Positions 1-64,000 of a stretch of 64,000 nucleotides of DNA are shown piece by piece. The position numbers and the translations under genes are program-made. The stretch is from IMG/VR virus record IMGVR_UViG_3300042007_000202, positions 1-64,000 of that record. The stretch is one strand, 5' to 3'. The notes below the pieces were generated by a model. It did not search any database. It was not told where the DNA came from and worked only from the letters and a program-made list of their open reading frames with translations. Source of the stretch: a virus. Each line of letters opens with the position of its first letter. The stretch's first letter is position 1.

Positions 1-48
1 GGGGGGGGTACCCCCGCGGGGCCCGGCCGCCCGCCCGCCCGCCCGGCC

Positions 49-101
49 GTGCGACATGAGATTTGCATGCGGAGAGCGACGTATGCTAACTTCATGTCTC
101 G
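49..101 (+). promoter_or_regulatory. Family C promoter with flanking inverted repeat
   Basis: TTGCAT(63-68)-18bp-TAACTT(87-92), framed by GACATGAGATT...AACTTCATGTC. Confidence 0.75.
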
Positions 102-140
102 TCAGGGGGAAACGCCCCCACCACACTCAAGGAGCCCGCC

Positions 141-959
141 ATGGCCACCGCCTACATCGTCGCCGCCACCCCCTCCAGCCCCGAGCCCAAGCGCATCTCC
201 AACCTCAAGAGCGCCAAGGTGGAGGCCGACACCCGCGCCAAGCTGGACCGCGTGGACGTCGAGGTCCGCACCGTCGCCACCGGCAAGCTCACCTACACCG
301 CCCAGGGCGCGCCCACCCTGACCCCCGCCCCGGCGGCGCAGGCCGACGCCCCGGCCGCCGACGACGCCCCCCAGGAGGCGACGCCGGAGCCGACCGCCGC
401 CCCCGCCGAGGACAGCGACGCCGTCCCCGCCGACGAGCCCACCATCGACATGAGCGGCTTCGAGGCCGCGCTCGCCGAGGTCGTCTCCGAGAGCGACGAG
501 GACGGCGACGCCGCCCCGGCGGACGACGACGCCGAGGAGGGCTCCCAGGACGACGAGGGCGACACCCCGGCCGCCCCCGCCCAGGAAGACCACCGGGGCC
601 AGGCGGAGTGCGGCTGCTCCGTGGAGAAGATCATCGCCACCGGCGAGCACGGCAAGGGCTGCGCCGACGCCCCCAAGGCCCAGGCGGCGGCCAAGGCCGT
701 GGAGCGTGACAAGCCCACCCGCCCCGCCCGCACCGGCGGCGGCACCCGCCGGGAGGCGCTGGGCGCCAGCGCGGTGGACGGCTGGGAGCTGCTGTACGAC
801 AAGCCCAAGCAGAAGGCCCAGGTCGGCCGCAACAGCGACGGCAAGTACGCCCTCATCTGCACCACCCACAAGCACGCCCACCCGCTCACGCGGCTGGTGC
901 AGGAGCGCGGCCTGCGCGGCGGGAAGCGCTCCGTGTGGTGCCCCCAGTGCACCGACTGA
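141..959 (+). CDS. Early protein with acidic linker and C-terminal putative Zn module shared with 37242..38594
   Basis: RBS AAGGAGCCCGCC-ATG; C-terminus RREALGAS.VDGWELLYDKPK...C..H...WC..C. Confidence 0.85.
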   Translation: MATAYIVAATPSSPEPKRISNLKSAKVEADTRAKLDRVDVEVRTVATGKLTYTAQGAPTLTPAPAAQADAPAADDAPQEATPEPTAAPAEDSDAVPADEPTIDMSGFEAALAEVVSESDEDGDAAPADDDAEEGSQDDEGDTPAAPAQEDHRGQAECGCSVEKIIATGEHGKGCADAPKAQAAAKAVERDKPTRPARTGGGTRREALGASAVDGWELLYDKPKQKAQVGRNSDGKYALICTTHKHAHPLTRLVQERGLRGGKRSVWCPQCTD

Positions 960-970
960 TCCACGCAGAT
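957..970 (+). repeat. Family A 12-bp site fused to stop codon
   Basis: TGATCCACGCAGAT. Confidence 0.85.
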
Positions 971-1030
971 GAACTCGCCCGCCCGGCGCCTGCCGGGCGG
1001 GCGGCCCGCTACCGACAGGAGAACGCACCG

Positions 1031-1487
1031 CATGAACGCCACCGACAACAACATCGCGAAGCTGCCGCCGGGCTACACCCCGATCGCCCCCGGCGAGGAG
1101 CTGCCCGCCGGGCCCGCCGGGCCGTTCCGGGCGGGGAGCGCCGGAGCGATCCGGAACATCAACCCCCAGGAGGCCCGCGAGCTGATCGGCCAGGCGGCCG
1201 TGCGGTACGTGGCCGCCCGCCTGGACGGCAAGAGCGTCGCCCGGCACACCTCGCTCATGCTGCTCGGGACCTGGGAGCCCAGCCTGAACCCGATCCCGAT
1301 CACGAGCGACGGCTACCTGGTTGACGGCCTCAACCGGCTGATGGCCATCGTGATCTCCGGCACCACCCAACGCATGATCATCGAGCACGACCCGCGCCCC
1401 GTGGCCGAGCGCGGCATCGGCTTCCACTCCGGTCCCCGCGTGCGCGACATGGAGCACCTGCGCGGTCAGTCCGTCCCCGACTTCTGA
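1031..1487 (+). CDS. ParB/Srx N-terminal-like protein
   Basis: M..G.W...PI.I..DGYLVDGLNRLMAIV resembles the DG.HR ParB-N motif; RBS AGGAGA. Confidence 0.6.
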
Positions 1488-1500
1488 TCCGCGCGGATCA
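1485..1500. repeat. Family A site, perfect 16-bp palindrome
   Basis: TGATCCGCGCGGATCA overlapping the stop codon. Confidence 0.9.
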
Positions 1501-1558
1501 GAGAACCCGCCCGCCCGGCGCCCGCCGGGCGGGCTCACCCGTTAGCGAGGAGAACCGC

Positions 1559-1822
1559 ATGAAGCTCCACACCCACGCCGTAGGCAAGATCAGCGTCGTC
1601 GTCCTGGACAAGCACCGGGCCGTCCACCACGCCGCCGCCAGCACCACGGACGAGCTGTGGGCCTGGCTCCAGGAGCAGGACGCGGACGCCGCCCCCGGCA
1701 CGGCATTCTGCCTGGACGCCACCCAGTGGGCCCGGGTGGCGGCCGCCCTGGACCTGCATGGCACCGTTCACGTGGAGACCGAGTTCGACTGTGACCTCGT
1801 GGTCAGCAGGCACTTCCGCTGA
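1559..1822 (+). CDS. Hypothetical protein
   Basis: RBS GAGGAG; ends in a family A site. Confidence 0.7.
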   Translation: MKLHTHAVGKISVVVLDKHRAVHHAAASTTDELWAWLQEQDADAAPGTAFCLDATQWARVAAALDLHGTVHVETEFDCDLVVSRHFR

Positions 1823-1850
1823 TCCACGCGGATAGAAGGGGGAGTTCGCG

Positions 1851-2147
1851 GTGAGCGGACACATCGGCACGGATGACCTGCTCAGGCTGGTCAGCGCGCG
1901 CGACAGCGAATTCAGCCAGCGGCTGGAGAGGCTGGAGAGCATGTGCCGCGTGGCCATCTCGGACCTGGAGCGGCTGCTGCGTATGGCGGCGCGGGCCCAA
2001 GGCGTCCCTGAGGGGGGCCTGGAGGAGCGTGTGAGGACGGCCGTGGCCGAGGTTGTCCCGATGGCCGCCCGGCGGGCCCTGGAGGGTCACAGGAGCGCCC
2101 TGGAGGCGGCAGGCCGCGCGGAACCCGGCGCCACCGCCGGTACGTGA
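1851..2147 (+). CDS. Hypothetical protein
   Basis: RBS GGGGAG directly after a family A site. Confidence 0.6.
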   Translation: MSGHIGTDDLLRLVSARDSEFSQRLERLESMCRVAISDLERLLRMAARAQGVPEGGLEERVRTAVAEVVPMAARRALEGHRSALEAAGRAEPGATAGT

Positions 2148-2194
2148 CACAGGGTTTGCGCACGGGCCGGGGGGTTGATAGTTTGATGTCACAC
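2144..2194 (+). promoter_or_regulatory. Family C promoter
   Basis: GTGACAC...TTGCGC-17-TAGTTT...GATGTCAC. Confidence 0.7.
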
Positions 2195-2235
2195 CCCCCG
2201 GCCGCCGGGCCGGGGGCCAAGCCACCGGAGAACCC

Positions 2236-2505
2236 ATGAGCGACACCACCACCGAGACCCCGGCCGCCCAGGAGCCGCGCAAGGTCCGCGACATCGCGGC
2301 CGAGATCGACGAGAAGTGGAAGCAGCCGTACTACGGCGCGGTCCCCTACATCGAGGCGATGCGCACCCTCGACACCCCGCAGGACAGGTACCTCCACGAG
2401 GAGGGCGAGGGAATCATCCGCCGGTTCCTGGTGAACGCCTCCCGCTGGCGCGGCGACGACGCCCGCCGCATCAAGGCCGAGCTGAAGGCCATGGTCGGCA
2501 TGTAG
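2236..2505 (+). CDS. Conserved phage hypothetical protein
   Basis: GAVPYIEAM...WRGDDARRIKAELK motif recalled from phage proteins; RBS GGAG. Confidence 0.75.
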   Translation: MSDTTTETPAAQEPRKVRDIAAEIDEKWKQPYYGAVPYIEAMRTLDTPQDRYLHEEGEGIIRRFLVNASRWRGDDARRIKAELKAMVGM

Positions 2506-2565
2506 CCAGCCCGCCGCCCGGCCGCCCGGCCGGGCGGCCAACCCCGCAGCCCTGGAGCGATCTAC

Positions 2566-2976
2566 GTGGATGAGCAGAGCCATACCGAGATCTGGGGCGA
2601 CGCAGAGGAAGAGGACGACGGCACGCAGGTGTGGACCCCTGACGGCCGCGTCCGGCTCATGGCGTTCCGCTGCACCACCTGCATCTTCCGTCCGGGCAAC
2701 TTGATGCACTTGGCGCCCGGCCGGGTGAAGGACATGGTGGAGGCGGTGATCCGCCGGGAGGGCCACATCCCCTGCCACGACACCCTGAGCTACAACCTCG
2801 GAGACCTGCCCGGAGCCATCTGCCGGGGCCAGGAACAGCACCCCAAGGCTGGGCCCCGGTCCATGTTCCTGCGCATCGCCCTGGCCCAGGGGGAGATCGT
2901 CCTGCTGCACCCGGACGGCCGGGAGGAGCGCGTGCCCTACACCGCCTTGCCGTCCGCCTACGAGGAAGAGGGCTGA
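2566..2976 (+). CDS. Cys/His putative metal-binding protein
   Basis: CTTC...CH...CRG pattern. Confidence 0.7.
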   Translation: MDEQSHTEIWGDAEEEDDGTQVWTPDGRVRLMAFRCTTCIFRPGNLMHLAPGRVKDMVEAVIRREGHIPCHDTLSYNLGDLPGAICRGQEQHPKAGPRSMFLRIALAQGEIVLLHPDGREERVPYTALPSAYEEEG

Positions 2977-3020
2977 GGGGCCCCCGGCTCGGGGGCCCGC
3001 TCCGCTTTCATGCACAGGGA

Positions 3021-3070
3021 GTGACACAAGGTTTGCGCACGCGCGTCGTGTCAGATAGCGTGATCACACA
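3021..3070 (+). promoter_or_regulatory. Family C promoter
   Basis: GTGACACAAGGT TTGCGC-17-TAGCGT. Confidence 0.65.
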
Positions 3071-3095
3071 CGGTACCGACAGAGAGGACCAAGCC

Positions 3096-3452
3096 ATGGG
3101 CGAGGAGCCCAGCGACATGGAGCTGGCGCCCGGCCAGCGGCTGCGCGCCGTCTACCACCAGAACAACCACGGCCCGCAAGGAGCCATCGAGCCGACGATC
3201 GAGGAGTTCCAGTCGATCACCCGGGCCCTGGACGAGTTCGCCGGGCGCGCCCGGTTCCAGCGCGGCCTCGTCCGCGAAGCGGGCAGACTCGGACCGCCCG
3301 AGCCCACCCACTGGCCCGACGGCGACGACACCGCGTTCATGGACGTGTGGCTGGTCGACCCGGCCGACGACCAGGAGCCCGGCATTCCCGACGCGCCCTG
3401 GCAGCGCTGGACCTGGGGCGACGACGGCCAGATCCACCGCCAGGACATCTAG
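3096..3452 (+). CDS. Hypothetical protein
   Basis: RBS GAGGACCAAGCC-ATG. Confidence 0.7.
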   Translation: MGEEPSDMELAPGQRLRAVYHQNNHGPQGAIEPTIEEFQSITRALDEFAGRARFQRGLVREAGRLGPPEPTHWPDGDDTAFMDVWLVDPADDQEPGIPDAPWQRWTWGDDGQIHRQDI

Positions 3453-3619
3453 GAGACGCCCGTGGGCTACAGGCTGCTGACCGAAGACGCGGCCTGCCTC
3501 GGCCTGGGCGCCGCCCTGGACTACGCCCGCGCCCTCAGCAAAGGAGCTGAGCAGCGCGCCAGCGAGGCCGCACAGGCGGCCGAGCACGAACGATCCACCG
3601 AGAGCATGAAGGGCATCAC

Positions 3620-3931
3620 GTGAACAAGAACCAGCTCGCCATCGCCATCGCCGACCGAGTGAACAGCGGGGCCAGTGGCGCGACCAAGGTCAGCCAGGCC
3701 CAGGCCAAGGCGTTCCTGGACGCCTTCACCGGGATCGTGCAGGACTCCGTGGCCGCAGGGGAGAAGGTCGTGATCCCCGGCTTCGGCACGTGGGAGAGGA
3801 AGTTCTCCGCCGCACGCACCGCGACGAACCCGGCCAACGGCGAGAAGATCGACGTCCCCGGCCGCTACCGCGCGGCCTTCAAGGTCGGCTCCATCTTCAA
3901 GGACACCGTGAGCCCGGCGGGCGCCGCATGA
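3620..3931 (+). CDS. HU family histone-like DNA-binding protein
   Basis: MNK.QL...GEKVVIPGFGTW...ARTATNPANGEKIDVP...FK.G..FKD.V. Confidence 0.92.
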   Translation: MNKNQLAIAIADRVNSGASGATKVSQAQAKAFLDAFTGIVQDSVAAGEKVVIPGFGTWERKFSAARTATNPANGEKIDVPGRYRAAFKVGSIFKDTVSPAGAA

Positions 3932-4052
3932 GCCTGGGAAGGCGGCGCCGCCCGGGGCGCCGCCGCCGTGGCCCCGGCGAGGCCGTGTGGGAGTGGCTGG
4001 GCGAAGGGCTGGACTGGTTGCTGGGCCGTTTCGGAAGGGCGGCACACGACCG

Positions 4053-4565
4053 ATGGTGACCTTCCCCAGCCAGTACGTGGTGATGGGCTGGCACCAGAAC
4101 CGCTCGGCCGCGCAGGCCTGTGAACCGGGGCCCGGCGGTGACGGGTGGTACCGGCCCGAGGCCTGGCACCGTCCGGAGTTCCGGGAGGGGGATGGCGCCA
4201 GGGTCGCCCGCGACCTGCTGGACTCCTACCTGGCCGACAGCCCCGTAGCGCTCGCGCACATCGGCTACCTCGTCGACCTGTACGCCCGCCCGGCCGGGCG
4301 GGCGGCCGGGCGGGCGGCCGACCTGGCGAGCGAGGCAGGAGTCCGCGCGGTCACCGCCGTGGCCACGTGGCTGGACGAGGCTCTGTACGGCCAGGGCCGC
4401 GAGCAGTTCCCCAAGGGGGAGCGCTACCCGCTCCAGGTCACCGCCGACAGCATGGCGCGCGGGGACTTCTGCCGGATGAACTTCCGCGAGCTGGTGGCCG
4501 ATTGCCTGGCTCGGGGGGTTTCCCCCGCGCCGATCTCTCCCGGCCGCGTCGGGCGTCCTGTCTGA
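4053..4565 (+). CDS. Hypothetical protein with an in-frame family B repeat
   Basis: ORF in the operon; RPAGRAAGRAA is encoded by 4284-4320. Confidence 0.6.
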   Translation: MVTFPSQYVVMGWHQNRSAAQACEPGPGGDGWYRPEAWHRPEFREGDGARVARDLLDSYLADSPVALAHIGYLVDLYARPAGRAAGRAADLASEAGVRAVTAVATWLDEALYGQGREQFPKGERYPLQVTADSMARGDFCRMNFRELVADCLARGVSPAPISPGRVGRPV

Positions 4566-4663
4566 ATTCCCGCCCGCCGCATGGCATGATGCACGAGCGA
4601 GGCCCCGCTACCTCTTCATCGGATTCAGACACGGTGGGTGGCGGGGCCTTACTCGTTCCTGGA

Positions 4664-4716
4664 GTGAGACACGAGATTTGCCCACACGGATGCGTGATGA
4701 TAATCTTGTGTCTCAC
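4664..4716 (+). promoter_or_regulatory. Family C promoter (best-conserved inverted repeat)
   Basis: GTGAGACACGAGATT...AATCTTGTGTCTCAC (14/15 arm match); TTGCCC-17-TAATCT. Confidence 0.8.
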
Positions 4717-4743
4717 GGCATGCAGGAGAACGAGGAGGCCACG

Positions 4744-5055
4744 ATGTACCGGACCCGCACCCGCCGCCACCACCGCGCCACCATCCTGGGCGCCCGCCGC
4801 CAGCCCGCGCTGATCACGGCACGCACCCTCCTGGACCGGCTCGGCCTCGGTGACGACTTCGCCGCCCGGTACGCCTCCCAGATCACCCGCACCGCCCGCC
4901 GCCTGGGCATCACCCCCGCCGCCCGCACCTGGACCCGCCACAACGGCCGCCAGCGCCCCACCGCCGCCTACGACCTGGCCACACAGGCGCTCGACCTGAT
5001 CCGTACCGTCATCGCCTACAAGCGCACGGCCGAAGCCTTCGGCCTGACCGCCTGA
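4744..5055 (+). CDS. Basic hypothetical protein
   Basis: RBS GAGGAGG; ends in a family A site. Confidence 0.75.
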   Translation: MYRTRTRRHHRATILGARRQPALITARTLLDRLGLGDDFAARYASQITRTARRLGITPAARTWTRHNGRQRPTAAYDLATQALDLIRTVIAYKRTAEAFGLTA

Positions 5056-5082
5056 TCCACGCAGATAGGACACCGACCCGCC

Positions 5083-6015
5083 ATGAGCGAAAACCGCACC
5101 CCCACCCCAGGCAAGAACGCCTGGATCGCCCGGCCGCGCCCCTACGAGAACGAGACGGTCAGCGTGGAGCGCGCCGCCGCCAACGTGCCGGACGGCTTCA
5201 CCCGCGACGTCGTCCTGTCCCAGGTGATCGACGAGCCCGGCAAGGGAGGCACGAACCCGCCCCGCCGGGAGATCCGCACCCGCATGCACGCCGCCGACGC
5301 CATCACCCTCGGCATCCACCTGGTGGAGAACGGCATCAACGCCGAGCAGCGCAACGCCGAGGAAGGCGCAGGAGCCCAGCGCACCCCCTACTTCGAGCAC
5401 CCGGCGGGCGACGACGACCGGCGGATGCCCGAGGACTTCGCCCGCACCAACCTCCGGCTCCTGGACGCGGCACTGGCGCGCGTCCAGCACTGGCAGGACA
5501 CCCACCCCGACGTGGCCGACTACCGCATCACCGGCTTCCTCAACGAAGGCCGAAAGGTCCGCAGCTACCTGCGGTACCTGTCGGACGACACCACCCCCGA
5601 CCTGGACGCCGCCCGCGCCGAGCTGGTGCGCAGCGGCTTCTTCGACGACGAGGAGCCCGCCGAGCAGCGGCGCGCCACCGCCCGCGCCGTCGGCATCCCG
5701 GAGGAGGCCGTGGAACCCGGCGCCCGCACCGGCCACGCGGCCACCGACGCCCGCCTGGCATCGGGCGAGGCCGCCCAGGGCAAGGTGCCCCGGCTGGGGG
5801 TGTACGGCCGGTACTTCGTCACGGCCAACACCAGCATCATGGTGCAGATCGCCAGCCTGGAGCCGGAGCACGTGCAGCTCAAAGTCGTGGACAGCGCGGC
5901 CGACGAGTACCCCGACGGCATCAAGGCGCCGTACTCCGAACTGGGCACCTGGCTCATCCTGGACGACCCCTCCAACTGGGTCGACATCAAGATCGGCCAC
6001 CCCGTCGCCGACTGA
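5083..6015 (+). CDS. Hypothetical protein
   Basis: Bounded by family A sites on both sides. Confidence 0.8.
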   Translation: MSENRTPTPGKNAWIARPRPYENETVSVERAAANVPDGFTRDVVLSQVIDEPGKGGTNPPRREIRTRMHAADAITLGIHLVENGINAEQRNAEEGAGAQRTPYFEHPAGDDDRRMPEDFARTNLRLLDAALARVQHWQDTHPDVADYRITGFLNEGRKVRSYLRYLSDDTTPDLDAARAELVRSGFFDDEEPAEQRRATARAVGIPEEAVEPGARTGHAATDARLASGEAAQGKVPRLGVYGRYFVTANTSIMVQIASLEPEHVQLKVVDSAADEYPDGIKAPYSELGTWLILDDPSNWVDIKIGHPVAD

Positions 6016-6046
6016 TCCACGCAGACAGAGAACCGAGGACCAAGCC

Positions 6047-6733
6047 ATGCCCGAATTCCCCGTCCGCCTGGTGCCCGTCACCGGCGGCTACTCCCTCCAC
6101 TACGACGCCTGCGACTGCCCCGACGCCGACCGGCCCGGCCGCTCCCGCATCATGGCCGTCGGCTCCGCCCACGAGGCCCTGGCCAAGTTCCACGCCGAGT
6201 ACCCCTGCGGCCTCGCACAGCCCGCGCGGATCGTCCGCCGGGAGTGCGCGGCCAACGTGCCCATGCAGCCGCTGGAGCCGATGAGCTGGCAGGAGCGCCA
6301 CGGCTACTACGTGCGGGAGGCCGCGCGCGTCATTTTCGACCACGCGAAGCACATGGCCAGCGTGAACGACCGTGACGGCGCGGACTTTCAGCAGTCCCGG
6401 TTCGCGGACGGCCGCCTGGTCCCGTTCTGGGCGCCGGACAAAGACCACGTCCGCAGGCAGGTCCGCACCGCCTACACCGCCATGACGCTCATGATCTGCG
6501 TGAAAGGCGTGAAGGACCCCCGCGAACAGGCCGAGCAGCTCATCGCGCAGACGGAGGAGGTGTACCGGCGAGAGACGGAGACACTGCTCACCGACACCAT
6601 CCAGCACGCCGACGCCCTGGACGCCGCCTACGCCCGGCTTGAGCGCATGGCCGCCGTCCAGCTCACCGGCTGGCTTCGCTTCACCCTCTCCAGCATCGTC
6701 GCGCACAGGGCGCTGCGCGGCGCCGTCGAATAG
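6047..6733 (+). CDS. Hypothetical protein
   Basis: RBS GAGGACCAAGCC-ATG. Confidence 0.75.
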   Translation: MPEFPVRLVPVTGGYSLHYDACDCPDADRPGRSRIMAVGSAHEALAKFHAEYPCGLAQPARIVRRECAANVPMQPLEPMSWQERHGYYVREAARVIFDHAKHMASVNDRDGADFQQSRFADGRLVPFWAPDKDHVRRQVRTAYTAMTLMICVKGVKDPREQAEQLIAQTEEVYRRETETLLTDTIQHADALDAAYARLERMAAVQLTGWLRFTLSSIVAHRALRGAVE

Positions 6734-6744
6734 GAGCCGACCCC

Positions 6745-7242
6745 ATGGCCGACATGATCAACTGGCCGGTGCGCACCGGCCTCTACGACGACAGCGGCGA
6801 AGGCGGGATGTTCGCCTACCTCGTGGTGAGCGAACCCCAGGCCCCCGACGACGCGTGCCACGTGGACGTCCACGCGTTCCTGAGCGAGCCGGACGTGCGG
6901 CTGCCGTACCGGATGGCCGAGCCCCGGCTGTGGGGCTCGGAGGACTACCACGACCGCGCCCGCACCAAGCTGCACGCGGCCCGCGCCGCGCTGGAGCGCG
7001 CGGGCGAAGACGAGCTGGCGAAGAGCCTGGCCGGGCTGCGCGGCGACGACGAGCTGTCACTGCCGCTGCGGGCGGCGGTGTTCCTGGGCGCCACCGGCGC
7101 GTCCCTGGTCCACAGGGGCCTCGGGGGCTACTTCGAGGCCACCCCGGGCGACCTGACGGTCACCGGGCGAGCCGTGTACGAGGCCCTGGCCAAGGAGCAC
7201 GGCGAGCGGGCCGTGCACATCATCACCTTCCTGGACACCTGA
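6745..7242 (+). CDS. Hypothetical protein
   Basis: RBS AGGAG; ends in a family A site. Confidence 0.75.
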   Translation: MADMINWPVRTGLYDDSGEGGMFAYLVVSEPQAPDDACHVDVHAFLSEPDVRLPYRMAEPRLWGSEDYHDRARTKLHAARAALERAGEDELAKSLAGLRGDDELSLPLRAAVFLGATGASLVHRGLGGYFEATPGDLTVTGRAVYEALAKEHGERAVHIITFLDT

Positions 7243-7263
7243 TCCACGCAGATAGGAGCACAG

Positions 7264-7692
7264 ATGAGCACCTGCTTCCTGATCGCCCGGCCGGACCCGG
7301 CCGACCCGGAACGGTGGGCCGGAGTCACGGGGCATGCCAACGGGATGCCGACCGACGTCGGACGGCACCTGTTCGCGCACGTCGTGACGCACTTCAGCAG
7401 CGACCCGGAAGCGGCGGCCGTCCACTTCATCGACCAGCACGTGGGCGGCTGGCGCTTCCTGACCGAGGTGTTCGGCCGGAACGAGTGCTACTGCCACGAC
7501 TTCGGTGAGCCCGACGCCGACGCCCGCGCCACCCACGAGCACGCGGGCGGCATCGACTGGACGTACGTGATGCGGCCGGGGGGCCTGGAGATCCGCCGGT
7601 GGGACTACGGCGTGGTCGCCACCGTGCCGTGGGGCCAGGAGCGCGTGGACTGGCAGGCCATCGAGGAGAAGGCGTACGCCCGCTGGAGCTAA
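7264..7692 (+). CDS. Conserved phage hypothetical protein
   Basis: MST..I...H.NG.P...G..L pattern; RBS is continuous with the family A site. Confidence 0.75.
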   Translation: MSTCFLIARPDPADPERWAGVTGHANGMPTDVGRHLFAHVVTHFSSDPEAAAVHFIDQHVGGWRFLTEVFGRNECYCHDFGEPDADARATHEHAGGIDWTYVMRPGGLEIRRWDYGVVATVPWGQERVDWQAIEEKAYARWS

Positions 7693-7706
7693 TGCGGACA
7701 ACCAGC

Positions 7707-7743
7707 ATGCGCACCCCGGCCGGTATGGCTAATCTCGTGTCAC
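7707..7743 (+). promoter_or_regulatory. Family C promoter (right arm only)
   Basis: ATGCGC-17-TAATCT CGTGTCAC. Confidence 0.6.
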
Positions 7744-7780
7744 CCGGCCGGGGGCGCCCGGCTATCAGTGAGGAGGTCTG

Positions 7781-8080
7781 ATGTCCGCACGAAGCAAGGG
7801 GCAGAAGCGGCAGGCGCAGGCGAACGGCGAAGCCGCCCGCAAGGAACTGGAGCTGCGGCTGACGCAGTTGCAGCAGGAGGACTACGTGATGCCCGGCTGG
7901 CAGACGGCCTTCGACGACGCCGCCAAGCGCGTCATGGTCCTGTTCCAGCCGTGCCACGTGGGGATGCCGGAGGCCCTGACGGAGGCCGAGTTCCGCATGT
8001 GGCTGCGCGGGTGGGACGCCCGGCGGGCCGCCGTGATGGCCCGCCGCCCGCGCCCGGAGCGGGTCCCGCAGGGAGACTGA
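7781..8080 (+). CDS. Hypothetical protein
   Basis: RBS GAGGAGG. Confidence 0.7.
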   Translation: MSARSKGQKRQAQANGEAARKELELRLTQLQQEDYVMPGWQTAFDDAAKRVMVLFQPCHVGMPEALTEAEFRMWLRGWDARRAAVMARRPRPERVPQGD

Positions 8081-8384
8081 CGCGGACGCGGTGCGCGTGT
8101 GATAACTTCATGTCTCCCCCTACGTGGAGGTGTGATGCGCACATACCTGGTCCCGGTCGGCTGCGGCCACCTGCACACCGTGCAACAGTGGCCCTCCCTC
8201 AACCACGCGGATGAGACCCCGCAACCCCCGGCGCCCGTCCGCTGGTTCTCGGACGACTACATCGGCTTCCAGCCCTACAGCCGCCCCTACTCTCAGCCCT
8301 ACACCACCCCCTACTCCAGGCCCTACCCCTAACCGCCCGCCCGGCCGCCCGGCCGGGCGGGCGGCCGGAAGGAGAACCGCCCCC

Positions 8385-8765
8385 ATGCCGCTCTGGACGG
8401 CCGCCCGCCGCGTACTGGCCCGCGCCCGCCGCCGCCCCACCCCCCAGGAACGCCTGCTCCACGGAGAAACCATCCCGCTCCACCTCGGCCCCAACCTGGT
8501 AATCGAAGTCAGCCTCCACCACGGCCTGACCAAACGCTTCACCGAGACGGACGCCATGGACGACGACGAGGGCTACCGGCTGCTCCTGGCCGCCCGCGAA
8601 GCCCTCCACCACCCCCAGCCCCCCCGCCGCCGAGGCGACCTTCCGGCGATGCCCGACCCCCACAACCCCGGTGTGCGTACGATCCCCATCGCGCTCACCC
8701 ACCGGCAGAACAGGTACGTGGGCGACATCCTGGCCGCCTACTTCCGGCTGATCAACGAGGAGTGA
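8385..8765 (+). CDS. Hypothetical protein
   Basis: RBS AAGGAG. Confidence 0.65.
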   Translation: MPLWTAARRVLARARRRPTPQERLLHGETIPLHLGPNLVIEVSLHHGLTKRFTETDAMDDDEGYRLLLAAREALHHPQPPRRRGDLPAMPDPHNPGVRTIPIALTHRQNRYVGDILAAYFRLINEE

Positions 8766-9022
8766 AAACCGTGTCTGAGCCCGCCGCCCGCCCCGAGCCG
8801 GAGAAGGAGCCCTACCGCTTCCCGCCCGAGCTGGAACCCTACCGCCCCCTCCTGGCGTTCCCCGGCCGCGAAGAGGAGCTGATGAACTCCCCGGCCACCC
8901 CCTTCAACAACTGGCCGGTCTACGCCATGCACTGCATCATGGACGGCCAGCTCTCACTGCTGGCCCGCCTGCACGCCGCCGGGCTGCTGCGCCCCGCCCC
9001 CGCCCAGGAGCCCCAGACATGA
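8762..9022 (+). CDS. Hypothetical protein
   Basis: GTGA translational coupling. Confidence 0.65.
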   Translation: MKTVSEPAARPEPEKEPYRFPPELEPYRPLLAFPGREEELMNSPATPFNNWPVYAMHCIMDGQLSLLARLHAAGLLRPAPAQEPQT

Positions 9023-9612
9023 AGCACCTCAGCGAAGGCGAGCCGCAGCAGATCCTCAACGCACTCAAGCGCGCCCTCAACGCCCGGACCGGCTGGGACC
9101 AGCCCCCGGAGTGGGGGAACATCTACCGGACGGACAACGGCCGGATGCGGTGCACCCCGCTCCCGGTCCCCGAATTCATGTGGACCCAGGGCAACGGCGA
9201 CCCGAAGAACCTGCTGGCGGGGTTCCGCGACATCATCAGCGCGCCGCGCGGCGCCAACCAGCGCAACACCGCCGCCACAATCCGGGCCAGCATCCCCGAC
9301 GCCCTGACGGGCCTGTACATCGTGACCGAGGCCTGGGCGCCCCCGCCCATGCAGCAGCACGCCATCTTGAAGGCGCGCGAGCGAGGCGAGCCGACACCGC
9401 GCTTCAAGGACATGGAGGGCCGGGTGGAGACGCGCCAGGCGTGCGCCGTGGACCTGGACATGCGCCTCTACATGGCCACCCAGCCCCGCTCCACCATGGT
9501 CCTCGACGGCCTCATCGACGACCTGACGGCAGACGTGAGGGTGGAGGGGGCGATCCCCGAGCTGCTGTTCGGCATGCTCACCGCGATCGCGAGCGAGAGG
9601 ATCTCACGGTGA
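9019..9612 (+). CDS. Hypothetical protein, paralog of the next gene
   Basis: WDQPPEWG and EAWAPP motifs. Confidence 0.8.
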   Translation: MKHLSEGEPQQILNALKRALNARTGWDQPPEWGNIYRTDNGRMRCTPLPVPEFMWTQGNGDPKNLLAGFRDIISAPRGANQRNTAATIRASIPDALTGLYIVTEAWAPPPMQQHAILKARERGEPTPRFKDMEGRVETRQACAVDLDMRLYMATQPRSTMVLDGLIDDLTADVRVEGAIPELLFGMLTAIASERISR

Positions 9613-10265
9613 ACCCGATGGACCCGATGGACCCGATGGCGCCGGTCCCGGCCGAAGCGATCCTGGTCGTCCTGGACGGCATGCTCAAGGAGTGCGGCGA
9701 CGAGTGGGACCAGCCGCCGGAGTGGGGCTTCCTGTACGCGCCGCCCCTGAGCCTGACCGCCGAGGTGGCCGAGGAAGTGGACGCCGATGTGAGCGCGGTG
9801 CGCGGGGTGATGGCCGCGCCGGTGGCGCTGCCGCTTGAGGCCTGGCGGCAGTTCGGGAGCCCGCTGGAGCTGGTGGGGATGTTCGCCGCCCTCCTCAAGG
9901 AGCCGGACAGCGATCGCGGCGCCGCGATCGTGCGGAAGCTGCGCTCGACGGCACCGGTGATGGGGGCGTGGCTCAGGGTAGAGGCCTGGGCGCCGCCCGT
10001 ACGGCTGGAGGCGGAGTACGCCCGGCGACGCAGGGCCGGTAAGGACATGGACCTGTCGGTGCTGCCTGACAGGCTGGAGTCGCGTGTGGCGTGGGCGGCT
10101 GACGCCTGGGGCCGCAACTTCGTCGGCCGCCGCGTGCGGGACTCCGACGAATTCGAGTGGGACTGGACCGAGCCCGGCCGGGACCGCCTGAGCGCGCATC
10201 ACCCGGCGCTGGTGCACCTGCGGACGATGGTGGACGCGGTGGCCACTCCCCTCCCCACCGTCTGA
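9609..10265 (+). CDS. Hypothetical protein, paralog of the previous gene
   Basis: WDQPPEWG and EAWAPP motifs; ends in a family A site. Confidence 0.8.
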   Translation: MNPMDPMDPMAPVPAEAILVVLDGMLKECGDEWDQPPEWGFLYAPPLSLTAEVAEEVDADVSAVRGVMAAPVALPLEAWRQFGSPLELVGMFAALLKEPDSDRGAAIVRKLRSTAPVMGAWLRVEAWAPPVRLEAEYARRRRAGKDMDLSVLPDRLESRVAWAADAWGRNFVGRRVRDSDEFEWDWTEPGRDRLSAHHPALVHLRTMVDAVATPLPTV

Positions 10266-10279
10266 TCCACGCGGACAGC

Positions 10280-10321
10280 CCGCAGCCCCCGGGCCGGGGA
10301 CCGCCGGACCGGGGGCTGCGG
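10280..10321. terminator. Hairpin between convergent early and lysis genes
   Basis: CCGCAGCCCCCGG / CCGGGGGCTGCGG 13-bp stem. Confidence 0.7.
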
Positions 10322-10333
10322 TGCTGTGAGGGG

Positions 10334-10624
10334 TCAGGAGCCGGTCTCGAAGTACCGTCGCGCCCTCTCCGTGGGCTCTGGAGGATCCCCCACCGGGTTC
10401 CTGGCCCAAAGCCTCAGCTCGTCGTAGGAACGAGCCAGGGCCCGCACCAGAGCCTCACAGTCGCCAGCCTTGCCCGTGCGCACGGCCTCAGTCGCCTCGT
10501 GGGTGGTGCGCTGCGCCGACTGCGTCGCCCGCGCCGCCACCACACCCGCCAGCACCAGGCCCAGAGCCGAGAACGCGGCAGCGCCTATGCTCCCCACCGC
10601 GTCCCACAGCCCGGCCGCAGTCAT
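10334..10624 (-). CDS. Single-TM lysis cassette membrane protein
   Basis: N-terminal hydrophobic helix; last gene of the lysis cassette. Confidence 0.7.
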   Translation of the reverse strand: MTAAGLWDAVGSIGAAAFSALGLVLAGVVAARATQSAQRTTHEATEAVRTGKAGDCEALVRALARSYDELRLWARNPVGDPPEPTERARRYFETGS

Positions 10625-11433
10625 CACGCCCTCCCTTCCCCCACGTCGTAGCGGGGCAGCTCGTACTCCGGCACGCTGGCCGCCCACAGCGCCATGCCGA
10701 CCTGAGACGTCATGAACCACACGGCCACGAAGAAGCCCCGGCCGTAGCCGTCCGCCAGCCACTCCCACGCGTACGAGCCCGCCCACACCACCGGCAGGGC
10801 CGCCGCCGCGAAGAACCCCCAGCGGTCGGGGCCCTCGGGGAGCAGCAGGCACGTGAGCGTGACCAGGCCCGCGAAGAACCAGGCCGCCGCCCACCCGCGC
10901 ATCGGCATCAGGTGCAGCAGCGGCTCCAGGCCGCGCGTGCCGGTCGCGGGCGCGGCGACATACCCGATAGCCCACACGACGCCGCCCACCCCCAGCAGGT
11001 ACAGCGGAGGCGCCCGCCGCGAGCGGTACTTCACGCGGGGCAGCGCGTACTCCGCGACGCTGGCCGCCCACAGGATGAGCAGCGCATGGGAGAGCAGGTA
11101 CCACAGCCCGATGAACATGGCGCGCAGGTAGTGGAACTCCACCGCAGCGTAGAAGTGCCCCAGGGCCCAGGCACCCGGCGGGATGACCGCCGCCACGTAA
11201 CCCCACCGGTCGCGGCCCACCGGCTGGAAGGCCGCCACGATGGCGATGACCCCGGCTCCCACCCAGACGCCTGCCCAAGCCTCCAGCGGCATGACGGCCG
11301 TCACCCCGGCCAGCGCCCGCCGGTCGGAGGCGGGCGCCGTCACGAACCCCGCCCCCCAGCCGATCTTCCCTGCGCCCAGCAGCAGCAGGGGCACCCCCCG
11401 GCGCCCGAGGCGCCGCCGGAGGCCGACGGTCAC
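10624..11433 (-). CDS. Multi-TM membrane protein with internal duplication (lysis cassette)
   Basis: Two homologous halves, each ending LWAASV.EY.LPR. Confidence 0.8.
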   Translation of the reverse strand: MTVGLRRRLGRRGVPLLLLGAGKIGWGAGFVTAPASDRRALAGVTAVMPLEAWAGVWVGAGVIAIVAAFQPVGRDRWGYVAAVIPPGAWALGHFYAAVEFHYLRAMFIGLWYLLSHALLILWAASVAEYALPRVKYRSRRAPPLYLLGVGGVVWAIGYVAAPATGTRGLEPLLHLMPMRGWAAAWFFAGLVTLTCLLLPEGPDRWGFFAAAALPVVWAGSYAWEWLADGYGRGFFVAVWFMTSQVGMALWAASVPEYELPRYDVGEGRA

Positions 11434-11708
11434 GGCACCGGCGGCAGGTTCACCACGCCGCCGGTCGCGGGCGCAGTGGCGGCGGGGTCCTTGGAGGCGG
11501 GCAGGGTGGAGGCGGTGCCGGGCTGGCCGATGCGCTTGGCGGCGGACGCCTTGACGGCCGCGAGGACGACGGCGATGGGCACCGCCCACCAGGCGTCCAG
11601 CGGCGTGACGGCGACGATGACGGCACCGGCGGTGAACTCGACGGCGGACCAGGACACCCGCTCCAGGGCATCCCACTTGAAGTGCCGGGCCAGGGCGTGT
11701 GCAGCCAT
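11430..11708 (-). CDS. Holin-like protein
   Basis: DALERV.W.A...2 TM...G.ASTLP; follows the endolysin. Confidence 0.7.
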   Translation of the reverse strand: MAAHALARHFKWDALERVSWSAVEFTAGAVIVAVTPLDAWWAVPIAVVLAAVKASAAKRIGQPGTASTLPASKDPAATAPATGGVVNLPPVP

Positions 11709-11717
11709 GAGGGCCTC

Positions 11718-12533
11718 CTACTTCAGCTTGAGCTTCCAACCGGCCTGGATGTTGTCGGGGTCCTTGATCAGGTTCTGGTTGAGCGCCACGAGCTTGTCGA
11801 CGGTGGTGTCGAAGCGGTCGGCGATCTCTCCCAGGGTGTCGCCGGACTTCACGGTGTAGGTGGCCTGGCTGGCGCCGCCGGGCGACCAGGACGCGGGGTG
11901 CTTGAGACGCTCGGCCACGCGGGCGCGGATGGCGCTGTGGCCGGGGTAGCCGGGCCCGCGCGGGTCGACCTTGCCCGGCTGCCACTCCGCGTGGGCGATG
12001 ACGCTGATGAAGCCCTCGCCGTCCTTGTTCCAGCCGTGGGCGCGCAGGACGGCGGCCGACGCCCGGACCATGGCTTCCACCTGGGCGGGCGGCCAGTCGT
12101 CCTTGCCGTCGCCCAGGTTGATGCACTCGAAGCCGTAGAAGCGGGCGTTGCCGTCGGTGTTGGCCTCGTTGTCGGAGGGGGCGGCCGTCTCGTTGACGAC
12201 CGCGCGGAGCACGTCGTCGTCACCGAGTCCGGCGTGGTTGGTCCGGCCGTAGCCGACCAGGTAGACGGTGCCGTCGGGGGCGATGACGCCGTGGCACAGC
12301 GGCCCCGGCAGCTCCGCGTGCCCGTTCCAGCACAGCTCCACGGACGCCTTCACCTTGGCGGCGGTGGCGCCGGAGGTGACGGTGTGGTGGAGCATGACGC
12401 CCTGTACGGGGCCCCAGCCGTCGCCGCGCTGGCCCCGGTTGTGGGTCTTCCAGGATGACTTGTATTCAACGACCTTCAGCCCTTCTGCCCTGAGTGCGCT
12501 GAGGAAGGCCGATGCAGAGAGTGGTTGAGCCAT
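11718..12533 (-). CDS. Endolysin: N-acetylmuramoyl-L-alanine amidase plus LysM
   Basis: VMLHHT, NHAG, GFEC.N, IAHAEW..GKVDP; C-terminal YTVKSGDTL.EIA...I.AG.KLKL. Confidence 0.92.
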   Translation of the reverse strand: MAQPLSASAFLSALRAEGLKVVEYKSSWKTHNRGQRGDGWGPVQGVMLHHTVTSGATAAKVKASVELCWNGHAELPGPLCHGVIAPDGTVYLVGYGRTNHAGLGDDDVLRAVVNETAAPSDNEANTDGNARFYGFECINLGDGKDDWPPAQVEAMVRASAAVLRAHGWNKDGEGFISVIAHAEWQPGKVDPRGPGYPGHSAIRARVAERLKHPASWSPGGASQATYTVKSGDTLGEIADRFDTTVDKLVALNQNLIKDPDNIQAGWKLKLK

Positions 12534-13043
12534 AACTGAAAGTTACCCGGCCGGGCGGGCGGCCGGGCGGCCGGGAGGCGGCGCGTTCGTCACAGTTGTC
12601 GAACACCTGGGCGCACACACAGAGACGCCCCCTACCAGCCACCGCATGAAAGCCGGAAGGGGGCGCACTGTGCGCGGACCTGTTTCGCTCCGTCAGCGTA
12701 GCGTCACGGACGGAAACCTGTATCGCACCTGGCCAAAAAAGTAGTGAACCGCTTTCCCCGGGTGCCGCCACCACGGCCGCCCGGCATGACACAGGCACCG
12801 GCACGGCCGACCGCACCCCAGGCAGCTCCACGTGCAGCGACGCCCCCCTATGTGGGGGTGGGTCGAACAGACCAGGCCCACATGAGACCCCGGACACCCA
12901 TTCCTCATACGTGTTAGCGCTCCGCTCACCCGTACGAGGCCCCACTACGCGCCCCCGCAAGGGCGCGGAAGACCGCCTGCCCCGTTTCGGCCAGGTCACA
13001 CCGGCGACTTCCCGAGGCGTCCATGCCGGGCACCATAGGCTGC

Positions 13044-13214
13044 ATGGAGCACCCCGCCCAGGAACCGCGCCCGAGCGTCACCTGCCCCGACTGCGGGCTC
13101 ACCAGCTGCCACCCCGAAGACGTCGCCAGCCGCTACTGCGGTAGCTGCCGCTGGTGGACCTCAGACCCCTTCCTGGCCCCGCACAACCCCAGCCCGCCGC
13201 GCCCCCCGGTATGA
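13044..13214 (+). CDS. Small Zn-finger protein
   Basis: CPDC...HPED...YCGSC. Confidence 0.5.
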   Translation: MEHPAQEPRPSVTCPDCGLTSCHPEDVASRYCGSCRWWTSDPFLAPHNPSPPRPPV

Positions 13215-13242
13215 GCGTGCAGCCTCGCTGTATCCGCGTGGA

Positions 13243-13704
13243 TCAGAACAGGGTGCCGTCCGCCGGAGGCAGAGCCCGCTCGGTGGTCGGCGGGTGATGG
13301 AAGATCTCCGTCCACCCCTCCTCGCCCCCGGCGGCCACCCGGCGCCACGCGGCCATCTCGTCACAGCGGGGACAGAACCGCGCCCAGTGCGTGTACACCC
13401 AGTACGGCTTCCGCTGCACCCGGACCCACCGGGACCGGCCGTCCCTGGTCTGCGTGGACCGGGCAACACGTTCCCACGTGGGCTCCGGCGTGTAGAGGGT
13501 CTTCCCGCTGATGTTCCGCAGCCGTGGCCACGCGCACGTCTCGCAGTCCGTCTCCGCCTGGCTGCCGTTGCTCAGGCAGATGGTCAGGGTGAGCGCCCGG
13601 GTCCACCGGTCATCCCACCGGATCTCCCCCAGCAGCGGGTCCTCCACCGGCAGGGCCGGGATGATCCTGCGCGGGCCCAGCTCTTCAACGTCCCAGTCGT
13701 CCAT
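13243..13704 (-). CDS. Cys-containing hypothetical protein
   Basis: CETC and CPRC; RBS GGAGG; ends in a family A site. Confidence 0.7.
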   Translation of the reverse strand: MDDWDVEELGPRRIIPALPVEDPLLGEIRWDDRWTRALTLTICLSNGSQAETDCETCAWPRLRNISGKTLYTPEPTWERVARSTQTRDGRSRWVRVQRKPYWVYTHWARFCPRCDEMAAWRRVAAGGEEGWTEIFHHPPTTERALPPADGTLF

Positions 13705-14301
13705 GAGCCAGCCTCCAACAAGCGCGGCCCCCGGCGCGGTGGGGTGCCGGGGGCCACAGTGTGCACGCGGGCGAGGTGCAACGGAGTGAAGCCGTACCAG
13801 GATGCCAGAGCCCCCGGCGGACGGGGAGATTCCGGCCCGGCGCGCGGAGTTCGTTCAGCCGTGCGGAGGATGTTCGTGCACCCCCCGTGACTCAAGCCGC
13901 ACACCCTGTCACAGTAGGCGGACGGCCAAGCCAGCCCCCCCTGTCGGGGCGCGGGCGGGGCACGGCTCCACGAGCCCCGTGCCCCGCCGCCCCCTGGCGC
14001 CTCCGGTCCCGCTCCATCAGCGCCAGCGCCCCGCCCGCTGTGGCGGCTGCCCCGGAGCGCCGTCCCGCAACGCAGCCCCAGGCTCCCCGCTCCCCTTTCC
14101 CGGCCGCCCGGCCGGGCGGCCGGGTAGACCGGCGCGCAAGGTCCGCCGGGCAGGGGAACGACCCGCAGGCCGCTCCCCGCCATAGGACACCGAAGAACCC
14201 CCGCAGGCAACGAACGCCACGACCGGTTAGGCCATATGGCAGCGCAACGCCCCCCGGCCGGGGGAAGCCGGGGGGCGCCAGGCGCAACGCATGGGGGGAC
14301 G

Positions 14302-14898
14302 CTACGCCTGCTGAGCGGCAGGCTGGGGGGAGGCCTGCCAGGAACCGGCCGGGGGGGCGGCCGGGTGGCCGCCCGGCCGGGCGGCCGGGTCGGCGGACTG
14401 AGGAGCGGGCGCCGCCCGCAGATGCGCACCCTGGCCCACCGGCACCCCCGCCAGCGTCTGCGCGCCACCCTGCGCGGGCTGCGCCCCCGACACCGACGCG
14501 AACGGCTGCGTGTGCTCCGGCGCCGCCTGGTCCGACGGGTGCAGCGGCGCGTCGTTCCACCACGGCTGGTCGTACAGCCGCTCCGTGGCCGGGTTGTCCA
14601 CCGCCACCAGACTGAGCAGCCTCTCATCCGAGCTGACCTCGGTCAGGATGCCGTGGAACACCGCCCGCTCCCCGTTCCTGGGCGACACCCGCGTGATGAT
14701 CAGCGTGTCCAGCAGCGGCACGGCCTCCTCCAGCGCGGCGTAACCGTCCTCCCCGCCGCCCGCCTTGGGGTCGCTGCGTTCCCAGTACAGCCGGGCGAAC
14801 CGCACCTTGCCTTCGTGGACCCCGAGGTGCTGACCCTGGTGCCGCACCGTCACCGGCTGTGTGGCGCCGTCGTACCTCCGCAGGTATGCCTTCAGCAT
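14302..14898 (-). CDS. Hypothetical protein
   Basis: Ordered N-terminal part, low-complexity tail. Confidence 0.55.
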   Translation of the reverse strand: MLKAYLRRYDGATQPVTVRHQGQHLGVHEGKVRFARLYWERSDPKAGGGEDGYAALEEAVPLLDTLIITRVSPRNGERAVFHGILTEVSSDERLLSLVAVDNPATERLYDQPWWNDAPLHPSDQAAPEHTQPFASVSGAQPAQGGAQTLAGVPVGQGAHLRAAPAPQSADPAARPGGHPAAPPAGSWQASPQPAAQQA

Positions 14899-15019
14899 CT
14901 CTCACCGCTCCTGGGCGTCGCTTGCAGGTCCGGGCAGCGTACTGCCGACCCCGGCGCCCGACAGCCTCGCCGGAAGTCTTCACACGATCGGCTGTAAGCC
15001 CTCACGCTACGTGACCACA

Positions 15020-16891
15020 TCACGACACGATGATGCTGCGGAACGCCCCGGAGAACGGGTTGTCGGTGTCCCCGTTCACCCCCTCCTCCTTCTCCACCCA
15101 GAAGTACCCGCCCCGGTACTGCGAGTCGGCGGCCGTCACGGTGTACACGGTCCCGTTGGGCGCCGTCCGCCGGAAGGTGATCTGCGTCGGCGTCACCGTC
15201 AGCGAGTACGAGTTCCACGCGTTCACGGTCATCGCCGGAGTGGCCGTCGTAGCCAGGTAGGTGATAGCCGAAGCCTGGCTCGCCCACTTCGCAATGCCGA
15301 TCTCCCCGTTCTGCCGCTGGAACACCCGGTACAGCGTCTTCTGCCCCTCGGGGAACGCGTTCGGGTTCTGCACCGCATCACCCTGCGGCCACTCATACGG
15401 TTCACGGTCCGTCGCCGCCCCGAACAGCAGGCCCATCTTGGCCCGCGACGTGGACACCGCAGCCAGCGACGTCCACTTCATGTCCCACGTGATCGTGTAG
15501 TTCGTCGGGCTCGCCAGCGGGCACAGCCACCCCACCAGCACCGACGGCCGCCCCAGCGTGGCACCGAAGCTCGCAGGCAGGAACAGCCCCGGCTCGGCCT
15601 GGTCCGTACGGCCGCGCACCGCCCCCGACCCCGAAGCCACCGCTTTGTTGTCGGTGCGGTAGGTGAGCTGACCGGTGCCCACCTTCCGGTGCGTCCAGGG
15701 GTCCGTCTCCGCCCGGTACCCGTACGGCCACACCGACGTGACCGGCCCCCGGTAGTACACCGGGTCATCCGCGAACGCACCACGGATTGCGAGCGCGGCC
15801 ACCCGCGTGCGCTGGGAGTGCCGCGAGTTGGTGTACATCAGGACCTGGAGCCCCGCGTTCTTGTACGTCGTGAAGACGCTGTCGGCGTACTTGTCCGAGA
15901 GCACGATCCACGTGATACCCGCCGCCTGGAGATCCGCCACCGCATACGGCAGTGCCGCCGTGCCCCAGGTGGCAGGCGTCTCAGGGATCATGAGCGGGGT
16001 GATGCCCGCGTTCTTCACCGTCACGGCGTTCGAGATCATCGAGACGCCGATCATGGCCCACGCCTGGGCGCAGTACTGGAGCACCCCCCGCATCGCCCCG
16101 ATGATCGCCGTCGACTCCGGATACGGCACCGTGGCCGCCACCGTGCAGTCGATCAGCGCCACGGCCTTCCCGCTGATCTTCGCCAGGAAGTCCGTCAGCA
16201 GCGGCTGGTAGTAGCGCTGCGCCAGGAAGCCGTACCAGCCGCCCTTCCGCTCGTCCTTGGGCAGCCGGTCCGGCGGCCCGAAAGCCACCGGGTCGTCCTC
16301 ATCGCCCGCGTAGTTCATCGTCTGGGCGCAGGTCTCAGCCGAGAGCTGGCGGATCTCCTGGCTGGTGTAGATGGAGGAGCGGGTCTCCTCCATGCGGTGG
16401 TTGTTGAGGTCCGGCACCACACCCACGTCATCGCTGCTGGTGGCGCACCGGAAGTGGATGATGTCGTTCCCCGTGGCCAGGCAGTAGTCGAGCTGGTACG
16501 GCGAGGAGTACGGCCCACGGAGCTGGGCCAGCGTCCACGCCCCCACCGTGTCCGGCGCGGCCGGGAGGTCCGCGATGGTCTGGAGACAGGTGGCCGGTGT
16601 GGGCGGGGTGCCCCCGGAAGGCACGAAGAGGCCGCCGTCCGGGCCGAAGCTGGCCGCGTTCTGGGCCTGGCTGGACAGCCGCACCTGGAGGTCGCCGGAG
16701 GCCTCGTTGTAGACGAGGCCCGGCCCCAGGTTCCCCGCCAGGCATGCGACGATGCCCGCGCACCCGGTCTTCCCGTCGACCTCCAGCGACACGACATACG
16801 GCTGCTGCACGCTGCCGTTCCCGCTCACAACGACGGGCGAAGCACCTTGGATCACGCACGAGCAGGAGCCCGTGCACCCGCACCTGGCCAT
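15020..16891 (-). CDS. Minor tail protein with degenerate GDPD-like domain
   Basis: Tail position; GPYSS.....Y.LA.G.DIIHF.C..SSD.VGVV and GLQVLMYT.....GAFADDP align with the GDPD pattern. Confidence 0.6.
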   Translation of the reverse strand: MARCGCTGSCSCVIQGASPVVVSGNGSVQQPYVVSLEVDGKTGCAGIVACLAGNLGPGLVYNEASGDLQVRLSSQAQNAASFGPDGGLFVPSGGTPPTPATCLQTIADLPAAPDTVGAWTLAQLRGPYSSPYQLDYCLATGNDIIHFRCATSSDDVGVVPDLNNHRMEETRSSIYTSQEIRQLSAETCAQTMNYAGDEDDPVAFGPPDRLPKDERKGGWYGFLAQRYYQPLLTDFLAKISGKAVALIDCTVAATVPYPESTAIIGAMRGVLQYCAQAWAMIGVSMISNAVTVKNAGITPLMIPETPATWGTAALPYAVADLQAAGITWIVLSDKYADSVFTTYKNAGLQVLMYTNSRHSQRTRVAALAIRGAFADDPVYYRGPVTSVWPYGYRAETDPWTHRKVGTGQLTYRTDNKAVASGSGAVRGRTDQAEPGLFLPASFGATLGRPSVLVGWLCPLASPTNYTITWDMKWTSLAAVSTSRAKMGLLFGAATDREPYEWPQGDAVQNPNAFPEGQKTLYRVFQRQNGEIGIAKWASQASAITYLATTATPAMTVNAWNSYSLTVTPTQITFRRTAPNGTVYTVTAADSQYRGGYFWVEKEEGVNGDTDNPFSGAFRSIIVS

Positions 16892-17100
16892 TAGCCCTCC
16901 TGGTTGCCGAAGTCGTAGGGAATGAGGTGGTCGCGGCCGTCGTCCTCGCAGGCGACCCGCTGCCAGCCGTCGTCGGTGAGCAGGACGAGCGTGTCGGACA
17001 TGGCATGGACGGCAGTGAGCCGCTGGCCGATCGCCCTCTGCGAGGCGACCGCCGCGCGCAGGGGCCGCTGGCCCGCCCGCTGGCCGGGCAGCGTCGTCAT
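16891..17100 (-). CDS. Small tail-region protein
   Basis: Translationally coupled on both sides. Confidence 0.55.
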   Translation of the reverse strand: MTTLPGQRAGQRPLRAAVASQRAIGQRLTAVHAMSDTLVLLTDDGWQRVACEDDGRDHLIPYDFGNQEG

Positions 17101-19508
17101 CAGCTCAGCTCCTCATCAAGGTCAGCGAGCGGCGTCAGCGTGACGCCGACCTTCTCCTGGCCGTTCTGCCACGACCCCTCCACGTCCGTGAGCGCGAAGC
17201 CCTGGAGCACCGGCTGACAGAAGCTCTCCGCCAGCACGTCGAAACGCTCCCCGGGGACGAGCTGCTGAAGCTTGACGGGGGCCGTCGCGGCGAGTGCGGC
17301 GCCGTCGGGGACGCTGATGGTCACGGGGATGGGGTAGCGCCCGGCGATGGCATCCTTGGCCGCCTCGCGCAGGTCCGCGTCCGTCACCTTCTCCTCATCG
17401 ATCGACACCAGCACATCCAGCCGCCCGTAAGCCGTCTTGGTCCGGCCGTAGCCGAGAGTCTTGCCGTTGCTGATCTCCTGCTGGTCCTGCGTGGTGGCGA
17501 AGCCGTAGGTGCCGCCTTGGGTGCCGTCCTTGATGACTTCGATGCCCCCGGTGAAGTCCTCCATGGTCAGGCGCGCCTGCGCCCGGGTGTTGGAGGTGGG
17601 CTTCGCCCGGAGCATGACGGCCCGGCCGACGGCAGTCCAGGTGAGCCCGCGCTTGGCCCACTCCCGCAGCATGTCCCCCAGGTACGCGGTCCAGATGGCG
17701 GTGTTGGAGGAGCCGTCCTTCTCGACCTTGATCGTCGGGAGCCCGGCGTTCCGGACGATCATGTAGTTCATGATGCCGGGGTAGTCCGCCACCGCCAACG
17801 CCGATGCGCTCAGGTTCAGGCGGATGTGGTTGTAGGCGATCTGCGTGATGGGCCCCGCCTTGCGCCCGGAGGAGTCCGCCGTGGCAGCGGTGTACGTCAC
17901 CCGCCACGTGTTCACCAGATGATCGAACCAGGCGGTCACGTCCTGCGCGCTGATCACGATGCTGTCCCGGCGGGAAGTCGTCCTGACGATGGGGCCCTGC
18001 CACACCAGCTCCCCGTCCCGGTACAGCGTCAGCTCATGCACCCACGGCTCCGCCTCCCCCAGCGCCGCACAGCACTCCCCGCTGATGTCGCCCTTCAGTA
18101 CCGTGATGGAGGCCTCGGAGACGTCGTTGAGGGTCCGGTTCCAGGTCACTTCGGTCAGCCGGTCCATCGCAGTGCTGGCGTACGGCTGCGCGCCGCCGCG
18201 CCAGTGGAGCTGTGCGCTGTAGGTGGTGGCGCAGCCGAGGGTGTTGTCCTCCCCGCCGACCGCCTCACCGCCCTGGTTGCAGCCGCCCTCCGGCACATAG
18301 GTGACCGGGTTGGAGGCGTCCTCGGTGGTGGAGCCGTCGGTGCGGTGGATCTCCAGGTGGTACGTGAGCGGCATGCACCCCACGGGCGCGGAGTCGAACC
18401 ACGTGGATACGGCCGGGAGGGAGCCCGCGCCCTGGCCGGAGAACAGGATCTGCCGGGTGCCCGCCACGTCGCGGGAGATCTCCCACGACTGGATCGACTC
18501 GGTGTCCTCCACGTTGACGGTGAGTTCGACGCCGTCTTCCGGCGAGGAGACCACCTCCGCCTGGATGGGCACGGTGGTGTCCACCAGCGACGTGATCCCG
18601 TAGAGGGCGACCAGCCGGGGGGATTCGCTGATGGCGAACCCGAAGGTGAGCTGCGGGCCGGTCGGCAGGTCGAAGACGGCCAGGCCCTCGGGCTCGCGGT
18701 AGTCCAGCGTGAGCGCGTACGCGTTGTGCACCCGGTCGATCACGGTGCCGGTGCGCATGTCGATCACCGTCCACCACGCGTTCCCGTTGCCGTCCGGCGG
18801 CGGCGGGTTGGTGTCGTCCTCGCTGTAGGCGGTGCCGTGCTGCTGGTAGATGTACTCCCCGAAAGCCGTCCACGACTGGAATTCGGGGTAGCTGGGCCGG
18901 GCGAACTGGTACAGGGGAGCGCTGTAGTCCTTCGCCTTGAAGTCCGCCAGCGCGTAGACCGCGTACTGAGTGCCGGAGCCCTGGCTGTAGGCGATGGTCA
19001 TGCGGCCGTGGGGCAGGTCCAGGCCGGGCGTGATGGCGGTTGTCCCTGTGAAGGGCTCGTACGCCTGGTCAGCCGGGACGTCCTCGGGGTCGATGACCGC
19101 CTGGTCGACGAACTCGATCCGGCAAATGCGGCGGCCGTGGGCGTTCGTGCCGATGGGCTGCTCCTCCGCGTCGAACGGCAGCCACAGCCAGGTCTTGCCG
19201 GTCACGCTGTCGTGCTCCACGCCGATGCCCGAGCCGTGGTCGAACCGGCGGCAGTACATGACGCCGGTCACCTGGCCGGACATGTTGACCCGGTTGACGG
19301 CGATGTCGCCCCGGCTGTCGCGGACTCCAGTGGGCGGGGGCTCCGTCTCACCCGGCAACGTCACCCCGTTGGCGACCACCTGCGTGATGTACATGAGCTG
19401 CGTGACGGGCTCGTAGAACACCTGCTGGTGGACCCGGGCAAAGGTCAGATCGAACGGGTCCAGGACGGCGCTGGCGCCGCCGCGCAGGTTGAACAGGATC
19501 TCAGCCAC
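17100..19508 (-). CDS. Minor tail/hub protein with N-terminal TagC/P68 RBP-like beta-propeller
   Basis: QQ..Y......YITQ, GVMY...F.HG.GIGVE, REPEGLA; C-terminus HELTLYRDGELVWQGPI. Confidence 0.7.
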   Translation of the reverse strand: MAEILFNLRGGASAVLDPFDLTFARVHQQVFYEPVTQLMYITQVVANGVTLPGETEPPPTGVRDSRGDIAVNRVNMSGQVTGVMYCRRFDHGSGIGVEHDSVTGKTWLWLPFDAEEQPIGTNAHGRRICRIEFVDQAVIDPEDVPADQAYEPFTGTTAITPGLDLPHGRMTIAYSQGSGTQYAVYALADFKAKDYSAPLYQFARPSYPEFQSWTAFGEYIYQQHGTAYSEDDTNPPPPDGNGNAWWTVIDMRTGTVIDRVHNAYALTLDYREPEGLAVFDLPTGPQLTFGFAISESPRLVALYGITSLVDTTVPIQAEVVSSPEDGVELTVNVEDTESIQSWEISRDVAGTRQILFSGQGAGSLPAVSTWFDSAPVGCMPLTYHLEIHRTDGSTTEDASNPVTYVPEGGCNQGGEAVGGEDNTLGCATTYSAQLHWRGGAQPYASTAMDRLTEVTWNRTLNDVSEASITVLKGDISGECCAALGEAEPWVHELTLYRDGELVWQGPIVRTTSRRDSIVISAQDVTAWFDHLVNTWRVTYTAATADSSGRKAGPITQIAYNHIRLNLSASALAVADYPGIMNYMIVRNAGLPTIKVEKDGSSNTAIWTAYLGDMLREWAKRGLTWTAVGRAVMLRAKPTSNTRAQARLTMEDFTGGIEVIKDGTQGGTYGFATTQDQQEISNGKTLGYGRTKTAYGRLDVLVSIDEEKVTDADLREAAKDAIAGRYPIPVTISVPDGAALAATAPVKLQQLVPGERFDVLAESFCQPVLQGFALTDVEGSWQNGQEKVGVTLTPLADLDEELS

Positions 19509-19514
19509 GGGCCG

Positions 19515-20798
19515 TCACCCCACATCCGCGCGGGGCACCAGCAGCACCCGCGCTGTGGCGTCGGCCGCCGTGGTGTCGGAACGGGACCACACCTCGATGC
19601 ACAGTCCGCTGGGGCAGGGGAAGGTGGGCCACGAGAAGTTCGCTCCTTCGGCGCCGTAGATGGTCGGGGTGCTGGTGGCGGTGCCGATCGGGAACTGCGG
19701 GCATTCCACCACCGACCGCTGCACGCGGCCATCCACGCGCAGCGTGGAGCCGGGCGGGACATAGCCGACGTTGATGTCCGCGCACGCGTTGCACGGGTCC
19801 AGGAAGCTCCCGCAGGGGTTGTTCTGAGGGTTGGCCCAGAACCGCACCAGCAGGCGGCGCATGGCCGTGGAGCCGGTGCGCACCTCCAGCACCGGCACCG
19901 TCTCCAGCCACGCGGACTCGTCCAGGGGGGAGACCTGGATGCGGGAGCGGCGGAAGGTGCCCAGGCCTGTCGGATAGCAGGGGCTGACGGGCTGGGGCGG
20001 CTTGGGCGGCATGGCCGGGGGCGGGCAGAGCGGATCCGTGGCGCACGGCTGAGGCGTCAGGCACTCCTGGTACACCTGGTCCGGGTCCACGTTGCTGACC
20101 AGCTCACCCGTCCCCAGCGCGACCCAGTCCACGTTCGTGCTCAGCGGGTCGTGGTAGATCCACGGCTTGGCCGCCGCCAGGGTGAAGGTGACGGTGGTCC
20201 ACAGGAACTGGCCGCCGCCCACCCACTGGCGCTCCGTGACGGCCGGGCCCGACAGGATTCCCACGTCGTACAGGTGGCGGATCTCCTGGTCTCCCAGGAC
20301 GCGGCTGTCCCCGGCCGCGATGGGGGTGGAGCCGGGGCAGGCGGAGAACGTGCAGATCTCGTCTCCGTCGCAGGTGCGCCCCTCGCACTGCGACCCGAGC
20401 AGCGCCGTGGCCAGCCACTCCAGCGCGTAGCTCTCCTCCGCCTCCCCGGCGGTGATCAGCGCGGCCGTCCAGGCGATCTCGCGGTGGTTGCGGCGGGCCG
20501 GGCCCAGCGCGCTGCCGTCACCGATCAGCGCGGTTGGGGAGCGGGTGATGGGCGAGGAGTTGAAGCCGGAGACGTCCATCCCGTACACCCCGTAGAAGCC
20601 CTTGGACGCGGGGACGGCGTTGTCGTACCAGGGGGCGGTGCCGTCTTCCAGGGACAGGTACGGGTCATCACCCATGGCCTCCGCCACGGCGTCACACGGG
20701 TCGCACTCCAGGTTCAGCCCGGCCGCCCTCGCGTAGGCGGTGGCGCGGGCGGTGTTGACGATCTCGTTCCCCGCCAGTTGGAGGTATCCGTCCCACAT
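19515..20798 (-). CDS. Minor tail protein (distal-tail position)
   Basis: Directly follows the tape measure; GYLQLAGNEIVN.AR...Y. Confidence 0.75.
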   Translation of the reverse strand: MWDGYLQLAGNEIVNTARATAYARAAGLNLECDPCDAVAEAMGDDPYLSLEDGTAPWYDNAVPASKGFYGVYGMDVSGFNSSPITRSPTALIGDGSALGPARRNHREIAWTAALITAGEAEESYALEWLATALLGSQCEGRTCDGDEICTFSACPGSTPIAAGDSRVLGDQEIRHLYDVGILSGPAVTERQWVGGGQFLWTTVTFTLAAAKPWIYHDPLSTNVDWVALGTGELVSNVDPDQVYQECLTPQPCATDPLCPPPAMPPKPPQPVSPCYPTGLGTFRRSRIQVSPLDESAWLETVPVLEVRTGSTAMRRLLVRFWANPQNNPCGSFLDPCNACADINVGYVPPGSTLRVDGRVQRSVVECPQFPIGTATSTPTIYGAEGANFSWPTFPCPSGLCIEVWSRSDTTAADATARVLLVPRADVG

Positions 20799-20809
20799 GG
20801 CTGCCTCCC

Positions 20810-23800
20810 TCAGATCCCCGACGCGCGGGCGACATGGCCGTACAGGTGCTGCGCGAGGACCATGGCATCCGTCGCGGGGGTGGTGATGTTCCAGGTGTGG
20901 CTGGGCGCGGGGGCGGGCGGCTGCTTGAGGGCGCCGGAACGCTTGAGCAGGTCGACCAGGCCGGACTGGTGGGCGAGTTGCACGGCGCGCGCCGGGCGCG
21001 TCAGCGGCACGACGACTTCCTTACCGGCCTCACCGATCAGCGCGCGGGTGGGCATCGTGACGATGCCGCCGTCGGCGAAGGGGAGGAGCTTGCGGACCGA
21101 GCTGGGGATCCCGGACTTGATCTTGCTCATGATCTGCGAGCCGATGTCCCCGATGGCTCCGACGATGCGGGAACCGAGGCCGGAGAAGAGGCCGACGATG
21201 CCGGAGATGAGATCGGACACCGCTGAGCGCGCGGAGCTGGCTGCCGACTGGAACACCCCTGCGATGCGGGAGCCGAGGCCGGAGAGGGTCGAGACGATGC
21301 GGCCGGGCAGCGCGGAGAAGAACGAGGTCACCGAGCTGAAGCCGGAACGGACCGCGCCGGAAGAGGACGACGCCGCCGACCGGAACACCGACGACACGCG
21401 GCCGGGGATGGAGCTGATGAAGCCGATGATCCGGCCGGGCAGCGCGGAGAAGAACGAGGTCACCGCCGCGAAGCCCGAGCGGACGGCCCGGGTCGCGGCG
21501 TCGGCCGCCGAGGTGAACAGGGCCACGAGCCGCACGCCCAGCGACTGGAGGGCGCTCAGGATGCGGCCGGGCAGCTCGGTGAAGATGAAGATGATGGCGG
21601 CGATGCCCGTCAGGATGGCGATGGCCACCCCGGCGACCGCGCTGGTGAAGAGGTCGATCAGGCGGCCGGGCAGCGACTGGAGGAAAGCCAAAATCCGGCC
21701 GGGCAGCGCGGCGAAGAAGCCGACCACGCCGTCGATCCCCGTGGATACGGCGGAGGTGACGGTGGCCCAGGCCGAGGTGAAGAAGCTGACCAGCATGGAG
21801 CCGAACGCCGACAGTGCCCCGACCACGGTGTCGGGCAGGCGGGTGATGAACTGGATGACCGAGGTGACGCCCCGGACCAGGCCCACCAGCGCCGACACGA
21901 CGCCTCTGATGATCGGGACGACGATCTTGATGATCGCCCATGAGGCGAAGGCGGTGGCGACCTGGAGGACGGGGCCGAGGACCTGGATGAGGCCGGAGAC
22001 CAGCGGGGCCAGCGAGACGACCAGTTCCCCGAGCGGGGGCACCAGGGGCACCAGCGCCTGAACCAGGGCGGAGAAGGCGTCGACCAGGCTGGGAAGCACC
22101 GGCAGCAGCGCGCCGATGAGCTGCCCGACAAGCGGAACCACGGCATCCGCCACCTGGACCAGGGCATCCGCCACCTCATTCAGCAGCGGCACGAGCGCCA
22201 CAGCGGCATCCCCCAGGGCAGAGCCCAGCGCCTCACCGACCTGCGTGACGACCCCGATCAGAGGAACGAAGATCGGCAGGAGGCGGCCGATGAGGTCCAC
22301 GATCGGCCCGAGCAGCGGCAGCACAACCTTGAGCGCAGCGCCCAGAACCGCGCTGAACGCCTGCCCCAACTGGGCGACGATCGGGGCGAGTTGAGCGAAG
22401 ACGGGGGCGAGCCCCGTGATCACCGAAGCCAGGCCCTGGCCGAGCTCCGCCGCCACCGGCCCCAGCGCCGCGCCGAACTGCTGCACCGCCCCCGTCAGCA
22501 CCGGCATGATCGGCGTCAGCGTCGTGGCGATGGCATTGACCACCGGCCCCAGCGCCGCCCCCAGCGTGGACAGCGCCGTACCGAGCACAGTGGAGAAGAG
22601 CTGGCTGAGCTGAGTGATAAGCGGCAGTACCGGCTGGATGGCCTGCCGCATAGCCACGAAGACCTGCGTCAGTGCCCCGATGGACCCGCCGCCCCCGGCC
22701 GCCAGCGCCGCGAACAGGTCACCGAACAGCCCGACCAGGCTTGAGATGAACGCGCCGAGCTGCCGGAAAGTGACCAGAGCATTGGACACCCACGCGACGG
22801 CGGAGCCGGACTCGGCCGCCCGGGTGAGGAACTGCCCGAAGCGGGCGCCCAGGTTGGCCAGCGCGCCGCCGAGCCGACCGGCGAACCGCTCGCTGATGAC
22901 CCCGGCCATCTTGGTGAAACCGGCCACCACCGGGCCGATGGCCGCCGCCAGGCCCTTGGTGACCTTCCCCGTCCCCTGGAGGATCGAGGTCACGTTGCGC
23001 ACTCCCGTGGACGTGCGCAGGAAGTTGGCGATGCGCTGGCCCGCCAGCCCGAAGTTCCCCGCGACTTCGGCCAGCCCCTTCTTCAGCGGCCCGCCGAGCG
23101 CCTTGGCGACGCCGGTGATCTGCCCTTCCAGCGGCGCGAAGAACGCGTCCTGGACGGTGGTCTTCAGCTTGTCGAACGCAGGCTTGAGGGCCCGCAGCTC
23201 CCGCGCGGCGGCCTGCGCCTGGGGGCTGAGCTTCTCCAGCGCCTCGTTGAACTTCTCGGCGTCATCGCCCAGGGCCGCGCCGAACGCCTCACCGACCCCG
23301 CTGAGGGCGATCTTGAGCGCCGAGACGGCGACGATCATTCCGGCGATGGTCGCTGGACCGGCCGCGATGATGCCGACGGCCGGAGCCACCGACGCCGCGA
23401 ACGACGCGAGCGCGGCAGCCGCCACCAGCAGCGCCGGGCTCAGCGCGACAGCCAGCCGCAGCATCGAGGCGAGGCGCGTACCGAACGTAGAAGCCATCCC
23501 GGCCGCGTTGCCCAGCGAACGGGAAAGCTGGTTGGTGTCAGCGCCCACGTTCAGGTTCAGGTCAGGCAGGTTGTGCGCCCGGATCGCCTCATCGAGCCGC
23601 GTCAGGTCCGGATCCACGCGGATACGGATCGGATCCAGCCCGCGCATCGCGCGTTCCAGGTCGCGGCGGAAGCGGGCAGCGTCCGCCTGCACCCGGACCG
23701 TGATACCGCCCAGGCCGCGCAGGTCGCGCTGGAGCTGAGTACGGAACCGGCTGGTGTCGCCCTGCACGCGGACGCTGACCGCCATGGCGCGGACGTCGCG

Positions 23801-24493
23801 CTGAAGCCGGGCCAGGAACCGGGCCGTGTTCGGCTCCACATCCACCGAAACCCGCAAGGCACGCAGCCCCCGCTGGAGCAGCCGGTCGAACCGGCTCATC
23901 TCCGGCTCCACGCGGACCTGCCCGGTGATGCCACGCAGCGCGGTCTCCACATCCGCCCGGAACCGGACCACGTCCGGGCGGACACGGACGTCGGCGCTGA
24001 TGGCGCGGGCCGCCGCCTGGATGGCCGCCTGGAAGCGGGCCGCGTCCGGGCTGACCTGAACGTCCACGCTGGTACCCCGGAGCTGGCGGCGCAGCATGTC
24101 AGCGAACCGGCTGGTGTCCGGCTGGACGGGGACGGTGACGCCGCCCAGGCCGGAGAGCTGGGCAGACAGCTCGGCGCGGAAGGCGTCAGAGTCGGGCGCC
24201 ACACGGACGCTGGCGGTCAGGCCGCGCAGGTCGCGCTGGAGCTGGGCACGGAACCGGCTGGTGTCCGGCCCGACCTCGACACTCGCCCTCAGGTCACGCA
24301 GATTACGGCGCAGGTCGCGGCTGACCGTGCGGGCCGCGTCGCGGCCGGAGTTACGGATCGCCCGCTGGAGAGCCCGGTCCAGGGCCTCACCGGCGTCGCT
24401 GCCGGAGTCGCGGAACTCACGGCGCAGCTCCGCATTGAAGGTGTTGCTGTCGGCGGTGATGACGACCGACGCGCGCCCGACCTCACCCGCCAC
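20810..24493 (-). CDS. Tape measure protein
   Basis: About 1227 aa Ala/Gly/Leu-rich amphipathic repeats; EVGRASVVI start; FADGGIV..PT..LIGEAG.E.VVPL. Confidence 0.92.
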   Translation of the reverse strand: MAGEVGRASVVITADSNTFNAELRREFRDSGSDAGEALDRALQRAIRNSGRDAARTVSRDLRRNLRDLRASVEVGPDTSRFRAQLQRDLRGLTASVRVAPDSDAFRAELSAQLSGLGGVTVPVQPDTSRFADMLRRQLRGTSVDVQVSPDAARFQAAIQAAARAISADVRVRPDVVRFRADVETALRGITGQVRVEPEMSRFDRLLQRGLRALRVSVDVEPNTARFLARLQRDVRAMAVSVRVQGDTSRFRTQLQRDLRGLGGITVRVQADAARFRRDLERAMRGLDPIRIRVDPDLTRLDEAIRAHNLPDLNLNVGADTNQLSRSLGNAAGMASTFGTRLASMLRLAVALSPALLVAAAALASFAASVAPAVGIIAAGPATIAGMIVAVSALKIALSGVGEAFGAALGDDAEKFNEALEKLSPQAQAAARELRALKPAFDKLKTTVQDAFFAPLEGQITGVAKALGGPLKKGLAEVAGNFGLAGQRIANFLRTSTGVRNVTSILQGTGKVTKGLAAAIGPVVAGFTKMAGVISERFAGRLGGALANLGARFGQFLTRAAESGSAVAWVSNALVTFRQLGAFISSLVGLFGDLFAALAAGGGGSIGALTQVFVAMRQAIQPVLPLITQLSQLFSTVLGTALSTLGAALGPVVNAIATTLTPIMPVLTGAVQQFGAALGPVAAELGQGLASVITGLAPVFAQLAPIVAQLGQAFSAVLGAALKVVLPLLGPIVDLIGRLLPIFVPLIGVVTQVGEALGSALGDAAVALVPLLNEVADALVQVADAVVPLVGQLIGALLPVLPSLVDAFSALVQALVPLVPPLGELVVSLAPLVSGLIQVLGPVLQVATAFASWAIIKIVVPIIRGVVSALVGLVRGVTSVIQFITRLPDTVVGALSAFGSMLVSFFTSAWATVTSAVSTGIDGVVGFFAALPGRILAFLQSLPGRLIDLFTSAVAGVAIAILTGIAAIIFIFTELPGRILSALQSLGVRLVALFTSAADAATRAVRSGFAAVTSFFSALPGRIIGFISSIPGRVSSVFRSAASSSSGAVRSGFSSVTSFFSALPGRIVSTLSGLGSRIAGVFQSAASSARSAVSDLISGIVGLFSGLGSRIVGAIGDIGSQIMSKIKSGIPSSVRKLLPFADGGIVTMPTRALIGEAGKEVVVPLTRPARAVQLAHQSGLVDLLKRSGALKQPPAPAPSHTWNITTPATDAMVLAQHLYGHVARASGI

Positions 24494-24659
24494 TGCTGCC
24501 TCCGGACATGACGAACCACTCAGGTTCGCCCGGCCCATCAACCAGCAGCGATCACGTAACGCGACACCAGGCTACCGTCCGTGCCCGCGTCCGGGCGGGC
24601 GGCCGGGCGGACAGCCTCATCCGACGGCTTGTCAGTGCCCGTCAGTACACTGCGCCCCC

Positions 24660-25412
24660 ATGGACCAAGCCGACGCCCTGACCCCCTGGCAGTTGGAGAC
24701 GGCGATCAAGATGCTCCGCGTGGGCAGCACCGCCACCGAAGCCGCCGAACTCATCGACGCCAAGCCCGCCACCCTGTACGCCACCGCCCGCACCAGCACA
24801 GACCTGCTCCTGGCCCTCGCCGGACACGACCCCTACGCCTACGACGCCGACCAGATCCTCCAACAGGCCGACTACATCCGGCTCATGGCCATGGGCTTCA
24901 CCCCCACCCAGGCCGCCCGCGTCCTGTTCCACGGGGATGAACGCATCAAGGGCTGGCGCCAGAAGAACGAGACCTTCGCCAGAGTCGCCGACTACGCCCG
25001 CCGCCTGCACCCGCCCCGACTCGTCCAGCGCCGCGAACGCCGCTTCACCCCGCACCGGGTCAGGGTGTTCCTGGAAGCCCTGCGCGACGGCATGACCACC
25101 GTCATGGCCGCCGAGGACGCCGGAATCACCCACGCGGTCATCTACCAGCGCCGCCGCCGCGACGCCTCCTTCCGCCAGGCCATGGACGCCGCCCGCGCCG
25201 AGGGCCTGGCGCACCGCGAACCGAAGGGGCCGGTCATCACCGAAGCCCAGTGGGAGAAGTTCTGGCGCGGCCTGGAAGCCGGGATGACGCTGCGCCGAGC
25301 CGCCTGGGGCGCGGACATCAACCCGCAGATGATCTACGACCGCCGCCGCGCCGACGAGCAGTTCCGGCAGGCGACCAACCGCTGGCGCGGGAAGCCCGGC
25401 GCGGTAGCGTGA
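24660..25412 (+). CDS. Tandem helix-turn-helix repeat protein
   Basis: About four repeats of the type L..G.T...AA...GI....IY.RRR.D..F. Confidence 0.75.
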   Translation: MDQADALTPWQLETAIKMLRVGSTATEAAELIDAKPATLYATARTSTDLLLALAGHDPYAYDADQILQQADYIRLMAMGFTPTQAARVLFHGDERIKGWRQKNETFARVADYARRLHPPRLVQRRERRFTPHRVRVFLEALRDGMTTVMAAEDAGITHAVIYQRRRRDASFRQAMDAARAEGLAHREPKGPVITEAQWEKFWRGLEAGMTLRRAAWGADINPQMIYDRRRADEQFRQATNRWRGKPGAVA

Positions 25413-25416
25413 CGGC

Positions 25417-25659
25417 ATGGCCCGCCAGCGGACAGTCCCGGAGTTGTTCGTGCACGAGTGGGAGGCATGGATCGCTGACCCGCTCGCACGCCTGACCTGC
25501 CCCGTGAAGGGGTGCGGGCAGACGGCGCAGGCGTACTGGAACGGCGTAGACGAGACGCTGACCGTCACCGGCTGCGGGCACAACGTCTTCGTCCCCGAGG
25601 ACGCCATCACGTGGCCGCCGCCCGAGGGCACCCACGTACGTCGCCGGAACAGAGGCTGA
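25417..25659 (+). CDS. Small Zn-ribbon-like protein
   Basis: CPVKGC...CGH. Confidence 0.55.
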   Translation: MARQRTVPELFVHEWEAWIADPLARLTCPVKGCGQTAQAYWNGVDETLTVTGCGHNVFVPEDAITWPPPEGTHVRRRNRG

Positions 25660-26226
25660 TCAGCCGCCGCCCAGCTCCGCGAACGCCTTCTTCCAGTCGG
25701 CGGCCTGCGCCTGCCGGTCGAACCCCGGCATGATCGCCCGGCGGCCCCGTCCCAGGGTCTGGCGCGGCGGCGCGTTGAGCTGGGTCTCCAGCTTCCGTAG
25801 GTCCTTCTCTTCCTGGCACCCGGCCCGCAGCCACGAGTAGACCGCCGAGCACACCCGGTGTGCTGGGGCTTCTTCGGGGTCGAACCCGACGCTGACGGCC
25901 CACGCGGAGAACAGGCCCCAGTGCTCGCGGGCGGTCACGGCCAGCCGGGCGGCCACATGCCACTCGAAGCCGTACACGGGCTTCGCCAGGCCGTATGCCA
26001 GGCGGGCGCAGGTTCGCAGGCCCACCGGCCCGTACGGGTCGCCCAGGAGGGCGTAGAAGCGGTCCGCGGAGTCCTCCGCGAGGCAGCCGGGCACCAGGGC
26101 GTACCAGTTGCCGACGGCCGCCCACCCGCACACCTCCAGTCCATCCACGGGGATGGACAGGGTGTAGGGCTCGCCGTCCAGGGTGAAGGTCAGGGGCCCC
26201 GGCCGGGCCGGGCCCAGGCGGGTCAT
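25660..26226 (-). CDS. Tail assembly chaperone-region protein 2
   Basis: Upstream of the tape measure; TGATG coupling. Confidence 0.65.
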   Translation of the reverse strand: MTRLGPARPGPLTFTLDGEPYTLSIPVDGLEVCGWAAVGNWYALVPGCLAEDSADRFYALLGDPYGPVGLRTCARLAYGLAKPVYGFEWHVAARLAVTAREHWGLFSAWAVSVGFDPEEAPAHRVCSAVYSWLRAGCQEEKDLRKLETQLNAPPRQTLGRGRRAIMPGFDRQAQAADWKKAFAELGGG

Positions 26227-26720
26227 CAGGCGCGGGCGGCCGTGCGCTTGGCCGTGGTCTTCTTGGCTGCGGCCTTCTTCGCGCCCGGCTTCCGGCTGGT
26301 CTTGCGGTCGGTCGGCTGCTTGGGGCCGGTCTTCTTCACCGGGTTCTCCAGCCCCAGCTCCTCGTAGGCCTTGTCCAGGTGCGGGCCGTAGGCCTCGTAC
26401 ACCCGGCGCACGGTGTCGATGAGGAAGGCGACGGAGAGCTGGCGTTCGGCCGGGTCGACCACCCGCTCCAGGATGGCGTCCACGTCCTCCGGCTCGAACA
26501 CGGCCGCCGCGAGCTGGCGCACGACGTCCTCGTACGCGGCGGCCGTCTTCAACTCTTCCGCCCGCGCCTCGATCCGCCCCAGCAGCATGGGGAGGGAGTC
26601 CTTGGGGCAGCGGACGGAGTACTCCACACCGCCCATCTTCACCACGCCCTGGGGCATCTCGGCCGGGGTGTAGGCGTCGTCTGCGTCGATGTAGAAGTCA
26701 AGGGCGGCGGGCTGGGCCAC
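26226..26720 (-). CDS. Tail assembly chaperone with Lys/Ala-rich tail
   Basis: GVEYSVRCPK; gene position; RBS GGGAG. Confidence 0.65.
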   Translation of the reverse strand: MAQPAALDFYIDADDAYTPAEMPQGVVKMGGVEYSVRCPKDSLPMLLGRIEARAEELKTAAAYEDVVRQLAAAVFEPEDVDAILERVVDPAERQLSVAFLIDTVRRVYEAYGPHLDKAYEELGLENPVKKTGPKQPTDRKTSRKPGAKKAAAKKTTAKRTAARA

Positions 26721-26829
26721 GGTACATCTCCCACGGTGAGTAACGGCGTATGCGCACAGAGTAGCCACGCCCGGTTGGGCCTGCGTTCCGAAACCGCCCT
26801 CCCGGGCTGGCGTCTTCGGATCGAAGGCG

Positions 26830-27291
26830 TTACGTGTAGATCACCGTGGAGTCCACGGGCCACGGGCTGGCCTGCTGGAGCGCGCGGAGCAGGAACCGGT
26901 TGGGGCGCGCACCGCGCACCTGCCGGGCGAACACCAGGTTGCCCCGGCCGGGCGCGGTGGTGCGGGCGTTGCGGGCCTCGAACACCAGGTACCGCCCGCG
27001 CTTGGGGCGGATGGGCGTGCCCTTGGGGCCGTAGATGCCGGTCCCCTCATGCACATACAGGGCGTACTCCAGGTTGCTGTAGACCCACGCCTTCACCTGG
27101 CTGCCCGTGTACTCCATGCGCACGCGCAGAGAAGCCCGGAGGGGACCGTTGTCCACGGGCGCCATGCCCACGGCCAGCGAGCGCGTAGCCTCCGCCACGC
27201 GCCGGACGTACGTAGCCACTTCGCCGTCCGGGGACCGCAGCATCCGCTCGATCTCCGGCTCATTCCACATGAACTCGACCCGTACGCCCAT
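26830..27291 (-). CDS. HK97 gp10-like tail completion/neck protein
   Basis: APVDNGPLRAS...YALYVHEGT...V.G..PN.FL.RAL. Confidence 0.85.
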   Translation of the reverse strand: MGVRVEFMWNEPEIERMLRSPDGEVATYVRRVAEATRSLAVGMAPVDNGPLRASLRVRMEYTGSQVKAWVYSNLEYALYVHEGTGIYGPKGTPIRPKRGRYLVFEARNARTTAPGRGNLVFARQVRGARPNRFLLRALQQASPWPVDSTVIYT

Positions 27292-27312
27292 GCCTTCACC
27301 TATCCCCGTGGA

Positions 27313-27591
27313 TCAGGCCTGGCTCTCCTGCCAGGCGTAGATCCGCTGCGCCCGCACCGCCCCGATCCCGGTCACTTCCTCCGGCGCGGCCAGCGCGCGC
27401 AGACGTTCCAGCGTGGTGACCTGGCCGCCGGTACGGCGGTTGTGGCGGGCCAGGAACCCGGCGATCACATACGCCTCGTCGTCGCCCCCCAACGCCTCCG
27501 CCACCTCCCGCAGCGCCGCCTTGTGCGCCTCCCGCCGGGCGCGCCGCCACTCGTTCGCCATGCCGCGCAGGGTACGCGCCAGGTACGACAA
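27313..27591 (-). CDS. Small helix-hairpin-helix protein
   Basis: EVTGIGAVRAQRI. Confidence 0.65.
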   Translation of the reverse strand: MSYLARTLRGMANEWRRARREAHKAALREVAEALGGDDEAYVIAGFLARHNRRTGGQVTTLERLRALAAPEEVTGIGAVRAQRIYAWQESQA

Positions 27592-27670
27592 CGCCCCCCG
27601 CGAGGAGCTGCGGGGGGCGAGGCCGGATCACCGGTTCGAACGATGGCAACGCTTCGTCGGCGCCGCCAGT

Positions 27671-28630
27671 CTACTGCTGCATCAGCCCGCCGACCTTCGC
27701 GATGAACTCCGCCACCTGTTCGGGTGAAGGCTCGCTGTAGTGCCGCAGCATCTCCTCCGTCAGGTGGCCGCTGATCGCATGCAGCATCGGGGAAGGCGTG
27801 CCGTCACGCGAGCCCAGCGCCTTGAGCCGGGTGTGGCGGATGCGGTGCGGCTTACGCAGGCCCGTCAGCTCGTTGTAGAGGACGCGGGCGCGGTGGGCGG
27901 TGAGCCGGTACAGGTGGCCGTAGCCGGGCTCTTCCGGCCCGGCGCCCGGGTCGTGCTTGGGCGGGCCCTTGTCGATGGCTGGCTTGTCGCGCCAGTTCCA
28001 CGGCGTGATGTCCCCCAGCCACACCGGCCCCCACCGCCGGGGGCCGATCAGCTCCCGGAGCAGCTCGCCCGTGTACGGCGTCCAGGCGATGTAGCGGGTG
28101 TCGCCGCCCTTGATGCGCACCGTCCCGAAGTTCGCGTCAAGGTGCACGTTCGGGATGTCCAGGCTCAGCACCGCCGACAGGCGCTCCGAGCTGTCGTACA
28201 GCGTGGACCACAGCGCCCGCTCCCGCAGCGGGTACCGCGTCGGGTCGATCAGCGTAGCCACGGTGGCCTGCGGCAGCGCCTTGTCGCGGGTCTTGGTCAC
28301 GGGCCGGGGGGTCCACAGCTTGGGCGGCTCCGCCTTGGTCAGGGGCGGCTCGCTGTCGCGGCAGAACTTCAGGAAGGACACGGCGGCCCGGCGGCCCGAG
28401 TTGTACGTCTCCGGGGAGGCGTTCGCCCAGTACATGCCGCAGGTCTTCATCCATTCCTGCCCGGTGATCTCGCGGACGGGCCGGGTGTGCCCGAAGTGCT
28501 TGGCGTACATGTTGAGCTTGATCCGGTAGGTGCGCGGCGAACCGGACCCCGGCTTGAAAGCATGAACGACGGCCCAGTTGAGATAGTCGTCAATCGCGTC
28601 GGCCAGTGGTTGTGCCACGACGTTGGGCAC
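27671..28630 (-). CDS. Tyrosine recombinase (XerC/integrase family)
   Basis: R (ERLSAV), K (RIKGG), HxxR (PHRIRH), H (SGH), Y (RHYS); GTG start after a purine-rich RBS. Confidence 0.9.
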   Translation of the reverse strand: MPNVVAQPLADAIDDYLNWAVVHAFKPGSGSPRTYRIKLNMYAKHFGHTRPVREITGQEWMKTCGMYWANASPETYNSGRRAAVSFLKFCRDSEPPLTKAEPPKLWTPRPVTKTRDKALPQATVATLIDPTRYPLRERALWSTLYDSSERLSAVLSLDIPNVHLDANFGTVRIKGGDTRYIAWTPYTGELLRELIGPRRWGPVWLGDITPWNWRDKPAIDKGPPKHDPGAGPEEPGYGHLYRLTAHRARVLYNELTGLRKPHRIRHTRLKALGSRDGTPSPMLHAISGHLTEEMLRHYSEPSPEQVAEFIAKVGGLMQQ

Positions 28631-28947
28631 TTCCCGCTCCCCCCTTTTCCTTATCCCCGTGGATCGGCACAGGCGTTCCCGTTTCTTCGCTCCGCTTAGC
28701 GGACGGTGGTGGTCGGCCACCACCGTAGAGGGAAATGCTGGCAGGCCCGCCGTTGCCGAGCCCGGCGATTGCATAAGGATTCACACTCCCCCATACGTCC
28801 CCGAATTCCCCGGCGCTCATCCGCCAGCCGAATCCGCCGGAGCGGACGGGCCCGGAGGGCGCGGACCCCGCAGCGCGCTCACGATCGCTCTGGGAGAAGT
28901 CGGAGGAAACCTGCCGTTCGCCCTGCCCCCGGGCCGCCCGTCCACGG

Positions 28948-29349
28948 CTACACGCTCTCCCGGTCGGGGCAGTACGGGTCGGCCGTGCACCCGTCGCCCA
29001 CGTATCCGCCGTGGCGGCAGCGCGGCCGGTTGTAACCGGGCTCCAGGTGGCGCTGTGGCGCCTGCCGCGCCGGGCCGGGCCGCTTGTGCCAGCCCATCGG
29101 CTCGTCCTGCGTGTCCGGGTCGTAGCCCTCCAGCGCCTTCCGCACGGCCGCAGCGTCGCGCGGGTAGCACCAGCCGTAGTCCCAGCCGGTGGTGTCGCCG
29201 TGCGGCACGGTCACGAGCCGCACGTTGTAGCCGAGTTCGAGCAGGATCCACCGGTGAGTGGCGTCTTGCGCGAGCACCAGGCCAGCCCAGTGCTCATCCC
29301 ACAACGCCACTGGCAGTAGGAACGAGGTGTCCTGCCCGCTGGCCATCAC
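28948..29349 (-). CDS. Hypothetical protein
   Basis: GWCY...EP.GWHKR motif; coupled. Confidence 0.7.
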   Translation of the reverse strand: MMASGQDTSFLLPVALWDEHWAGLVLAQDATHRWILLELGYNVRLVTVPHGDTTGWDYGWCYPRDAAAVRKALEGYDPDTQDEPMGWHKRPGPARQAPQRHLEPGYNRPRCRHGGYVGDGCTADPYCPDRESV

Positions 29350-29864
29350 TCACCCTCCTTGGGGGCCGGGGAGACGAGCAGGCGCGGCGACCGGCCCTCC
29401 GTGCGGACCACCCCGTACCCGGCTGCCCGCAGCAGCCCTTCCGCCTGAGTCAACCCGTCTTCGTTCACTGTGCCGTTGAGCTGCCGGACGTCCACGTAGG
29501 CGTTGGCCGCGCCCTCGAACGCCTCGACCTCGAACCTGGGGCGCAGGGTGAAGCTGGGCAGCTCCTTCCAGTGCATTCCACCGCTCAGGAGCTTCTGGGC
29601 CACGAAGGAGCCGAAGGTGCCAGGCGGGACCAGCAGCGCGGCGCGCAGCCGCCAGCCCAGCGCCGTCAGGCTCTGCCACGTCTTGGGGGTCGCGCCCACC
29701 AGCCCCTTCCGGCGAAGCGCTGCCAGCACGTTCTCCCGGCCGTCCACCATCCCGCCGACCGCTCCCAGCAGTGCGGTGCGCTGCGGCGCCGACAGGCCAG
29801 CGGCCAGTGTCCCGAACGCCTCAGGCGTCAGCTGCTCCAGCGGCGATGCGTTATCGGTGCTCAC
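29346..29864 (-). CDS. Hypothetical protein
   Basis: Coupled operon ORF. Confidence 0.6.
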   Translation of the reverse strand: MSTDNASPLEQLTPEAFGTLAAGLSAPQRTALLGAVGGMVDGRENVLAALRRKGLVGATPKTWQSLTALGWRLRAALLVPPGTFGSFVAQKLLSGGMHWKELPSFTLRPRFEVEAFEGAANAYVDVRQLNGTVNEDGLTQAEGLLRAAGYGVVRTEGRSPRLLVSPAPKEGE

Positions 29865-29872
29865 GCCCCGGC

Positions 29873-30511
29873 CTACCTCTCCTTGCGGCTCTGCCGCGTA
29901 CGAGCCTTCAAGACGGCCCGCTCGTGGCCCGCGTACCAATCCGGCCGGTAGCCGGGGTGGATGTCCGGGCGCGCCTCCGCCTCGGCCTCGTCCAGGGTGA
30001 CGGTGGCGTACCCCGTCACGGCGCGCTGAGCGCGGTCGGCGTACCGGTTCGCGCGGAAAAGCGTGAGGGCCCAGCCGTCATGGGGGAGCCCTTGCTCGAT
30101 GAGCCAGCTCTCGGTGATCTGACCCTCGTAGCGCTGGCCGGACATCCACGTGATCACCTGGCGCAGCGCCCGCATCGGTTCGCACCCCTGATGCATGGAC
30201 ACGTACCGGCACGCCTCCCTGACCAGGGCGTCTTTCCTGTCGGCCAGGGCCTCCAGCGCGGCTTCGGAGAGCCCCCTCGCCTGACGCTCTGCCTCCTTCT
30301 CCGCCAGCAGGCGCTGGATCTCCTGGTCAGCGAGCCGGGCGGCTTCGGCGCGCACGTTGTTGCGCAGCCCGGCCAGCTCCTCGCGCAGCCCGTTGATCTC
30401 CGCCTCGTACCTGGCCTTCTGCTCGGCCTTCTCGCCCTTCACCTTCTCTACGGCTTCCAGCGCCTCGGCCTCACGGCGGCGGGCGGCGGCTGCCGCCTGC
30501 TTCCCCTTCAC
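29873..30511 (-). CDS. Coiled-coil hypothetical protein
   Basis: E/A/R-rich helix; GTGA coupling. Confidence 0.7.
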   Translation of the reverse strand: MKGKQAAAAARRREAEALEAVEKVKGEKAEQKARYEAEINGLREELAGLRNNVRAEAARLADQEIQRLLAEKEAERQARGLSEAALEALADRKDALVREACRYVSMHQGCEPMRALRQVITWMSGQRYEGQITESWLIEQGLPHDGWALTLFRANRYADRAQRAVTGYATVTLDEAEAEARPDIHPGYRPDWYAGHERAVLKARTRQSRKER

Positions 30512-30771
30512 GCGTCCTCCCCCTCGGCTGTCGGTGCAGCGACTGCCCCCTGGTCCAGGCGCTCTGCGATAAGGGCCAGGGCTTTGGGGCCCACGCCACG
30601 CGCGTCCACGATCGCCCAACCGCGCTGCATGCCCGGCATGGGAATCGGCCGGTTGAACTCCTCTTGGAGGCGAGCAACGGTGGTGATGCCCTCGTCCCGA
30701 GCGAGCGCGCGCGCGATCTGCCTGGCGAAAGGGGTGTCGCCCAGAAAGGCGGCTACCTCGGTATGATCCAT
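30508..30771 (-). CDS. RNAP alpha-CTD-like/HhH small protein
   Basis: RAL...GITTV..L...ARGVGPKAL..I; RBS GAAAGGA. Confidence 0.6.
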   Translation of the reverse strand: MDHTEVAAFLGDTPFARQIARALARDEGITTVARLQEEFNRPIPMPGMQRGWAIVDARGVGPKALALIAERLDQGAVAAPTAEGEDA

Positions 30772-31059
30772 TTGTCCTTTTCGATTCATGCGGTGTTGTT
30801 CGTCCCCCGGTGCACGGGACAGTACTGGCGGCCCCATCCGGCCTGGGGTGGGCGCCGGGTCCAACCGGCCTGGCCCATCAGGTCCGCTAGCCGTTCCTCT
30901 TCCATGCGGTAAGGCGCCTGAAATATGTTGCGGCACCCATAACGGACACATCGGTACACCGACGGCCTCTTCTTCAGATACGCCAAGCAGACCCCCGCCC
31001 CTTTCCCGCGCCCCCAGGGAATCTCGGAGGAAACTTAATACGTTTCCTCCGAGCCCAGG

Positions 31060-31701
31060 TCAGGGGCTGTGAGTCTGGCCTATTCCGTGTCCCTTTTGAC
31101 CTGGATTGGCGGCAGGCTTTCCAGGCTTCGCACCTCGCTGGTGCCCGCACCTCCGGCCCATCCGGGCCGCCTTCAAGGTCACGCTGCGCTCCCTCCGGCA
31201 CCACCGGTTCCGGCACCGGCACCGCCACGGCGCGCCCACCGTGCCGGGGTACGGCTCCTCCGGCTCGTACCCGTACTCCCGCATCTCCTCAGCGGCCTCC
31301 AGCGGATCCATCACCGGCGCGGCGGGCGGCCGGTGCCCGCACAGCTTCCCCTGCCGCACATCGCCCAGGTGGCGCCGCTTGATCTGCCCGCACTCCACGC
31401 ACCGCAGCGACAGCACGGTGAAGGCCCGGCCGTCCCAGCCGTCCACCAGCTCAAACCCTGCCTCCGCCAGCTCCTTGCGGACCTCGTCCTCCGAGGGGCT
31501 GGGGGCCCTCAGGTGGTGGCACCGGCGCCCCTGCCGGATGTTCGTCAGGCGCAGCGTCCGGGGCTGCCCGCATTCCACGCAGCGCATCTTCCAGAGCGCC
31601 GACGCCTTGCCGGGGTACGGCTCCCCCGGCTCGTACCCGGCGGCCCGCGCCTCCGCTACCGCCTGCTCCGCCGTCACCGGCGGGGTCCTCTTGCGCTTCA
31701 T
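31060..31701 (-). CDS. Triple Zn-ribbon repeat protein
   Basis: Three repeats of G(Y/F)E...(Y/W).G......RC..C......L...R.G..C.H. Confidence 0.8.
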   Translation of the reverse strand: MKRKRTPPVTAEQAVAEARAAGYEPGEPYPGKASALWKMRCVECGQPRTLRLTNIRQGRRCHHLRAPSPSEDEVRKELAEAGFELVDGWDGRAFTVLSLRCVECGQIKRRHLGDVRQGKLCGHRPPAAPVMDPLEAAEEMREYGYEPEEPYPGTVGAPWRCRCRNRWCRRERSVTLKAARMGRRCGHQRGAKPGKPAANPGQKGHGIGQTHSP

Positions 31702-32006
31702 CGGGAGACCTCTTCTCGCGACTCGTCCGCCAGCACCCGGGCCGCCTCTCCGGCCCTCTCCGGCGCCAGGTCGACCAGCCCCAGCACGTACTGGCAGAGC
31801 TGCGCTTCGGTGAAGCTGTAGCGGTAGCCGGGGTGCTGGTAGGTGGGGTCTTCCACGAGCGCGCACACCGTGAAGGTGGTGCGGTAGCAGCCGTCCCCGA
31901 CGTCGTACTTCACGGTCCAGTCGGGCAGCACCCGCCCGTGGCGTTCCCAGTCCTCCATGACCGCGACGATCTTGTCCCGCCCTGCCGGGCCCAATGCTTC
32001 AGTCAC
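31698..32006 (-). CDS. Hypothetical protein
   Basis: Coupled ORF. Confidence 0.6.
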   Translation of the reverse strand: MTEALGPAGRDKIVAVMEDWERHGRVLPDWTVKYDVGDGCYRTTFTVCALVEDPTYQHPGYRYSFTEAQLCQYVLGLVDLAPERAGEAARVLADESREEVSR

Positions 32007-32292
32007 TGCCCCACTCCTCCGGGTAGTGCTCCTGCCACCAGCCGAGAACGAACTCGTCGGCCGCGCCTTCCTTGTCGCTCTCCTCCTGCTGGTCCCACCC
32101 CTTGAGCAGGCACAGGGCGATGCGCAGCCCGGCCATGCAGCCTTCGGCGTGCATCAGGGCCGCGCGCTGCTCGGGCATGTTGATCAGCTTGTCGCGGGCG
32201 CGGTAGAGCCTGGCCGCTTCCTCTGCGATCCTCCCCACCGCCTCTTCCACAGTCTCCGGCGGCACGTCTGTGACCGCCTCCCGGTCGGTCAC
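31999..32292 (-). CDS. Hypothetical protein
   Basis: Coupled ORF. Confidence 0.6.
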   Translation of the reverse strand: MTDREAVTDVPPETVEEAVGRIAEEAARLYRARDKLINMPEQRAALMHAEGCMAGLRIALCLLKGWDQQEESDKEGAADEFVLGWWQEHYPEEWGSD

Positions 32293-33125
32293 TGTTCCCT
32301 CCCGGCTTGCCAGCGCTCAAGGGCTTCCTTGTCGATCCGGCCGTCCAGACCCATGAGCTGGTCCAGCCGTTCGCGGGCGGCCACGTCGTTGCGGGCGATG
32401 TCCAGCCCGTCGGGCCGGGGGTGCTCCCAGCCCTCCCACTCCACCAGCGTCGGGTAGGAGTCGGGCCCGGCCGCCAGGAACTCGCTGAACTGGTCGTCGC
32501 ACCACGGTGGCACCCACGCCCCCGACCGGCACACGTACACCGCGTCGTACCAGACGTCGGGGTTGGTGCCGTCGTCCACGCGCCGGTCCACGGGGACCAG
32601 CGGCTCCGGCTCCACCCGGCCCACCGCCTGACGCCAGGCCGGGTATGTCACCTCCAGGCGGGAGCCGTGCCCGTAGTGGACCAGCATCCAGTCCTCACAG
32701 GACACCCGGCCGGTCTTCTTCCACTCCTCATACGAGCGGGTCTTGTTGTAGCCGGAGTCGTGGTGGGCGTCCCACAGGGACACGGTGTGCCAGTGGTTGA
32801 CGCCGTACTCCTCATCCAGCCCCAGCGACGACGGCAGGATGTTCCCGGCGTGCAGGTTGCTGTCGCCGTATAGGACGCTGACGCCGTCCTCGTTGAACCG
32901 GAAGCGGTCCCAGAACCCCTCGTAGCCCTCGCAGCGGGGCAGCTCCATGCCGTGACGCAGGAACGCCGACGCCCGGCCGCCCCAGCACACGGCGCTCAGG
33001 TAGAACGGGGCCTCCCTGTGGTCCCAGAGGTACATGAGCGAATCCGGGCCCGGCTCGGCCCGCATCGCGGGGTTGGGGAAGAAGAAGTCCCAGTCCACCA
33101 CCAGCAGCTTCAGCTCAGCGCTCAT
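32289..33125 (-). CDS. Arginase/deacetylase-fold (UPF0489-like) metallohydrolase
   Basis: VVDWDFF, DAHHD.GY, CEDW, VCRS.AW.P. Confidence 0.65.
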   Translation of the reverse strand: MSAELKLLVVDWDFFFPNPAMRAEPGPDSLMYLWDHREAPFYLSAVCWGGRASAFLRHGMELPRCEGYEGFWDRFRFNEDGVSVLYGDSNLHAGNILPSSLGLDEEYGVNHWHTVSLWDAHHDSGYNKTRSYEEWKKTGRVSCEDWMLVHYGHGSRLEVTYPAWRQAVGRVEPEPLVPVDRRVDDGTNPDVWYDAVYVCRSGAWVPPWCDDQFSEFLAAGPDSYPTLVEWEGWEHPRPDGLDIARNDVAARERLDQLMGLDGRIDKEALERWQAGREQ

Positions 33126-33369
33126 CGCTGCCCCCTTCCCGGCGACTCTCCGCGCCCGTCAGCAAGTCGAGCACGAGCAGCGGCCACAGCGCCACGGCCA
33201 GCAGCAGCACAGGGGTCATGACAGCGGCGAAGACGACCGGGCGGAAGCGGGGGTCCGGCTTGATGGCGTATCGGTATGCCCCGGCCAGGCCGTCGGGGAA
33301 GGTGAAGCCGATGACGGCCATGCCCACGGCCAGCCAAGCCAGGCCCCCCAGTGCGATCGTGACGGTCAC
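33115..33369 (-). CDS. Small 2-TM membrane protein
   Basis: Two hydrophobic segments. Confidence 0.55.
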   Translation of the reverse strand: MTVTIALGGLAWLAVGMAVIGFTFPDGLAGAYRYAIKPDPRFRPVVFAAVMTPVLLLAVALWPLLVLDLLTGAESRREGGSDER

Positions 33370-33644
33370 TTCTGCTCCGCCTTCCAGTTGGCCTGCATCG
33401 GCAGGTTCAGTTCCATGTGCCACGCTCCGTGTCCCACCGGCCCTCGCAGGCCGGGCAGTCCCTCACCGGCATTTCAGTGGTGTGCGCGCCGGGGTCGTTG
33501 GTGTGTCCGTCTGCGCCGACCATGTGCGTTCCGCCGCCCCGGAACAGCCCCTGGGCGAACTCGTCTGCGTTCATCGCTGCCGCCCCCTGGCGCCCCGCCC
33601 GGCCGCAAGGGCGGTGCCGGGCCGGGGGGCCGTCTGCGTCTTGG

Positions 33645-34187
33645 TCACTGGCCCTTCCCCCGCTCCGCGTACCAGATCATCTGCATGACGCGGAGGATGG
33701 CGTCCTCGGCCTGGTCGTCCTGCACCAGGTCTCGAAGCGTCCGCTTCCACGTCGGGTCCAGGTCCTCAAGGAACGCCTCGCTCAGCGGGGGCACGTCGGC
33801 CAGGAACTTGAGCGCCTTCTCGCGCCGCTCCTCGGGCGTGAGCTGGGGCAGCGTGTACTCCCGGCCGCCGTCGTTGTACGGCTCCTTGATGACGGCGCCG
33901 CCGGGCGACAGGCGCCACACCTCCTCGGGCTCGTCTCCGGGCTCGGGGCGGGGCTCTCCGGCCTTGCGGCGCCACACCAGCAGGTAGCCGGTCATGTCGG
34001 CCTCCGGGAACGCCACCTCGGGGCGGGGCGTGGCGGAGGTGTCCTCGTGCACGAAGAAGGTGCCGGAGGACTGCTTGCGGGCGCGGAGCTGGAGCGCGAC
34101 GCTGGCCCGCTCCACGGAGGGGAACGCCTCCAGGGCGCCCACCGTCTCGGTGTTCCTGTTGTAGTGGTGGACGGCGTAGATGGTCAT
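33645..34187 (-). CDS. Hypothetical protein
   Basis: RBS AAGGAG. Confidence 0.7.
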   Translation of the reverse strand: MTIYAVHHYNRNTETVGALEAFPSVERASVALQLRARKQSSGTFFVHEDTSATPRPEVAFPEADMTGYLLVWRRKAGEPRPEPGDEPEEVWRLSPGGAVIKEPYNDGGREYTLPQLTPEERREKALKFLADVPPLSEAFLEDLDPTWKRTLRDLVQDDQAEDAILRVMQMIWYAERGKGQ

Positions 34188-34199
34188 GCGGGCGGCTCC

Positions 34200-34733
34200 T
34201 TACGGGTAGCTGCGCAGTTCGGCTTCGGCTTGCAGGTCTTCGTTGGTGTCACCCAGCCACGCGGATGCGTGGAAGGTGCGCGGGTCGCTCTCGTGGAACG
34301 GGATGTAGTCGTCGTCGCCGTGCAGGCGGTAGGCGTGCGCGCCGGGGGTGTCGTGGCCGGGGCCGGGCTCGCCGTCCGGGTACGGCTCGTCCAGTTGGCA
34401 CATCTTCACGTCGCCGGTGCGGCGGAGGCTGCCCCAGGGGCAGACGTGGCCGGAGACGGCGAACATGGGCTTGTCTGTGGGTGAGCCGTCGGGGTAGTGG
34501 TAGACGGGTGTCTCGGGCATGTCGGGCGCGGCCAGCCGCAGCGCCGCCAGCACCCGCCGGACCACCTCGTTGCACTTCTCCGTGTCGTGGTCGACGACGG
34601 CGGTGACGTTGATGGCGGCCTGCTTGATCAGGTGCTCGGGGACCCGCGCCAGCCTCTCCGGCTGCGTGAACTCCTCCGGCGGCTGGGGCGTCCCGTGCGG
34701 GCAGCGCTCCGCGATATGAAAGTGCGGTGTCAT
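34200..34733 (-). CDS. Hypothetical protein
   Basis: Coupled ORF. Confidence 0.65.
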   Translation of the reverse strand: MTPHFHIAERCPHGTPQPPEEFTQPERLARVPEHLIKQAAINVTAVVDHDTEKCNEVVRRVLAALRLAAPDMPETPVYHYPDGSPTDKPMFAVSGHVCPWGSLRRTGDVKMCQLDEPYPDGEPGPGHDTPGAHAYRLHGDDDYIPFHESDPRTFHASAWLGDTNEDLQAEAELRSYP

Positions 34734-35278
34734 GAGGGCTCCTGTGCGTCTTGCTGGGGCCACGGCAGGCCCTTCTGGAGGGCGGCGTATGCCTCCGCCC
34801 TGAAACGCTCCCACTGCGCCGTGTGGAGCGTCCTGAGCATGTGGTCGGCGGCGGTCGCCGCCTGCATCCACAGGATGTCGTCCTGGTGCTTGTCGTTACA
34901 CTCCCTCAGCGCGAGGACCTTACGGGCGGACATGAAGTACGTGGTGCGGGCCTGGGCGCCGCCGATCGGCTGGCCCAGCTCCTTCCACTGGAAGGCCTCC
35001 ATGCCTTCGACCAGCCCGTCCATCTCCATCGCCGCCAGGAGCCGTTCCGTGGCCGCGTAATCGATCACGGAACGGGCCCAGGTGACGGCTTCGTTCCTGC
35101 GCTGGCCGGTGGGCTGCACTCCGTACAGGCGGGCCGCAGCGATCAGCAGGTGGGCGCGGGTCATGGGGGCGGGTGCGCTGTCCAGGATGGTCAGGATCTG
35201 CCCCTTGGTCGGCACGGGCTTGTCCGCGTGGATGGGGGCGGGGTCCCCGGCGAGGGGGTACCGGCGGGCCCGGCTCAC
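34730..35278 (-). CDS. Hypothetical protein
   Basis: Coupled ORF; contains a family A site. Confidence 0.65.
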   Translation of the reverse strand: MSRARRYPLAGDPAPIHADKPVPTKGQILTILDSAPAPMTRAHLLIAAARLYGVQPTGQRRNEAVTWARSVIDYAATERLLAAMEMDGLVEGMEAFQWKELGQPIGGAQARTTYFMSARKVLALRECNDKHQDDILWMQAATAADHMLRTLHTAQWERFRAEAYAALQKGLPWPQQDAQEPS

Positions 35279-35625
35279 CGCTCCGCCTCCCGGAACGCGT
35301 TGTTCAGCGCGGTCACGAGCTTCTCCGAGCGTTCCACCAGCCACTCCGGGGCGCCGTCTTCCACGGTCAGCGGGCCGGACAGCAGGACGTTCCCGTGGCG
35401 GGTGCCGGGCTGGCGGTCGGACTTGCGCAACCACACGCCGTCCACGGCGGCGGCGCGCACGGACCAGTGGCCGTCGCACCCGCGCAGGGTGACCAGGGCG
35501 TAGTGCGCGGCCAGGTCGCGGGGGTTGCTCCTGCCGACTTCCCTGACCGGCTCGGCGCCTTCCGGCGGCACGATCCCCTGCATGAGTTCGCCGTCGCGCC
35601 ACACGGCGCTCTCGCTGCCGCTCAC
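35275..35625 (-). CDS. Hypothetical protein
   Basis: Coupled ORF. Confidence 0.6.
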   Translation of the reverse strand: MSGSESAVWRDGELMQGIVPPEGAEPVREVGRSNPRDLAAHYALVTLRGCDGHWSVRAAAVDGVWLRKSDRQPGTRHGNVLLSGPLTVEDGAPEWLVERSEKLVTALNNAFREAER

Positions 35626-36152
35626 CGTCCCCGCCTCTCTTCCGCGCGGGCGCGGCCTTCACCCACGAGGACGCCGGTGAGGAAGGCGATGCTGTCGTGC
35701 CACACCTGCTCGCGCTCCTGGGGGGTGAGCCCGTCGACCACCTCGGCCAGGCGGGCCGGGTCGCACACGGCGGCCAGGGCGCCGTCCGGCGCGACGGCCG
35801 CGTCCATGCGGAGGGACTTCAAGGCGCGCAGGGTCGGTTCGCTGACCACCTCAGCGACGGCGGGGGTGGCGGCTTCGGCCACGGCCGCCGCCGTCTCGCC
35901 GGGCATGGCGCCCTGGGCGTGCTGCTCGATGGAGGCGTACATCAGCCAGACGGACAGGGCCTGCTGCGCCAGGGGCGAGTACTGCGAGGCGATGGCGCAG
36001 TGGCGTTCCCTGCACGGCGCGCACAGGTTCCACGACGCGGCGAGCACCTTGGCCAGGTCGGGCGCCTTCTCCAGGATGGGGAAGGTGTCCAGCAGGTAGG
36101 AGGGCGGGGTGTGCGGCGCGCGCGGGCACGGGTTCTTCTCGGGGAGGTTCAC
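35622..36152 (-). CDS. Hypothetical protein
   Basis: Coupled ORF. Confidence 0.65.
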   Translation of the reverse strand: MNLPEKNPCPRAPHTPPSYLLDTFPILEKAPDLAKVLAASWNLCAPCRERHCAIASQYSPLAQQALSVWLMYASIEQHAQGAMPGETAAAVAEAATPAVAEVVSEPTLRALKSLRMDAAVAPDGALAAVCDPARLAEVVDGLTPQEREQVWHDSIAFLTGVLVGEGRARAEERRGR

Positions 36153-36754
36153 CGGTCGCCTCCCTGGACGGTACGGATGATCTCGGGCAGGGAAGCGTTG
36201 ATGGCGGCGGCCGTCAGTTCCACGGAGTGCAGGGCGTCATCCACCAGCGCGCGGCCGGTGGGCTTGCCGGGCGTGACGAGCGTGATCTGCGGGATGTGGC
36301 GGATGGTCGCCACGGTGGTGACGACCGGGCGGTCCGGCCGGACGCGGGGCTGCTGGAGGTAGGCGTAGTCGTCGCTCGACCAGTGGTGGTACGTGCCCCA
36401 GTCGTCGTACGTGTACGGGATCTTGGCGGCCAAGTCCCGATGCCGGAGCGGGAGTTCAACGGTGACCACCAGCCGGTCGCCGTCTTCGTCGTACCCGAGG
36501 GTGATCTTGTTGATGTCCGGCCGGAACTCCACCAGGCTGGGCGAGCTGACCTCCACCGTGGCCACCTGCCACGCCTGGATGGCGAACGCGATGGGCTCCA
36601 GCGGCTTCTTCTCCGGCTGCTCCCACGGGTCTTGGAACGACGGCTCACGCGCGCCGACGTAACTCCCGTACCGGGAGTAGCCGTTACTGGCGTTCTCGGC
36701 GTCGTGCTTTCGGTCCACGTGGACGATGTAGTCCGGGCCCCACGGCGTACTCAC
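36149..36754 (-). CDS. Hypothetical protein
   Basis: RBS AGGAGGAAGG; GTG start. Confidence 0.7.
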   Translation of the reverse strand: MSTPWGPDYIVHVDRKHDAENASNGYSRYGSYVGAREPSFQDPWEQPEKKPLEPIAFAIQAWQVATVEVSSPSLVEFRPDINKITLGYDEDGDRLVVTVELPLRHRDLAAKIPYTYDDWGTYHHWSSDDYAYLQQPRVRPDRPVVTTVATIRHIPQITLVTPGKPTGRALVDDALHSVELTAAAINASLPEIIRTVQGGDR

Positions 36755-37173
36755 TGGCCTTCCTCCTGTGCGATGTAGCGGAGCCTCTTGTAGGCCCGGC
36801 GGGTGATGCGGTCGGCGTTGTCGGCCTGGGGGCCCAGGGCGGCGAGCAGCGCCCTGGCGTCCTCCGGGTTGATGGGTCCGGGGTTGGTGCGGTACTTGCG
36901 CGGCTGCCGGGCGGGGAGCGTGACCTTGGGGTGGTAGCACTTCTCCCGCCGCCCGCTCTCGCCGTACGGCACCTTCCAGGCCCGGTCCTTGTCGGCGCTG
37001 TACAGGCTGTTGAGGGTGACCGTGACCTCACGCCCGCACAGGCGGCACGTCGCCTCGAACCGCTCGTCATAGTGCTCCGGCACGCCGCTCTTGGGCTGGT
37101 ACTCGGAGCGGTCGACCAGCGCCTCCTTCTCCTCCTGCGTGAGCTTGGCGACTCCGCGCGGGCGCTCGTACAT
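36751..37173 (-). CDS. Single Zn-ribbon protein related to 31060..31701
   Basis: YQP...P......ATCRLCGR...VTL..L...C.H. Confidence 0.65.
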   Translation of the reverse strand: MYERPRGVAKLTQEEKEALVDRSEYQPKSGVPEHYDERFEATCRLCGREVTVTLNSLYSADKDRAWKVPYGESGRREKCYHPKVTLPARQPRKYRTNPGPINPEDARALLAALGPQADNADRITRRAYKRLRYIAQEEGQ

Positions 37174-37241
37174 GGGGGCCTCTCGATCTGCGTGGATGGG
37201 GCCGGGTGGGCCCCCGGCCACCCGGCCGGGGGCGGGGGTGG

Positions 37242-38594
37242 TCAGGGGCACTCGGTGCACCACCCGCCCGCCTTGCGGATCTTGCCCTCGTCGCTGAGGC
37301 GGTCCAGGTGGTGGAGGGTCTTGTGGGTCTTGCAGGCCAGGGCGTAGCGGCTGTCCTGGCGGACTACCTCCGCGCCCGCCTTGGGCTTGTCGTAGAGCAG
37401 CTCCCAGCCGTCCACCGACGACGCGCCCAGGGCCTCGCGGCGGCCGGTCCGGCGGGCGGGCTTGGCGTCGCCCTGCGGGGCCTTGGGCTCGCTGGCGGGG
37501 ACGGTCGGGGCCGGGGTCTGGGCGGGCGCCTGCTGGGGCGTCTCGGGGGCCGTGGCGACCGGCGCGGCGGGGATCTCGTCCACGGGGGTGAAGACGGCGA
37601 CGCCCACGCGGTCGGAGCGGATGCCCTTGTAGACCTCGTTGCGCTTGATGGTCGCCTTGACCGTGACGAGCTGGTTCTCCTCCAGGTCCCAGGCGGACTT
37701 GGAGCTGGTGTTGGTGACCCAGGTGATGCCGGTGTCGGCGCCCTGGCCCTCCACCTTGACGAACAGGTACTCGCCGTCGCAGCGGTTCTCGATCTTGACG
37801 ACCTTGCCGGAGATGGTCATCCGGGGGCCCTTGGCGCCCGGGGGGACCTCGGCGGCGTGGCGGGTGGCGGCGGCGCGCTCGGCCTGGGCTGCGGTGTCGT
37901 CGTTGCGGACCACGGCCCGCAGGTACGCGGTGGACTGGGCTTCGAGGCAGCTGCCGTAGCGGATGGAGCGGATCATTTCCTGGATGCGGGCGGAGTAGAG
38001 GTCGAACACTTCGGACTCGATGACGAACTGGGCCCAGTGGCGGCCGTCGTCCAGGACGGCGGTCTCGGCGAGGCGGTCGGAGCGGTGCCGGGGGGTCTGC
38101 GCGGCCTCCTCGGTGTCCTCGATCTGGACGTAGTAGTCCATTTCCTCCTTGCCGGAGGGGGTGAGCGCCTCGGCCCAGGCGACCAGCTCGGGGTTGGCGG
38201 TGCGCCACGCGGCGATCTCCGCCTCCCTCTTCTCGAAGGCCTTGCGCTGCTTGGTGGACTCGGCCTTCACGGAGCGGGCGATGTTCCGGAGCTTGGTCTC
38301 GAACTCCTCGCCGTCGCTCCAGTAGTCGGTGACGCCGTGGCCCGCGCACTCGTAGCAGATGCCGTTGTCGGGGCCGTAGCCGATGTTGCCGGAGCCGCCG
38401 CACTTCCAGCAGAGGCTGTACCACATGTCGTCCATGCGGGCGAACTGGCGGGTCTTGGTGTGGTGGGGGGCGGTCCACTTGTACTCGCGGATCTCGTCCA
38501 CGTGGACCCGGCCGGTCGACCAGCCCACCATCGTGAAGTTCTCGCCGGTCAGGACGGTGAAGGTGGTCTCGATGTCGGCGGCCTGGGCGGTCAT
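37242..38594 (-). CDS. Multidomain protein: CxxCxGxG Zn finger, OB-fold-like domain, shared C-terminal Zn module
   Basis: CWKCGGSG/CYECAGHG; C-terminus matches 141..959. Confidence 0.85.
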   Translation of the reverse strand: MTAQAADIETTFTVLTGENFTMVGWSTGRVHVDEIREYKWTAPHHTKTRQFARMDDMWYSLCWKCGGSGNIGYGPDNGICYECAGHGVTDYWSDGEEFETKLRNIARSVKAESTKQRKAFEKREAEIAAWRTANPELVAWAEALTPSGKEEMDYYVQIEDTEEAAQTPRHRSDRLAETAVLDDGRHWAQFVIESEVFDLYSARIQEMIRSIRYGSCLEAQSTAYLRAVVRNDDTAAQAERAAATRHAAEVPPGAKGPRMTISGKVVKIENRCDGEYLFVKVEGQGADTGITWVTNTSSKSAWDLEENQLVTVKATIKRNEVYKGIRSDRVGVAVFTPVDEIPAAPVATAPETPQQAPAQTPAPTVPASEPKAPQGDAKPARRTGRREALGASSVDGWELLYDKPKAGAEVVRQDSRYALACKTHKTLHHLDRLSDEGKIRKAGGWCTECP

Positions 38595-38642
38595 GGCGGG
38601 CTCCCCTGGTGGTTGGTGGTGGGGGCGGCGCCCCCTCTGCTG

Positions 38643-38693
38643 TGTGACACGAGATTATCACGGTCGGTCCGTGCGCACAAATCTCATGTCACA
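38643..38693 (-). promoter_or_regulatory. Family C promoter
   Basis: TGTGACATGAGAT TTGTGC-17-TAATCT CGTGTCACA on the minus strand. Confidence 0.8.
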
Positions 38694-38709
38694 TCTGAGT
38701 GCGTGAAGA

Positions 38710-38738
38710 GGGGCCGCCCGCTAGCTGCGGACGGCCCC
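38710..38738. terminator. Hairpin after the lipoprotein genes
   Basis: GGGGCCGCCCGC / GCGGACGGCCCC. Confidence 0.55.
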
Positions 38739-38747
38739 GGGCCCCGG

Positions 38748-39167
38748 TCAGTACGCGGTACTGCCCGCCGCCAGGCTCTGAATCGCGGCGGCCCGGTGCT
38801 CCGGGCAGTACGCCGTGATGGCCTTGATCACGATCTCCCTGGCGTCTTCGACCTTGGTGCCCCATTCCCAGCCGTTGGGGTAGAGGTCCCACCTGCCGCC
38901 GCCCTGGAGCATCCACGGAACTCCGTGCCCTTCGGCGGCGGAGGCGCACCACCGGGGCGGGAACTCAAGGATCTCCTCATCGGGGGGAGCCTTCTCCAGC
39001 CAGCTCGGCGTGCCCCTGACGGACGCCAGGAACTGTTCACCCGGGCTGACGCTCGGCGGCGGCGCGCTCTTCGGCGTGCTCTCCTGGCTGCCCGCGCCGG
39101 TTTCCCCGGAGCAGCCAGCCAGCAGCGCGACAGCGGCCAGCGCCGCCGCTATGGCCCGCGCCCCCAT
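38748..39167 (-). CDS. Lipoprotein, DUF732-like
   Basis: Lipobox LAGC; FLASVR...WC...A..AYCPE. Confidence 0.75.
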   Translation of the reverse strand: MGARAIAAALAAVALLAGCSGETGAGSQESTPKSAPPPSVSPGEQFLASVRGTPSWLEKAPPDEEILEFPPRWCASAAEGHGVPWMLQGGGRWDLYPNGWEWGTKVEDAREIVIKAITAYCPEHRAAAIQSLAAGSTAY

Positions 39168-39619
39168 CAGTACTTCCCGTTGCCGAGGATCTGGCCGGTC
39201 GCGTTGTAGACCGTGACCAGGCCGTTCTTGCTGGCGTTGCCCCGGCTCTTCTGGAACTCCGCGAACGACGAGGCCAGCAGGGTGGCGGACCCGGTGGCGT
39301 CGGTGTCCATCAGGTCGCCCTTGAAGTCCGTGTGGATGCTGGCCGTGTCCAGGATGTCGTTGTTGTCCTCGCCGCCCTGGATCTTCGTGACGTGCTTGAC
39401 GGCCGCCTGCTCCTGGGGGGTCCCGTTCTTGGCGACGTACGCCTTGAACTCCTCCACCACCGACACGGACGGCGCCTTGGAGGCGGCCTGCTTGGGTGAG
39501 CTGCTGGACGCCTGGTCCTTCTTGGTGGCCGTGCCGTTCTCGCAGGCGGCCAGGCCCAGGACCAGGGCGGCGGACGCGGTGAAGGCGACGGCCGCCGCGC
39601 GGATGGTCTTGCGGTTCAT
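39167..39619 (-). CDS. Lipoprotein
   Basis: Signal peptide with lipobox LAAC. Confidence 0.8.
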   Translation of the reverse strand: MNRKTIRAAAVAFTASAALVLGLAACENGTATKKDQASSSSPKQAASKAPSVSVVEEFKAYVAKNGTPQEQAAVKHVTKIQGGEDNNDILDTASIHTDFKGDLMDTDATGSATLLASSFAEFQKSRGNASKNGLVTVYNATGQILGNGKY

Positions 39620-39660
39620 GTGGAGGTCCCCCCATGTGCTGTGCGCTGATCGTGACGAGG

Positions 39661-39705
39661 CGTCACTTTAAGTGCGGGGGATCCCGTGCGCAAACTTTGT
39701 GTCAC
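39661..39705 (-). promoter_or_regulatory. Family C promoter
   Basis: GTGACACAAAGT TTGCGC-17-TAAAGT on the minus strand. Confidence 0.65.
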
Positions 39706-39767
39706 CCCCCTCCGGGGGCGGCGCTCCGTCGCTATCGTGAGCCCGAGCGCTGCCCGCCCGGCGGCGC

Positions 39768-40292
39768 TCAGAGGTCGAGCGTGAACTGCAAGCTCACACC
39801 GGAGCAGCCCCCGGCGACGTCGGCCGGGTCCTGGCTGATGAACTCGATACGGTCGCGCTTGAGCGCTTCACAGCAGGCCGCCGCCGCCCGCAGCGCGCGG
39901 GCGTCACGCAGGAACCCCCAGGCGGACTCGGTGCGCTCCTCGCACGAAACCGGCTGACCGTCCTGGCTGACCGGCACACACCGGTACACCCCGGCTTCGA
40001 TCCAGGCGCGCACCCGCATGGGCTGGCACTTCATCACCGAGGTCCGGTTGCCGATGGCCTGGGGGTCCAGCCGGACCACCCGCACGTACGCCTGCCCGCT
40101 GGCGCCGCCCTCGCACTCGCAGTCGCAGAAGTCGGCCGGGGGCTTGCTCGCGCCCCACACCAGACAGCAGGCGCACACCGGCCGCCCGGCCGCCGCCAGC
40201 TCGGCGCACACGCACGCCAGGAACGACTGGAGCTTGGGGCCCAGCGCGGGGTCCGCCTGCTCCGGGGTGAGGACGGGAGGGGGGGTGGTCAC
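39768..40292 (-). CDS. Cys-rich head-tail/tail-terminator-like virion protein
   Basis: Follows the adaptor; GQAYVRV, GVYRC, GGC.G motifs. Confidence 0.65.
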   Translation of the reverse strand: MTTPPPVLTPEQADPALGPKLQSFLACVCAELAAAGRPVCACCLVWGASKPPADFCDCECEGGASGQAYVRVVRLDPQAIGNRTSVMKCQPMRVRAWIEAGVYRCVPVSQDGQPVSCEERTESAWGFLRDARALRAAAACCEALKRDRIEFISQDPADVAGGCSGVSLQFTLDL

Positions 40293-41167
40293 GTCTGATC
40301 TCCTCGCTGAGCCCACGGGGCCGGGTCAAGGTCCAGGCTGATCACGGCCGACGGCTGGCGCAGCGAGTTCGGGTTCACCGTGGCGATCCACGAGTCCACG
40401 TCCCGCAGGCCGGTGTAGCCCTTGTCCAGCCACTCCCCGGGGTCGAACATCTCGTAGGTGATGTTTTCGCGGGTCACGGTCTGCACCCGCTCCGGCAGGC
40501 GGCACCCCTTGGCGCCGGTGCACTGCTTGTAGATCTCGTTCGCCAGCGAGCCCAGCGCCCGCATCCCCGCCGCCGGGACGGCCCGTCCACGCAGATAGAG
40601 GACGGAGAAGGTGCCGGGCTCGGTGATGTCCTTCTCCAGGTCCTGGCACGTCGGCCAGCACTCCCCCTCCAGGCCGCCGACCCGGTTGAGGTCGCCGTAG
40701 CCGGAGCGCCGGTGCAGGGTGTACTGGTCGGGCGGGAGCACCTCCCCGTCCACGCGGACTTCCACCACGGCGTTGACCGGGCCGGGCAGCCGGATGGTGC
40801 AGGGGGGCTTGCAGCCGCAGTCCATGCGGGCGCACCCGCACCCGAAGTTGAACCACTTCCCCCGCTCGTCCAGGTACGGATTGTTCACGGAGTTCTGCCG
40901 GGGGTCCCACAGCCATCCCGTGCCGTGCTGGTCGGGGGTGCACGGGCGGCGGCACGGCCGGATCAGCTCCGGGCACAGCCCGTACCGCCCGGCGGTGCGC
41001 GCCCACAGCATCTCCGTGGCGATCTCCACCGCGAGCACGTGTTCCGGTGTCCAGTCGGACACCACGGCGGGGAAGTCCGGCGCGCAGGCGGTGTCCAGCG
41101 GCCACGCGCACGGCCCGGTCCCGTCGGGCGTGAGAGGGCCAGGGGTGGTCGGGTTGATCACCGGCAT
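40289..41167 (-). CDS. Head-to-tail adaptor
   Basis: ATEMLWA.T...YG.C...IRPC; WP.CQD; C.LP.RV..VTR; TG...VD.WI...NP. Confidence 0.8.
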   Translation of the reverse strand: MPVINPTTPGPLTPDGTGPCAWPLDTACAPDFPAVVSDWTPEHVLAVEIATEMLWARTAGRYGLCPELIRPCRRPCTPDQHGTGWLWDPRQNSVNNPYLDERGKWFNFGCGCARMDCGCKPPCTIRLPGPVNAVVEVRVDGEVLPPDQYTLHRRSGYGDLNRVGGLEGECWPTCQDLEKDITEPGTFSVLYLRGRAVPAAGMRALGSLANEIYKQCTGAKGCRLPERVQTVTRENITYEMFDPGEWLDKGYTGLRDVDSWIATVNPNSLRQPSAVISLDLDPAPWAQRGDQT

Positions 41168-41222
41168 AGATCGGTCCCTCCTCGCAGATCGTGTAGCCCG
41201 GACAGCGTATCCACGCAGACCG

Positions 41223-44200
41223 TCACGCCACGCGCTCCAGGACGAGGTACGAGTTCGCGTACACGGTCGTGCCGGTGGCGTCGGCCGCGCCCTGAGCCCA
41301 CTGGAAGGCGTAAGTGCCGCCGCTGGCCCCGGTGACCACGAGGCCCTTGAGCATGGCGCCGTTGGGGGAGCCCATGTCGAACCAGCCGTAGGAGCGCGCC
41401 TGGTCCAGGGTGTTGGCCATGGTGCGGACGGTGGTGGCGTCGGAGGCGACAGAGGCGCCCGGCTGGAGGGTGGTCCACCAGCCGGTAGCGCCGGAGGGGA
41501 TGGCGAAGTCCATGGTGATGTCGCCGCCCGCCGACCCTCCCCACACGATCAGCCCGCGCATCTCGTAGACGGCGTTCGCGGCCAGGGTGACCAGCAGTTG
41601 GGTGTCGTTGGTCTGGACGGCGGTGTTGGTCCGGGTCAGGTTCGACGTCCGGCGCGCGAACAGCCGCTGCCCGATTCCGCTGGCCTGGAGGTTGTTGGCG
41701 AACAGAGTGCCGTTGACCGTGAGGTTCGTGTCGGTGACCAGGCTGCCCGGCTGGTCCCGGTAGAGCGTGGTGTCCAGGGCGCTGGACCCGCCCGCGCCCC
41801 AGTACATCTGGCCGTTGACGAGCTGGTAGAAGCGGGGTTGGGTGTCGCCGCTGATGCGGTGGTCGCGGGCGGCGTCGGTGGCGTTGGTGCGCAGGGTCTG
41901 GAGCAGAGCGCCGGTGGTGAGCTGGCCGGAGGCTGATCGCCACAGTCCGGCGTCTGTGGTGCTCGCGCCGCCCGGCCCCCACCACATGGCGCCGTCGGCG
42001 TTCACGAACCAGCGGCTGGCCGTGTCGCCGGTGACCCGGGCACTGAAGACGTTCCCGGCGGTGGTGGGCCGGTAGACGCGCAGGAGCGTGTTCTGCGCGG
42101 TGAGGATCCCGGCGGCCTCCCGCTCCAGGAAGGTGTCGCGGGCGACTGCCCCTGAGCCCCACTCCATCACGCCGCTGGCGCTCATCCGCCACCGGTCGAA
42201 GGTGTCCCCGGTGACCTGTACGCCCAGGGCGACGGCCGTTCCGCTGGCGCGCATGAGCTGGAGCAGCCCGGACAGCGTGGATGTGCCCAGGACGGCCAGG
42301 TTCTCGTCGAGCTGGAGCAGGTTCGCCGCCGCGCGGCGGACGTGGACGTCGGTGGCTGCGGCGCCGGACCCCCAGCCCACGGTGCCGTCCCCGTTGAGGG
42401 TGAGGCGCGGTTCGGTGTCCCCGGTGACCTGCACGCCCAGGGCGCGGGTGGCCGCCGTGGCGACGGTGGACTGGAGGGTGCCGGTGAGGGTTCCCCCGGT
42501 GAGGGCGAGGTACTTGGTGGCGGCGTCCGCGATAGCGGCGTCGCGGGCGGCGTCGGCCTTGGCCTGGGCCCCGGCCTGAGTCTCCAGGAGCGACGTGTCC
42601 GCGATGCCGTGCACCGCCGTGGTGTCGGCGGCGTGCGCGGCCAGCTCCGCGTCCGTCGCGTAGGCGTCCAGGGCTGCGCCGTCGAGAGTGCCGGTGACAG
42701 TGAGGTCCCCGTTGAAGGTGGCCTGGGCGGCGCCCGTGTCGAAGTCGAAGACCGCGTCGAACGGGTTGGTGCCCAGCATGGTCCGGCCCACCAGGTGAGT
42801 GCCGCCGGGCTCCCACCGCTGGAGCGTGGTCTGGGCGCCGGTGAAGTCGGGGTTCTCCCAGGCGGAGATGTACACCTCGGGGGCGACTTCGAAGTCCAGC
42901 GCGGAGCCGGTGGTGCGCAGCCGGTAGGCGCCCTCGTCGTCTGCGCGCTGCACGGTGAGGTTCGCCCCGTCCACCACGATGCCTCCGGTCACGGTGCCGC
43001 CCGTGACGCGGTTGAGGTACTTGGTGGCGGCGTCCGCGATGGCGGCGTCGCGGGCGGTGTCGGCCTTGGTCTGGGCCCCGGCCTGAGTCTCCAGGAGCGA
43101 CGTGTCCGCGATGCCGTGGACGGCGGTGGTGTCGGCGGCGTGCGCGGCCAGCTCCGCGTCCGTCGCGTAGGCGTCCAGGTCGGCCTGCGTCAGCAGCGCG
43201 GCCGTGTCGGTGATGCCGTGGACATCGGTGGTGGCGTTCGCGTGGGCGTCCAGGGCGGCCTGCGTAGCCAGCCCGGCCAGGTCCGCGTCCGTCACCAGGA
43301 CGCTCGTGTCAGCGATGCCGTGCACCGCCGTGGTGTCGGCGGCGTGGGTGTCCAGGTTGCCCTGCACAGCGGCTACGTCGGCGTCGGTGGCGAGCCCCGC
43401 CAGGTCGGCTTGGGTGGCGAGCTGGGCGGTGTCCGCGATGCCGTGGACGGCGGTGGTGTCGGCGGCGTGCGCGGCCAGCTCCGCGTCGGTCGCGTACTGC
43501 TCAAGGTCCGCGGAAGTCAGGAGCTGCGAGGTGTCCGCGATGCCGTGGACGCCGGTGGTGTCGGCCACGTGGTCAGCGAGCGTGCCAGCGACAGCGGCCA
43601 CGTCCGCATCCGTGGCGAGGACGGAGGTGTCGGGGATGCCGTGGACGGCGGTGGTGTCGGCCACGTGGGCGGCCAGGTCCGCCTGCACCTGCTGGAACTG
43701 CGCGTCGGTGGGGATGGTGGAGGTGTCGGGGATGCCGTGGACGTTGGTGGTGTCGGCGGCGTGCGCGGCCAGCGCGGCGGCCTGGGCCTGGTCCCCGGCG
43801 GTGATCTGCTCCCCGAGGTCGCTGCGCGCTTCGTTCACCTTGGCGGTGGCGTCCGCGCTGGCGGTGGCTTCGGCGGCGGCTTCGGCGGCGTCGGCCTTGG
43901 CCTGGGCCCCGGCCTGAGTCTCCAGGAGTGACGTGTCCGCGATGCCGTGGACGGCGGTGGTGTCGGCGGCGTGGACGGCCAGCGCGGCGGACACGGCGTC
44001 GGCCTTGGCCTGGGCTCCGGCCTGAGTCTCCAGGCTGGCGGTGTCGGGGATGCCGTGAACGGCGGTGGTGTCGGCGTTGTGGGCGGCGATCTTGGCGTCC
44101 ACCTGCTGTGGGGTGACGCCCTCTTCTCCGGTGCCGATGGGGACGCGGATGGACTCCTGGTCGATGCTGATCCAGTAGAACCCGGCCTCCACCCAGAAGT

Positions 44201-44375
44201 GGAGGCGCCCGTTGTTGTCGGTGTTGAGCGGGTTGGGCAGCTCGGTGGTGCCGGAGGCGTCGGCGTAGAGGGTGGCGAACTCGTTGCTGTGCTCCGGGAA
44301 GACGCGGGCCGGAATGTTCCGGGCCAGCTCCCCTGTGGGAAACCAGTACACGTCGTCGTACTCGGCCAGGGCCAC
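41223..44375 (-). CDS. Long fibre/virion appendage protein with His repeats
   Basis: 10 copies of H..(D/A)TT.VHGI.DT; LTGGTLTG fibre motif. Confidence 0.75.
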   Translation of the reverse strand: MALAEYDDVYWFPTGELARNIPARVFPEHSNEFATLYADASGTTELPNPLNTDNNGRLHFWVEAGFYWISIDQESIRVPIGTGEEGVTPQQVDAKIAAHNADTTAVHGIPDTASLETQAGAQAKADAVSAALAVHAADTTAVHGIADTSLLETQAGAQAKADAAEAAAEATASADATAKVNEARSDLGEQITAGDQAQAAALAAHAADTTNVHGIPDTSTIPTDAQFQQVQADLAAHVADTTAVHGIPDTSVLATDADVAAVAGTLADHVADTTGVHGIADTSQLLTSADLEQYATDAELAAHAADTTAVHGIADTAQLATQADLAGLATDADVAAVQGNLDTHAADTTAVHGIADTSVLVTDADLAGLATQAALDAHANATTDVHGITDTAALLTQADLDAYATDAELAAHAADTTAVHGIADTSLLETQAGAQTKADTARDAAIADAATKYLNRVTGGTVTGGIVVDGANLTVQRADDEGAYRLRTTGSALDFEVAPEVYISAWENPDFTGAQTTLQRWEPGGTHLVGRTMLGTNPFDAVFDFDTGAAQATFNGDLTVTGTLDGAALDAYATDAELAAHAADTTAVHGIADTSLLETQAGAQAKADAARDAAIADAATKYLALTGGTLTGTLQSTVATAATRALGVQVTGDTEPRLTLNGDGTVGWGSGAAATDVHVRRAAANLLQLDENLAVLGTSTLSGLLQLMRASGTAVALGVQVTGDTFDRWRMSASGVMEWGSGAVARDTFLEREAAGILTAQNTLLRVYRPTTAGNVFSARVTGDTASRWFVNADGAMWWGPGGASTTDAGLWRSASGQLTTGALLQTLRTNATDAARDHRISGDTQPRFYQLVNGQMYWGAGGSSALDTTLYRDQPGSLVTDTNLTVNGTLFANNLQASGIGQRLFARRTSNLTRTNTAVQTNDTQLLVTLAANAVYEMRGLIVWGGSAGGDITMDFAIPSGATGWWTTLQPGASVASDATTVRTMANTLDQARSYGWFDMGSPNGAMLKGLVVTGASGGTYAFQWAQGAADATGTTVYANSYLVLERVA

Positions 44376-44452
44376 GGCACCTCCTGAACGTGCGGCCGGG
44401 CGGGCGGCCCGTGGGCCACCCGCCCGGAGGGGTGATCTGCGCGGATAAGGGG

Positions 44453-45022
44453 TCAGGCGGCTGCGGTGGAGATGGTGACGTCCGGCGAGGTGAACGCGGA
44501 GCTGTAGGTGCCGTGGAGCGCCTGGACCTTGAAGTCGTAGTCGGTGTCGGCCGTCAGGCCGGTGGCGGTGGCGGTGGTGGTACCGGCGGGGACCGCGATG
44601 TAGGTCCAGGCGCCGGTGGAGCCGTCCGCCCGGTACGCCACGCGGTACCCGGTGGGGGCGGTGCCGTCGGGAGCGGTCCAGTCCACGGTGATGGCGGTGG
44701 TGGTGGGGACGCCGTCCACGGCCAGGCCGCTCGGCGCCTCGATCAGCTCGCAGTTGTTCGGGTTCACGCCGCTCACCTCGGCGTCGGTGGGCTGCACGAA
44801 GGTCGTGGCCCCCTCGTCGGGGCAGGTGATGACGGTCCCGCCGGGGGTGAGCGTGAGGGCCGGGGCCCCGTCACACACTCCGGCGGGGATCTCGAAGTAC
44901 GGCAGGTTGCCGTCGGTGCGGTAGAGGATCTGCTGCGCGGACTCCGCGCCGCCCCAGCAGACGAGCTGCTGGGCGATCTGCTGCATGGTCTCCTGAGTGG
45001 CGATGACCTTGACGCCAGCCAT
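44453..45022 (-). CDS. Fibronectin type III-domain virion protein
   Basis: APSGL...ITVDWTAP...TGYRVAYR...GLTADTDYDFKVQA. Confidence 0.8.
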   Translation of the reverse strand: MAGVKVIATQETMQQIAQQLVCWGGAESAQQILYRTDGNLPYFEIPAGVCDGAPALTLTPGGTVITCPDEGATTFVQPTDAEVSGVNPNNCELIEAPSGLAVDGVPTTTAITVDWTAPDGTAPTGYRVAYRADGSTGAWTYIAVPAGTTTATATGLTADTDYDFKVQALHGTYSSAFTSPDVTISTAAA

Positions 45023-45133
45023 GGCTGCCTCCTGTTGGTGGGGCCCGGCGCCGCCAACGTGGGATCTGGCGGCGCCGGGGGTCTGCGGGTCGGCCGCCCG
45101 CCCGGCCGGGCGGCCGGGCGGAGGCTGGTGGGC

Positions 45134-46597
45134 TTACGGGAAGGGGACGGTGAAGTTGACCGACGTGGACGCCGCCGGGTTCGCCTTGCTGGTCACGGTC
45201 ACGGTCTTCGCGCCGTTCGCGGCGTACAGGTGACTCACGCTGCCCGCCTCGGTCTGGTCCACCACAGTCCCGTCGCCCCAGTTGATGCTGACGGGGCCGT
45301 TGGGCGCGTTGTCCCAGGTGAGGTCGGCGGTCATGCCGGTGGCGTCGGTGGCGTCCTCCACCACGCTGGCGGTCGGGTCGTCCTGGACGGGAACGCTGAC
45401 GGCCTCGCGGGCGCGGTAGGTCTCCACGTCCGCCCGGCGCACGGTCACCGTGTAGACACCGGCCGCCTTGTAGGTGTGGTTGACGTCGACGGTGCCGTCC
45501 CCGCCGACGGTGACTTCCTCGGGCTCGGTGCCGTCGCCCCAGTCCACCGTCGCCACGCCGCTGGCCTGTTCCGGCAGCGTCACCGTGGCGGTGACGGTGA
45601 AGCGGTCGTCGGGGTCGTCGGCGGTGAGCGTGAGCTGCGGGTCGTCGGCGGGGAGCGGGACGGTGATGTCCTTCTCCACCGTGACCGCCGGGGTCTGCTG
45701 GTCGCGGACGGTGATGGTGTACTCGCCGTCGGCGGCGTACGTGTGGGTCACGTAGGCGCCGTCGCTGGCGGTGGTCTCGGCGGTGGCGTCGCCCCAGTTG
45801 ATGACCACGGAGCCGAAGCCGTGGTTGTCCGCGCGCAGGCGGACCGTGCGGCGCGGCGACTCCCCGGCCACGCCCGTGATGGTCAGCTCGGCCACCTCCG
45901 GCGTCGGGCGGTCCACCGGCTGGGCGCCGCACTCCGGCTCCGGCGGCCGGATCGTGGTCTCGAACAGCCGGTAGTGGGTGTCCTCGCCGATGGGCTGGAG
46001 CAGCGGGCCGGGCGCGCCGTTGGCCTGGGTCTGCACCGGGTAGGGGCCGCGCCGCCAGCGGGAGCCGGTCTTGGTGCGGCCGTTGAAGGTGAAGCTGATG
46101 GCGTCGTTGCCGATCTCGATGTCGCCGGGCGCGCCGCCCTTGACCCACGGCAGCAGGATGTAGCCCCAGGAGCCCTGGGCGGCCTCTCCGGAGCACGCGT
46201 CGGAGGTGCCGTAGGTGTCCATCCAGATCTCCAGCGCGAAGCCGTCGCCGGAGAGGGAGCCGTTGGCGTTGTAGCCGATCACGTTGCCTTCGGCGTCCAG
46301 CACCTTGTCCCACGACTGGTTCATGATCTGGACCATGTCGGGGTCGACCTGGCAGAACTCGATCTCCGTGGAGTACCACTGGAGGCTGTCTTCGCCGGGT
46401 TCGTTGATGCAGGTCTGGCCGTTGGCCTTGGTGACGGTGATGGCGTCACCCTCCTGCACTTCGGCCGACAGGGTCGCCGTGACGAACCCGTCGCTGACGA
46501 CCTGGTTCCCGTCCCCGTAGACGGGTCGGCCGCAGGCGTCCAGCCGCGTCACGCGCATGGCGGTGCCGCGCAGGAAGCTCGGGCAGCTCGTAGCCAT
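45134..46597 (-). CDS. Major tail protein with three PKD/Ig-like domains
   Basis: RVTRLDACG...V.DGFV; FALEIW; three repeats of (I/V)(N/D)WGD...H.Y...G. Confidence 0.85.
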   Translation of the reverse strand: MATSCPSFLRGTAMRVTRLDACGRPVYGDGNQVVSDGFVTATLSAEVQEGDAITVTKANGQTCINEPGEDSLQWYSTEIEFCQVDPDMVQIMNQSWDKVLDAEGNVIGYNANGSLSGDGFALEIWMDTYGTSDACSGEAAQGSWGYILLPWVKGGAPGDIEIGNDAISFTFNGRTKTGSRWRRGPYPVQTQANGAPGPLLQPIGEDTHYRLFETTIRPPEPECGAQPVDRPTPEVAELTITGVAGESPRRTVRLRADNHGFGSVVINWGDATAETTASDGAYVTHTYAADGEYTITVRDQQTPAVTVEKDITVPLPADDPQLTLTADDPDDRFTVTATVTLPEQASGVATVDWGDGTEPEEVTVGGDGTVDVNHTYKAAGVYTVTVRRADVETYRAREAVSVPVQDDPTASVVEDATDATGMTADLTWDNAPNGPVSINWGDGTVVDQTEAGSVSHLYAANGAKTVTVTSKANPAASTSVNFTVPFP

Positions 46598-47010
46598 TAC
46601 TGGTCATCCCCTTCCTTCGTCTGCGCAGATCGCGCGCTGGTGGCCTTCTTCGCGGCCGTCTTCTTGGCCGCTGCCTTGCGGGCGGCCGTCTTCTTGGCGG
46701 CCGGGCGGTGGGCCTTGGGCGCGTCGGGGCCGGGGCCCTCCTCTTCCGGCCCCGACGCGGGCTCGGCAGGCGCCGCCGCGCGCGGCGCGCTGGGCGCGGG
46801 CGCGGGGGGGCTGGGGTCTTCGGGCGGCGGGGCCAGTCCCGCCTGCTCGTAGACGCGGCCGACGGACTCCTCGGGGACGCGCAGCGCCTGGCTGCCCGCG
46901 CCGGACACCGTGGTCACGTACTCGGCCCCGACCACGGCCAGAGCGGCGCGGGCCAGCCGCTCCATGGACACGTCCGCTGTGGGGTAGACCAGCGCGTAGT
47001 TCGTGGTCAT
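46597..47010 (-). CDS. Virion-region protein with histone H1-like tail
   Basis: PAAKKTAARKAAAKKTAAKK. Confidence 0.7.
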   Translation of the reverse strand: MTTNYALVYPTADVSMERLARAALAVVGAEYVTTVSGAGSQALRVPEESVGRVYEQAGLAPPPEDPSPPAPAPSAPRAAAPAEPASGPEEEGPGPDAPKAHRPAAKKTAARKAAAKKTAAKKATSARSAQTKEGDDQ

Positions 47011-47849
47011 CAGCCCTCGCCTCCCACGGTCACCAGCACCGCCGCCCGGTAGCAGTCCGCGTCCAGCGCGTACGTCCGCTCGGCCAGCGCCATCCGTGTG
47101 TTGTCGGAAGTCGTGAAGGTCTCGTTCGCGAAGGCGGCGCCGCGCCAGCCGCGAACCGACCCCGTGGCCACCAGCCAGAAGGTGTCTGCGGCGGGCGGGG
47201 TGACGGGGTCGAAGGGGTTGTCGGGGTAGCCGCCGCCGAACGCGACCCGCGAGCCCAGGCGGGTGCGGAGGACTTCGCCGGTGTCGGCGGCGGGCTGAAG
47301 GAGGTTGAGGCTGTCCCAGTAGGTCTGGGTCCAGCGGGGGGCGTGGAAGGTGGGCGCGCCGCCGTAGTTGAGGGCGGCGTCCTTCTCCAGCACCCCCACG
47401 GCCCGCTTGATGCCGACGGCCGCTGCGGCTTCTCCGAGGGGGTAGCGGGGGTCTTCCAGGCCGAGCACGAGGGCGGCGAACGCCTTCTCCGCCTCACGCT
47501 CCTCGATCAGCCCCAGCCGCTCCAAGGCCATGCCGCGCGGGTCTTCGAACCCGACGGCGTTGCATTCGGCGCGGTTGTAGACGGTGAAGGGGCCGGAGCC
47601 TTCGGCCAGTTCGGGCCCGCTGAACACGGTCTTGTCGTGGGTGGTGCCGGGCCCGGGGTCAAGGGGCGCGGGGCACATGCCCAGGACGTAGCCGCCCTGG
47701 GCGCAGTGGTTGGTGAAGTACTCAACTCCGGCGCGCTGCCACGGGCCCTCGCCGTCGGTGATGCTCGCGACGGAGAACAGGCCGTAGCGGTACGGCTCCA
47801 GGAGGGGAGCGGAGTCCACCCAGGTCTTGCCGGGGGTGGGTGTGGACAC
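47010..47849 (-). CDS. Second capsid protein (pentamer-type, cluster B-like)
   Basis: YGLFSVA...PF.VY...C...T.LGS.V.FG.GY...N....AER.Y; directly follows the capsid gene. Confidence 0.65.
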   Translation of the reverse strand: MSTPTPGKTWVDSAPLLEPYRYGLFSVASITDGEGPWQRAGVEYFTNHCAQGGYVLGMCPAPLDPGPGTTHDKTVFSGPELAEGSGPFTVYNRAECNAVGFEDPRGMALERLGLIEEREAEKAFAALVLGLEDPRYPLGEAAAAVGIKRAVGVLEKDAALNYGGAPTFHAPRWTQTYWDSLNLLQPAADTGEVLRTRLGSRVAFGGGYPDNPFDPVTPPAADTFWLVATGSVRGWRGAAFANETFTTSDNTRMALAERTYALDADCYRAAVLVTVGGEG

Positions 47850-47976
47850 GGGGTCTCCGTTGCGTCAGAGGGCCTGGGAGCGTGGCGGCCGGGGCTCCGG
47901 GCATGACTCCGATTCCCCCGGAGCCCCGGCCGCGTTCAGACGGGCGCCCGGCCGGGCGGGCGGGCGGCCGGGCTCA

Positions 47977-49824
47977 TCAGGAGCAGGTGGTGAGCTGGTG
48001 GCTTCCGGAGAGGCCGTTGGCGCAGAGCGGCACCGTGACGACGTAGGACTGGAGGCAGCGGGAGCAGACCTGCCAGCCTTCCTCGGTGAACAGGGCGGTG
48101 TAAACGTTCTGGATCAGCGAGGCGTGGTCGTAGACGCCGTCCAGGTTGATGACGTCGGCCTGGAGCTGGAAGAAGGTGCCCGCCGGGTAGAGCAGGAACT
48201 TGACCTGCTCGGGCCAGGCGGTGGGGATGTCGCCGCCGAAGTCGGTTGCGACGCCCGAGGAGAGGGCGTCCTGCCAGTCGTAGACGTACTGCGGGGAGAC
48301 GCCGACCGCGCGGAGGTAGCCGTCGATCATGGCGTCGGAGACGTTCCAGCGGTTGTCGATGCCGAGCTTCTTGCGCAGGTCGGACTTGAGGATGCCGCGC
48401 ATCCAGTACGGCGCCACCATCTCCAGCGTGGCGTTCTGCGACAGGCGCCAGTGGTAGCGCTGGTACTGGACCTGGAGCTCCAGGATGGACAGCAGGCTCT
48501 CGACCGCGCCGGGGCCGTGGCCGTCAGCGATGGGCGCTGCCGGGTTGGGGTCAGCGACGGCCGGGAAGGTGACGGCCGTGCTCATGGCCTCCATCTTGGC
48601 CAGCTTGCGGGCGTTCATCTTGTGGGCGTGGATGAGCAGCGAGCCCTGGATGAACTGCTCCACGCGCTCGGGCCAGCCGCGCTCCATCAGGATCGGCGTC
48701 CTGATGCACATGCCGCTCACGTCCATGCGGCACTCTTCGAACTCCGGCGGGCAGGGGACCTCGACGCAGGTCTTCTCGACTCCGGCGATGGCCTGGGTCT
48801 CGGTGAGGTAGAAGCCGGTGGAGCCCCAGATGGCGGACCAGTCGAAGTCGGCCGGGTAGCGGATGCCTCCCCGGCGGGCGGTGACGGAGGGCAGGTCGAT
48901 CATGCCCTCTTCGGTCATGCGGATGGGGCAGAGGTCGTAGAGCTGCTCGCTGGGGGCGCACCATCCGGCCGCCGCGACCAGGCTTCCGCCGGGCAGGCGG
49001 GACTCGTCGGTGGCGCGGGCGATGACCTCTTCGGCCTGGCTGTCGTCCTGGATGACGAACTCGCTGGAGACCTCGCGCTTGATGCGGGCGAGCCCGACGC
49101 GGGTGCGTTCGCCGTCGCGGCCGGAGTTGACGTTCCCCGTGATCATGGGGCCCATCCGGTTCTCCCACGCGCGGGCCACGTCGCCCAGGCCGTTCTCCAT
49201 GGTCTGGCCGGTGGAGAACTCGGGGACGTCGGCGGCGGCGATGAGGTTGTACCGGGCGAAGGGCTGGGGGCCGTCGCTCTCCTGCTGGGCGGGGACGGCG
49301 CCACGGCGGGTGCCGAGCGGGACGCGGGCGGTGTTCTTCACGTTGGCTGCCACCAGTTCTCGTGCCTGGGCTCCGGCTCCCTCCTCGGTGTCGTCGTCCG
49401 GGGTCTGCCCCGGCGGCTGGTCCTCGGGGGTGTCCTCGGCGTTGTCGTCTTCGGGGGTCGGCTCCGGGTCGGGGGCCGGTTCGCCGTCGCCTTCGCCGCC
49501 GTCGGTGGCCTCGGCTTCCGGCTGCTGGAGTCCGCGCAGGCGTTCTCCGATCTCGGCTGCGCGGGCGGAGCGCTCGTCCTGCTGGGCGGTGACCACTCCG
49601 ATGCCGTCGGCGATGCGGGCCAGCGTCTCCAGCTTCTGGAGGGTGTCTTCGCTGGCGGGTCCGGCGTCCTCGGGGGACAGCTCGTCGTAGAGCGCCAGGA
49701 CGGCCTGGCTCAGCTCCTGCGGGGTGACCTCGGGGTGCTCGGTGAGGTGCTGCTGGATGACTGCGGGCTGGTCCTCTGCGGGGACGTCTGCGAGCCGGTT
49801 GAGAAGATCGTTGATGAAGCTCAC
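47977..49824 (-). CDS. Major capsid (hexamer-type) protein with N-terminal scaffold-like region
   Basis: SLVAAAGWCAPSE..YD; LP.V..RRGGI; K.C.EVPCP; N.YTALFTEEG. Confidence 0.88.
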   Translation of the reverse strand: MSFINDLLNRLADVPAEDQPAVIQQHLTEHPEVTPQELSQAVLALYDELSPEDAGPASEDTLQKLETLARIADGIGVVTAQQDERSARAAEIGERLRGLQQPEAEATDGGEGDGEPAPDPEPTPEDDNAEDTPEDQPPGQTPDDDTEEGAGAQARELVAANVKNTARVPLGTRRGAVPAQQESDGPQPFARYNLIAAADVPEFSTGQTMENGLGDVARAWENRMGPMITGNVNSGRDGERTRVGLARIKREVSSEFVIQDDSQAEEVIARATDESRLPGGSLVAAAGWCAPSEQLYDLCPIRMTEEGMIDLPSVTARRGGIRYPADFDWSAIWGSTGFYLTETQAIAGVEKTCVEVPCPPEFEECRMDVSGMCIRTPILMERGWPERVEQFIQGSLLIHAHKMNARKLAKMEAMSTAVTFPAVADPNPAAPIADGHGPGAVESLLSILELQVQYQRYHWRLSQNATLEMVAPYWMRGILKSDLRKKLGIDNRWNVSDAMIDGYLRAVGVSPQYVYDWQDALSSGVATDFGGDIPTAWPEQVKFLLYPAGTFFQLQADVINLDGVYDHASLIQNVYTALFTEEGWQVCSRCLQSYVVTVPLCANGLSGSHQLTTCS

Positions 49825-49960
49825 GGCGTGGGCACACCCTTTCGGGTATCTCGTTCCGTGCCCTCGGCCCATCAACCAGCAGAGCGTCCTACGTAGCGTA
49901 GCCGACTGCTCACGCTTCGTGCCCGAGCGGGCGTCCATCCGCGCAGATCAGGTGTCAGAT

Positions 49961-50010
49961 GTGACACGAGATTTGCATGCGCGGTCGCACGGTGATAACT
50001 TGATGTCTCG
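49961..50010 (+). promoter_or_regulatory. Family C promoter
   Basis: GTGACACGAGAT TTGCAT-17-TAACTT GATGTCTC. Confidence 0.8.
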
Positions 50011-50056
50011 CAAGGGGGCTGCGGCCCCCACCACCACCGACCCGGAGGAGCCAGCC

Positions 50057-50479
50057 ATGGCCAGCCCGATCGCCTCATGGAACGTCACCTACACCGACGC
50101 CGAAGGCAAGCGCCACCGCATCACCGGCCTGCCCGACTGGGACACCGCCCGGGAGGAGGCCGCCCGGCTGCGCGCCACCGGCGCCCGATGGGTCAAGACC
50201 CACCCCCACTTCGCCACCCTCCAGGACACCATCGCCTACGCCAGCCGGAACCTGATCCCCAAGGCCGAGGCGGAGCCGCTGTTCATCACCGAACTGGACG
50301 GCCCCACCTTCGCGTCGGCGGAGGAGCTGGACGACTACCGCTGGCGCAACGCCTCCGACGACCGCTCCGACTACGACGCGGAGATGGCGTACGAGCGCCA
50401 CCTGGAGACCAACGACCAGTACCGGTGGGAGCACGAGCAGGACGAACTCCGCGCCGCCGCCTTCGGCTACGGCTTCTGA
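50057..50479 (+). CDS. Hypothetical protein
   Basis: RBS GGAGGAG. Confidence 0.75.
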   Translation: MASPIASWNVTYTDAEGKRHRITGLPDWDTAREEAARLRATGARWVKTHPHFATLQDTIAYASRNLIPKAEAEPLFITELDGPTFASAEELDDYRWRNASDDRSDYDAEMAYERHLETNDQYRWEHEQDELRAAAFGYGF

Positions 50480-50540
50480 CCCACCCCCGGGGGCGGCCAC
50501 CCGGCCGCCCCTCCCCGTCCGCGCAGATAGAGAGGCCGCC

Positions 50541-50951
50541 ATGCCCCAGCGGCGCACCCCCGCGCCCCCGTCCACCCGCCCGCTCCGCACCGACGACGAA
50601 CTCCACATCCTGGCCCTGGGTGCTCTGGCCGAACGCCACGGCGCCGGGCCCGACGAGGCCCTGGCCCAGCAGTACGCCACCGAGTACGACGAGATCATGC
50701 GCGCCTTCCGGGGCGCCCGCCGCCAGCGCATGGCGCACCTGTACCCGAACGTCGCCGCGCAGCACCTGGACGGCCAGGTGCTCACCGTGCTCAAAGACGA
50801 CCTGGACGGCGAGAGCACGGCGGACCTGGTCATCACGCTGGTCCATCACCTGGAGATGCTGACCAAGAGCACCACCTACGACGACGGACACGCCTTCAAG
50901 GTGGCCGCTCTCTGGCGCGAGCTGGCCTTCCGGGGCATCACCCTCACCTGA
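50541..50951 (+). CDS. Hypothetical protein
   Basis: Bounded by family A sites. Confidence 0.75.
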   Translation: MPQRRTPAPPSTRPLRTDDELHILALGALAERHGAGPDEALAQQYATEYDEIMRAFRGARRQRMAHLYPNVAAQHLDGQVLTVLKDDLDGESTADLVITLVHHLEMLTKSTTYDDGHAFKVAALWRELAFRGITLT

Positions 50952-50976
50952 TCCACGCAGATAGGACACACACCGC

Positions 50977-51477
50977 ATGAGTAACGCAACCTTCCGGCTC
51001 GTCTCCGAGCTGCCCGAGGTGGACAACCCCCTCATCAGCAAGCCGGACCACATCGTCAACCCGTTCGCCGGGCAGGCGCGCAACCCCGGCCACCGCTTCA
51101 CGCTCCTGCGGGGCGAGGCGCGCTGGGCGTGGGCGCACGTGCTGCGCGCCGTGGGCGGCTGGACCGTGATCTCCGCTGGCGTCCTGTCCACGTCGGTTTT
51201 CCCGACCGCCGACGAGGCCGGGGAGTACCTGGTCCGCCAGTTCCTGGGCGCCAACGGCGACGGCTACGACCACCTCTCCCACGAGGCGTACGCCCAGCGG
51301 GGGCGCATCGCCCACATCCGGGACGAGGCCGAGCCCCACACCACGTACTGCGGGGAGGCCGCTACCACCCCGGCGGTGTTCGACCTGGGCGAGCCCAACC
51401 ACGTGGAGCAGCACTGCATCAAGTGCGACCGGTCCTACCGCGCCACGCACTACGGCCGGATGGCGGTGACCCACTGA
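50977..51477 (+). CDS. Hypothetical protein with C-terminal Zn finger
   Basis: H...YCG...CIKC. Confidence 0.7.
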   Translation: MSNATFRLVSELPEVDNPLISKPDHIVNPFAGQARNPGHRFTLLRGEARWAWAHVLRAVGGWTVISAGVLSTSVFPTADEAGEYLVRQFLGANGDGYDHLSHEAYAQRGRIAHIRDEAEPHTTYCGEAATTPAVFDLGEPNHVEQHCIKCDRSYRATHYGRMAVTH

Positions 51478-51683
51478 TGGCGCTCGGCAAGCCCGAGGGG
51501 TGGGCGTGCGCGCACAACCCCTGGCACGCGTACGCCCCGGCCAGCCCGACCCGGTGCCGCCACTGCGGCGAGGAGCGCTCAGCGGCCGACGCCTTGGTGT
51601 CGCTGGTGGCCGGGTGGGAGGGCTGGTCGGAGCAGATGGCGCGGGACCTGGTGGAGCTGCACGCCGAGCAGGTGAAGGCGTGA
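51477..51683 (+). CDS. Small Zn-binding protein
   Basis: TGATG coupling; H...CRHCG. Confidence 0.55.
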   Translation: MALGKPEGWACAHNPWHAYAPASPTRCRHCGEERSAADALVSLVAGWEGWSEQMARDLVELHAEQVKA

Positions 51684-51700
51684 GGGGGCCGCGCGCCACC

Positions 51701-52015
51701 ATGAGCAACGACGGCGAGATGCGCGTCGATCTGAAGGTGGCGGTGCGCGCCAGCCGGGATGAGCTGGCGATCGTGCTGATCCGGGGGAAGGCGCCGTACC
51801 ACGTGGCCGGAGAAGACCGCGAGGAGCTGTCGGCCGCCGCCGCAGAAAGGGCGATCAAGCAATTCCTGTGCCAGTGGGGCACGGAGGTGGAGGGCTGGTC
51901 GGACCACATGGAGGAAGGCCAGCGGGATGAGTGGCTGGAGTGGGCGCGGCGCCAGGTGGACCGCGCCTACCCGGCCCTGGCCCCCGGCGGGAGCGACGGC
52001 CCGCCCGGCAGCTGA
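51701..52015 (+). CDS. Hypothetical protein
   Basis: ORF ends just before the hairpin. Confidence 0.6.
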   Translation: MSNDGEMRVDLKVAVRASRDELAIVLIRGKAPYHVAGEDREELSAAAAERAIKQFLCQWGTEVEGWSDHMEEGQRDEWLEWARRQVDRAYPALAPGGSDGPPGS

Positions 52016-52026
52016 GCCGCCCGCGA

Positions 52027-52076
52027 CGCGCGAAGGCGCCCCCGGGTGCCAACGGGGCCGGGGGCGCCTTCGCGCG
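52027..52076. terminator. Bidirectional hairpin terminator
   Basis: 19-bp perfect stem CGCGCGAAGGCGCCCCCGG between convergent genes. Confidence 0.8.
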
Positions 52077-52121
52077 CATGGAACACACAAACGGCCACTT
52101 CGAGGAGAAGCGGCCCTCACT

Positions 52122-52325
52122 CTAGCGGCCGTACATGGCGTCGCGGGCGAACCACACCAGGGCGCCCGGCCACACGGCCACCATGACTCCCCACAGGGCC
52201 CAGCGCTTGCGCTGGGTAAGGTCCCGGCCGCCGGTCTCCTGGAAACCAGCGGCGAGCCAGCGGGGGGAGGGCCCGAGCGCCGCCATGAGGACGGCGCCGG
52301 TGAGCCAGATCCAGAAGGCGGTCAT
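52122..52325 (-). CDS. Small membrane protein
   Basis: Two hydrophobic segments. Confidence 0.55.
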   Translation of the reverse strand: MTAFWIWLTGAVLMAALGPSPRWLAAGFQETGGRDLTQRKRWALWGVMVAVWPGALVWFARDAMYGR

Positions 52326-52525
52326 GCGATCGGCAGTCCGGTGCGGTGGTCGATCTTCTGGTAGGTGGAGCCCGGGTTGGCCTGCTGTGCCTTCTTGGCG
52401 GCGGGCTCTTCCCAGTAGTCGACGGTGGCCCCGTTGGTGTGGGTGAGGCGCCACACGGCGGCGGTGCCGCCTGCCATCACCGTGGACGCGACCGCGCCCC
52501 GGCGGCCTCCGCAGTTGCAACCCAT
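52322..52525 (-). CDS. Small MGCNCG-start actinophage head-region protein
   Basis: MGCNCGG start; RBS GGAGGAGG. Confidence 0.7.
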   Translation of the reverse strand: MGCNCGGRRGAVASTVMAGGTAAVWRLTHTNGATVDYWEEPAAKKAQQANPGSTYQKIDHRTGLPIA

Positions 52526-52690
52526 CTGTTCCTCCTCCACCGGCCCGCGCCGGACGCTAACGTTGTGTGTGCAACCGGGCACGGAACGAGACGGCGAGAA
52601 GGCGTCCTGTGCGCGGCCTGTCGGGGGGTCCCCCGGGCGTCGCACTGGGCGTCGTGCGAGCAAGCCGGGGGACCACCTGATCCGCGTGGA

Positions 52691-53194
52691 TCAGGCAGGG
52701 TCGAGCCACTTCACCCGCGTTCGCCCCTCGTGGCCGTTGATGGCCATGGCCTCTTCGATGGACGGCCACTCCACGATGGAGCGGACTTCGCCCAGCCACA
52801 TGAGCACCACCCCGCCGTGGGGGAAGACGGCGCCCTCCACGGCGATGCCCGGCCCGCTGGTGCCGGTCTCGTCCTCGCGGCGGTCGTAGATGAACCGGCG
52901 GGGGGCGACCTCGTAGTCCAGCGGCTCACCGATGCTGGTCGCGCACCACCGCAGCTTCCCCCGGCCCCACCAGTCCTCCATCAGGGCGGCCATGTTGGCG
53001 TACCGCTGGCAGGTCTGGCCGGACTGCGACATGACGACGATGCGCCCGTCGGAGAACACCGCGCCGGAGGCGATGGGGACCTGGTTGCGGTCCAGCATCA
53101 CGAAGGTGCGCAGGTTGCCCTCGTAGGTGGCGGGGATGAGGTGCCCCTTGTTGATCTCGGCCGGGATGACCTCATCCTCAGTGTCGACTGGCAT
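52691..53194 (-). CDS. Conserved phage protein with tandem domains (R..D.[ST]G.SG.G..EG..F family)
   Basis: RREDETGTSGPGIAVEGAVFP.G.VV..W...GHEGRTRV.W. Confidence 0.75.
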   Translation of the reverse strand: MPVDTEDEVIPAEINKGHLIPATYEGNLRTFVMLDRNQVPIASGAVFSDGRIVVMSQSGQTCQRYANMAALMEDWWGRGKLRWCATSIGEPLDYEVAPRRFIYDRREDETGTSGPGIAVEGAVFPHGGVVLMWLGEVRSIVEWPSIEEAMAINGHEGRTRVKWLDPA

Positions 53195-53220
53195 GCATTT
53201 CTCCCACGGTTGTGTGCTGG

Positions 53221-53427
53221 TCACTCGTCCGGGAAGCCGCAGGCTTCGAGGAACTTGGAGCGGTTGAAGCCGTAGCCGCCCCGGTACTGGCGGGCGCAGG
53301 CGGAGGCCAACTGGCGGGCCGCCACGCCGAGGACGGCCAGGGCCGCCCCGTTGTCCTCGGCGACCCACCGCTTCGTGTCGGCCACCGCGTTGGCGATGGC
53401 CCAGAAGTCCTTCTTGCTCATGGCCAT
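53221..53427 (-). CDS. Conserved small phage protein
   Basis: MSKKDF.AIA...FN..KFLEAC. Confidence 0.7.
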   Translation of the reverse strand: MAMSKKDFWAIANAVADTKRWVAEDNGAALAVLGVAARQLASACARQYRGGYGFNRSKFLEACGFPDE

Positions 53428-53431
53428 GGCG

Positions 53432-56400
53432 TCAGCTCGCGCGCGCGGCGGCCTTCATCGCCTCCCACTTCTGGATGGCCGCACAGGCTTCGGCCTTGCT
53501 GCCGGGGTTGACCTGCTGGATGCCGGGCCAGTTCAGGTCGCCGGAGGCGCACATCTTCTTCGCGGCGTTGACCCCGGTGGCGATGGCCCGGCTGGTGTCC
53601 ATGCCCTTGCTCTTGAGGTGGTCAGCGATCCGCTTGATGTACGGCGGCAGCCCGCCTTGCTGGTCGACCCAGTTCTTCGCCAGGGCGATGTCCTGGTTGC
53701 TCGGGGTGGGCAGGCCGCCGAACCCGGCCAGGGGCATGGGCACTTCGGTCTTGCGCTGGGGCTGGAGGCCGCTGATGCGCTTCCTGGCGAGGGCTGTGCG
53801 GCGGGCCAGGTCGGTGGCGCGGCGCTGGCTGGCGGTCTCCCTGAAGGCGGCCATGCGCTCTTCCAGGGAAGCGGCGCGCTGGCGGCGGGCGGCGCGGCCT
53901 TCCAGCTCATCCGCGACGGCCGCCGCCAGGTGCACCGGCTCCGCCTGGCGCAGCTCGAACGCCTGGAGGCCGCTGGCCTGGGCGGCGGGCTGGCTGTCGG
54001 GGGCGGAGGGCGGGGTGGCCTCTTCCTCCTTGGGCCAGAACCCGGCCGCGACGAGGGAGAAGAACGAGCCGTCGGGGCCGGTCTTCTTCGCGGCGAGGGG
54101 GAAGCCGGGGCTGTTGACCGCCAGCGCGGCGATCAGCTCGGCGCCGCCCCGGACCTCGCGCCAGTCCCCGGAGAACGAGGCGAGGGAGAGGCGGAGGCGG
54201 TCTTCCTGGCTGACGAAGGGGAGCACTGCCCCGGCGACCCAGATGCCGTGGGCGTCTTCACCGACGCGGACCACGGCGGCCTGGGTGCCGGTGTGGTCGT
54301 AGTGGGACATGGCGCCGGTCGCGCTGGCTGTCAGCTTGGCGTGGCCGGTGTTCATGGTGATCAGGCCGCAGCGGACCGTGCCTGTGCTGGTGCGGACGGG
54401 GCGCAGGTTGTAGTAGGCGTAGCCGGAGGCGGAGTGCGGCGGGGGGACGCAGCGGTCCTTGAAGCCGACGTGGCAGGAGCCCCAGGCGGCGAGGTAGCCG
54501 GATACCTGCCCGGTCTCTACATCCACGCGGATGGAGTGGGCGCCGGAGCTGCCGTCGGGCTGCTCGAACCACTCGCCGGGCGGGGTCCAGCCGGGGGCGA
54601 AGGTCTCTGTGGTGGCGGAGGCGGTGATGGCGACGGCCTGGCACGGCTCGCATCCGGCCGGAGGCTCGGACGCCTCGGCCTCCTGCACGATGGACTCGGC
54701 CTCGTCCACCACGGCGGCGGCGGCCTCGGTCTCCGGCGCCCCGGCTGCTGTGATCTTGTCCCACGGGGTGGCCTTGACCTCCTCGCGCAGGGCGCCCATG
54801 TCCGCCAGTCCGGCCGGGTCCCACCACGCGACGACCTCAATACTGTCGCCGTCGGGGTCGTCCGGGTTCAGGACGGTGCGGTCGTCGGGGTCGGGGTTGA
54901 TGCCGACGCCGCTCTCCTCCGGCACCAGCAGCAGGAAGCCCTGGTACACGCCGTTGTCGCTGGTCCAGGTGTCCACGATCTCGCCCTGGCCGCGCATGTC
55001 GCAGCCGGTCTCCTCGCAGAACTCCCGGAAGGCGGCGTCCTCGGCGGTCTCGCCCTCCTCGATGCCGCCGCCCGGCCACTCCCACATGCCGGAGGCGGGG
55101 TCTTCGTCGTCCAGGGCGCGCTGGATCAGCAGCACGCGGCCGGTGTCCTGTGCCTTGACCGCCAGCCCGGCGTGCGTGGGGGTGGATGCCGGGCTGGCGG
55201 GGTCTTCGTCCTCCGCGAGACGCGTGACGCCCATCTGCGCGGATGGGGTGACGTCGTCGGGGGTGGAGGGGCGGGCGCCGGGGGCGTCGCAGGGGGCGGG
55301 CTCCCATCCGGTGCCGTCCTCGGTCGGCGCGACGCACTCCCCCGTCACGACAGGGGTTTCAGGGTCAAGCTCTTCAGCGGCCTGCTCGTCGTCTGCGGCG
55401 ATGTCCTGGGGGACATCCCCCGCCTCGGCCTCCTCGTCATCCTCAGTGGCCGTCTGGGAGTCCTCAGCCGGTACCGCCTCTTCCTCCGGCTCCACGGGTG
55501 CTTCGCCCTGGGCCTGTTCCGGCTCGAACGGGCCGTCGCCGGTGGGGTTCGCCGGGACCGCTTCGGGGTCTTCGCAGTCAGCCGCCATCCACGCGCCGAT
55601 CTCGTCCTGCTTCACGCAGCCCCAGGCCGGGTCGTAGCCCACGATCTCCGAGAACGCCGCAGCGGTGAGGGCCTGGCCGTCCGCGTCCGCGAGAGCGATG
55701 GCCGCGTTGGGGAAGGCCGGGTGGGCCAGGAGGGTGGCGCCCATAATGCGCCAGCCGTCGTAGACGTCGCCGACCATGAGGGAGCGGTCGTTGGGGTCGC
55801 CGTCCGGCACGATGGTGCCGTCTTCCCTGAGGAGCACCTGGTGGGCGCTGGCGTCGTCCACGTCCAGACTGACGAAGCGGACGAAGCCCAGGCCGACCTT
55901 GCGGGCCAGGTCGCGCCCGACCGGGTCCTCCATGTCGAAGCGGCCCTCGCCCCACACCTGGCTCCCTTCGGTCCAGATGCGGTCGATGACGCCGACGCCG
56001 AGTTCGGAGCCGTCGTGGCCCTTGGCCAGGGTGCCCTGGACGAGGAGCGGCAGCGGAAGGGGGCGGGAGCGGACGCCGCCCTCGGGGGTGGCGAGCATTC
56101 GCTGATCCGCGGACCACTCGTCCATGAAGCCCAGGACGCCGCGCCACCGGCCGCTGGGCTCCACGGTCACGGGTCCTGTCTCGGTGACGGTGGGCGTGGT
56201 CATGGACTCCTCCTGTGGTGCTGAGGCGGCGGTGAGGGCGGGGTCCCCGGCGGGGCCGTAGCGGGCGGAGCAGCGGCAGTTGATGACTTCGCCTGCGGGG
56301 CCGAGGGGGTCGCCGGGGAACTGGAGGCGGTGGCCGCCGATCTCGAACGGCTCGGTCAGGGGGCGGACTTGGCCGTCGGCGTTGAGGTGGGTCTCGCGTA

Positions 56401-57010
56401 CGCGCTGGTCGTGGGTGCATTGCCAGCGCTTCTCCCACGGCTGGCCGGTGCGCTCCTGTTCCGCGAGCGCGCCGTGCGCGGCGCCCGCGTTGAGGGCCGT
56501 CATGGTCTCGGTGCGGGTCATGGTCATGATCTGGCCGTCCCACTCCTCCAGCGTCATCAGCGCGGACAGGCGTTCCTTGAGCTGGGCGGGGGATTCGCCG
56601 CTCGGCCGGTGCAGGATGGCGCGCAGCAGCCGGTCAGCGAAGGCGCGCCGGAACCCGGCGAGGCGGTCGCCCAGGCCTTCGCCGTGGCCTTGGTCGTCGT
56701 CGGGGGCGTCGTCGGGGCGGCCGGTGATCCGTCCGAAGCTGCCGCGCCACAGGGCGCGGGTGGGGCCGAGGACGAAGCGGTTCAGGATGCGCCGCCAGGT
56801 CGCCTCTGACGGCACGCCCGGCGGGTGGCCGGGCTCGGGCTCGGCGGCGGCTGTCAGGGCCTCCAGAGAGCCGCCCAGCGGTCCCTTGCGGGCTTCCGCG
56901 AGGAAGGCTTCCACGGCGTCCCGGATGGCGGGGTAGAGCTGGGCTTCGGCCCGGCGGATGTAGGTGTAGTCCTTCATCCGCTCGGACAGCCACGGGTCAG
57001 GCATGGGCAA
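53432..57010 (-). CDS. Head polyprotein: MuF + prohead protease + Nudix + second head domain
   Basis: RTET..A.N, K.W...D.RVR.TH..ADGQ, FPGDP..PA.EVINCRC; GHDG...VSLD...GATL...PAF; Nudix box GGGIEEGETAEDAAFREFCEETG. Confidence 0.88.
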   Translation of the reverse strand: MPMPDPWLSERMKDYTYIRRAEAQLYPAIRDAVEAFLAEARKGPLGGSLEALTAAAEPEPGHPPGVPSEATWRRILNRFVLGPTRALWRGSFGRITGRPDDAPDDDQGHGEGLGDRLAGFRRAFADRLLRAILHRPSGESPAQLKERLSALMTLEEWDGQIMTMTRTETMTALNAGAAHGALAEQERTGQPWEKRWQCTHDQRVRETHLNADGQVRPLTEPFEIGGHRLQFPGDPLGPAGEVINCRCSARYGPAGDPALTAASAPQEESMTTPTVTETGPVTVEPSGRWRGVLGFMDEWSADQRMLATPEGGVRSRPLPLPLLVQGTLAKGHDGSELGVGVIDRIWTEGSQVWGEGRFDMEDPVGRDLARKVGLGFVRFVSLDVDDASAHQVLLREDGTIVPDGDPNDRSLMVGDVYDGWRIMGATLLAHPAFPNAAIALADADGQALTAAAFSEIVGYDPAWGCVKQDEIGAWMAADCEDPEAVPANPTGDGPFEPEQAQGEAPVEPEEEAVPAEDSQTATEDDEEAEAGDVPQDIAADDEQAAEELDPETPVVTGECVAPTEDGTGWEPAPCDAPGARPSTPDDVTPSAQMGVTRLAEDEDPASPASTPTHAGLAVKAQDTGRVLLIQRALDDEDPASGMWEWPGGGIEEGETAEDAAFREFCEETGCDMRGQGEIVDTWTSDNGVYQGFLLLVPEESGVGINPDPDDRTVLNPDDPDGDSIEVVAWWDPAGLADMGALREEVKATPWDKITAAGAPETEAAAAVVDEAESIVQEAEASEPPAGCEPCQAVAITASATTETFAPGWTPPGEWFEQPDGSSGAHSIRVDVETGQVSGYLAAWGSCHVGFKDRCVPPPHSASGYAYYNLRPVRTSTGTVRCGLITMNTGHAKLTASATGAMSHYDHTGTQAAVVRVGEDAHGIWVAGAVLPFVSQEDRLRLSLASFSGDWREVRGGAELIAALAVNSPGFPLAAKKTGPDGSFFSLVAAGFWPKEEEATPPSAPDSQPAAQASGLQAFELRQAEPVHLAAAVADELEGRAARRQRAASLEERMAAFRETASQRRATDLARRTALARKRISGLQPQRKTEVPMPLAGFGGLPTPSNQDIALAKNWVDQQGGLPPYIKRIADHLKSKGMDTSRAIATGVNAAKKMCASGDLNWPGIQQVNPGSKAEACAAIQKWEAMKAAARAS

Positions 57011-59102
57011 GGGAGGACCCCTCTCCGTCGCACTGGAACTGGGCGACGGCCCGCTCCAGGTAGTCGGGGTGGTGTTCCTCGCGGGCGAGTAGGAGCGCGC
57101 GCACGTAGTGGTCCACCGCCTGGTGCAGGCACGGTTCGCCGGGGGTGGACTCGTGGAACTCCGCGTACGCGCCGCGCAGCATCTGGTCGAGCTGGCCGGG
57201 GTCTGCGTGGAGGGTGAGGTGGACGGACTCGGGGGGGAGCTGCTGGAGCTGCGTGCGCTGGTTGCGGGGGGTGGAGCGGATGAGGAACTGTCCGGCCCGG
57301 CTGAGGGCGCGGCGGACGGCCATGTCGAGGCAGCGGGTGCGCCAGTCGCCGCCGTGGCTGAGGGCGGGGCGGGCGCTGGCGGTCATGGCGCGCTCCAGCC
57401 CTTCGCGGGTGACGGGGCGGCTGGCTCCGGCCTGGGGTGCGTTGTTGCGGCCTCCGGCGGCCGGGAGCCCGGCCGGGCGGGCGGCCGGGCGGCCGGGCTG
57501 CTGGGCGGGGGTGGGGCCGGGGGTGCCGGGGTAGCCGCCGATGCGGCTGATGTTGGTGGGGTTGCCCAGGGGGGCCTGTACGCCTTGGGGTGTGGCGGCG
57601 GCGATGGCCTCCGGGGGGAGGGGGATGCCCAGGCGCGGGAGCAGGTAGGGGGCGAGGTTGGCGTTCGTCAGGGCGACGCGTTCCATCAGGCGGCGGGCGC
57701 GCTCCTGCTCGTCGGGGGCGTCCTCTTCGGAGAAGCCCAGTTCGCGCAGGTAGGCGGCGTCGGAGATGACCTGGTTGGCGAAGGCGGTGTCGGCCTCGGG
57801 GGCGCGGTTGGGGCGGAGGGTGAGGTCGCTGGTGTCGTACCAGATGGCGTACTTCTGCCAGCCCTGGATGCGCAGGGCTTTGAGCGCCGGGCGCAGGAGG
57901 TTGGTGGTCAGGGAGTCGCAGATCAAGCCGAGCAGTGGCTCGATGTGCAGCTTGATGGCCGATTCCTCCACTTGCCAGGCCGACCAATGGTTCGCGTCGC
58001 CCAGGCCGGTCAAAACCTCTGGCGGCATGTCCATGCCAGTGGCCACGCGGCGGATCGCGCTCTCGCGCAGTTCCTGGACGTTCTCGTCGAGCTTCGTGCT
58101 GAAGCTGATGTGCTTCAGTTCCTTGCCCTTTTCGGCCGGGCCCCGCACCACCAGCGGCACCACGGCGGACGCGCTGTCGCGGTTCTTCAGGGGGGCGGCC
58201 ATGGCCTCGATGAGGGCGGCCGTGAAGGGGTCCGGGTGGAGGGGGTTGACGCCCTCGGACTGCTCGGGGCTGGGAGTGGTCAGCTCGTCGGGGACGAACA
58301 GGACACCGGCGCCTGCCAGGCGGGACTCCGCGCTGGCGGTGATGTGGGCGGAGAGGTCGACGAGTTCGCGCAGCGGCTGGCGCAGGGCGAGCAGGGGGGA
58401 GTCGGGGTTGTAGCCGACGCGGGGGTGGGGGCGCCAGATGCGCAGGATGGTCGCCTGCTCGGGGTCGATGTCGATGTACTCGTTCGGCATGTCCGGGCTG
58501 ACGATCTTGAGCCCGGCGCCGGTGGACTGGAGCTCGTCCGCCGAGCACACCAGCCAGCGGCGCCCTTCGTCGCCGTCTTCACCGACGACGACGCTGGTGA
58601 CGTCCTGGCCGTATCCGGCGCTCTGGCCGCCGGGGTCGTCGAAGCCGATGAGGTAGCTCTCGCCGGGGATGTTGAGGTGGATGGCGAGGCGGCGCAGCAT
58701 CTCCGCCTGCCCGAGCTGCCCGCCGCCCAGCTCGTCCAGGACGGCGACGGCCTGCTGGGCTTCGAGGTCTACGGCACCGGTGGTCTCGTCGGTGCTGAGG
58801 TCGACGGGGGTGGGCTCGCTGGAGCCGTCGGGATCCACCACGCCGACGTAGAGGCGGGCGCGGGAGCAGGCGTTGGCGATCCAGGTGACGCCGAAGCGGA
58901 GTTCGGTGACGGTGTCGTAGAGGTCCCAGGCGTCGCGCTGCCAGTCCTGCTTGCGGCCGACGACGGTGCGGACCTGGGCCTTGCTGACGAGGGCCGCCGA
59001 CGCCATCACCGTGGTGCCCGCGTTCTGGTAGGTGACGACCCTGCCCGCGCGGTCGCGGCGGATCAGGTGCTTGGGGCGGCGGTGGATATTCCAGAGCGGC
59101 AC
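56997..59102 (-). CDS. Portal protein
   Basis: WQ.DAW..YD.V.ELRF; RIWRPHP...DSP; GMDMPPEVLTG.G.ANHWSAW. Confidence 0.88.
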   Translation of the reverse strand: MPLWNIHRRPKHLIRRDRAGRVVTYQNAGTTVMASAALVSKAQVRTVVGRKQDWQRDAWDLYDTVTELRFGVTWIANACSRARLYVGVVDPDGSSEPTPVDLSTDETTGAVDLEAQQAVAVLDELGGGQLGQAEMLRRLAIHLNIPGESYLIGFDDPGGQSAGYGQDVTSVVVGEDGDEGRRWLVCSADELQSTGAGLKIVSPDMPNEYIDIDPEQATILRIWRPHPRVGYNPDSPLLALRQPLRELVDLSAHITASAESRLAGAGVLFVPDELTTPSPEQSEGVNPLHPDPFTAALIEAMAAPLKNRDSASAVVPLVVRGPAEKGKELKHISFSTKLDENVQELRESAIRRVATGMDMPPEVLTGLGDANHWSAWQVEESAIKLHIEPLLGLICDSLTTNLLRPALKALRIQGWQKYAIWYDTSDLTLRPNRAPEADTAFANQVISDAAYLRELGFSEEDAPDEQERARRLMERVALTNANLAPYLLPRLGIPLPPEAIAAATPQGVQAPLGNPTNISRIGGYPGTPGPTPAQQPGRPAARPAGLPAAGGRNNAPQAGASRPVTREGLERAMTASARPALSHGGDWRTRCLDMAVRRALSRAGQFLIRSTPRNQRTQLQQLPPESVHLTLHADPGQLDQMLRGAYAEFHESTPGEPCLHQAVDHYVRALLLAREEHHPDYLERAVAQFQCDGEGSSLAHA

Positions 59103-59124
59103 GGCGGCAGTCCTCCTCGCTCGG

Positions 59125-59622
59125 TCAGGGGGTCGTGGGCGGCTGTGTGAGCTGGATAGCTACGTGGCCGGAGTGGACCTGCTGAGTGGGCGGGGGCGGG
59201 GAGTCGAGCCAGTCGGCTGCGATGGCGGTGACCCAGGACATGGCGAAGACGGCCACGGTGTAGGTGAAGCCGGTGGCGAGGGAGTGGGTGGGCCACAGGC
59301 CGAGCCAGCAGCGGTAGTAGGCGAGGGTGAGGGCGGCGGAGACCCAGAAGCCGGAGCACCAGGGGCAGGTGACGAGCTTGGCCGCGTAGCGCCAGAAGCG
59401 GGGGGCAGGGCGGAGGGGGCCGGGGCCGTCGGGGGTTTCGCCGTAGATCTGGCGGGGCGCCCGGCCGCCCGCCCGGCCGGGCGGCCGGGCGTGTCGGGGC
59501 TGGGCTTTCATGTCGATCCAGTCACGCAGGGGCTGAGTGATGGTGTCCTCGGTGATGAGCCTGGTGATGCGGGCGGTCGCGAGGAGGGTGAGGAGGGAGA
59601 TGAGTACGGAGAGCCATGCCAC
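59125..59622 (-). CDS. DUF1360-like membrane protein
   Basis: RITRLIT.D.I..PLR...LV.CPWC.GFWV. Confidence 0.8.
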   Translation of the reverse strand: MAWLSVLISLLTLLATARITRLITEDTITQPLRDWIDMKAQPRHARPPGRAGGRAPRQIYGETPDGPGPLRPAPRFWRYAAKLVTCPWCSGFWVSAALTLAYYRCWLGLWPTHSLATGFTYTVAVFAMSWVTAIAADWLDSPPPPTQQVHSGHVAIQLTQPPTTP

Positions 59623-59764
59623 GCTCCACAGAGTAACGATGTGCTCACGGACTGTCGCGTAAGTGGGTGACTGGCTTCCTGGGGAAGGGCGCTGGCCTGC
59701 ACGGATGCGGCCCGGCCGGGCGGGCGGCCGGGCACTGTCAGTGGCGAGCCGTAACTTTCCGTGA

Positions 59765-60235
59765 ATGGACGCCGAGGAGTGGGCCGGGGAGCTGCTGCGG
59801 GTGATCCGCGCGTACGGCCAGGGCCGGGCGCGGACCTTCGCGGAGGCGGGCTACCCGCTGCCGTGGGGGGTGGAGCTGACGCTGCCCACGGGGGCCCGCA
59901 TCTATCTCCAGACGGTGACCGACCCCTCCGACTCCGACCACCCGCCCACGGGGCCCGTGGCGCCCGCGATGGACCCGGTGGAGCTTCCCGCCGAGGGGCC
60001 GACGGAGCTGGCCGCCGTGGAACGCTGGCTGGGCTGGTGCCTCACCGGCCATCAATCCGCGTGGATCAGGGAGGTGGAGCTGTTCCAGGCGCGGCGCGGC
60101 CGTCGCTCCGTCCCCCACGGCCTTGCCGTCAAGGCGCACTCAGGGGCGCGGATGTGGATCTACTTCCGGCATGCCACCCCCGCCGGGCGCGACCCGCGCG
60201 GCATGGCCGTGTGGCGGCTCCAGCCGACCGTGTAG
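59765..60235 (+). CDS. Hypothetical protein
   Basis: Ordered-looking ORF. Confidence 0.6.
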   Translation: MDAEEWAGELLRVIRAYGQGRARTFAEAGYPLPWGVELTLPTGARIYLQTVTDPSDSDHPPTGPVAPAMDPVELPAEGPTELAAVERWLGWCLTGHQSAWIREVELFQARRGRRSVPHGLAVKAHSGARMWIYFRHATPAGRDPRGMAVWRLQPTV

Positions 60236-60239
60236 GGCC

Positions 60240-60590
60240 TCAGCCGCCCGGGGGCGGCACGATCATCCGCGCGGGGCGGCCGGTGGTGCTGATGCTGAAA
60301 TCGTCGAGCCAGGCGAGCGCGGCATGAACGGGGTCTTCACCGTCGGGATACTCGTACAGGGCGAAGCACATGATTCCATCGCCTGTCGACATATGGACCA
60401 GGTCATCTTCCGCCCCCCGGCGCCACGTGCGGGATGCCGCGCCCATGAGGTCGGGGTAGGTTTCGGCGAGACGATCAATGATCGCCTGCATCTCGGCGTG
60501 CGCCTGCTCGTGGCTGTAGCCGCCCGTGCCGTAGACGGGCGAGCCGAAGCCGTCGCTGATGCTGAGCCTGACGGTGAGGGTGTTCCACAT
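60240..60590 (-). CDS. Hypothetical protein
   Basis: ORF. Confidence 0.55.
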   Translation of the reverse strand: MWNTLTVRLSISDGFGSPVYGTGGYSHEQAHAEMQAIIDRLAETYPDLMGAASRTWRRGAEDDLVHMSTGDGIMCFALYEYPDGEDPVHAALAWLDDFSISTTGRPARMIVPPPGG

Positions 60591-60741
60591 GGGCCGACCC
60601 TATTGGGCGGCGGGCGGCGCGGGGCCGGTTCGGCGGCGCTGCGCCGCGATGTCAGCGGGAGCGCCTACCGTGGTTGACGTAGGCCCGCCCCGGACATCCC
60701 ATGTCCATGCTGCTGGCGCTCGCGCGGGGCGGGCCTCGCTC

Positions 60742-61020
60742 TTATCCGTTGACCTTGTCGAACGTGGGCGTCTCCTCATGCTCCACGTCCAGGCGCCACT
60801 TCGCCATGCAGCCGTCCTGGTAGACGGCCATGGTCGGCAGGTGGCCGCCCTGGGGGTCGGAGACGAACAGCTCCTTGTAGAAGGTCAGTACGGGGTCGCC
60901 GTGCCAGGGGCAGCCCTTCTTGAGTTCTTTCCGGCGGTCGACCACGCGCTGGAGCGTGGCGGCGTCCCAGTCGGGCCGGGGGAAGCCGGGCGGGAAGCTG
61001 GCGAACGGGTCTTCGTTCAT
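60742..61020 (-). CDS. Hypothetical protein
   Basis: ATGA coupling. Confidence 0.6.
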   Translation of the reverse strand: MNEDPFASFPPGFPRPDWDAATLQRVVDRRKELKKGCPWHGDPVLTFYKELFVSDPQGGHLPTMAVYQDGCMAKWRLDVEHEETPTFDKVNG

Positions 61021-61343
61021 GTCGTGATACTCCGGGGCGGGGTCAGCGGCAGCCCGTCAGCCGCGACCCAAGGCGGGTTCTTGAAGTCCCAGGGCTCAGC
61101 TGTGAGCTGCATGGCGTGGGTGGGGTTGTCCGCGCGGTGGACTTCGGCCCAGGCGTCCCTGTCGGACGCCGAGAAGAAGGGCTCCCGCACGGTGCAGCAG
61201 CAGCAGGAAGCGTAGTACGCCCAGAGTTCGGTGAGGCCGTTGGCGTAGGTGACGATGGTGGCGCCGGTGGCCTGGCCGTCTGCGTTGACGGGCATCTCGC
61301 GGCGGATAATGTCGCGGTTCTTGTCCGCGTGGATGGCGCTCAC
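61017..61343 (-). CDS. Hypothetical protein
   Basis: ORF with two family A sites at its 5' end. Confidence 0.55.
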   Translation of the reverse strand: MSAIHADKNRDIIRREMPVNADGQATGATIVTYANGLTELWAYYASCCCCTVREPFFSASDRDAWAEVHRADNPTHAMQLTAEPWDFKNPPWVAADGLPLTPPRSITT

Positions 61344-61571
61344 CGGGTACGCCTACCCGGCCGGAAGGGAATGATCTGCGCGGATCGTTCGATGGGGGTA
61401 GTCATGGGTGGCTTGGTCTCCATCACAGCACCGTATTGGTGTAGCGCCGTCCGGAGTGGCTGGCGGCCGGTGGGGGTCGGGGGCAGCTCACGCGGACGGG
61501 CGGAGAAGGGCGGGCCGGTCAGGCTGGCGAGAAGGCGAGGAGACGCGGCGGCCCGGACAGGTGAAGCTGGT

Positions 61572-62243
61572 TCAGCCGGTGAACCACTCCAGGAGCTGGC
61601 CGCGCAGCCGCTCCTGCGCCTCGGCCTCGGTGGCGCCTTCGGCGCGGAGCTGAGTCACGGGGCACACGGCCACGTACCCCCCGGCGCCCAGCCGCTCTCG
61701 CGTCTGCACCATCAGCTCCCGGCCCGGCTCGTGCCCGGCGTCGGGGAAGTATGTGGCGTGCACCCGGCGCATGGCTTCGCTGAAGCGCTCGGCCAGCTCG
61801 TCAGCGGAGCTGGAGGAGTTGATGTAGCGGGCGGTGGCGTGGTCGCCCTGGATGGCGATGTACTCCACCCAACGCAGGATGAACATGCGGAAGCGGCGGA
61901 TCTGCCCGTCCCGGCCGGTCTCGGTCAGGCGGGTCATCTGCTGTAGCTCGGCGTCGAAGTGGCTCACGGTCTCCGGGCTGATCTCCGCTACGGCGTCCCG
62001 GAGGCAGCCGACGGAGCGGGTGAGCGGGACGTAGGTCTGCTCTCGGCCCTCGCTGTGGTCCACGGAGACGGGGACCACAGCGAAGGACTCGGCCACGGCA
62101 GCGCCGGGGTTGTCGCGGAGGCGGCCGATGGCGTCGGCCAGCTCGTCGAACACCTGGGGCGGCAGGCCCTTGATCTGCTCCATGGCCTCGTCGCTGATGA
62201 CGACTTCGTAGGGGGCCTCGGAGGCGGTGGGTGGCTCGGTCAT
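61572..62243 (-). CDS. RelE-N-fragment / DUF6247-like / HicB-like fusion
   Basis: YEVVISDEA..QI..LP......L...I..L..NP; FDAEL...RW; YVAVCP...AEGATEAEA..RL. Confidence 0.6.
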   Translation of the reverse strand: MTEPPTASEAPYEVVISDEAMEQIKGLPPQVFDELADAIGRLRDNPGAAVAESFAVVPVSVDHSEGREQTYVPLTRSVGCLRDAVAEISPETVSHFDAELQQMTRLTETGRDGQIRRFRMFILRWVEYIAIQGDHATARYINSSSSADELAERFSEAMRRVHATYFPDAGHEPGRELMVQTRERLGAGGYVAVCPVTQLRAEGATEAEAQERLRGQLLEWFTG

Positions 62244-62283
62244 ACCCGGAGAGTACCTGTGGGAGATGGCGGAGGGGCTGACC

Positions 62284-62562
62284 TCAACCGAACAGCGTGG
62301 GCTGCTGGTAAGGGCTTGCTGCGGGGGTGGTGGGGCCGGGGGTGCCGGGCAGGCGCGGGAGGCCCTTGATGGGGTGCAGGGAGCCGGGGCACAGGGTGTA
62401 GGCGTCGCCGGTGGGGGCCCGGTGCCGGGCCAGTAGGCCGGTCCTCATGTGCTCGGCTGGCCACCTCTTGCACGACTTCTCGGGGCAGAGGTAGCGGTCG
62501 GGGGCCGCCGCCGCCCGTTTTCCTGAGCTGGCGGGGCCCCCCGGGGTGGGGGGTTGGGTCAT
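62284..62562 (-). CDS. Small Cys/His protein
   Basis: CPEKSC...ARH...CPGS. Confidence 0.55.
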   Translation of the reverse strand: MTQPPTPGGPASSGKRAAAAPDRYLCPEKSCKRWPAEHMRTGLLARHRAPTGDAYTLCPGSLHPIKGLPRLPGTPGPTTPAASPYQQPTLFG

Positions 62563-62572
62563 GCAGGTGAGG

Positions 62573-62815
62573 CTAGTTGGCGATCCGTAGTGCCGGGCGG
62601 GCGGGCGGCCGGGCGGGCGGGCGGCCGGGCATCTCGGCTCCGAGGGCGCGCCCGGCTGCCAGGAGCTTGTCCGCTGCATCCCGGACCAGGCAGCGGACCT
62701 CGAAGTGCCCGCCGGAGTGGAGATCCTTGAGGAGTTCGCGCAGATCAGCCTCTTGGGCCATCACTGCTTCGCGGATCTGGACAGGGTCCGGAGGTGGCAA
62801 GAAGTCGTTGTCCAT
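62573..62815 (-). CDS. Hypothetical protein
   Basis: ORF; tail encoded by a family B repeat. Confidence 0.5.
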   Translation of the reverse strand: MDNDFLPPPDPVQIREAVMAQEADLRELLKDLHSGGHFEVRCLVRDAADKLLAAGRALGAEMPGRPPARPPARPALRIAN

Positions 62816-63261
62816 TCAGTCACATTAGCGACGAAGTGACTACGGAGTGGAAGCGTTTGTACAAGTCGCCTGTGAGGGTTTCCTGCGCGAGGTGTGCACT
62901 TGCCCCCGGCATCGGATGATCGCGTTCCGGTTTAGGGCGTGCCGCAGGTGACACGTGCCTGCCTGGGCTCGGAGGAAACGTGCCTGGCCCCTCCCCCGGG
63001 CTGAGCGCGAGGGAGGGGCCAGGTGTTCGGGGGGCCACCCCTGTGGTGCGGAAGAGGCGGGGTGGCCCCCGGCGCCCGCAGCGGCACGGGTGCCCGTCCC
63101 GGCGTGCGCGTCTGAGGTCGGCAAAGGAGGGTGCCGCAGCGCAGGCCGGGGAGGTTCCTGGGCCGCGCCCCCGCTTGTGCTGGAGGGCGGGGGCGCGGTG
63201 GGTGCACACGACCGACAGAGGCTGTCCTGGGGAGGTAGCGCGCCCATCCCGTGCACCGCGT

Positions 63262-63295
63262 ACATGAAGTTAGCACACGCGCACGCTGTGTGCAT
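63262..63295 (-). promoter_or_regulatory. Family C promoter (right arm only)
   Basis: ATGCAC-17-TAACTT CATGT; near-identical to 8091-8113. Confidence 0.55.
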
Positions 63296-63397
63296 GGGGT
63301 AGGGCGGCCCCTTCTCTTGCGGGTGGTGTGGGGGCGCCGCCGCCCCGGGCCCGTAAGCGGCCCGGGGGGCGGACATGGGGTTTGCGTACGCGCGCCG

Positions 63398-64000
63398 TTA
63401 CCGCCCGCCGCCTGGCAGTCCCGGCCCGCTGCGCCCGAGCGGGATCGAGCCGAACCCGCCGCGCTGCCCTGCCTGCTGGGCGGCCTGGGCGATGCTGACC
63501 TGGGAGGCGTTGCCGATGTGCTGGCTGGCGCCGGGGATCTTGAGCAGTCCGTAGGCGAGGTACGTGCTGGCGTCGATGCGGCCCGGCGAGTCGGTGTGGT
63601 CCGGCTGCCACGTGGCCCACTCCTCCTCCATCTCCGGCAGGTACGCCGTGGTGCGGATCCGGTCCTCCAGCCACTGCTGGGCGATGGGCTCCGCCCGCAG
63701 GTGCTTCCCCGTCTTCGCGGTGACGGGCTGGATGTACGGCTTGAGGGCGCCCTTGGGGATGGCGCCTTCCTTCTGGAGGGCTTCCCACGCGGTGGCGATG
63801 GCCAGGTTGACCATGTCGCCTCCGTAGTTGCGTTCTACGAGGATGACCGTCGCGCCGATCTCGAACGCCAGCAGGCATGCCCGCCGCGACCACTGCGCGG
63901 ACGAGCACGGGCGGGAGCGGTCGTGGGTGATGTAGAGCCGCTGGTCTGTGCCCCGGAACCCGCCGATGATCCCGGCGACGTCCCGGCCGCCGCCGGACGG
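63398..64000 (-). CDS. Terminase large subunit, C-terminal nuclease domain (5' end outside the window)
   Basis: PSGGGRD.AGI...VERNYGGDM...GK.LRAEPI...W.P...SPGRIDA; upstream of the portal. Confidence 0.88.
   Translation of the reverse strand, partial: PSGGGRDVAGIIGGFRGTDQRLYITHDRSRPCSSAQWSRRACLLAFEIGATVILVERNYGGDMVNLAIATAWEALQKEGAIPKGALKPYIQPVTAKTGKHLRAEPIAQQWLEDRIRTTAYLPEMEEEWATWQPDHTDSPGRIDASTYLAYGLLKIPGASQHIGNASQVSIAQAAQQAGQRGGFGSIPLGRSGPGLPGGGR

Follow-up and report, generated by a model that had tools for sequence, protein, structure and literature searches.

A 12-bp quasi-palindrome recurs along this DNA, often placed between the stop codon of one gene and the Shine-Dalgarno (SD) sequence of the next, and raises the question of what it is recognised by and what its dispersal serves. 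We addressed this question on the window, the whole stretch of 64,000 nt, and on the complete genome of 108.7 kb to which it belongs, that of a Streptomyces phage of 108 kb which is probably a phage-plasmid. About 45 copies of the palindrome are dispersed over this genome, most of them between genes.

The motif and its copies

In the window, the pattern ATCCRCGSRGAY gave 26 strand-matches at 25 positions, while 0.27 are expected from 100 dinucleotide shuffles (sd 0.49, maximum 2), in agreement with the first-pass annotation, which had estimated fewer than one copy per 64 kb. The whole genome holds 45 strand-matches, and the reversed pattern, used as a control, gave 0. The degenerate palindrome ATCYVCGBRGAT describes the site better, flanked by weaker preferences for C at -3 and G/A at +14; its variable positions are mirror pairs, and the four A:T pairs are the most invariant positions. 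ATC-N6-GAT words in the genome are members of this family in 37 of 45 cases, and unbiased 9-mer enrichment finds the same family again. The motif is under strong selection: its enrichment survives the codon-preserving shuffle that had been proposed as a check, with 15 in-gene sites compared to 0.57 expected from synonymous-codon shuffles, and with 30 vs 1.15 and 21 vs 0.88 in two relatives.

Regarding the roughly 27 copies listed initially, 24 starts are exact, while 2560, 46619 and 50517 are one-mismatch variants, of which those at 2560 and 50517 match the symmetric generalisation of the pattern; one exact copy, at 21735, had been overlooked. The sites of the window are given below, with G001 and G006 denoting relatives.

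959 to 970, plus strand: site ATCCACGCAGAT, overlapping the TGA of gene 141-959 by its first A and followed by a GC-rich hairpin (-32 kcal/mol, z -3.4)
1487 to 1498, no strand: perfect palindrome ATCCGCGCGGAT on the TGA of gene 1032-1487, spanning 18 bp including its CTG/CAG flanks; GC hairpin next
1822 to 1833, plus strand: stop-site-SD joint (TGA of gene 1559-1822, site, GGGGGA, GTG at 1851)
2560 to 2571, minus strand: variant ATCCACGTAGAT at the 5' edge of gene 2566-2976; both relatives keep a site at this position
5055 to 5066, plus strand: stop-site-SD joint (TGA, ATCCACGCAGAT, AGGA, ATG at 5083); RNA structure absent (z 0.2)
6015 to 6026, plus strand: stop-fused GAC-end variant; gene 6047 begins 20 nt downstream
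7242 to 7253, plus strand: stop-site-SD joint (TGA, site, AGGAG, ATG at 7264)
10265 to 10276, plus strand: stop-fused site at a rightward operon end with no downstream gene on that strand; a strong hairpin follows (-47 kcal/mol, z -4.9)
13232 to 13243, minus strand: stop-fused site on the TGA of leftward gene 13243-13704
21735 to 21746, minus strand: in-gene site within the 1227-aa gene 20810-24493, conserved in G001
23612 to 23623, plus strand: nearly symmetric in-gene site within gene 20810-24493
26143 to 26154, plus strand: in-gene site within gene 25660-26226, kept in G001 and G006
27302 to 27313, minus strand: stop-site-SD joint on that strand (TGA of gene 27313-27561, site, AGG, ATG at 27291); the G006 counterpart is still a site, with four positions differing
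28653 to 28664, minus strand: site upstream of the tyrosine recombinase gene (27671-28630), 22 nt from its start
35222 to 35233, minus strand: GAC-end variant near the 5' end of gene 34730-35278
37186 to 37197, minus strand: intergenic site upstream of gene 36751-37173, 12 nt from its ATG
41209 to 41220, plus strand: intergenic GAC-end variant 2 nt past the stop of gene 41223-44375, one of two joint sites pointing against transcription
44435 to 44446, minus strand: site 6 nt past the stop of gene 44453-45022; GC hairpin next
46619 to 46630, minus strand: one-mismatch variant ATCTGCGCAGAC, a weak member, within the 3' end of gene 46597-47010
49937 to 49948, plus strand: site within the gap that separates the divergent capsid gene and gene 50057; a promoter-like cassette at 49963 lies 14 nt downstream
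50517 to 50528, plus strand: variant GTCCGCGCAGAT upstream of gene 50541, 12 nt from its start
50951 to 50962, plus strand: stop-site-SD joint (TGA, site, AGGA, ATG at 50977)
52680 to 52691, minus strand: stop-fused site with CTG/CAG flanks on the TGA of gene 52691-53194
54521 to 54532, plus strand: in-gene site within the 1190-aa head polyprotein gene
55233 to 55244, minus strand: in-gene site within the head polyprotein gene, lost in G001 and present in G006
60055 to 60066, minus strand: site at an uncertain gene call (59765-60235, plus strand)
61323 to 61334, minus strand: GAC-end variant in the first codons of gene 61017-61343
61374 to 61385, minus strand: intergenic site 30 nt upstream of gene 61017-61343, forming with 61323 a pair 51 bp apart; G001 has the same pair and spacing

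Placement and orientation

Site density amounts to 1.2-2.0 per kb between genes vs 0.17-0.4 per kb in genes, a 5-11 times higher value for intergenic DNA. Four contexts can be distinguished, namely stop-site-SD joints, stop-site-hairpin ends, a constant position 6 nt ahead of a conserved promoter-like cassette, and genes. In our own gene calls, the first A of eleven copies (959, 1487, 1822, 5055, 6015, 7242, 10265, 13232, 27302, 50951 and 52680) is also the final base of a TGA stop, as had been noted before, and the direct passage of a site into AGGA..ATG was likewise seen at 5055, 7242 and 50951. Over the genome, 17 of 46 sites have their end no more than 40 nt ahead of a start codon, at distances of 3-37 nt and typically of 8-22 nt, 11 lie deep in genes and 7 adjoin the promoter-like cassette. 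This cassette is itself a putative element, for which a consensus scan gives no call; a site lies 6 nt upstream of its arm at six promoters here and at seven in G001, with differing linker sequences, and the promoter at 85.9 kb is bracketed by two sites.

The asymmetric variant runs in the direction of transcription in a ratio of 33:2 at co-directional gene joints, where the sense strand has C at position 4 and A at position 9, compared to 18:13 in genes; the bias is confined to joints, and many sites are symmetric. The earlier observation that copies at 23612, 26143, 41209 and 54521 point against transcription holds, but 23612 and 54521 are nearly symmetric. Stop-site-SD joints show no RNA structure (folding z about 0), and hairpins at the sites are weaker on the sense strand than on the antisense strand (46 against 21). 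The strand bias at joints is most simply read as the choice of a variant unable to fold in mRNA beside the ribosome-binding site, not as a polar mechanism, and may come from mRNA constraints.

Conservation and lineage

The sites are a property of one lineage of 106-111 kb Streptomyces phages, in which each genome carries 39-59 of them. Four related genomes of 70-90% identity indicate which positions of the motif are important. Relative to G001, which is about 80% identical, the motif columns are 92% identical and the flanks 75-80%. Of the intergenic sites that can be aligned, all 26 have been kept as sites in G001 and 11 of 15 in G006, and changes in retained sites fall on degenerate positions. 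Related phages with 50-64% capsid identity have zero sites. Streptomyces andamanensis carries 39 sites on a phage-sized contig vs 9 in its other 8.8 Mb, a density about 360 times that of the rest of the genome, and the site network is absent from the host chromosome; a 15-mer search of 400 other Streptomyces genomes gave none with more than 2 matches. The phage genome is circularly permuted between assemblies, and its S. andamanensis copy, a phage-sized contig without host flanks, fits an episome.

A dimeric regulator as the favoured reading

We propose, with about an even chance of being right, that the sites are genome-wide double-stranded DNA targets of a single phage-encoded, dimeric, sequence-specific protein, which most likely controls transcription. 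From the sequence data we infer all three of its elements, binding by a protein, the phage origin of that protein and its effect on transcription. A symmetric dimer would recognise the ATC/GAT triplets on the outside together with the central CG, with changes tolerated at positions 4, 5, 8 and 9. At gene boundaries the bound protein could form a roadblock, or insulate neighbouring genes and transcription units from each other, similar to mycobacteriophage stoperators, while at some promoter-like cassettes, where a site lies about 58 bp upstream of the putative start, and in one case also just downstream of the -10, it would act on initiation. The genome-wide operator or roadblock network suggested in the first-pass annotation is the best-supported reading, on the grounds of strong selection, dyad symmetry, a preference for intergenic DNA, the fixed position beside a promoter-like cassette and the confinement to one phage lineage; the first-pass interpretation as a whole is supported in part. 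Two observations count against a roadblock: about a quarter of the sites lie deep in genes, where it would shorten transcripts, and at several sites it would be redundant, since the strong hairpins right after them could terminate transcription alone.

Several candidates for the binder were considered. The protein encoded at 24660..25412, suggested earlier, shows only a weak HTH, the conserved HTH candidates are weak in general, and nothing connects the tyrosine recombinase, also suggested, with the sites. Two clear winged-helix proteins (93688-94634) are missing from relatives sharing the motif. Neither an L5 gp71-like repressor nor another one could be recognised in Pfam or PHROGs scans, which covered about 60 proteins, or in six-frame HTH family scans. 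The ParB-like protein, the third earlier candidate, consists of an N-terminal domain (Pfam E 0.005; PHROG 723) and a C-terminal domain only, with no HTH; ParB-like proteins without a DNA-binding domain are a described class that activates phage thymine dioxygenases, and the phage protein fits it (PMC13229309).

Alternative explanations

The sites could instead be centromere-like or DNA-organising elements of a phage-plasmid, bound by the partner of a ParA-type ATPase, which might also be a global repressor like KorB of RK2. In size the palindromes resemble KorB, Noc and parS sites, the phage carries a ParA-like ATPase gene (80859-81551, matching CbiA, MipZ and AAA_31), and circular permutation together with the flank-free S. 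andamanensis contig fits an episome. We nevertheless consider this rather unlikely, given that the phage yielded no ParB-family protein carrying a DNA-binding domain and no cluster of sites near parA, that 40-60 single scattered sites far exceed known plasmid centromeres, that an unrelated Streptomyces phage-plasmid has clustered repeat arrays instead, and that a centromere would not predict a preference for gene joints or a fixed promoter spacing. The ParB-like protein is also part of a further proposal, in which the sites are preferred targets or boundary marks of a ParB-dependent thymine dioxygenase and a glycosyltransferase, the modified thymines affecting transcription as base J does in trypanosomes. 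A Tet_JBP dioxygenase gene indeed lies beside that of the ParB-like protein, a C5-methyltransferase was not found in the phage, the four A:T pairs are the most invariant motif positions, and the gene set fits the class of ParB-dependent T-dioxygenases, for which a sequence-selective, possibly epigenetic-like action has been proposed (PMC13229309). If true, the palindromes would receive bulky modified thymines, and gene boundaries would bear a base-J-like epigenetic mark at which RNA polymerase is stopped or gated, so that a prokaryotic virus would have its own equivalent of the base J found where transcription stops in trypanosomes. The specificities reported for these dioxygenases are, however, trinucleotides (NTC, NTR) and not 12-mers (PMC13229309), the only link found between dioxygenase operon and motif is co-occurrence in one lineage, and Cluster O phages, which have similar repeats, show no match to this dioxygenase, so that we give hardly any weight to this proposal.

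It is very unlikely that mRNA is where the element functions, whether by serving as an operator of translation, by marking a processing site or by forming a small hairpin before ribosome-binding sites, comparable to the start-associated sequences (SAS) of Cluster K or the targets of T4 RegA/RegB, even if the 17 sites close to start codons and the 33:2 co-orientation at joints would suit such a role. The motif is palindromic, its distance to the start is variable, copies are also found upstream of promoter-like cassettes and at operon ends lacking a downstream gene, and the common joint variant does not fold, sense hairpins being the weaker ones. Since in-gene sites have no strand bias (18:13) and stop-site-SD joints no RNA structure, we do not regard the site as an RNA element. 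A role as recombination joint, either as short conserved sequence or as target of the tyrosine recombinase in gene-cassette exchange, is suggested by single genes bracketed by sites and by gene 1032-1487, which together with its site-plus-hairpin unit is missing from both relatives. A length of 12-18 bp is too short for the core site of a tyrosine recombinase, and in-gene and promoter-linked copies would be left unexplained. Homology breakpoints lie within 25 nt of a site in 7.9% (G001) and 9.2% (G006) of cases vs 12.5% of gene ends generally, so that they are no nearer to sites than gene ends are. This speaks against the standard junction for gene insertion envisaged initially and renders recombination extremely unlikely; Cluster O repeats gave the same negative result (PMC4351075).

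Comparison with known systems

The binding sites of a dimeric regulator proposed here can be compared with several known systems. Stoperators of Cluster A mycobacteriophages (L5, Bxb1) and of relatives of Streptomyces phage R4 are tens of short sites spread over the genome, mostly in short intergenic gaps, some at promoters and most elsewhere, specific to one lineage and oriented with transcription at gene joints (PMC6550527, PMC10276819). The 39-59 dispersed sites described here are likewise mostly not at promoters and specific to one lineage; as to orientation, copies follow transcription at joints (33:2), compared to 18:13 in genes, and many are symmetric. The analogy to L5 drawn at first holds only in part. 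In contrast to stoperators, which are 13-14 bp long, asymmetric and bound by a repressor monomer, the sites are palindromes, in-gene copies are unoriented, and no gp71-like repressor was recognised among the proteins scanned.

Dispersed 13-16 bp palindromes are also known from the RK2 KorB operators (OB) and from Noc and ParB sites, KorB being both partition protein and global repressor. The phage resembles these systems in carrying dispersed palindromes on a replicon with a ParA-type ATPase gene, and differs in its copy number, which is several times higher, in the ties of its sites to gene joints, and in that no ParB with a DNA-binding domain was found. SAS, known from phages of Clusters K and EF, are conserved motifs right before the start codons of many genes (PMC3203893, PMC7302621). 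They are asymmetric, include the ribosome-binding site and are fixed a few bases from the start, whereas the sites here are palindromic, lie upstream of the SD at variable distance and occur also away from starts. Integron attC sites, long imperfect palindromes bounding gene gain and loss, differ as well, with 12-18 bp here and no enrichment of breakpoints at sites.

The 17-bp repeats of Cluster O mycobacteriophages and the 18-bp repeats of Microbacterium Cluster EG phages are short palindromes with more than 30 copies per genome in Cluster O, many of them intergenic and about one third in genes, EG copies lying 14-22 bp upstream of starts; they are conserved in diverged relatives, have no link to rearrangements and are presumed to bind a dimer, their function being unknown (PMC4351075, PMC7302621). 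Here, too, a many-copy inverted repeat lies mostly in short gaps, often shortly before start codons and in a minority of copies within genes, is conserved in diverged relatives and is not associated with insertions, deletions or rearrangements. Sequence and host genus are different, many copies are fused to a TGA stop and abut a Shine-Dalgarno sequence, the joint variant is strand-biased, and a subset is fixed beside a promoter-like cassette.

Similar repeat sets are already known in other actinobacterial phages. Such dispersed palindromes have been described in several actinophage clusters, Clusters O and EG among them, none with a known binder or role, and the present lineage is an unusually rich case, with numerous sites, graded relatives, compact stop-site-SD boundaries, the link to the promoter cassette and a cultured strain carrying the phage. 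Identification of the binder would tell whether these networks serve to silence prophage genes, to time lytic expression or to organise the DNA. A compact orthogonal operator-repressor pair for use in Streptomyces and other high-GC hosts could also result. The best reading is that of a network which is stoperator-like in its layout and dyad-symmetric like the repeats of Clusters O and EG.

A selected family of dispersed palindromes

The 12-bp sites scattered over this phage genome are real, strongly selected and lineage-specific palindromes. The pattern ATCC(A/G)CG(C/G)(A/G)GA(T/C), whose enrichment was proposed in the first-pass annotation, has 26 matches in the window, where 0.27 are expected, and 45 in the whole genome, while a reversed control gave none. 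The 27 positions listed there comprise 24 exact copies and three one-mismatch variants, and an exact copy at 21735 had been overlooked. The family was also recovered without prior knowledge by unbiased 9-mer enrichment, and 37 of the 45 ATC-N6-GAT words in the genome belong to it. Its best form is the degenerate palindrome ATCYVCGBRGAT, with an unchanging outer ATC/GAT and central CG and with positions 4, 5, 8 and 9 varying in mirror pairs; less strict flanking preferences, C at −3 (36/45) and G or A at +14, extend it to an 18-bp dyad, and the flanks hold the TGA stop and the AGGA Shine-Dalgarno sequence. Dinucleotide and synonymous-codon shuffles rule out chance or a codon artefact as the origin of the sites, the in-gene enrichment outlasting a codon-preserving shuffle in three genomes (15, 30 and 21 observed vs 0.57, 1.15 and 0.88 shuffled).

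The phage and its relatives

The IMG/VR virus record, of which the window is the first 64 kb, is 108,671 bp long, with 71.5% G+C and an estimated completeness of 99%. No close relative was found in a search of GenBank phages, and the capsid protein shares about 36% identity with its counterparts in Microbacterium, Gordonia and Mycobacterium phages. Its close relatives comprise G001, an IMG/VR contig of 111 kb that is syntenic with the genome at 75–87% DNA identity, the 12-kb fragment G005, and contigs in two Streptomyces isolate genomes, namely G006 (contig C11 of S. andamanensis PCU 347, 106,095 bp) and G007 (27.7 kb, Streptomyces sp. NPDC051907). C11 (loci L102–L107) holds the whole phage, circularly permuted relative to the record and with ends free of host DNA, a form suggestive of a phage that is episomal or replicating actively in the cultured isolate. 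Since the phage also encodes a tyrosine recombinase and a ParA/MipZ-type ATPase (80859-81551, L083:16859-17551 in our locus numbering), the latter kept in both full-length relatives, we infer that the element is a Streptomyces phage, probably maintained as an episome. Downstream of the ATPase gene, a 177-aa basic protein (80311-80844) without family match may be a candidate DNA-binding partner of the ATPase.

At 27300-39750, a block of about 12 kb with the tyrosine recombinase and about 25 small genes lies between tail-assembly genes 25660-27291 and 39768-41167, the homologues of which adjoin each other in distant relatives. The products of a genome-specific segment at 70516-71981, a clear HTH_3 protein (71557-71832) and another of 333 aa, may be a moron or defence pair; in place of the segment G001 has only a short gap between a small HTH gene and the ParB-like gene.

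Conservation and confinement to one lineage

In alignments with G001, identity is 92% in the motif columns and 75–80% in the flanks. Of the alignable intergenic sites, all 26 remain sites in G001 and 11 of 15 do so in the more distant G006; the corresponding in-gene counts are 10/15 and 8/10. Substitutions between relatives hit the degenerate positions of the motif; at the joint at 27302, the G006 site differs at four bases and still fits the pattern. Judged from these alignments, it would be binding-site function that is maintained and not mere sequence identity.

Relatives with 50–64% capsid identity contain no copy and no substitute motif, and the surroundings of related capsid genes, at over 60 loci, gave no copy either. 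A 15-mer scan of IMG/VR returned only single chance matches outside the lineage, on contigs without a second copy. A host transcription-factor regulon is ruled out: 39 of the 48 sites in S. andamanensis lie on the phage contig, which is about 360 times denser, the nine in the other 8.8 Mb are at chance level (about 10 by our own base-composition estimate), and none of 400 other Streptomyces genomes has more than two matches of the 15-mer. Given this restriction, the binder is expected to be phage-encoded.

Placement of the sites and a promoter-like cassette

With genes called crudely by codon usage, site density is 1.2–2.0 per kb between genes versus 0.17–0.4 per kb within them. Among the 46 sites of the whole genome, GAC-end variants included, 17 precede a start codon by at most 40 nt, and six of them are fused to the preceding TGA as well; six or seven are stop-fused or stop-adjacent with a strong GC hairpin behind them (−32 to −47 kcal/mol, z −3 to −5.8), seven adjoin a promoter-like cassette that is conserved, 11 are located deep within genes and a few fall outside all these classes. 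The head polyprotein gene carries two in-gene sites, 54521 and 55233.

The cassette consists of GACACGAGAT, a TTGCAT-like box, about 17 nt, a TGC-TAATCT-like box and CGTGTC, with an 11-bp inverted repeat around the −35-like and extended −10-like boxes, and is present in about 25–30 copies per genome. A simple consensus scan did not call the cassettes as promoters, and their promoter nature is therefore deduced from architecture and position. At 85935, 96500, 97764, 98979, 98508 and 100384 a site precedes the upstream arm of the cassette by exactly 6 nt, a spacing repeated at seven cassettes of G001 with differing linker sequences. The window site at 49937 lies 14 nt upstream of its cassette, and at 85.9 kb a second site lies a short way downstream of the −10-like box. 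The cassette may itself be a second operator network. The leader that follows it often contains a GGGGGGC...GCCCCCC hairpin as well as ACCACC. A family of strong GC-rich hairpins (GCCCGCCCGG, short loop, CCGGGCGGGC) without T tracts, found after genes and before promoter cassettes, likely represents terminators or RNA-end structures.

Promoter-like cassettes and GC-rich hairpins in the window, which holds many other such hairpins
53: cassette
977-1003: GC-rich hairpin
1509-1534: GC-rich hairpin
2146: cassette
3023: cassette
4668: cassette
10277-10323: GC-rich hairpin
38646/38677: cassette
39690: cassette
44385-44425: GC-rich hairpin
49963: cassette

Probable recognition on DNA and the orientation bias

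Dyad symmetry, the absence of strand bias in genes (18:13 and 17:18), the copies upstream of cassettes and those at operon ends without a downstream gene (10265, 13232) together point to a symmetric dimer that would recognise the sites on double-stranded DNA. An RNA role is a lesser possibility; the common stop-site-SD joints show no RNA folding (z about 0).

The first-pass annotation had stop-fused asymmetric copies always pointing with transcription. This bias is real at co-directional joints, where the C4/A9 asymmetry runs with transcription in 33:2 cases (p about 4e-8, orthologous sites not being independent), and does not extend to copies in genes. On the sense strand the C4/A9 variant gives a C-A mismatch, where the opposite orientation would give a U-G pair. 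Sense hairpins at joints are weaker than antisense ones (46 against 21, p 0.005), a difference absent in genes; hence our reading that the bias serves to keep the mRNA beside the ribosome-binding site free of structure. It may instead stem from a polar roadblock.

Candidate binders and rival functions

Three conserved proteins with weak HTH signals are candidates, and searches of PDB sequences, GenBank phages or both gave no homologue for any of them:
24660-25412: candidate named in the first-pass annotation, conserved, weak HTH signal
71982-72257: conserved candidate, weak HTH signal
104885-105565: conserved candidate, weak HTH signal

Two clear winged-helix proteins (93688-94634) are ruled out, being missing from relatives with the motif. 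No RHH protein was found, and a NusG/RfaH-type ops element is rejected, no NusG-like gene having been found.

The ParB-like protein (69592-70419), earlier put forward as a binder, has a site 3 nt before its start, and an acidic linker joins its ParB N-terminal domain to a C-terminal domain; lacking a DNA-binding domain, it is unlikely to be a parS-type binder (see also PMC13229309). Its gene belongs to an operon at 65.7–70.4 kb (L083:1667-6419) with a Tet_JBP dioxygenase (66772-67713) and an exonuclease-like gene, which hints at thymine hypermodification of the phage DNA. No C5-methyltransferase was found in the phage. A class of phage thymine dioxygenases reported recently depends on a ParB that acts as an activator and has no DNA-binding domain, and the phage resembles it in the dioxygenase, the ParB-like protein without such a domain and the missing C5-methyltransferase (PMC13229309); this match lowers the protein's standing as site binder. 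A link between the sites and thymine modification is speculative.

The suggestion that the sites form a standard junction for gene insertion did not survive comparison with the relatives. Taking breakpoints as boundaries of segments not aligning with G001 or G006, those within 25 nt of a site came to 7.9% (G001) and 9.2% (G006) versus 12.5% for gene ends generally. Gene 1032-1487 with its site-plus-hairpin unit is missing in both relatives, where modules are ordered differently, and is an anecdote, not a pattern. The function that we consider most likely, at roughly even chances, is that of an operator network through which one phage DNA-binding protein acts on transcription; a partition or organising role, like recombination, RNA and thymine modification, ranks lower.

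Comparison with known systems

The conserved inverted repeats of phiC31 offer one comparison. Cluster A stoperators, 20–30 sites mostly away from promoters and oriented with transcription, block elongation (PMC6550527) and also occur in relatives of Streptomyces phage R4 (PMC10276819); their layout is like that of our sites, but they lack dyad symmetry and are bound by monomers. Start-associated sequences lack symmetry and contain the ribosome-binding site (PMC3203893, PMC7302621), and the phage sites are not of that type. In an unrelated 103-kb Streptomyces phage-plasmid the repeats form clustered arrays, in contrast to the dispersed joints described here. Closest in form are two sets, both of unassigned function: the 17-bp dyad repeats of Cluster O mycobacteriophages, which number more than 30, lie within genes in a third of cases and are unlinked to rearrangements (PMC4351075), and the 18-bp inverted repeats that Microbacterium Cluster EG phages carry 14–22 bp upstream of starts (PMC7302621). 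The site set belongs to a kind of repeat already described in actinophages, and provides a tractable case for learning what such repeats do.

What the first reader, a model, noticed from the sequence alone, without database searches (positions are those of the whole stretch)
53432..57010. Head polyprotein with a Nudix hydrolase bracketed by assemblin-like cleavage motifs
Seen: one 1192-aa ORF with MuF, a prohead-protease-like domain, an acidic linker, a perfect Nudix box (about 55004-55073), a second head domain and a C-terminal helical domain. The motif [LI]-[TV]-A-[AS] recurs at the domain boundaries: EALTAAA, PALTAAS, QALTAAA, KITAAG, AITASA, SLVAAG. Similar motifs occur in the capsid precursor (ELVAAN, NLIAAA, SLVAAAGWCAPS) and portal (VMASA, MTASA). 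Known: HK97-type prohead proteases share the herpes assemblin fold, whose sites are (V/L)-x-A/S, and MuF proteins often carry enzymatic cargo. Inference: autoprocessing frees a Nudix enzyme inside the head for injection, possibly to degrade nucleotide alarm signals or cofactors early in infection.
Basis: partly seen in the sequence, partly recalled or inferred. Interest (0 to 1): 0.8.

Follow-up and report, generated by a model that had tools for sequence, protein, structure and literature searches.

The report
Phage head polyprotein carrying Nudix cargo
A 109-kb Streptomyces-type phage encodes one long head protein in which a Nudix enzyme lies between two capsid-protease domains; conserved probable cut sites at the domain borders suggest the enzyme is cut free inside the virus head, an idea already published in outline that can now be tested precisely.

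Summary
A 1192-codon ORF lies on the minus strand at 53432-57010, just downstream of the portal gene.

The motif [LI]-[TV]-A-[AS] occurs 7 times against 0.4 expected. Five copies are conserved in homologues and sit at domain borders. In 75 non-redundant relatives the motif lies just before D3 in 78% and just after D3 in 90%, against 6-8% expected. All three capsid motifs are conserved, including SL[VT]A[AS]GGW in 50 capsid homologues. The portal motifs are at chance level.

The same Nudix clade, when fused to canonical S78 proteases, is flanked by a different motif, [LVIM]-E-x-K-[AST]. This argues that each motif is its own protease's cut site.

Most likely the polyprotein cuts itself in the procapsid and leaves a 36-kDa acidic Nudix fragment in the head. 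Injection and substrate are untested. Nudix fusions to MuF, portal and capsid peptidase were already reported (Iyer et al. 2022). The tandem protease, the cargo slot and the site consensus appear to be new.

Other readers of this scan noted this stretch in overlapping windows.

The parts
53432..57010 (-). Head polyprotein ORF, 1192 codons from the TTG at 57010. The likely start is the ATG at 57004, which overlaps the portal stop (1190 aa).
   Evidence: an identical 1190-aa protein (P0002) is in the database
56264..56602 (-). MuF (SPP1 gp7-like) head morphogenesis domain, aa 137-249
   Evidence: Pfam PF04233, 44 bits against a cut-off of 29.6; PHROG 2468 and 3517
56201..56218 (-). In-frame internal start: AGGAGGAG, a 3-base spacer, then ATG at codon 270. 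It would give a 923-aa product without MuF.
   Evidence: A Shine-Dalgarno site plus ATG is kept before D2 in L002, L013 and L014. Split homologues begin here.
55679..56167 (-). Protease domain D2, aa 282-444, assemblin/HK97 gp4-like fold. His332, Ser381 and Asp383 are invariant.
   Evidence: AF2 pLDDT 88.5; 5jbl Z 10.2 and herpes proteases Z 8-10; invariant residues in 46 sequences
55211..55654 (-). Acidic linker, aa 453-600, with two Cys-pair repeats at aa 465-479 and 559-574
54755..55207 (-). Nudix hydrolase domain, aa 602-752. The Nudix box is aa 648-670, nt 55001-55069.
   Evidence: Pfam PF00293, 57.3 bits against a cut-off of 21.1; the box is conserved in all Nudix-bearing homologues
54065..54598 (-). 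Protease domain D3, aa 805-982, the second assemblin-fold domain. His847, His890 and Ser947 are invariant.
   Evidence: 5jbl Z 7.1; HK97-family proheadases in BFVD, E 1e-4 to 1e-5; PHROG 18402 'head maturation protease'
53768..53938 (-). Long single helix, aa 1025-1081, scaffold-like
   Evidence: AF2 model helix 246-302
53435..53722 (-). Conserved helical C-terminal domain, aa 1097-1192. It is a mobile module found at other positions in relatives.
56846..56860 (-). Junction motif 1, ALTAA (aa 51-55), conserved
   Evidence: also present in MelsMeow gp9
56222..56239 (-). Junction motif 2, ALTAAS (aa 258-263), at the end of MuF, conserved
55655..55672 (-). Junction motif 3, ALTAAA (aa 447-452), at the end of D2, conserved
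54740..54757 (-). KITAAG (aa 752-757), directly after the Nudix domain, NOT conserved
54614..54631 (-). Junction motif 5, AITASA (aa 794-799), just before D3 and preceded by C-E-P-C. Conserved, in a segment with pLDDT below 50.
54041..54058 (-). Junction motif 6, SLVAAG (aa 985-990), just after D3. It is the best-conserved site of the family and lies in a segment with pLDDT below 50.
47977..49938 (-). Major capsid protein precursor with a long N-terminal extension. It has conserved motifs at aa 195-198 (nt 49345-49356), aa 232-235 (nt 49234-49245) and aa 320-323 (nt 48970-48981, SLVAAAGW).
   Evidence: PHROG 777
56997..59102 (-). Portal protein gene, directly upstream. Its stop overlaps the polyprotein ATG.
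   Evidence: PHROG 776, E 1e-157; Pfam PF04860

Best explanation
This is the head-assembly polyprotein of a 109-kb actinobacterial phage, probably of Streptomyces. It is probably made in two forms: full length, with MuF at the N-terminus, and a 923-aa form from an internal start at codon 270. Both forms carry two HK97/assemblin-fold serine protease domains, D2 and D3. Between them lies a variable slot, which here holds an acidic linker and a Nudix hydrolase. After D3 come a long helix and a helical C-terminal domain that probably take the protein into the procapsid.

Inside the procapsid the protease domains would cut at [AS]-L-[VT]-A-[AS]-[AG] sites, probably after the invariant Ala. These sites lie at every domain border and at three positions in the N-terminal extension of the capsid precursor. 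Cutting would separate MuF, D2, a 36-kDa acidic Nudix fragment (aa 451-797), D3 and the scaffold-like tail, and would trim the capsid protein. The Nudix fragment is too large to leave the shell. It would stay in the head and enter the next host with the DNA, where it would hydrolyse a nucleotide-type substrate early in infection.

Shown here: the domain identities, the invariant His and Ser, the intact Nudix box, the enrichment and positional conservation of the motif, and the variable slot. Inferred: cleavage, the scissile bond, packaging, injection and substrate.
For: Domains:
- Pfam finds MuF and NUDIX.
- D2 has the fold of T4 gp21 (Z 10.2) and of herpes assemblins (Z 8-10).
- D3 matches the same families: the 16 best PDB rows are all gp21 or herpes proteases (Z 7.1 to 4.9), and HK97 proheadases match in BFVD.
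- His332 and Ser381 are invariant in 46 sequences. His890 and Ser947 are invariant in 54. The His-Ser spacing is 49 and 57 residues, and S-x-D follows the Ser in both domains.

Motif:
- 7 observed against 0.38 expected, and 5 of the 7 are conserved.
- In 75 non-redundant relatives it lies before D3 in 57 of 73, after D3 in 66 of 73 and after D2 in 29 of 68. Shuffling each zone on its own predicts 4.5, 5.9 and 3.2.
- The sites before and after D3 fall in model segments with pLDDT below 50, right next to the fold.
- The capsid sites are conserved in 50 homologues.
- Phages that have D3 but no D2 still carry the motif.

Cross-check: the same Nudix clade fused to Pfam S78 proteases is flanked by [LVIM]-E-x-K-[AST]. 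That motif occurs at 3.1 per 1000 aa in those proteins against 0.07 per 1000 in the other fetched proteins.

Cargo slot: the D2-D3 gap runs from about 20 aa to several hundred. It is empty, holds Nudix, or holds unknown inserts.

Nudix clade: of its 60 nearest cluster representatives, 15 carry a portal domain, 7 MuF, 7 S78, 3 a 2H phosphoesterase, 2 an ADP-ribosyltransferase and 1 Acb1.

Internal start.

Gene position: the ORF lies between the portal and capsid genes.

Published parallels: Iyer et al. 2022 (PMC9503650); the Rosebush capsid protein is predicted to be cleaved, at an unknown site.
Against: - There is no experimental evidence of cleavage, packaging or injection for this protein or any relative found here.
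- D2 and D3 do not match Pfam Peptidase_S78. They also show no significant profile similarity to each other or to S78 domains.
- The catalytic residues are assigned from invariance, order and spacing, not from a residue-level superposition.
- D3's best Z of 7.1 is in the range where the tool warns of chance matches.
- The site immediately after the Nudix domain is not conserved, so the released fragment would carry about 150 aa of acidic linker.
- An acidic protein (pI 4.05) is an odd companion for packed DNA.
- The family sequences are related, so the motif counts are not independent events.
- Matches to solved Nudix enzymes cover little more than the Nudix box, so the substrate cannot be assigned.
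Confidence: 0.55

Rival explanations
1. The motifs are cut as proposed, but the Nudix fragment is not an injected effector. Either it acts in the producing cell or procapsid, or it is degraded and expelled like scaffold and delta-domain fragments.
For: The fragment is very acidic, with pI 4.05, 86 Asp+Glu and 12 Lys+Arg, unlike the basic internal proteins of T4 (my recollection). After cleavage it is no longer attached to MuF, the part known from SPP1 gp7 to associate with the portal (my recollection). Homologues without Nudix keep the same acidic Cys-motif linker, so the linker has a role of its own.
Against: A folded fragment of about 36 kDa should not pass through capsid pores. The Nudix clade occurs almost only inside head proteins (portal, MuF, protease) and alongside recognised counter-defence domains. 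That pattern is hard to explain if it only worked in the producing cell, where a free enzyme would do.
Confidence: 0.2
2. The L-[VT]-A-[AS] motifs are not cleavage sites. They are structural or docking elements, for example strands that occupy the protease groove or join subunits, and the polyprotein stays whole.
For: No cleavage data exist. The post-D3 motif is almost invariant (L in 70 of 79, V in 70 of 79), which would also fit a structural role. The capsid motif SL[VT]A[AS]GGWCAPS lies in a well-conserved stretch that could be part of the mature fold.
Against: The motifs lie in segments with pLDDT below 50, outside the folded cores, and in linkers that otherwise vary. The pattern hydrophobic-x-Ala followed by Ala or Ser matches the herpes assemblin site (V/L)-x-A/S quoted in the finding, which is established knowledge. 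A different motif takes the same positions in fusions with a different protease family. The Rosebush-type capsid protein, at 71 kDa, is expected to be processed.
Confidence: 0.12
3. Only D3 is the working maturation protease. D2 is an accessory or regulatory paralogue, for example a cis-acting self-releasing domain or a pseudo-dimer partner, and not a second general protease.
For: D3 is universal in the family and occurs without D2 in some phages (L018, L056, L004, L080), which still carry the motif. Curated phage annotations place 'capsid maturation protease' on D3-type genes. The motif follows D2 less often (43%) than it follows D3 (90%).
Against: His332, Ser381 and Asp383 of D2 are invariant in 46 diverse sequences. 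The D2 model matches T4 gp21 better than D3 does, Z 10.2 against 7.1.
Confidence: 0.3

Closest known systems
'Capsid maturation protease and MuF-like fusion protein' of cluster B mycobacteriophages (e.g. MelsMeow gp9) and relatives in Gordonia and Microbacterium phages
   Same: The gene lies between the portal gene and a long 'major capsid hexamer protein'. It has MuF, D2 and D3 in the same order, and the same junction and capsid motifs: LTAAS at aa 42, ALVAS after D3, and GGSLIAAGGW in the capsid protein.
   Different: It has no Nudix, no long acidic Cys-motif linker and no detectable C-terminal domain. D2 and D3 are adjacent. The published annotation treats the protease as one unit.
Pseudanabaena phage Pam4 gp13 ('capsid maturation protease', 1013 aa)
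   Same: A cultured phage whose gene after the portal carries MuF, the same Nudix clade (49% identity), D2 and D3, with the same motifs (SITAAA before Nudix, ALTASA between D2 and D3, ALVASG after D3).
   Different: The Nudix domain sits between MuF and D2, not between D2 and D3. The host is a cyanobacterium and the genome is 48 kb.
Nudix domains fused to MuF, portal or the capsid-processing serine peptidase (Iyer, Burroughs, Aravind and co-workers 2022, Viruses 14:1977)
   Same: They use the same reasoning: fusion to head proteins implies packaging and injection, to counter NAD/ADPr-derived or other nucleotide signals.
   Different: That paper assigns such fusions to a T4 NudE-like clade. Here tblastn of this Nudix domain against 50,697 phage records found only 7 records, and none was T4. 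In the passages read, the paper does not describe a tandem protease, a cargo slot or a site consensus.
Herpesvirus protease-scaffold polyprotein (assemblin, UL26-type) with release and maturation sites (V/L)-x-A/S
   Same: Assemblin fold. The protease is followed by a helical scaffold-like tail, with a hydrophobic-x-Ala then Ala/Ser motif at the end of the protease domain.
   Different: That polyprotein has one protease domain, no MuF and no enzymatic cargo. No sequence similarity is detectable. The resemblance is in fold and logic only.
T4 Alt and internal proteins processed by gp21; phiKZ/SPN3US ejection proteins processed by the prohead protease
   Same: Enzymes or effectors are packaged in the head, trimmed by an assemblin-fold protease at a family-specific short motif, and injected.
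   Different: Those cargoes are separate gene products carrying targeting peptides. Here the cargo is built into the protease polyprotein itself.
MuF polymorphic toxins and polyvalent proteins (Iyer et al. 2017, J Bacteriol 199:e00245-17)
   Same: A MuF N-terminal module is fused to interchangeable enzymatic domains (2H, ART, others) that are predicted to be delivered with the DNA.
   Different: In those proteins the cargo is usually C-terminal to MuF. Here it is internal, between two protease domains, and is followed by scaffold-like parts.

Membership tests
Nudix hydrolase superfamily (Pfam PF00293) | Nudix box G-x5-E-x7-R-E-U-x-E-E-x-G-U | tested here: met
   aa 648-670 match the full pattern. 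The box residues are invariant in 60 clade representatives.
Nudix hydrolase superfamily (Pfam PF00293) | Profile score above the curated threshold | tested here: met
   57.3 bits against a gathering score of 21.1
Nudix hydrolase superfamily (Pfam PF00293) | Pyrophosphohydrolase activity on a nucleoside diphosphate-X substrate | not testable with these tools
   Matches to solved enzymes cover mainly the box, so no substrate class can be assigned.
T4 NudE-like phage Nudix clade (as named by Iyer et al. 2022) | Detectable sequence relationship to T4 NudE | tested here: inconclusive
   tblastn against 50,697 phage records at E <= 1e-3 found 7 records, none of them T4-like. A profile comparison with NudE itself was not run.
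MuF / SPP1 gp7 head morphogenesis family (Pfam PF04233) | Profile score above threshold, and a gene directly after the portal gene | tested here: met
   44 bits against 29.6. The portal (PHROG 776) is directly upstream with overlapping stop and start.
Assemblin-fold prohead serine proteases (T4 gp21, HK97 gp4, herpes assemblin) | Shared fold: D2 | tested here: met
   5jbl Z 10.2, rmsd 2.6 A, 125 residues aligned. Herpes proteases give Z 8-10 and fill the top 38 rows.
Assemblin-fold prohead serine proteases (T4 gp21, HK97 gp4, herpes assemblin) | Shared fold: D3 | tested here: met
   5jbl Z 7.1, and the 16 best rows are all from this family. Foldseek probability is 0.92. HK97-family proheadases match in BFVD at E 1e-4 to 1e-5. 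Z is below 8, so the case rests on agreement across the three searches.
Assemblin-fold prohead serine proteases (T4 gp21, HK97 gp4, herpes assemblin) | Catalytic His and Ser conserved and placed as in the family | tested here: inconclusive
   His332/Ser381 and His890/Ser947 are invariant, in the right order and spacing.
Pfam Peptidase_S78 (PF04586, HK97 gp4 family) by sequence | Profile match to PF04586 | tested here: not met
   No PF04586 hit at E <= 1. The fold is the same, but these domains are not members of that sequence family.
Packaged, protease-processed, injected head proteins (T4 Alt type) | Presence in virions, cleavage by the prohead protease, entry into the host | not testable with these tools
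   Only comparative evidence for cleavage sites is available.

The most novel reading that the evidence does not exclude
The 'capsid maturation protease' of the cluster-B-like actinophage head module is really a tandem of two active assemblin-fold proteases that form a cut-out cargo cassette. This module occurs in more than 800 cultured phages. Any enzyme inserted between the two domains, or between MuF and D2, would be loaded into the procapsid at protease copy number. It would then be excised at [AS]-L-[VT]-A|[AS]-[AG] sites and injected. On this reading the Nudix clade found here is a dedicated injected enzyme that destroys a host nucleotide signal. The same consensus would also give the so far unpredictable maturation site of the long capsid precursors, SL[VT]A|[AS]GGW.
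Probability: 0.3. Interest if true: 0.75.

Novelty: new variant of a known kind. Interest (0 to 1): 0.55.

Why it matters
Phages that carry enzymes in their heads can act on the host before any phage gene is expressed. Packaged Nudix, 2H, Acb1-like and ART domains are therefore candidates for first-strike counter-defence.

This locus and its relatives give three concrete, cheap tests:
- A short consensus predicts every processing site in the polyprotein. It also predicts the mature N-terminus of a capsid family for which a published structural survey states the cleavage site cannot be predicted.
- The tandem-protease arrangement can be dissected with two point mutants.
- The insertion slot could be used to load foreign proteins into actinophage heads.

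Cultured relatives exist for these tests: cluster B mycobacteriophages, Pam4 and Gilgamesh.

Tried and rejected
- Plus-strand reading of the given coordinates: full of stops. The ORF is on the minus strand.
- Portal motifs as sites: at chance level.
- KITAAG as the C-terminal bracket of the Nudix domain: not conserved.
- D2 and D3 as recognisable sequence paralogues, or as Pfam S78 members: hhalign probabilities of 1% or less and no Pfam hit. Only fold evidence links them.
- A nested scaffold gene inside the 3' part of the ORF, as in lambda C/Nu3 or herpes UL26.5: the only strong in-frame Shine-Dalgarno site plus ATG is at codon 270.
- The second capsid-like gene (47010-47849) as a paralogue that would mark the start of the mature capsid fold: no similarity.
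- A solved structure of a capsid homologue that would show the mature N-terminus: none by sequence.
- Virion mass spectrometry for Pam4 gp13 in the paper's supplements: only the annotation table was found.
- Substrate assignment from solved Nudix enzymes: matches cover only the box region.
- ESM Atlas for the C-terminal domain: only unnamed viral clusters, all below the reliable score.
- Low-complexity or Ala-rich bias as the cause of the motif: rejected by whole-protein shuffles and by shuffles within each zone.

Full report
WHAT IS THERE

The window is the first 64 kb of a 108,671-base virus record judged 99% complete. GC content is about 71%. The closest cellular homologues are in Streptomyces. 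The coordinates of the finding hold a single open frame, but on the minus strand: 53432-57010, 1192 codons from a TTG. The likely start is the ATG two codons later, at 57004. It overlaps the stop of the upstream portal gene and gives the 1190-aa protein already on record (P0002). GC3 is 0.91, as in the other genes of the record. The neighbours on the same strand are the portal (PHROG 776), a 653-aa major capsid protein (PHROG 777) and a major tail protein. This head module is shared with cluster B mycobacteriophages and with many Gordonia and Microbacterium phages.

DOMAINS

Pfam finds MuF (aa 137-249) and NUDIX (aa 619-735), both above their curated thresholds. The Nudix box at aa 648-670 (nt 55001-55069) matches the full consensus.

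I folded two parts, using alignments of 46 and 54 homologues.

- Residues 275-470 (D2) gave a confident model, pLDDT 88.5. Its best structural matches are the T4 capsid assembly protease gp21 (Z 10.2, rmsd 2.6 A, 125 residues) and the herpesvirus proteases (Z 8-10). These fill the first 38 rows.
- Residues 780-1192 gave a second beta-rich domain (D3, aa 805-982, pLDDT above 90), a 57-residue single helix and a helical C-terminal domain.
- D3 also matches gp21 (Z 7.1) and the herpes proteases. The 16 best rows are all from this family. In the viral library it matches HK97-family prohead proteases at E 1e-4 to 1e-5.

His332, Ser381 and Asp383 of D2 are invariant in 46 sequences. His847, His890 and Ser947 of D3 are invariant in 54. 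Several shared features suggest that each domain keeps a His/Ser pair like HK97 gp4 and T4 gp21:
- the order His then Ser, with spacings of 49 and 57 residues;
- an S-x-D after the serine in both domains;
- a shared closing P-[AG]-F-P.

I could not superpose residues, so this assignment is an inference. Neither domain matches Pfam Peptidase_S78. The two domains are not detectably similar to each other by profile.

FAMILY ARCHITECTURE

Domain maps of 96 database homologues and 80 viral loci show that D2 followed by D3 is the core unit.
- The gap between D2 and D3 is about 20 residues in the simplest forms (416-473 aa proteins) and several hundred in others.
- The gap holds nothing recognisable, a Nudix domain, or unknown inserts.
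- 2H phosphoesterases sit between MuF and D2 in some relatives.
- MuF is fused in front in many. Split forms begin exactly where this ORF has an in-frame AGGAGGAG-3 nt-ATG at codon 270.
- A comparable Shine-Dalgarno site plus ATG is kept before D2 in distant fused forms. Two products are therefore likely.
- D3 occurs without D2 in a few phages.
- Cluster B1 phage MelsMeow gp9 is MuF-D2-D3. Cyanophage Pam4 gp13 is MuF-Nudix-D2-D3.

THE MOTIF

[LI][TV]A[AS] occurs seven times in the polyprotein against 0.38 expected from composition; none of 5000 shuffles reached seven. Other proteins of the window have 0.34 per 1000 aa.

In an alignment of 18 homologues, five sites are conserved inside linkers that otherwise vary: aa 52, 259, 448, 795 and 986. 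KITAAG, directly after the Nudix domain, is not conserved. The sites before and after D3 coincide with the only short segments of pLDDT below 50 that flank the D3 fold.

Among 75 non-redundant family members:

| Position of motif | Observed | Expected (zone shuffled on its own) |
|---|---|---|
| within about 38 residues before D3 | 57 of 73 | 4.5 |
| within about 45 residues after D3 | 66 of 73 | 5.9 |
| after D2 | 29 of 68 | 3.2 |

The consensus is [AS]-L-[VT]-A-[AS]-[AG]. The sequences are related, so these counts are not independent events. The surrounding linkers are nevertheless largely unalignable.

The third, S-L-[VT]-A-[AS]-G-G-[WFH], is nearly universal. The portal motifs are not above chance.

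AN INDEPENDENT CROSS-CHECK

The Nudix domain belongs to a clade with 287 cluster representatives at E <= 1e-30. Almost all are embedded in long proteins (median 793 aa). Of the 60 nearest, 15 carry a portal domain, 7 MuF, 7 Pfam S78 protease, 3 a 2H phosphoesterase, 2 an ADP-ribosyltransferase and 1 Acb1.

In the 15 S78-Nudix fusions the L-[VT]-A-[AS] motif is replaced by another recurring motif, [LVIM]-E-x-K-[AST]. It occurs at 3.1 per 1000 aa against 0.07 in the other fetched proteins, typically just before and just after the Nudix domain. The same cargo is thus flanked by a different short motif when the protease family differs. That is what cognate cleavage sites predict, and it is hard to explain otherwise.

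MECHANISM PROPOSED

1. The protein enters the procapsid through its scaffold-like helix and C-terminal domain. The full-length form also enters through MuF at the portal. (Inference.)
2. The protease domains then cut at the consensus sites, probably after the invariant Ala. This is by analogy with the herpes site (V/L)-x-A/S. (Inference.)
3. Predicted products are a 52-aa N-peptide, MuF (22.7 kDa), D2 (20.1 kDa), the acidic linker plus Nudix (36.2 kDa, pI 4.05), D3 (20.0 kDa) and a basic 21.8-kDa tail.
4. The capsid precursor would lose up to about 320 N-terminal residues.
5. The Nudix fragment would remain in the head and enter the next host. (Inference.)

The substrate is open. Solved relatives match little beyond the box.

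WHAT IS KNOWN ALREADY

- Iyer and co-workers (2022) state that phage Nudix domains are fused to MuF, portal and the capsid-processing serine peptidase, and infer packaging and injection.
- The same group described MuF fusions to many effectors in 2017.
- MuF-protease fusions are a standard annotation in actinophages.
- For the related Rosebush capsid protein, cleavage is expected but the site is unknown. A structural survey says delta-domain cleavage sites of actinophage capsids cannot be predicted.

I did not find the following described in the papers searched:
- the tandem of two protease-fold domains;
- the cargo slot between them;
- the site consensus shared by polyprotein and capsid;
- the protease-specific change of flanking motif around one Nudix clade.

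VERDICT

The cleavage-site reading has good comparative support. Injection and the role against nucleotide signals remain untested and are not new as ideas. This is a new variant of a known kind, of moderate interest, with sharp tests available in cultured phages.

Noticed in passing
window 55289-55336 and 55574-55618 (aa 559-574, 465-479); also 54641-54652 (aa 787-790): The acidic linker holds two copies of a Cys-pair repeat, C-V-x5-7-W-x4-C followed by G-A-V-P-A-N-x2-G-x-G-P. The repeats are kept even in homologues that lack Nudix. A C-x-P-C lies just before the pre-D3 site, and C-x2-C before that site recurs in distant relatives. Metal binding or a disulfide is possible; the function is unknown.
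   Followed up: partly
proteins P0064, P0066, P0188, P0190, P0111 and others (not in the window): Fusions of a Pfam S78 protease with the same Nudix clade carry a recurring [LVIM]-E-x-K-[AST] motif around the Nudix domain, about 45 times enriched. It is probably the cleavage motif of that protease lineage.
   Followed up: partly
window 49724-50479 (+) and 50977-51477 (+): Plus-strand ORFs with GC3 of 0.87-0.96 lie between the polyprotein and the capsid gene, opposite in direction to the head operon. There are no family matches apart from a weak chance-level Pfam hit. Another reader of this scan noted them as an antisense moron.
   Followed up: partly
window 52691-53368 (-) and 52322-52663 (-): These are small genes just downstream of the polyprotein. 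The last 72 residues of the first match PHROG 7499, of unknown function. The second has a sub-threshold DUF7196 match. Another reader suggested a nucleotide-sponge-like protein for the first. I did not test that.
   Followed up: no
whole record; plasmid hits; contig lengths: Close homologues of the polyprotein sit on contigs of about 99-111 kb, and Nudix-bearing relatives sit on Streptomyces plasmids of 99-130 kb. This lineage may include plasmid-like prophages (phage-plasmids).
   Followed up: no
window 47010-47849 (-): A 279-aa gene (PHROG 779) sits after the capsid gene, in the position of the 'major capsid pentamer protein' of cluster B mycobacteriophages. It has no detectable similarity to the 653-aa capsid protein.
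   Followed up: partly
L059 (viral contig), ORF 6791-10654: A relative has its MuF domain interrupted by an intein (Pfam Intein_splicing, aa 282-741), ahead of D2 and D3.
   Followed up: no
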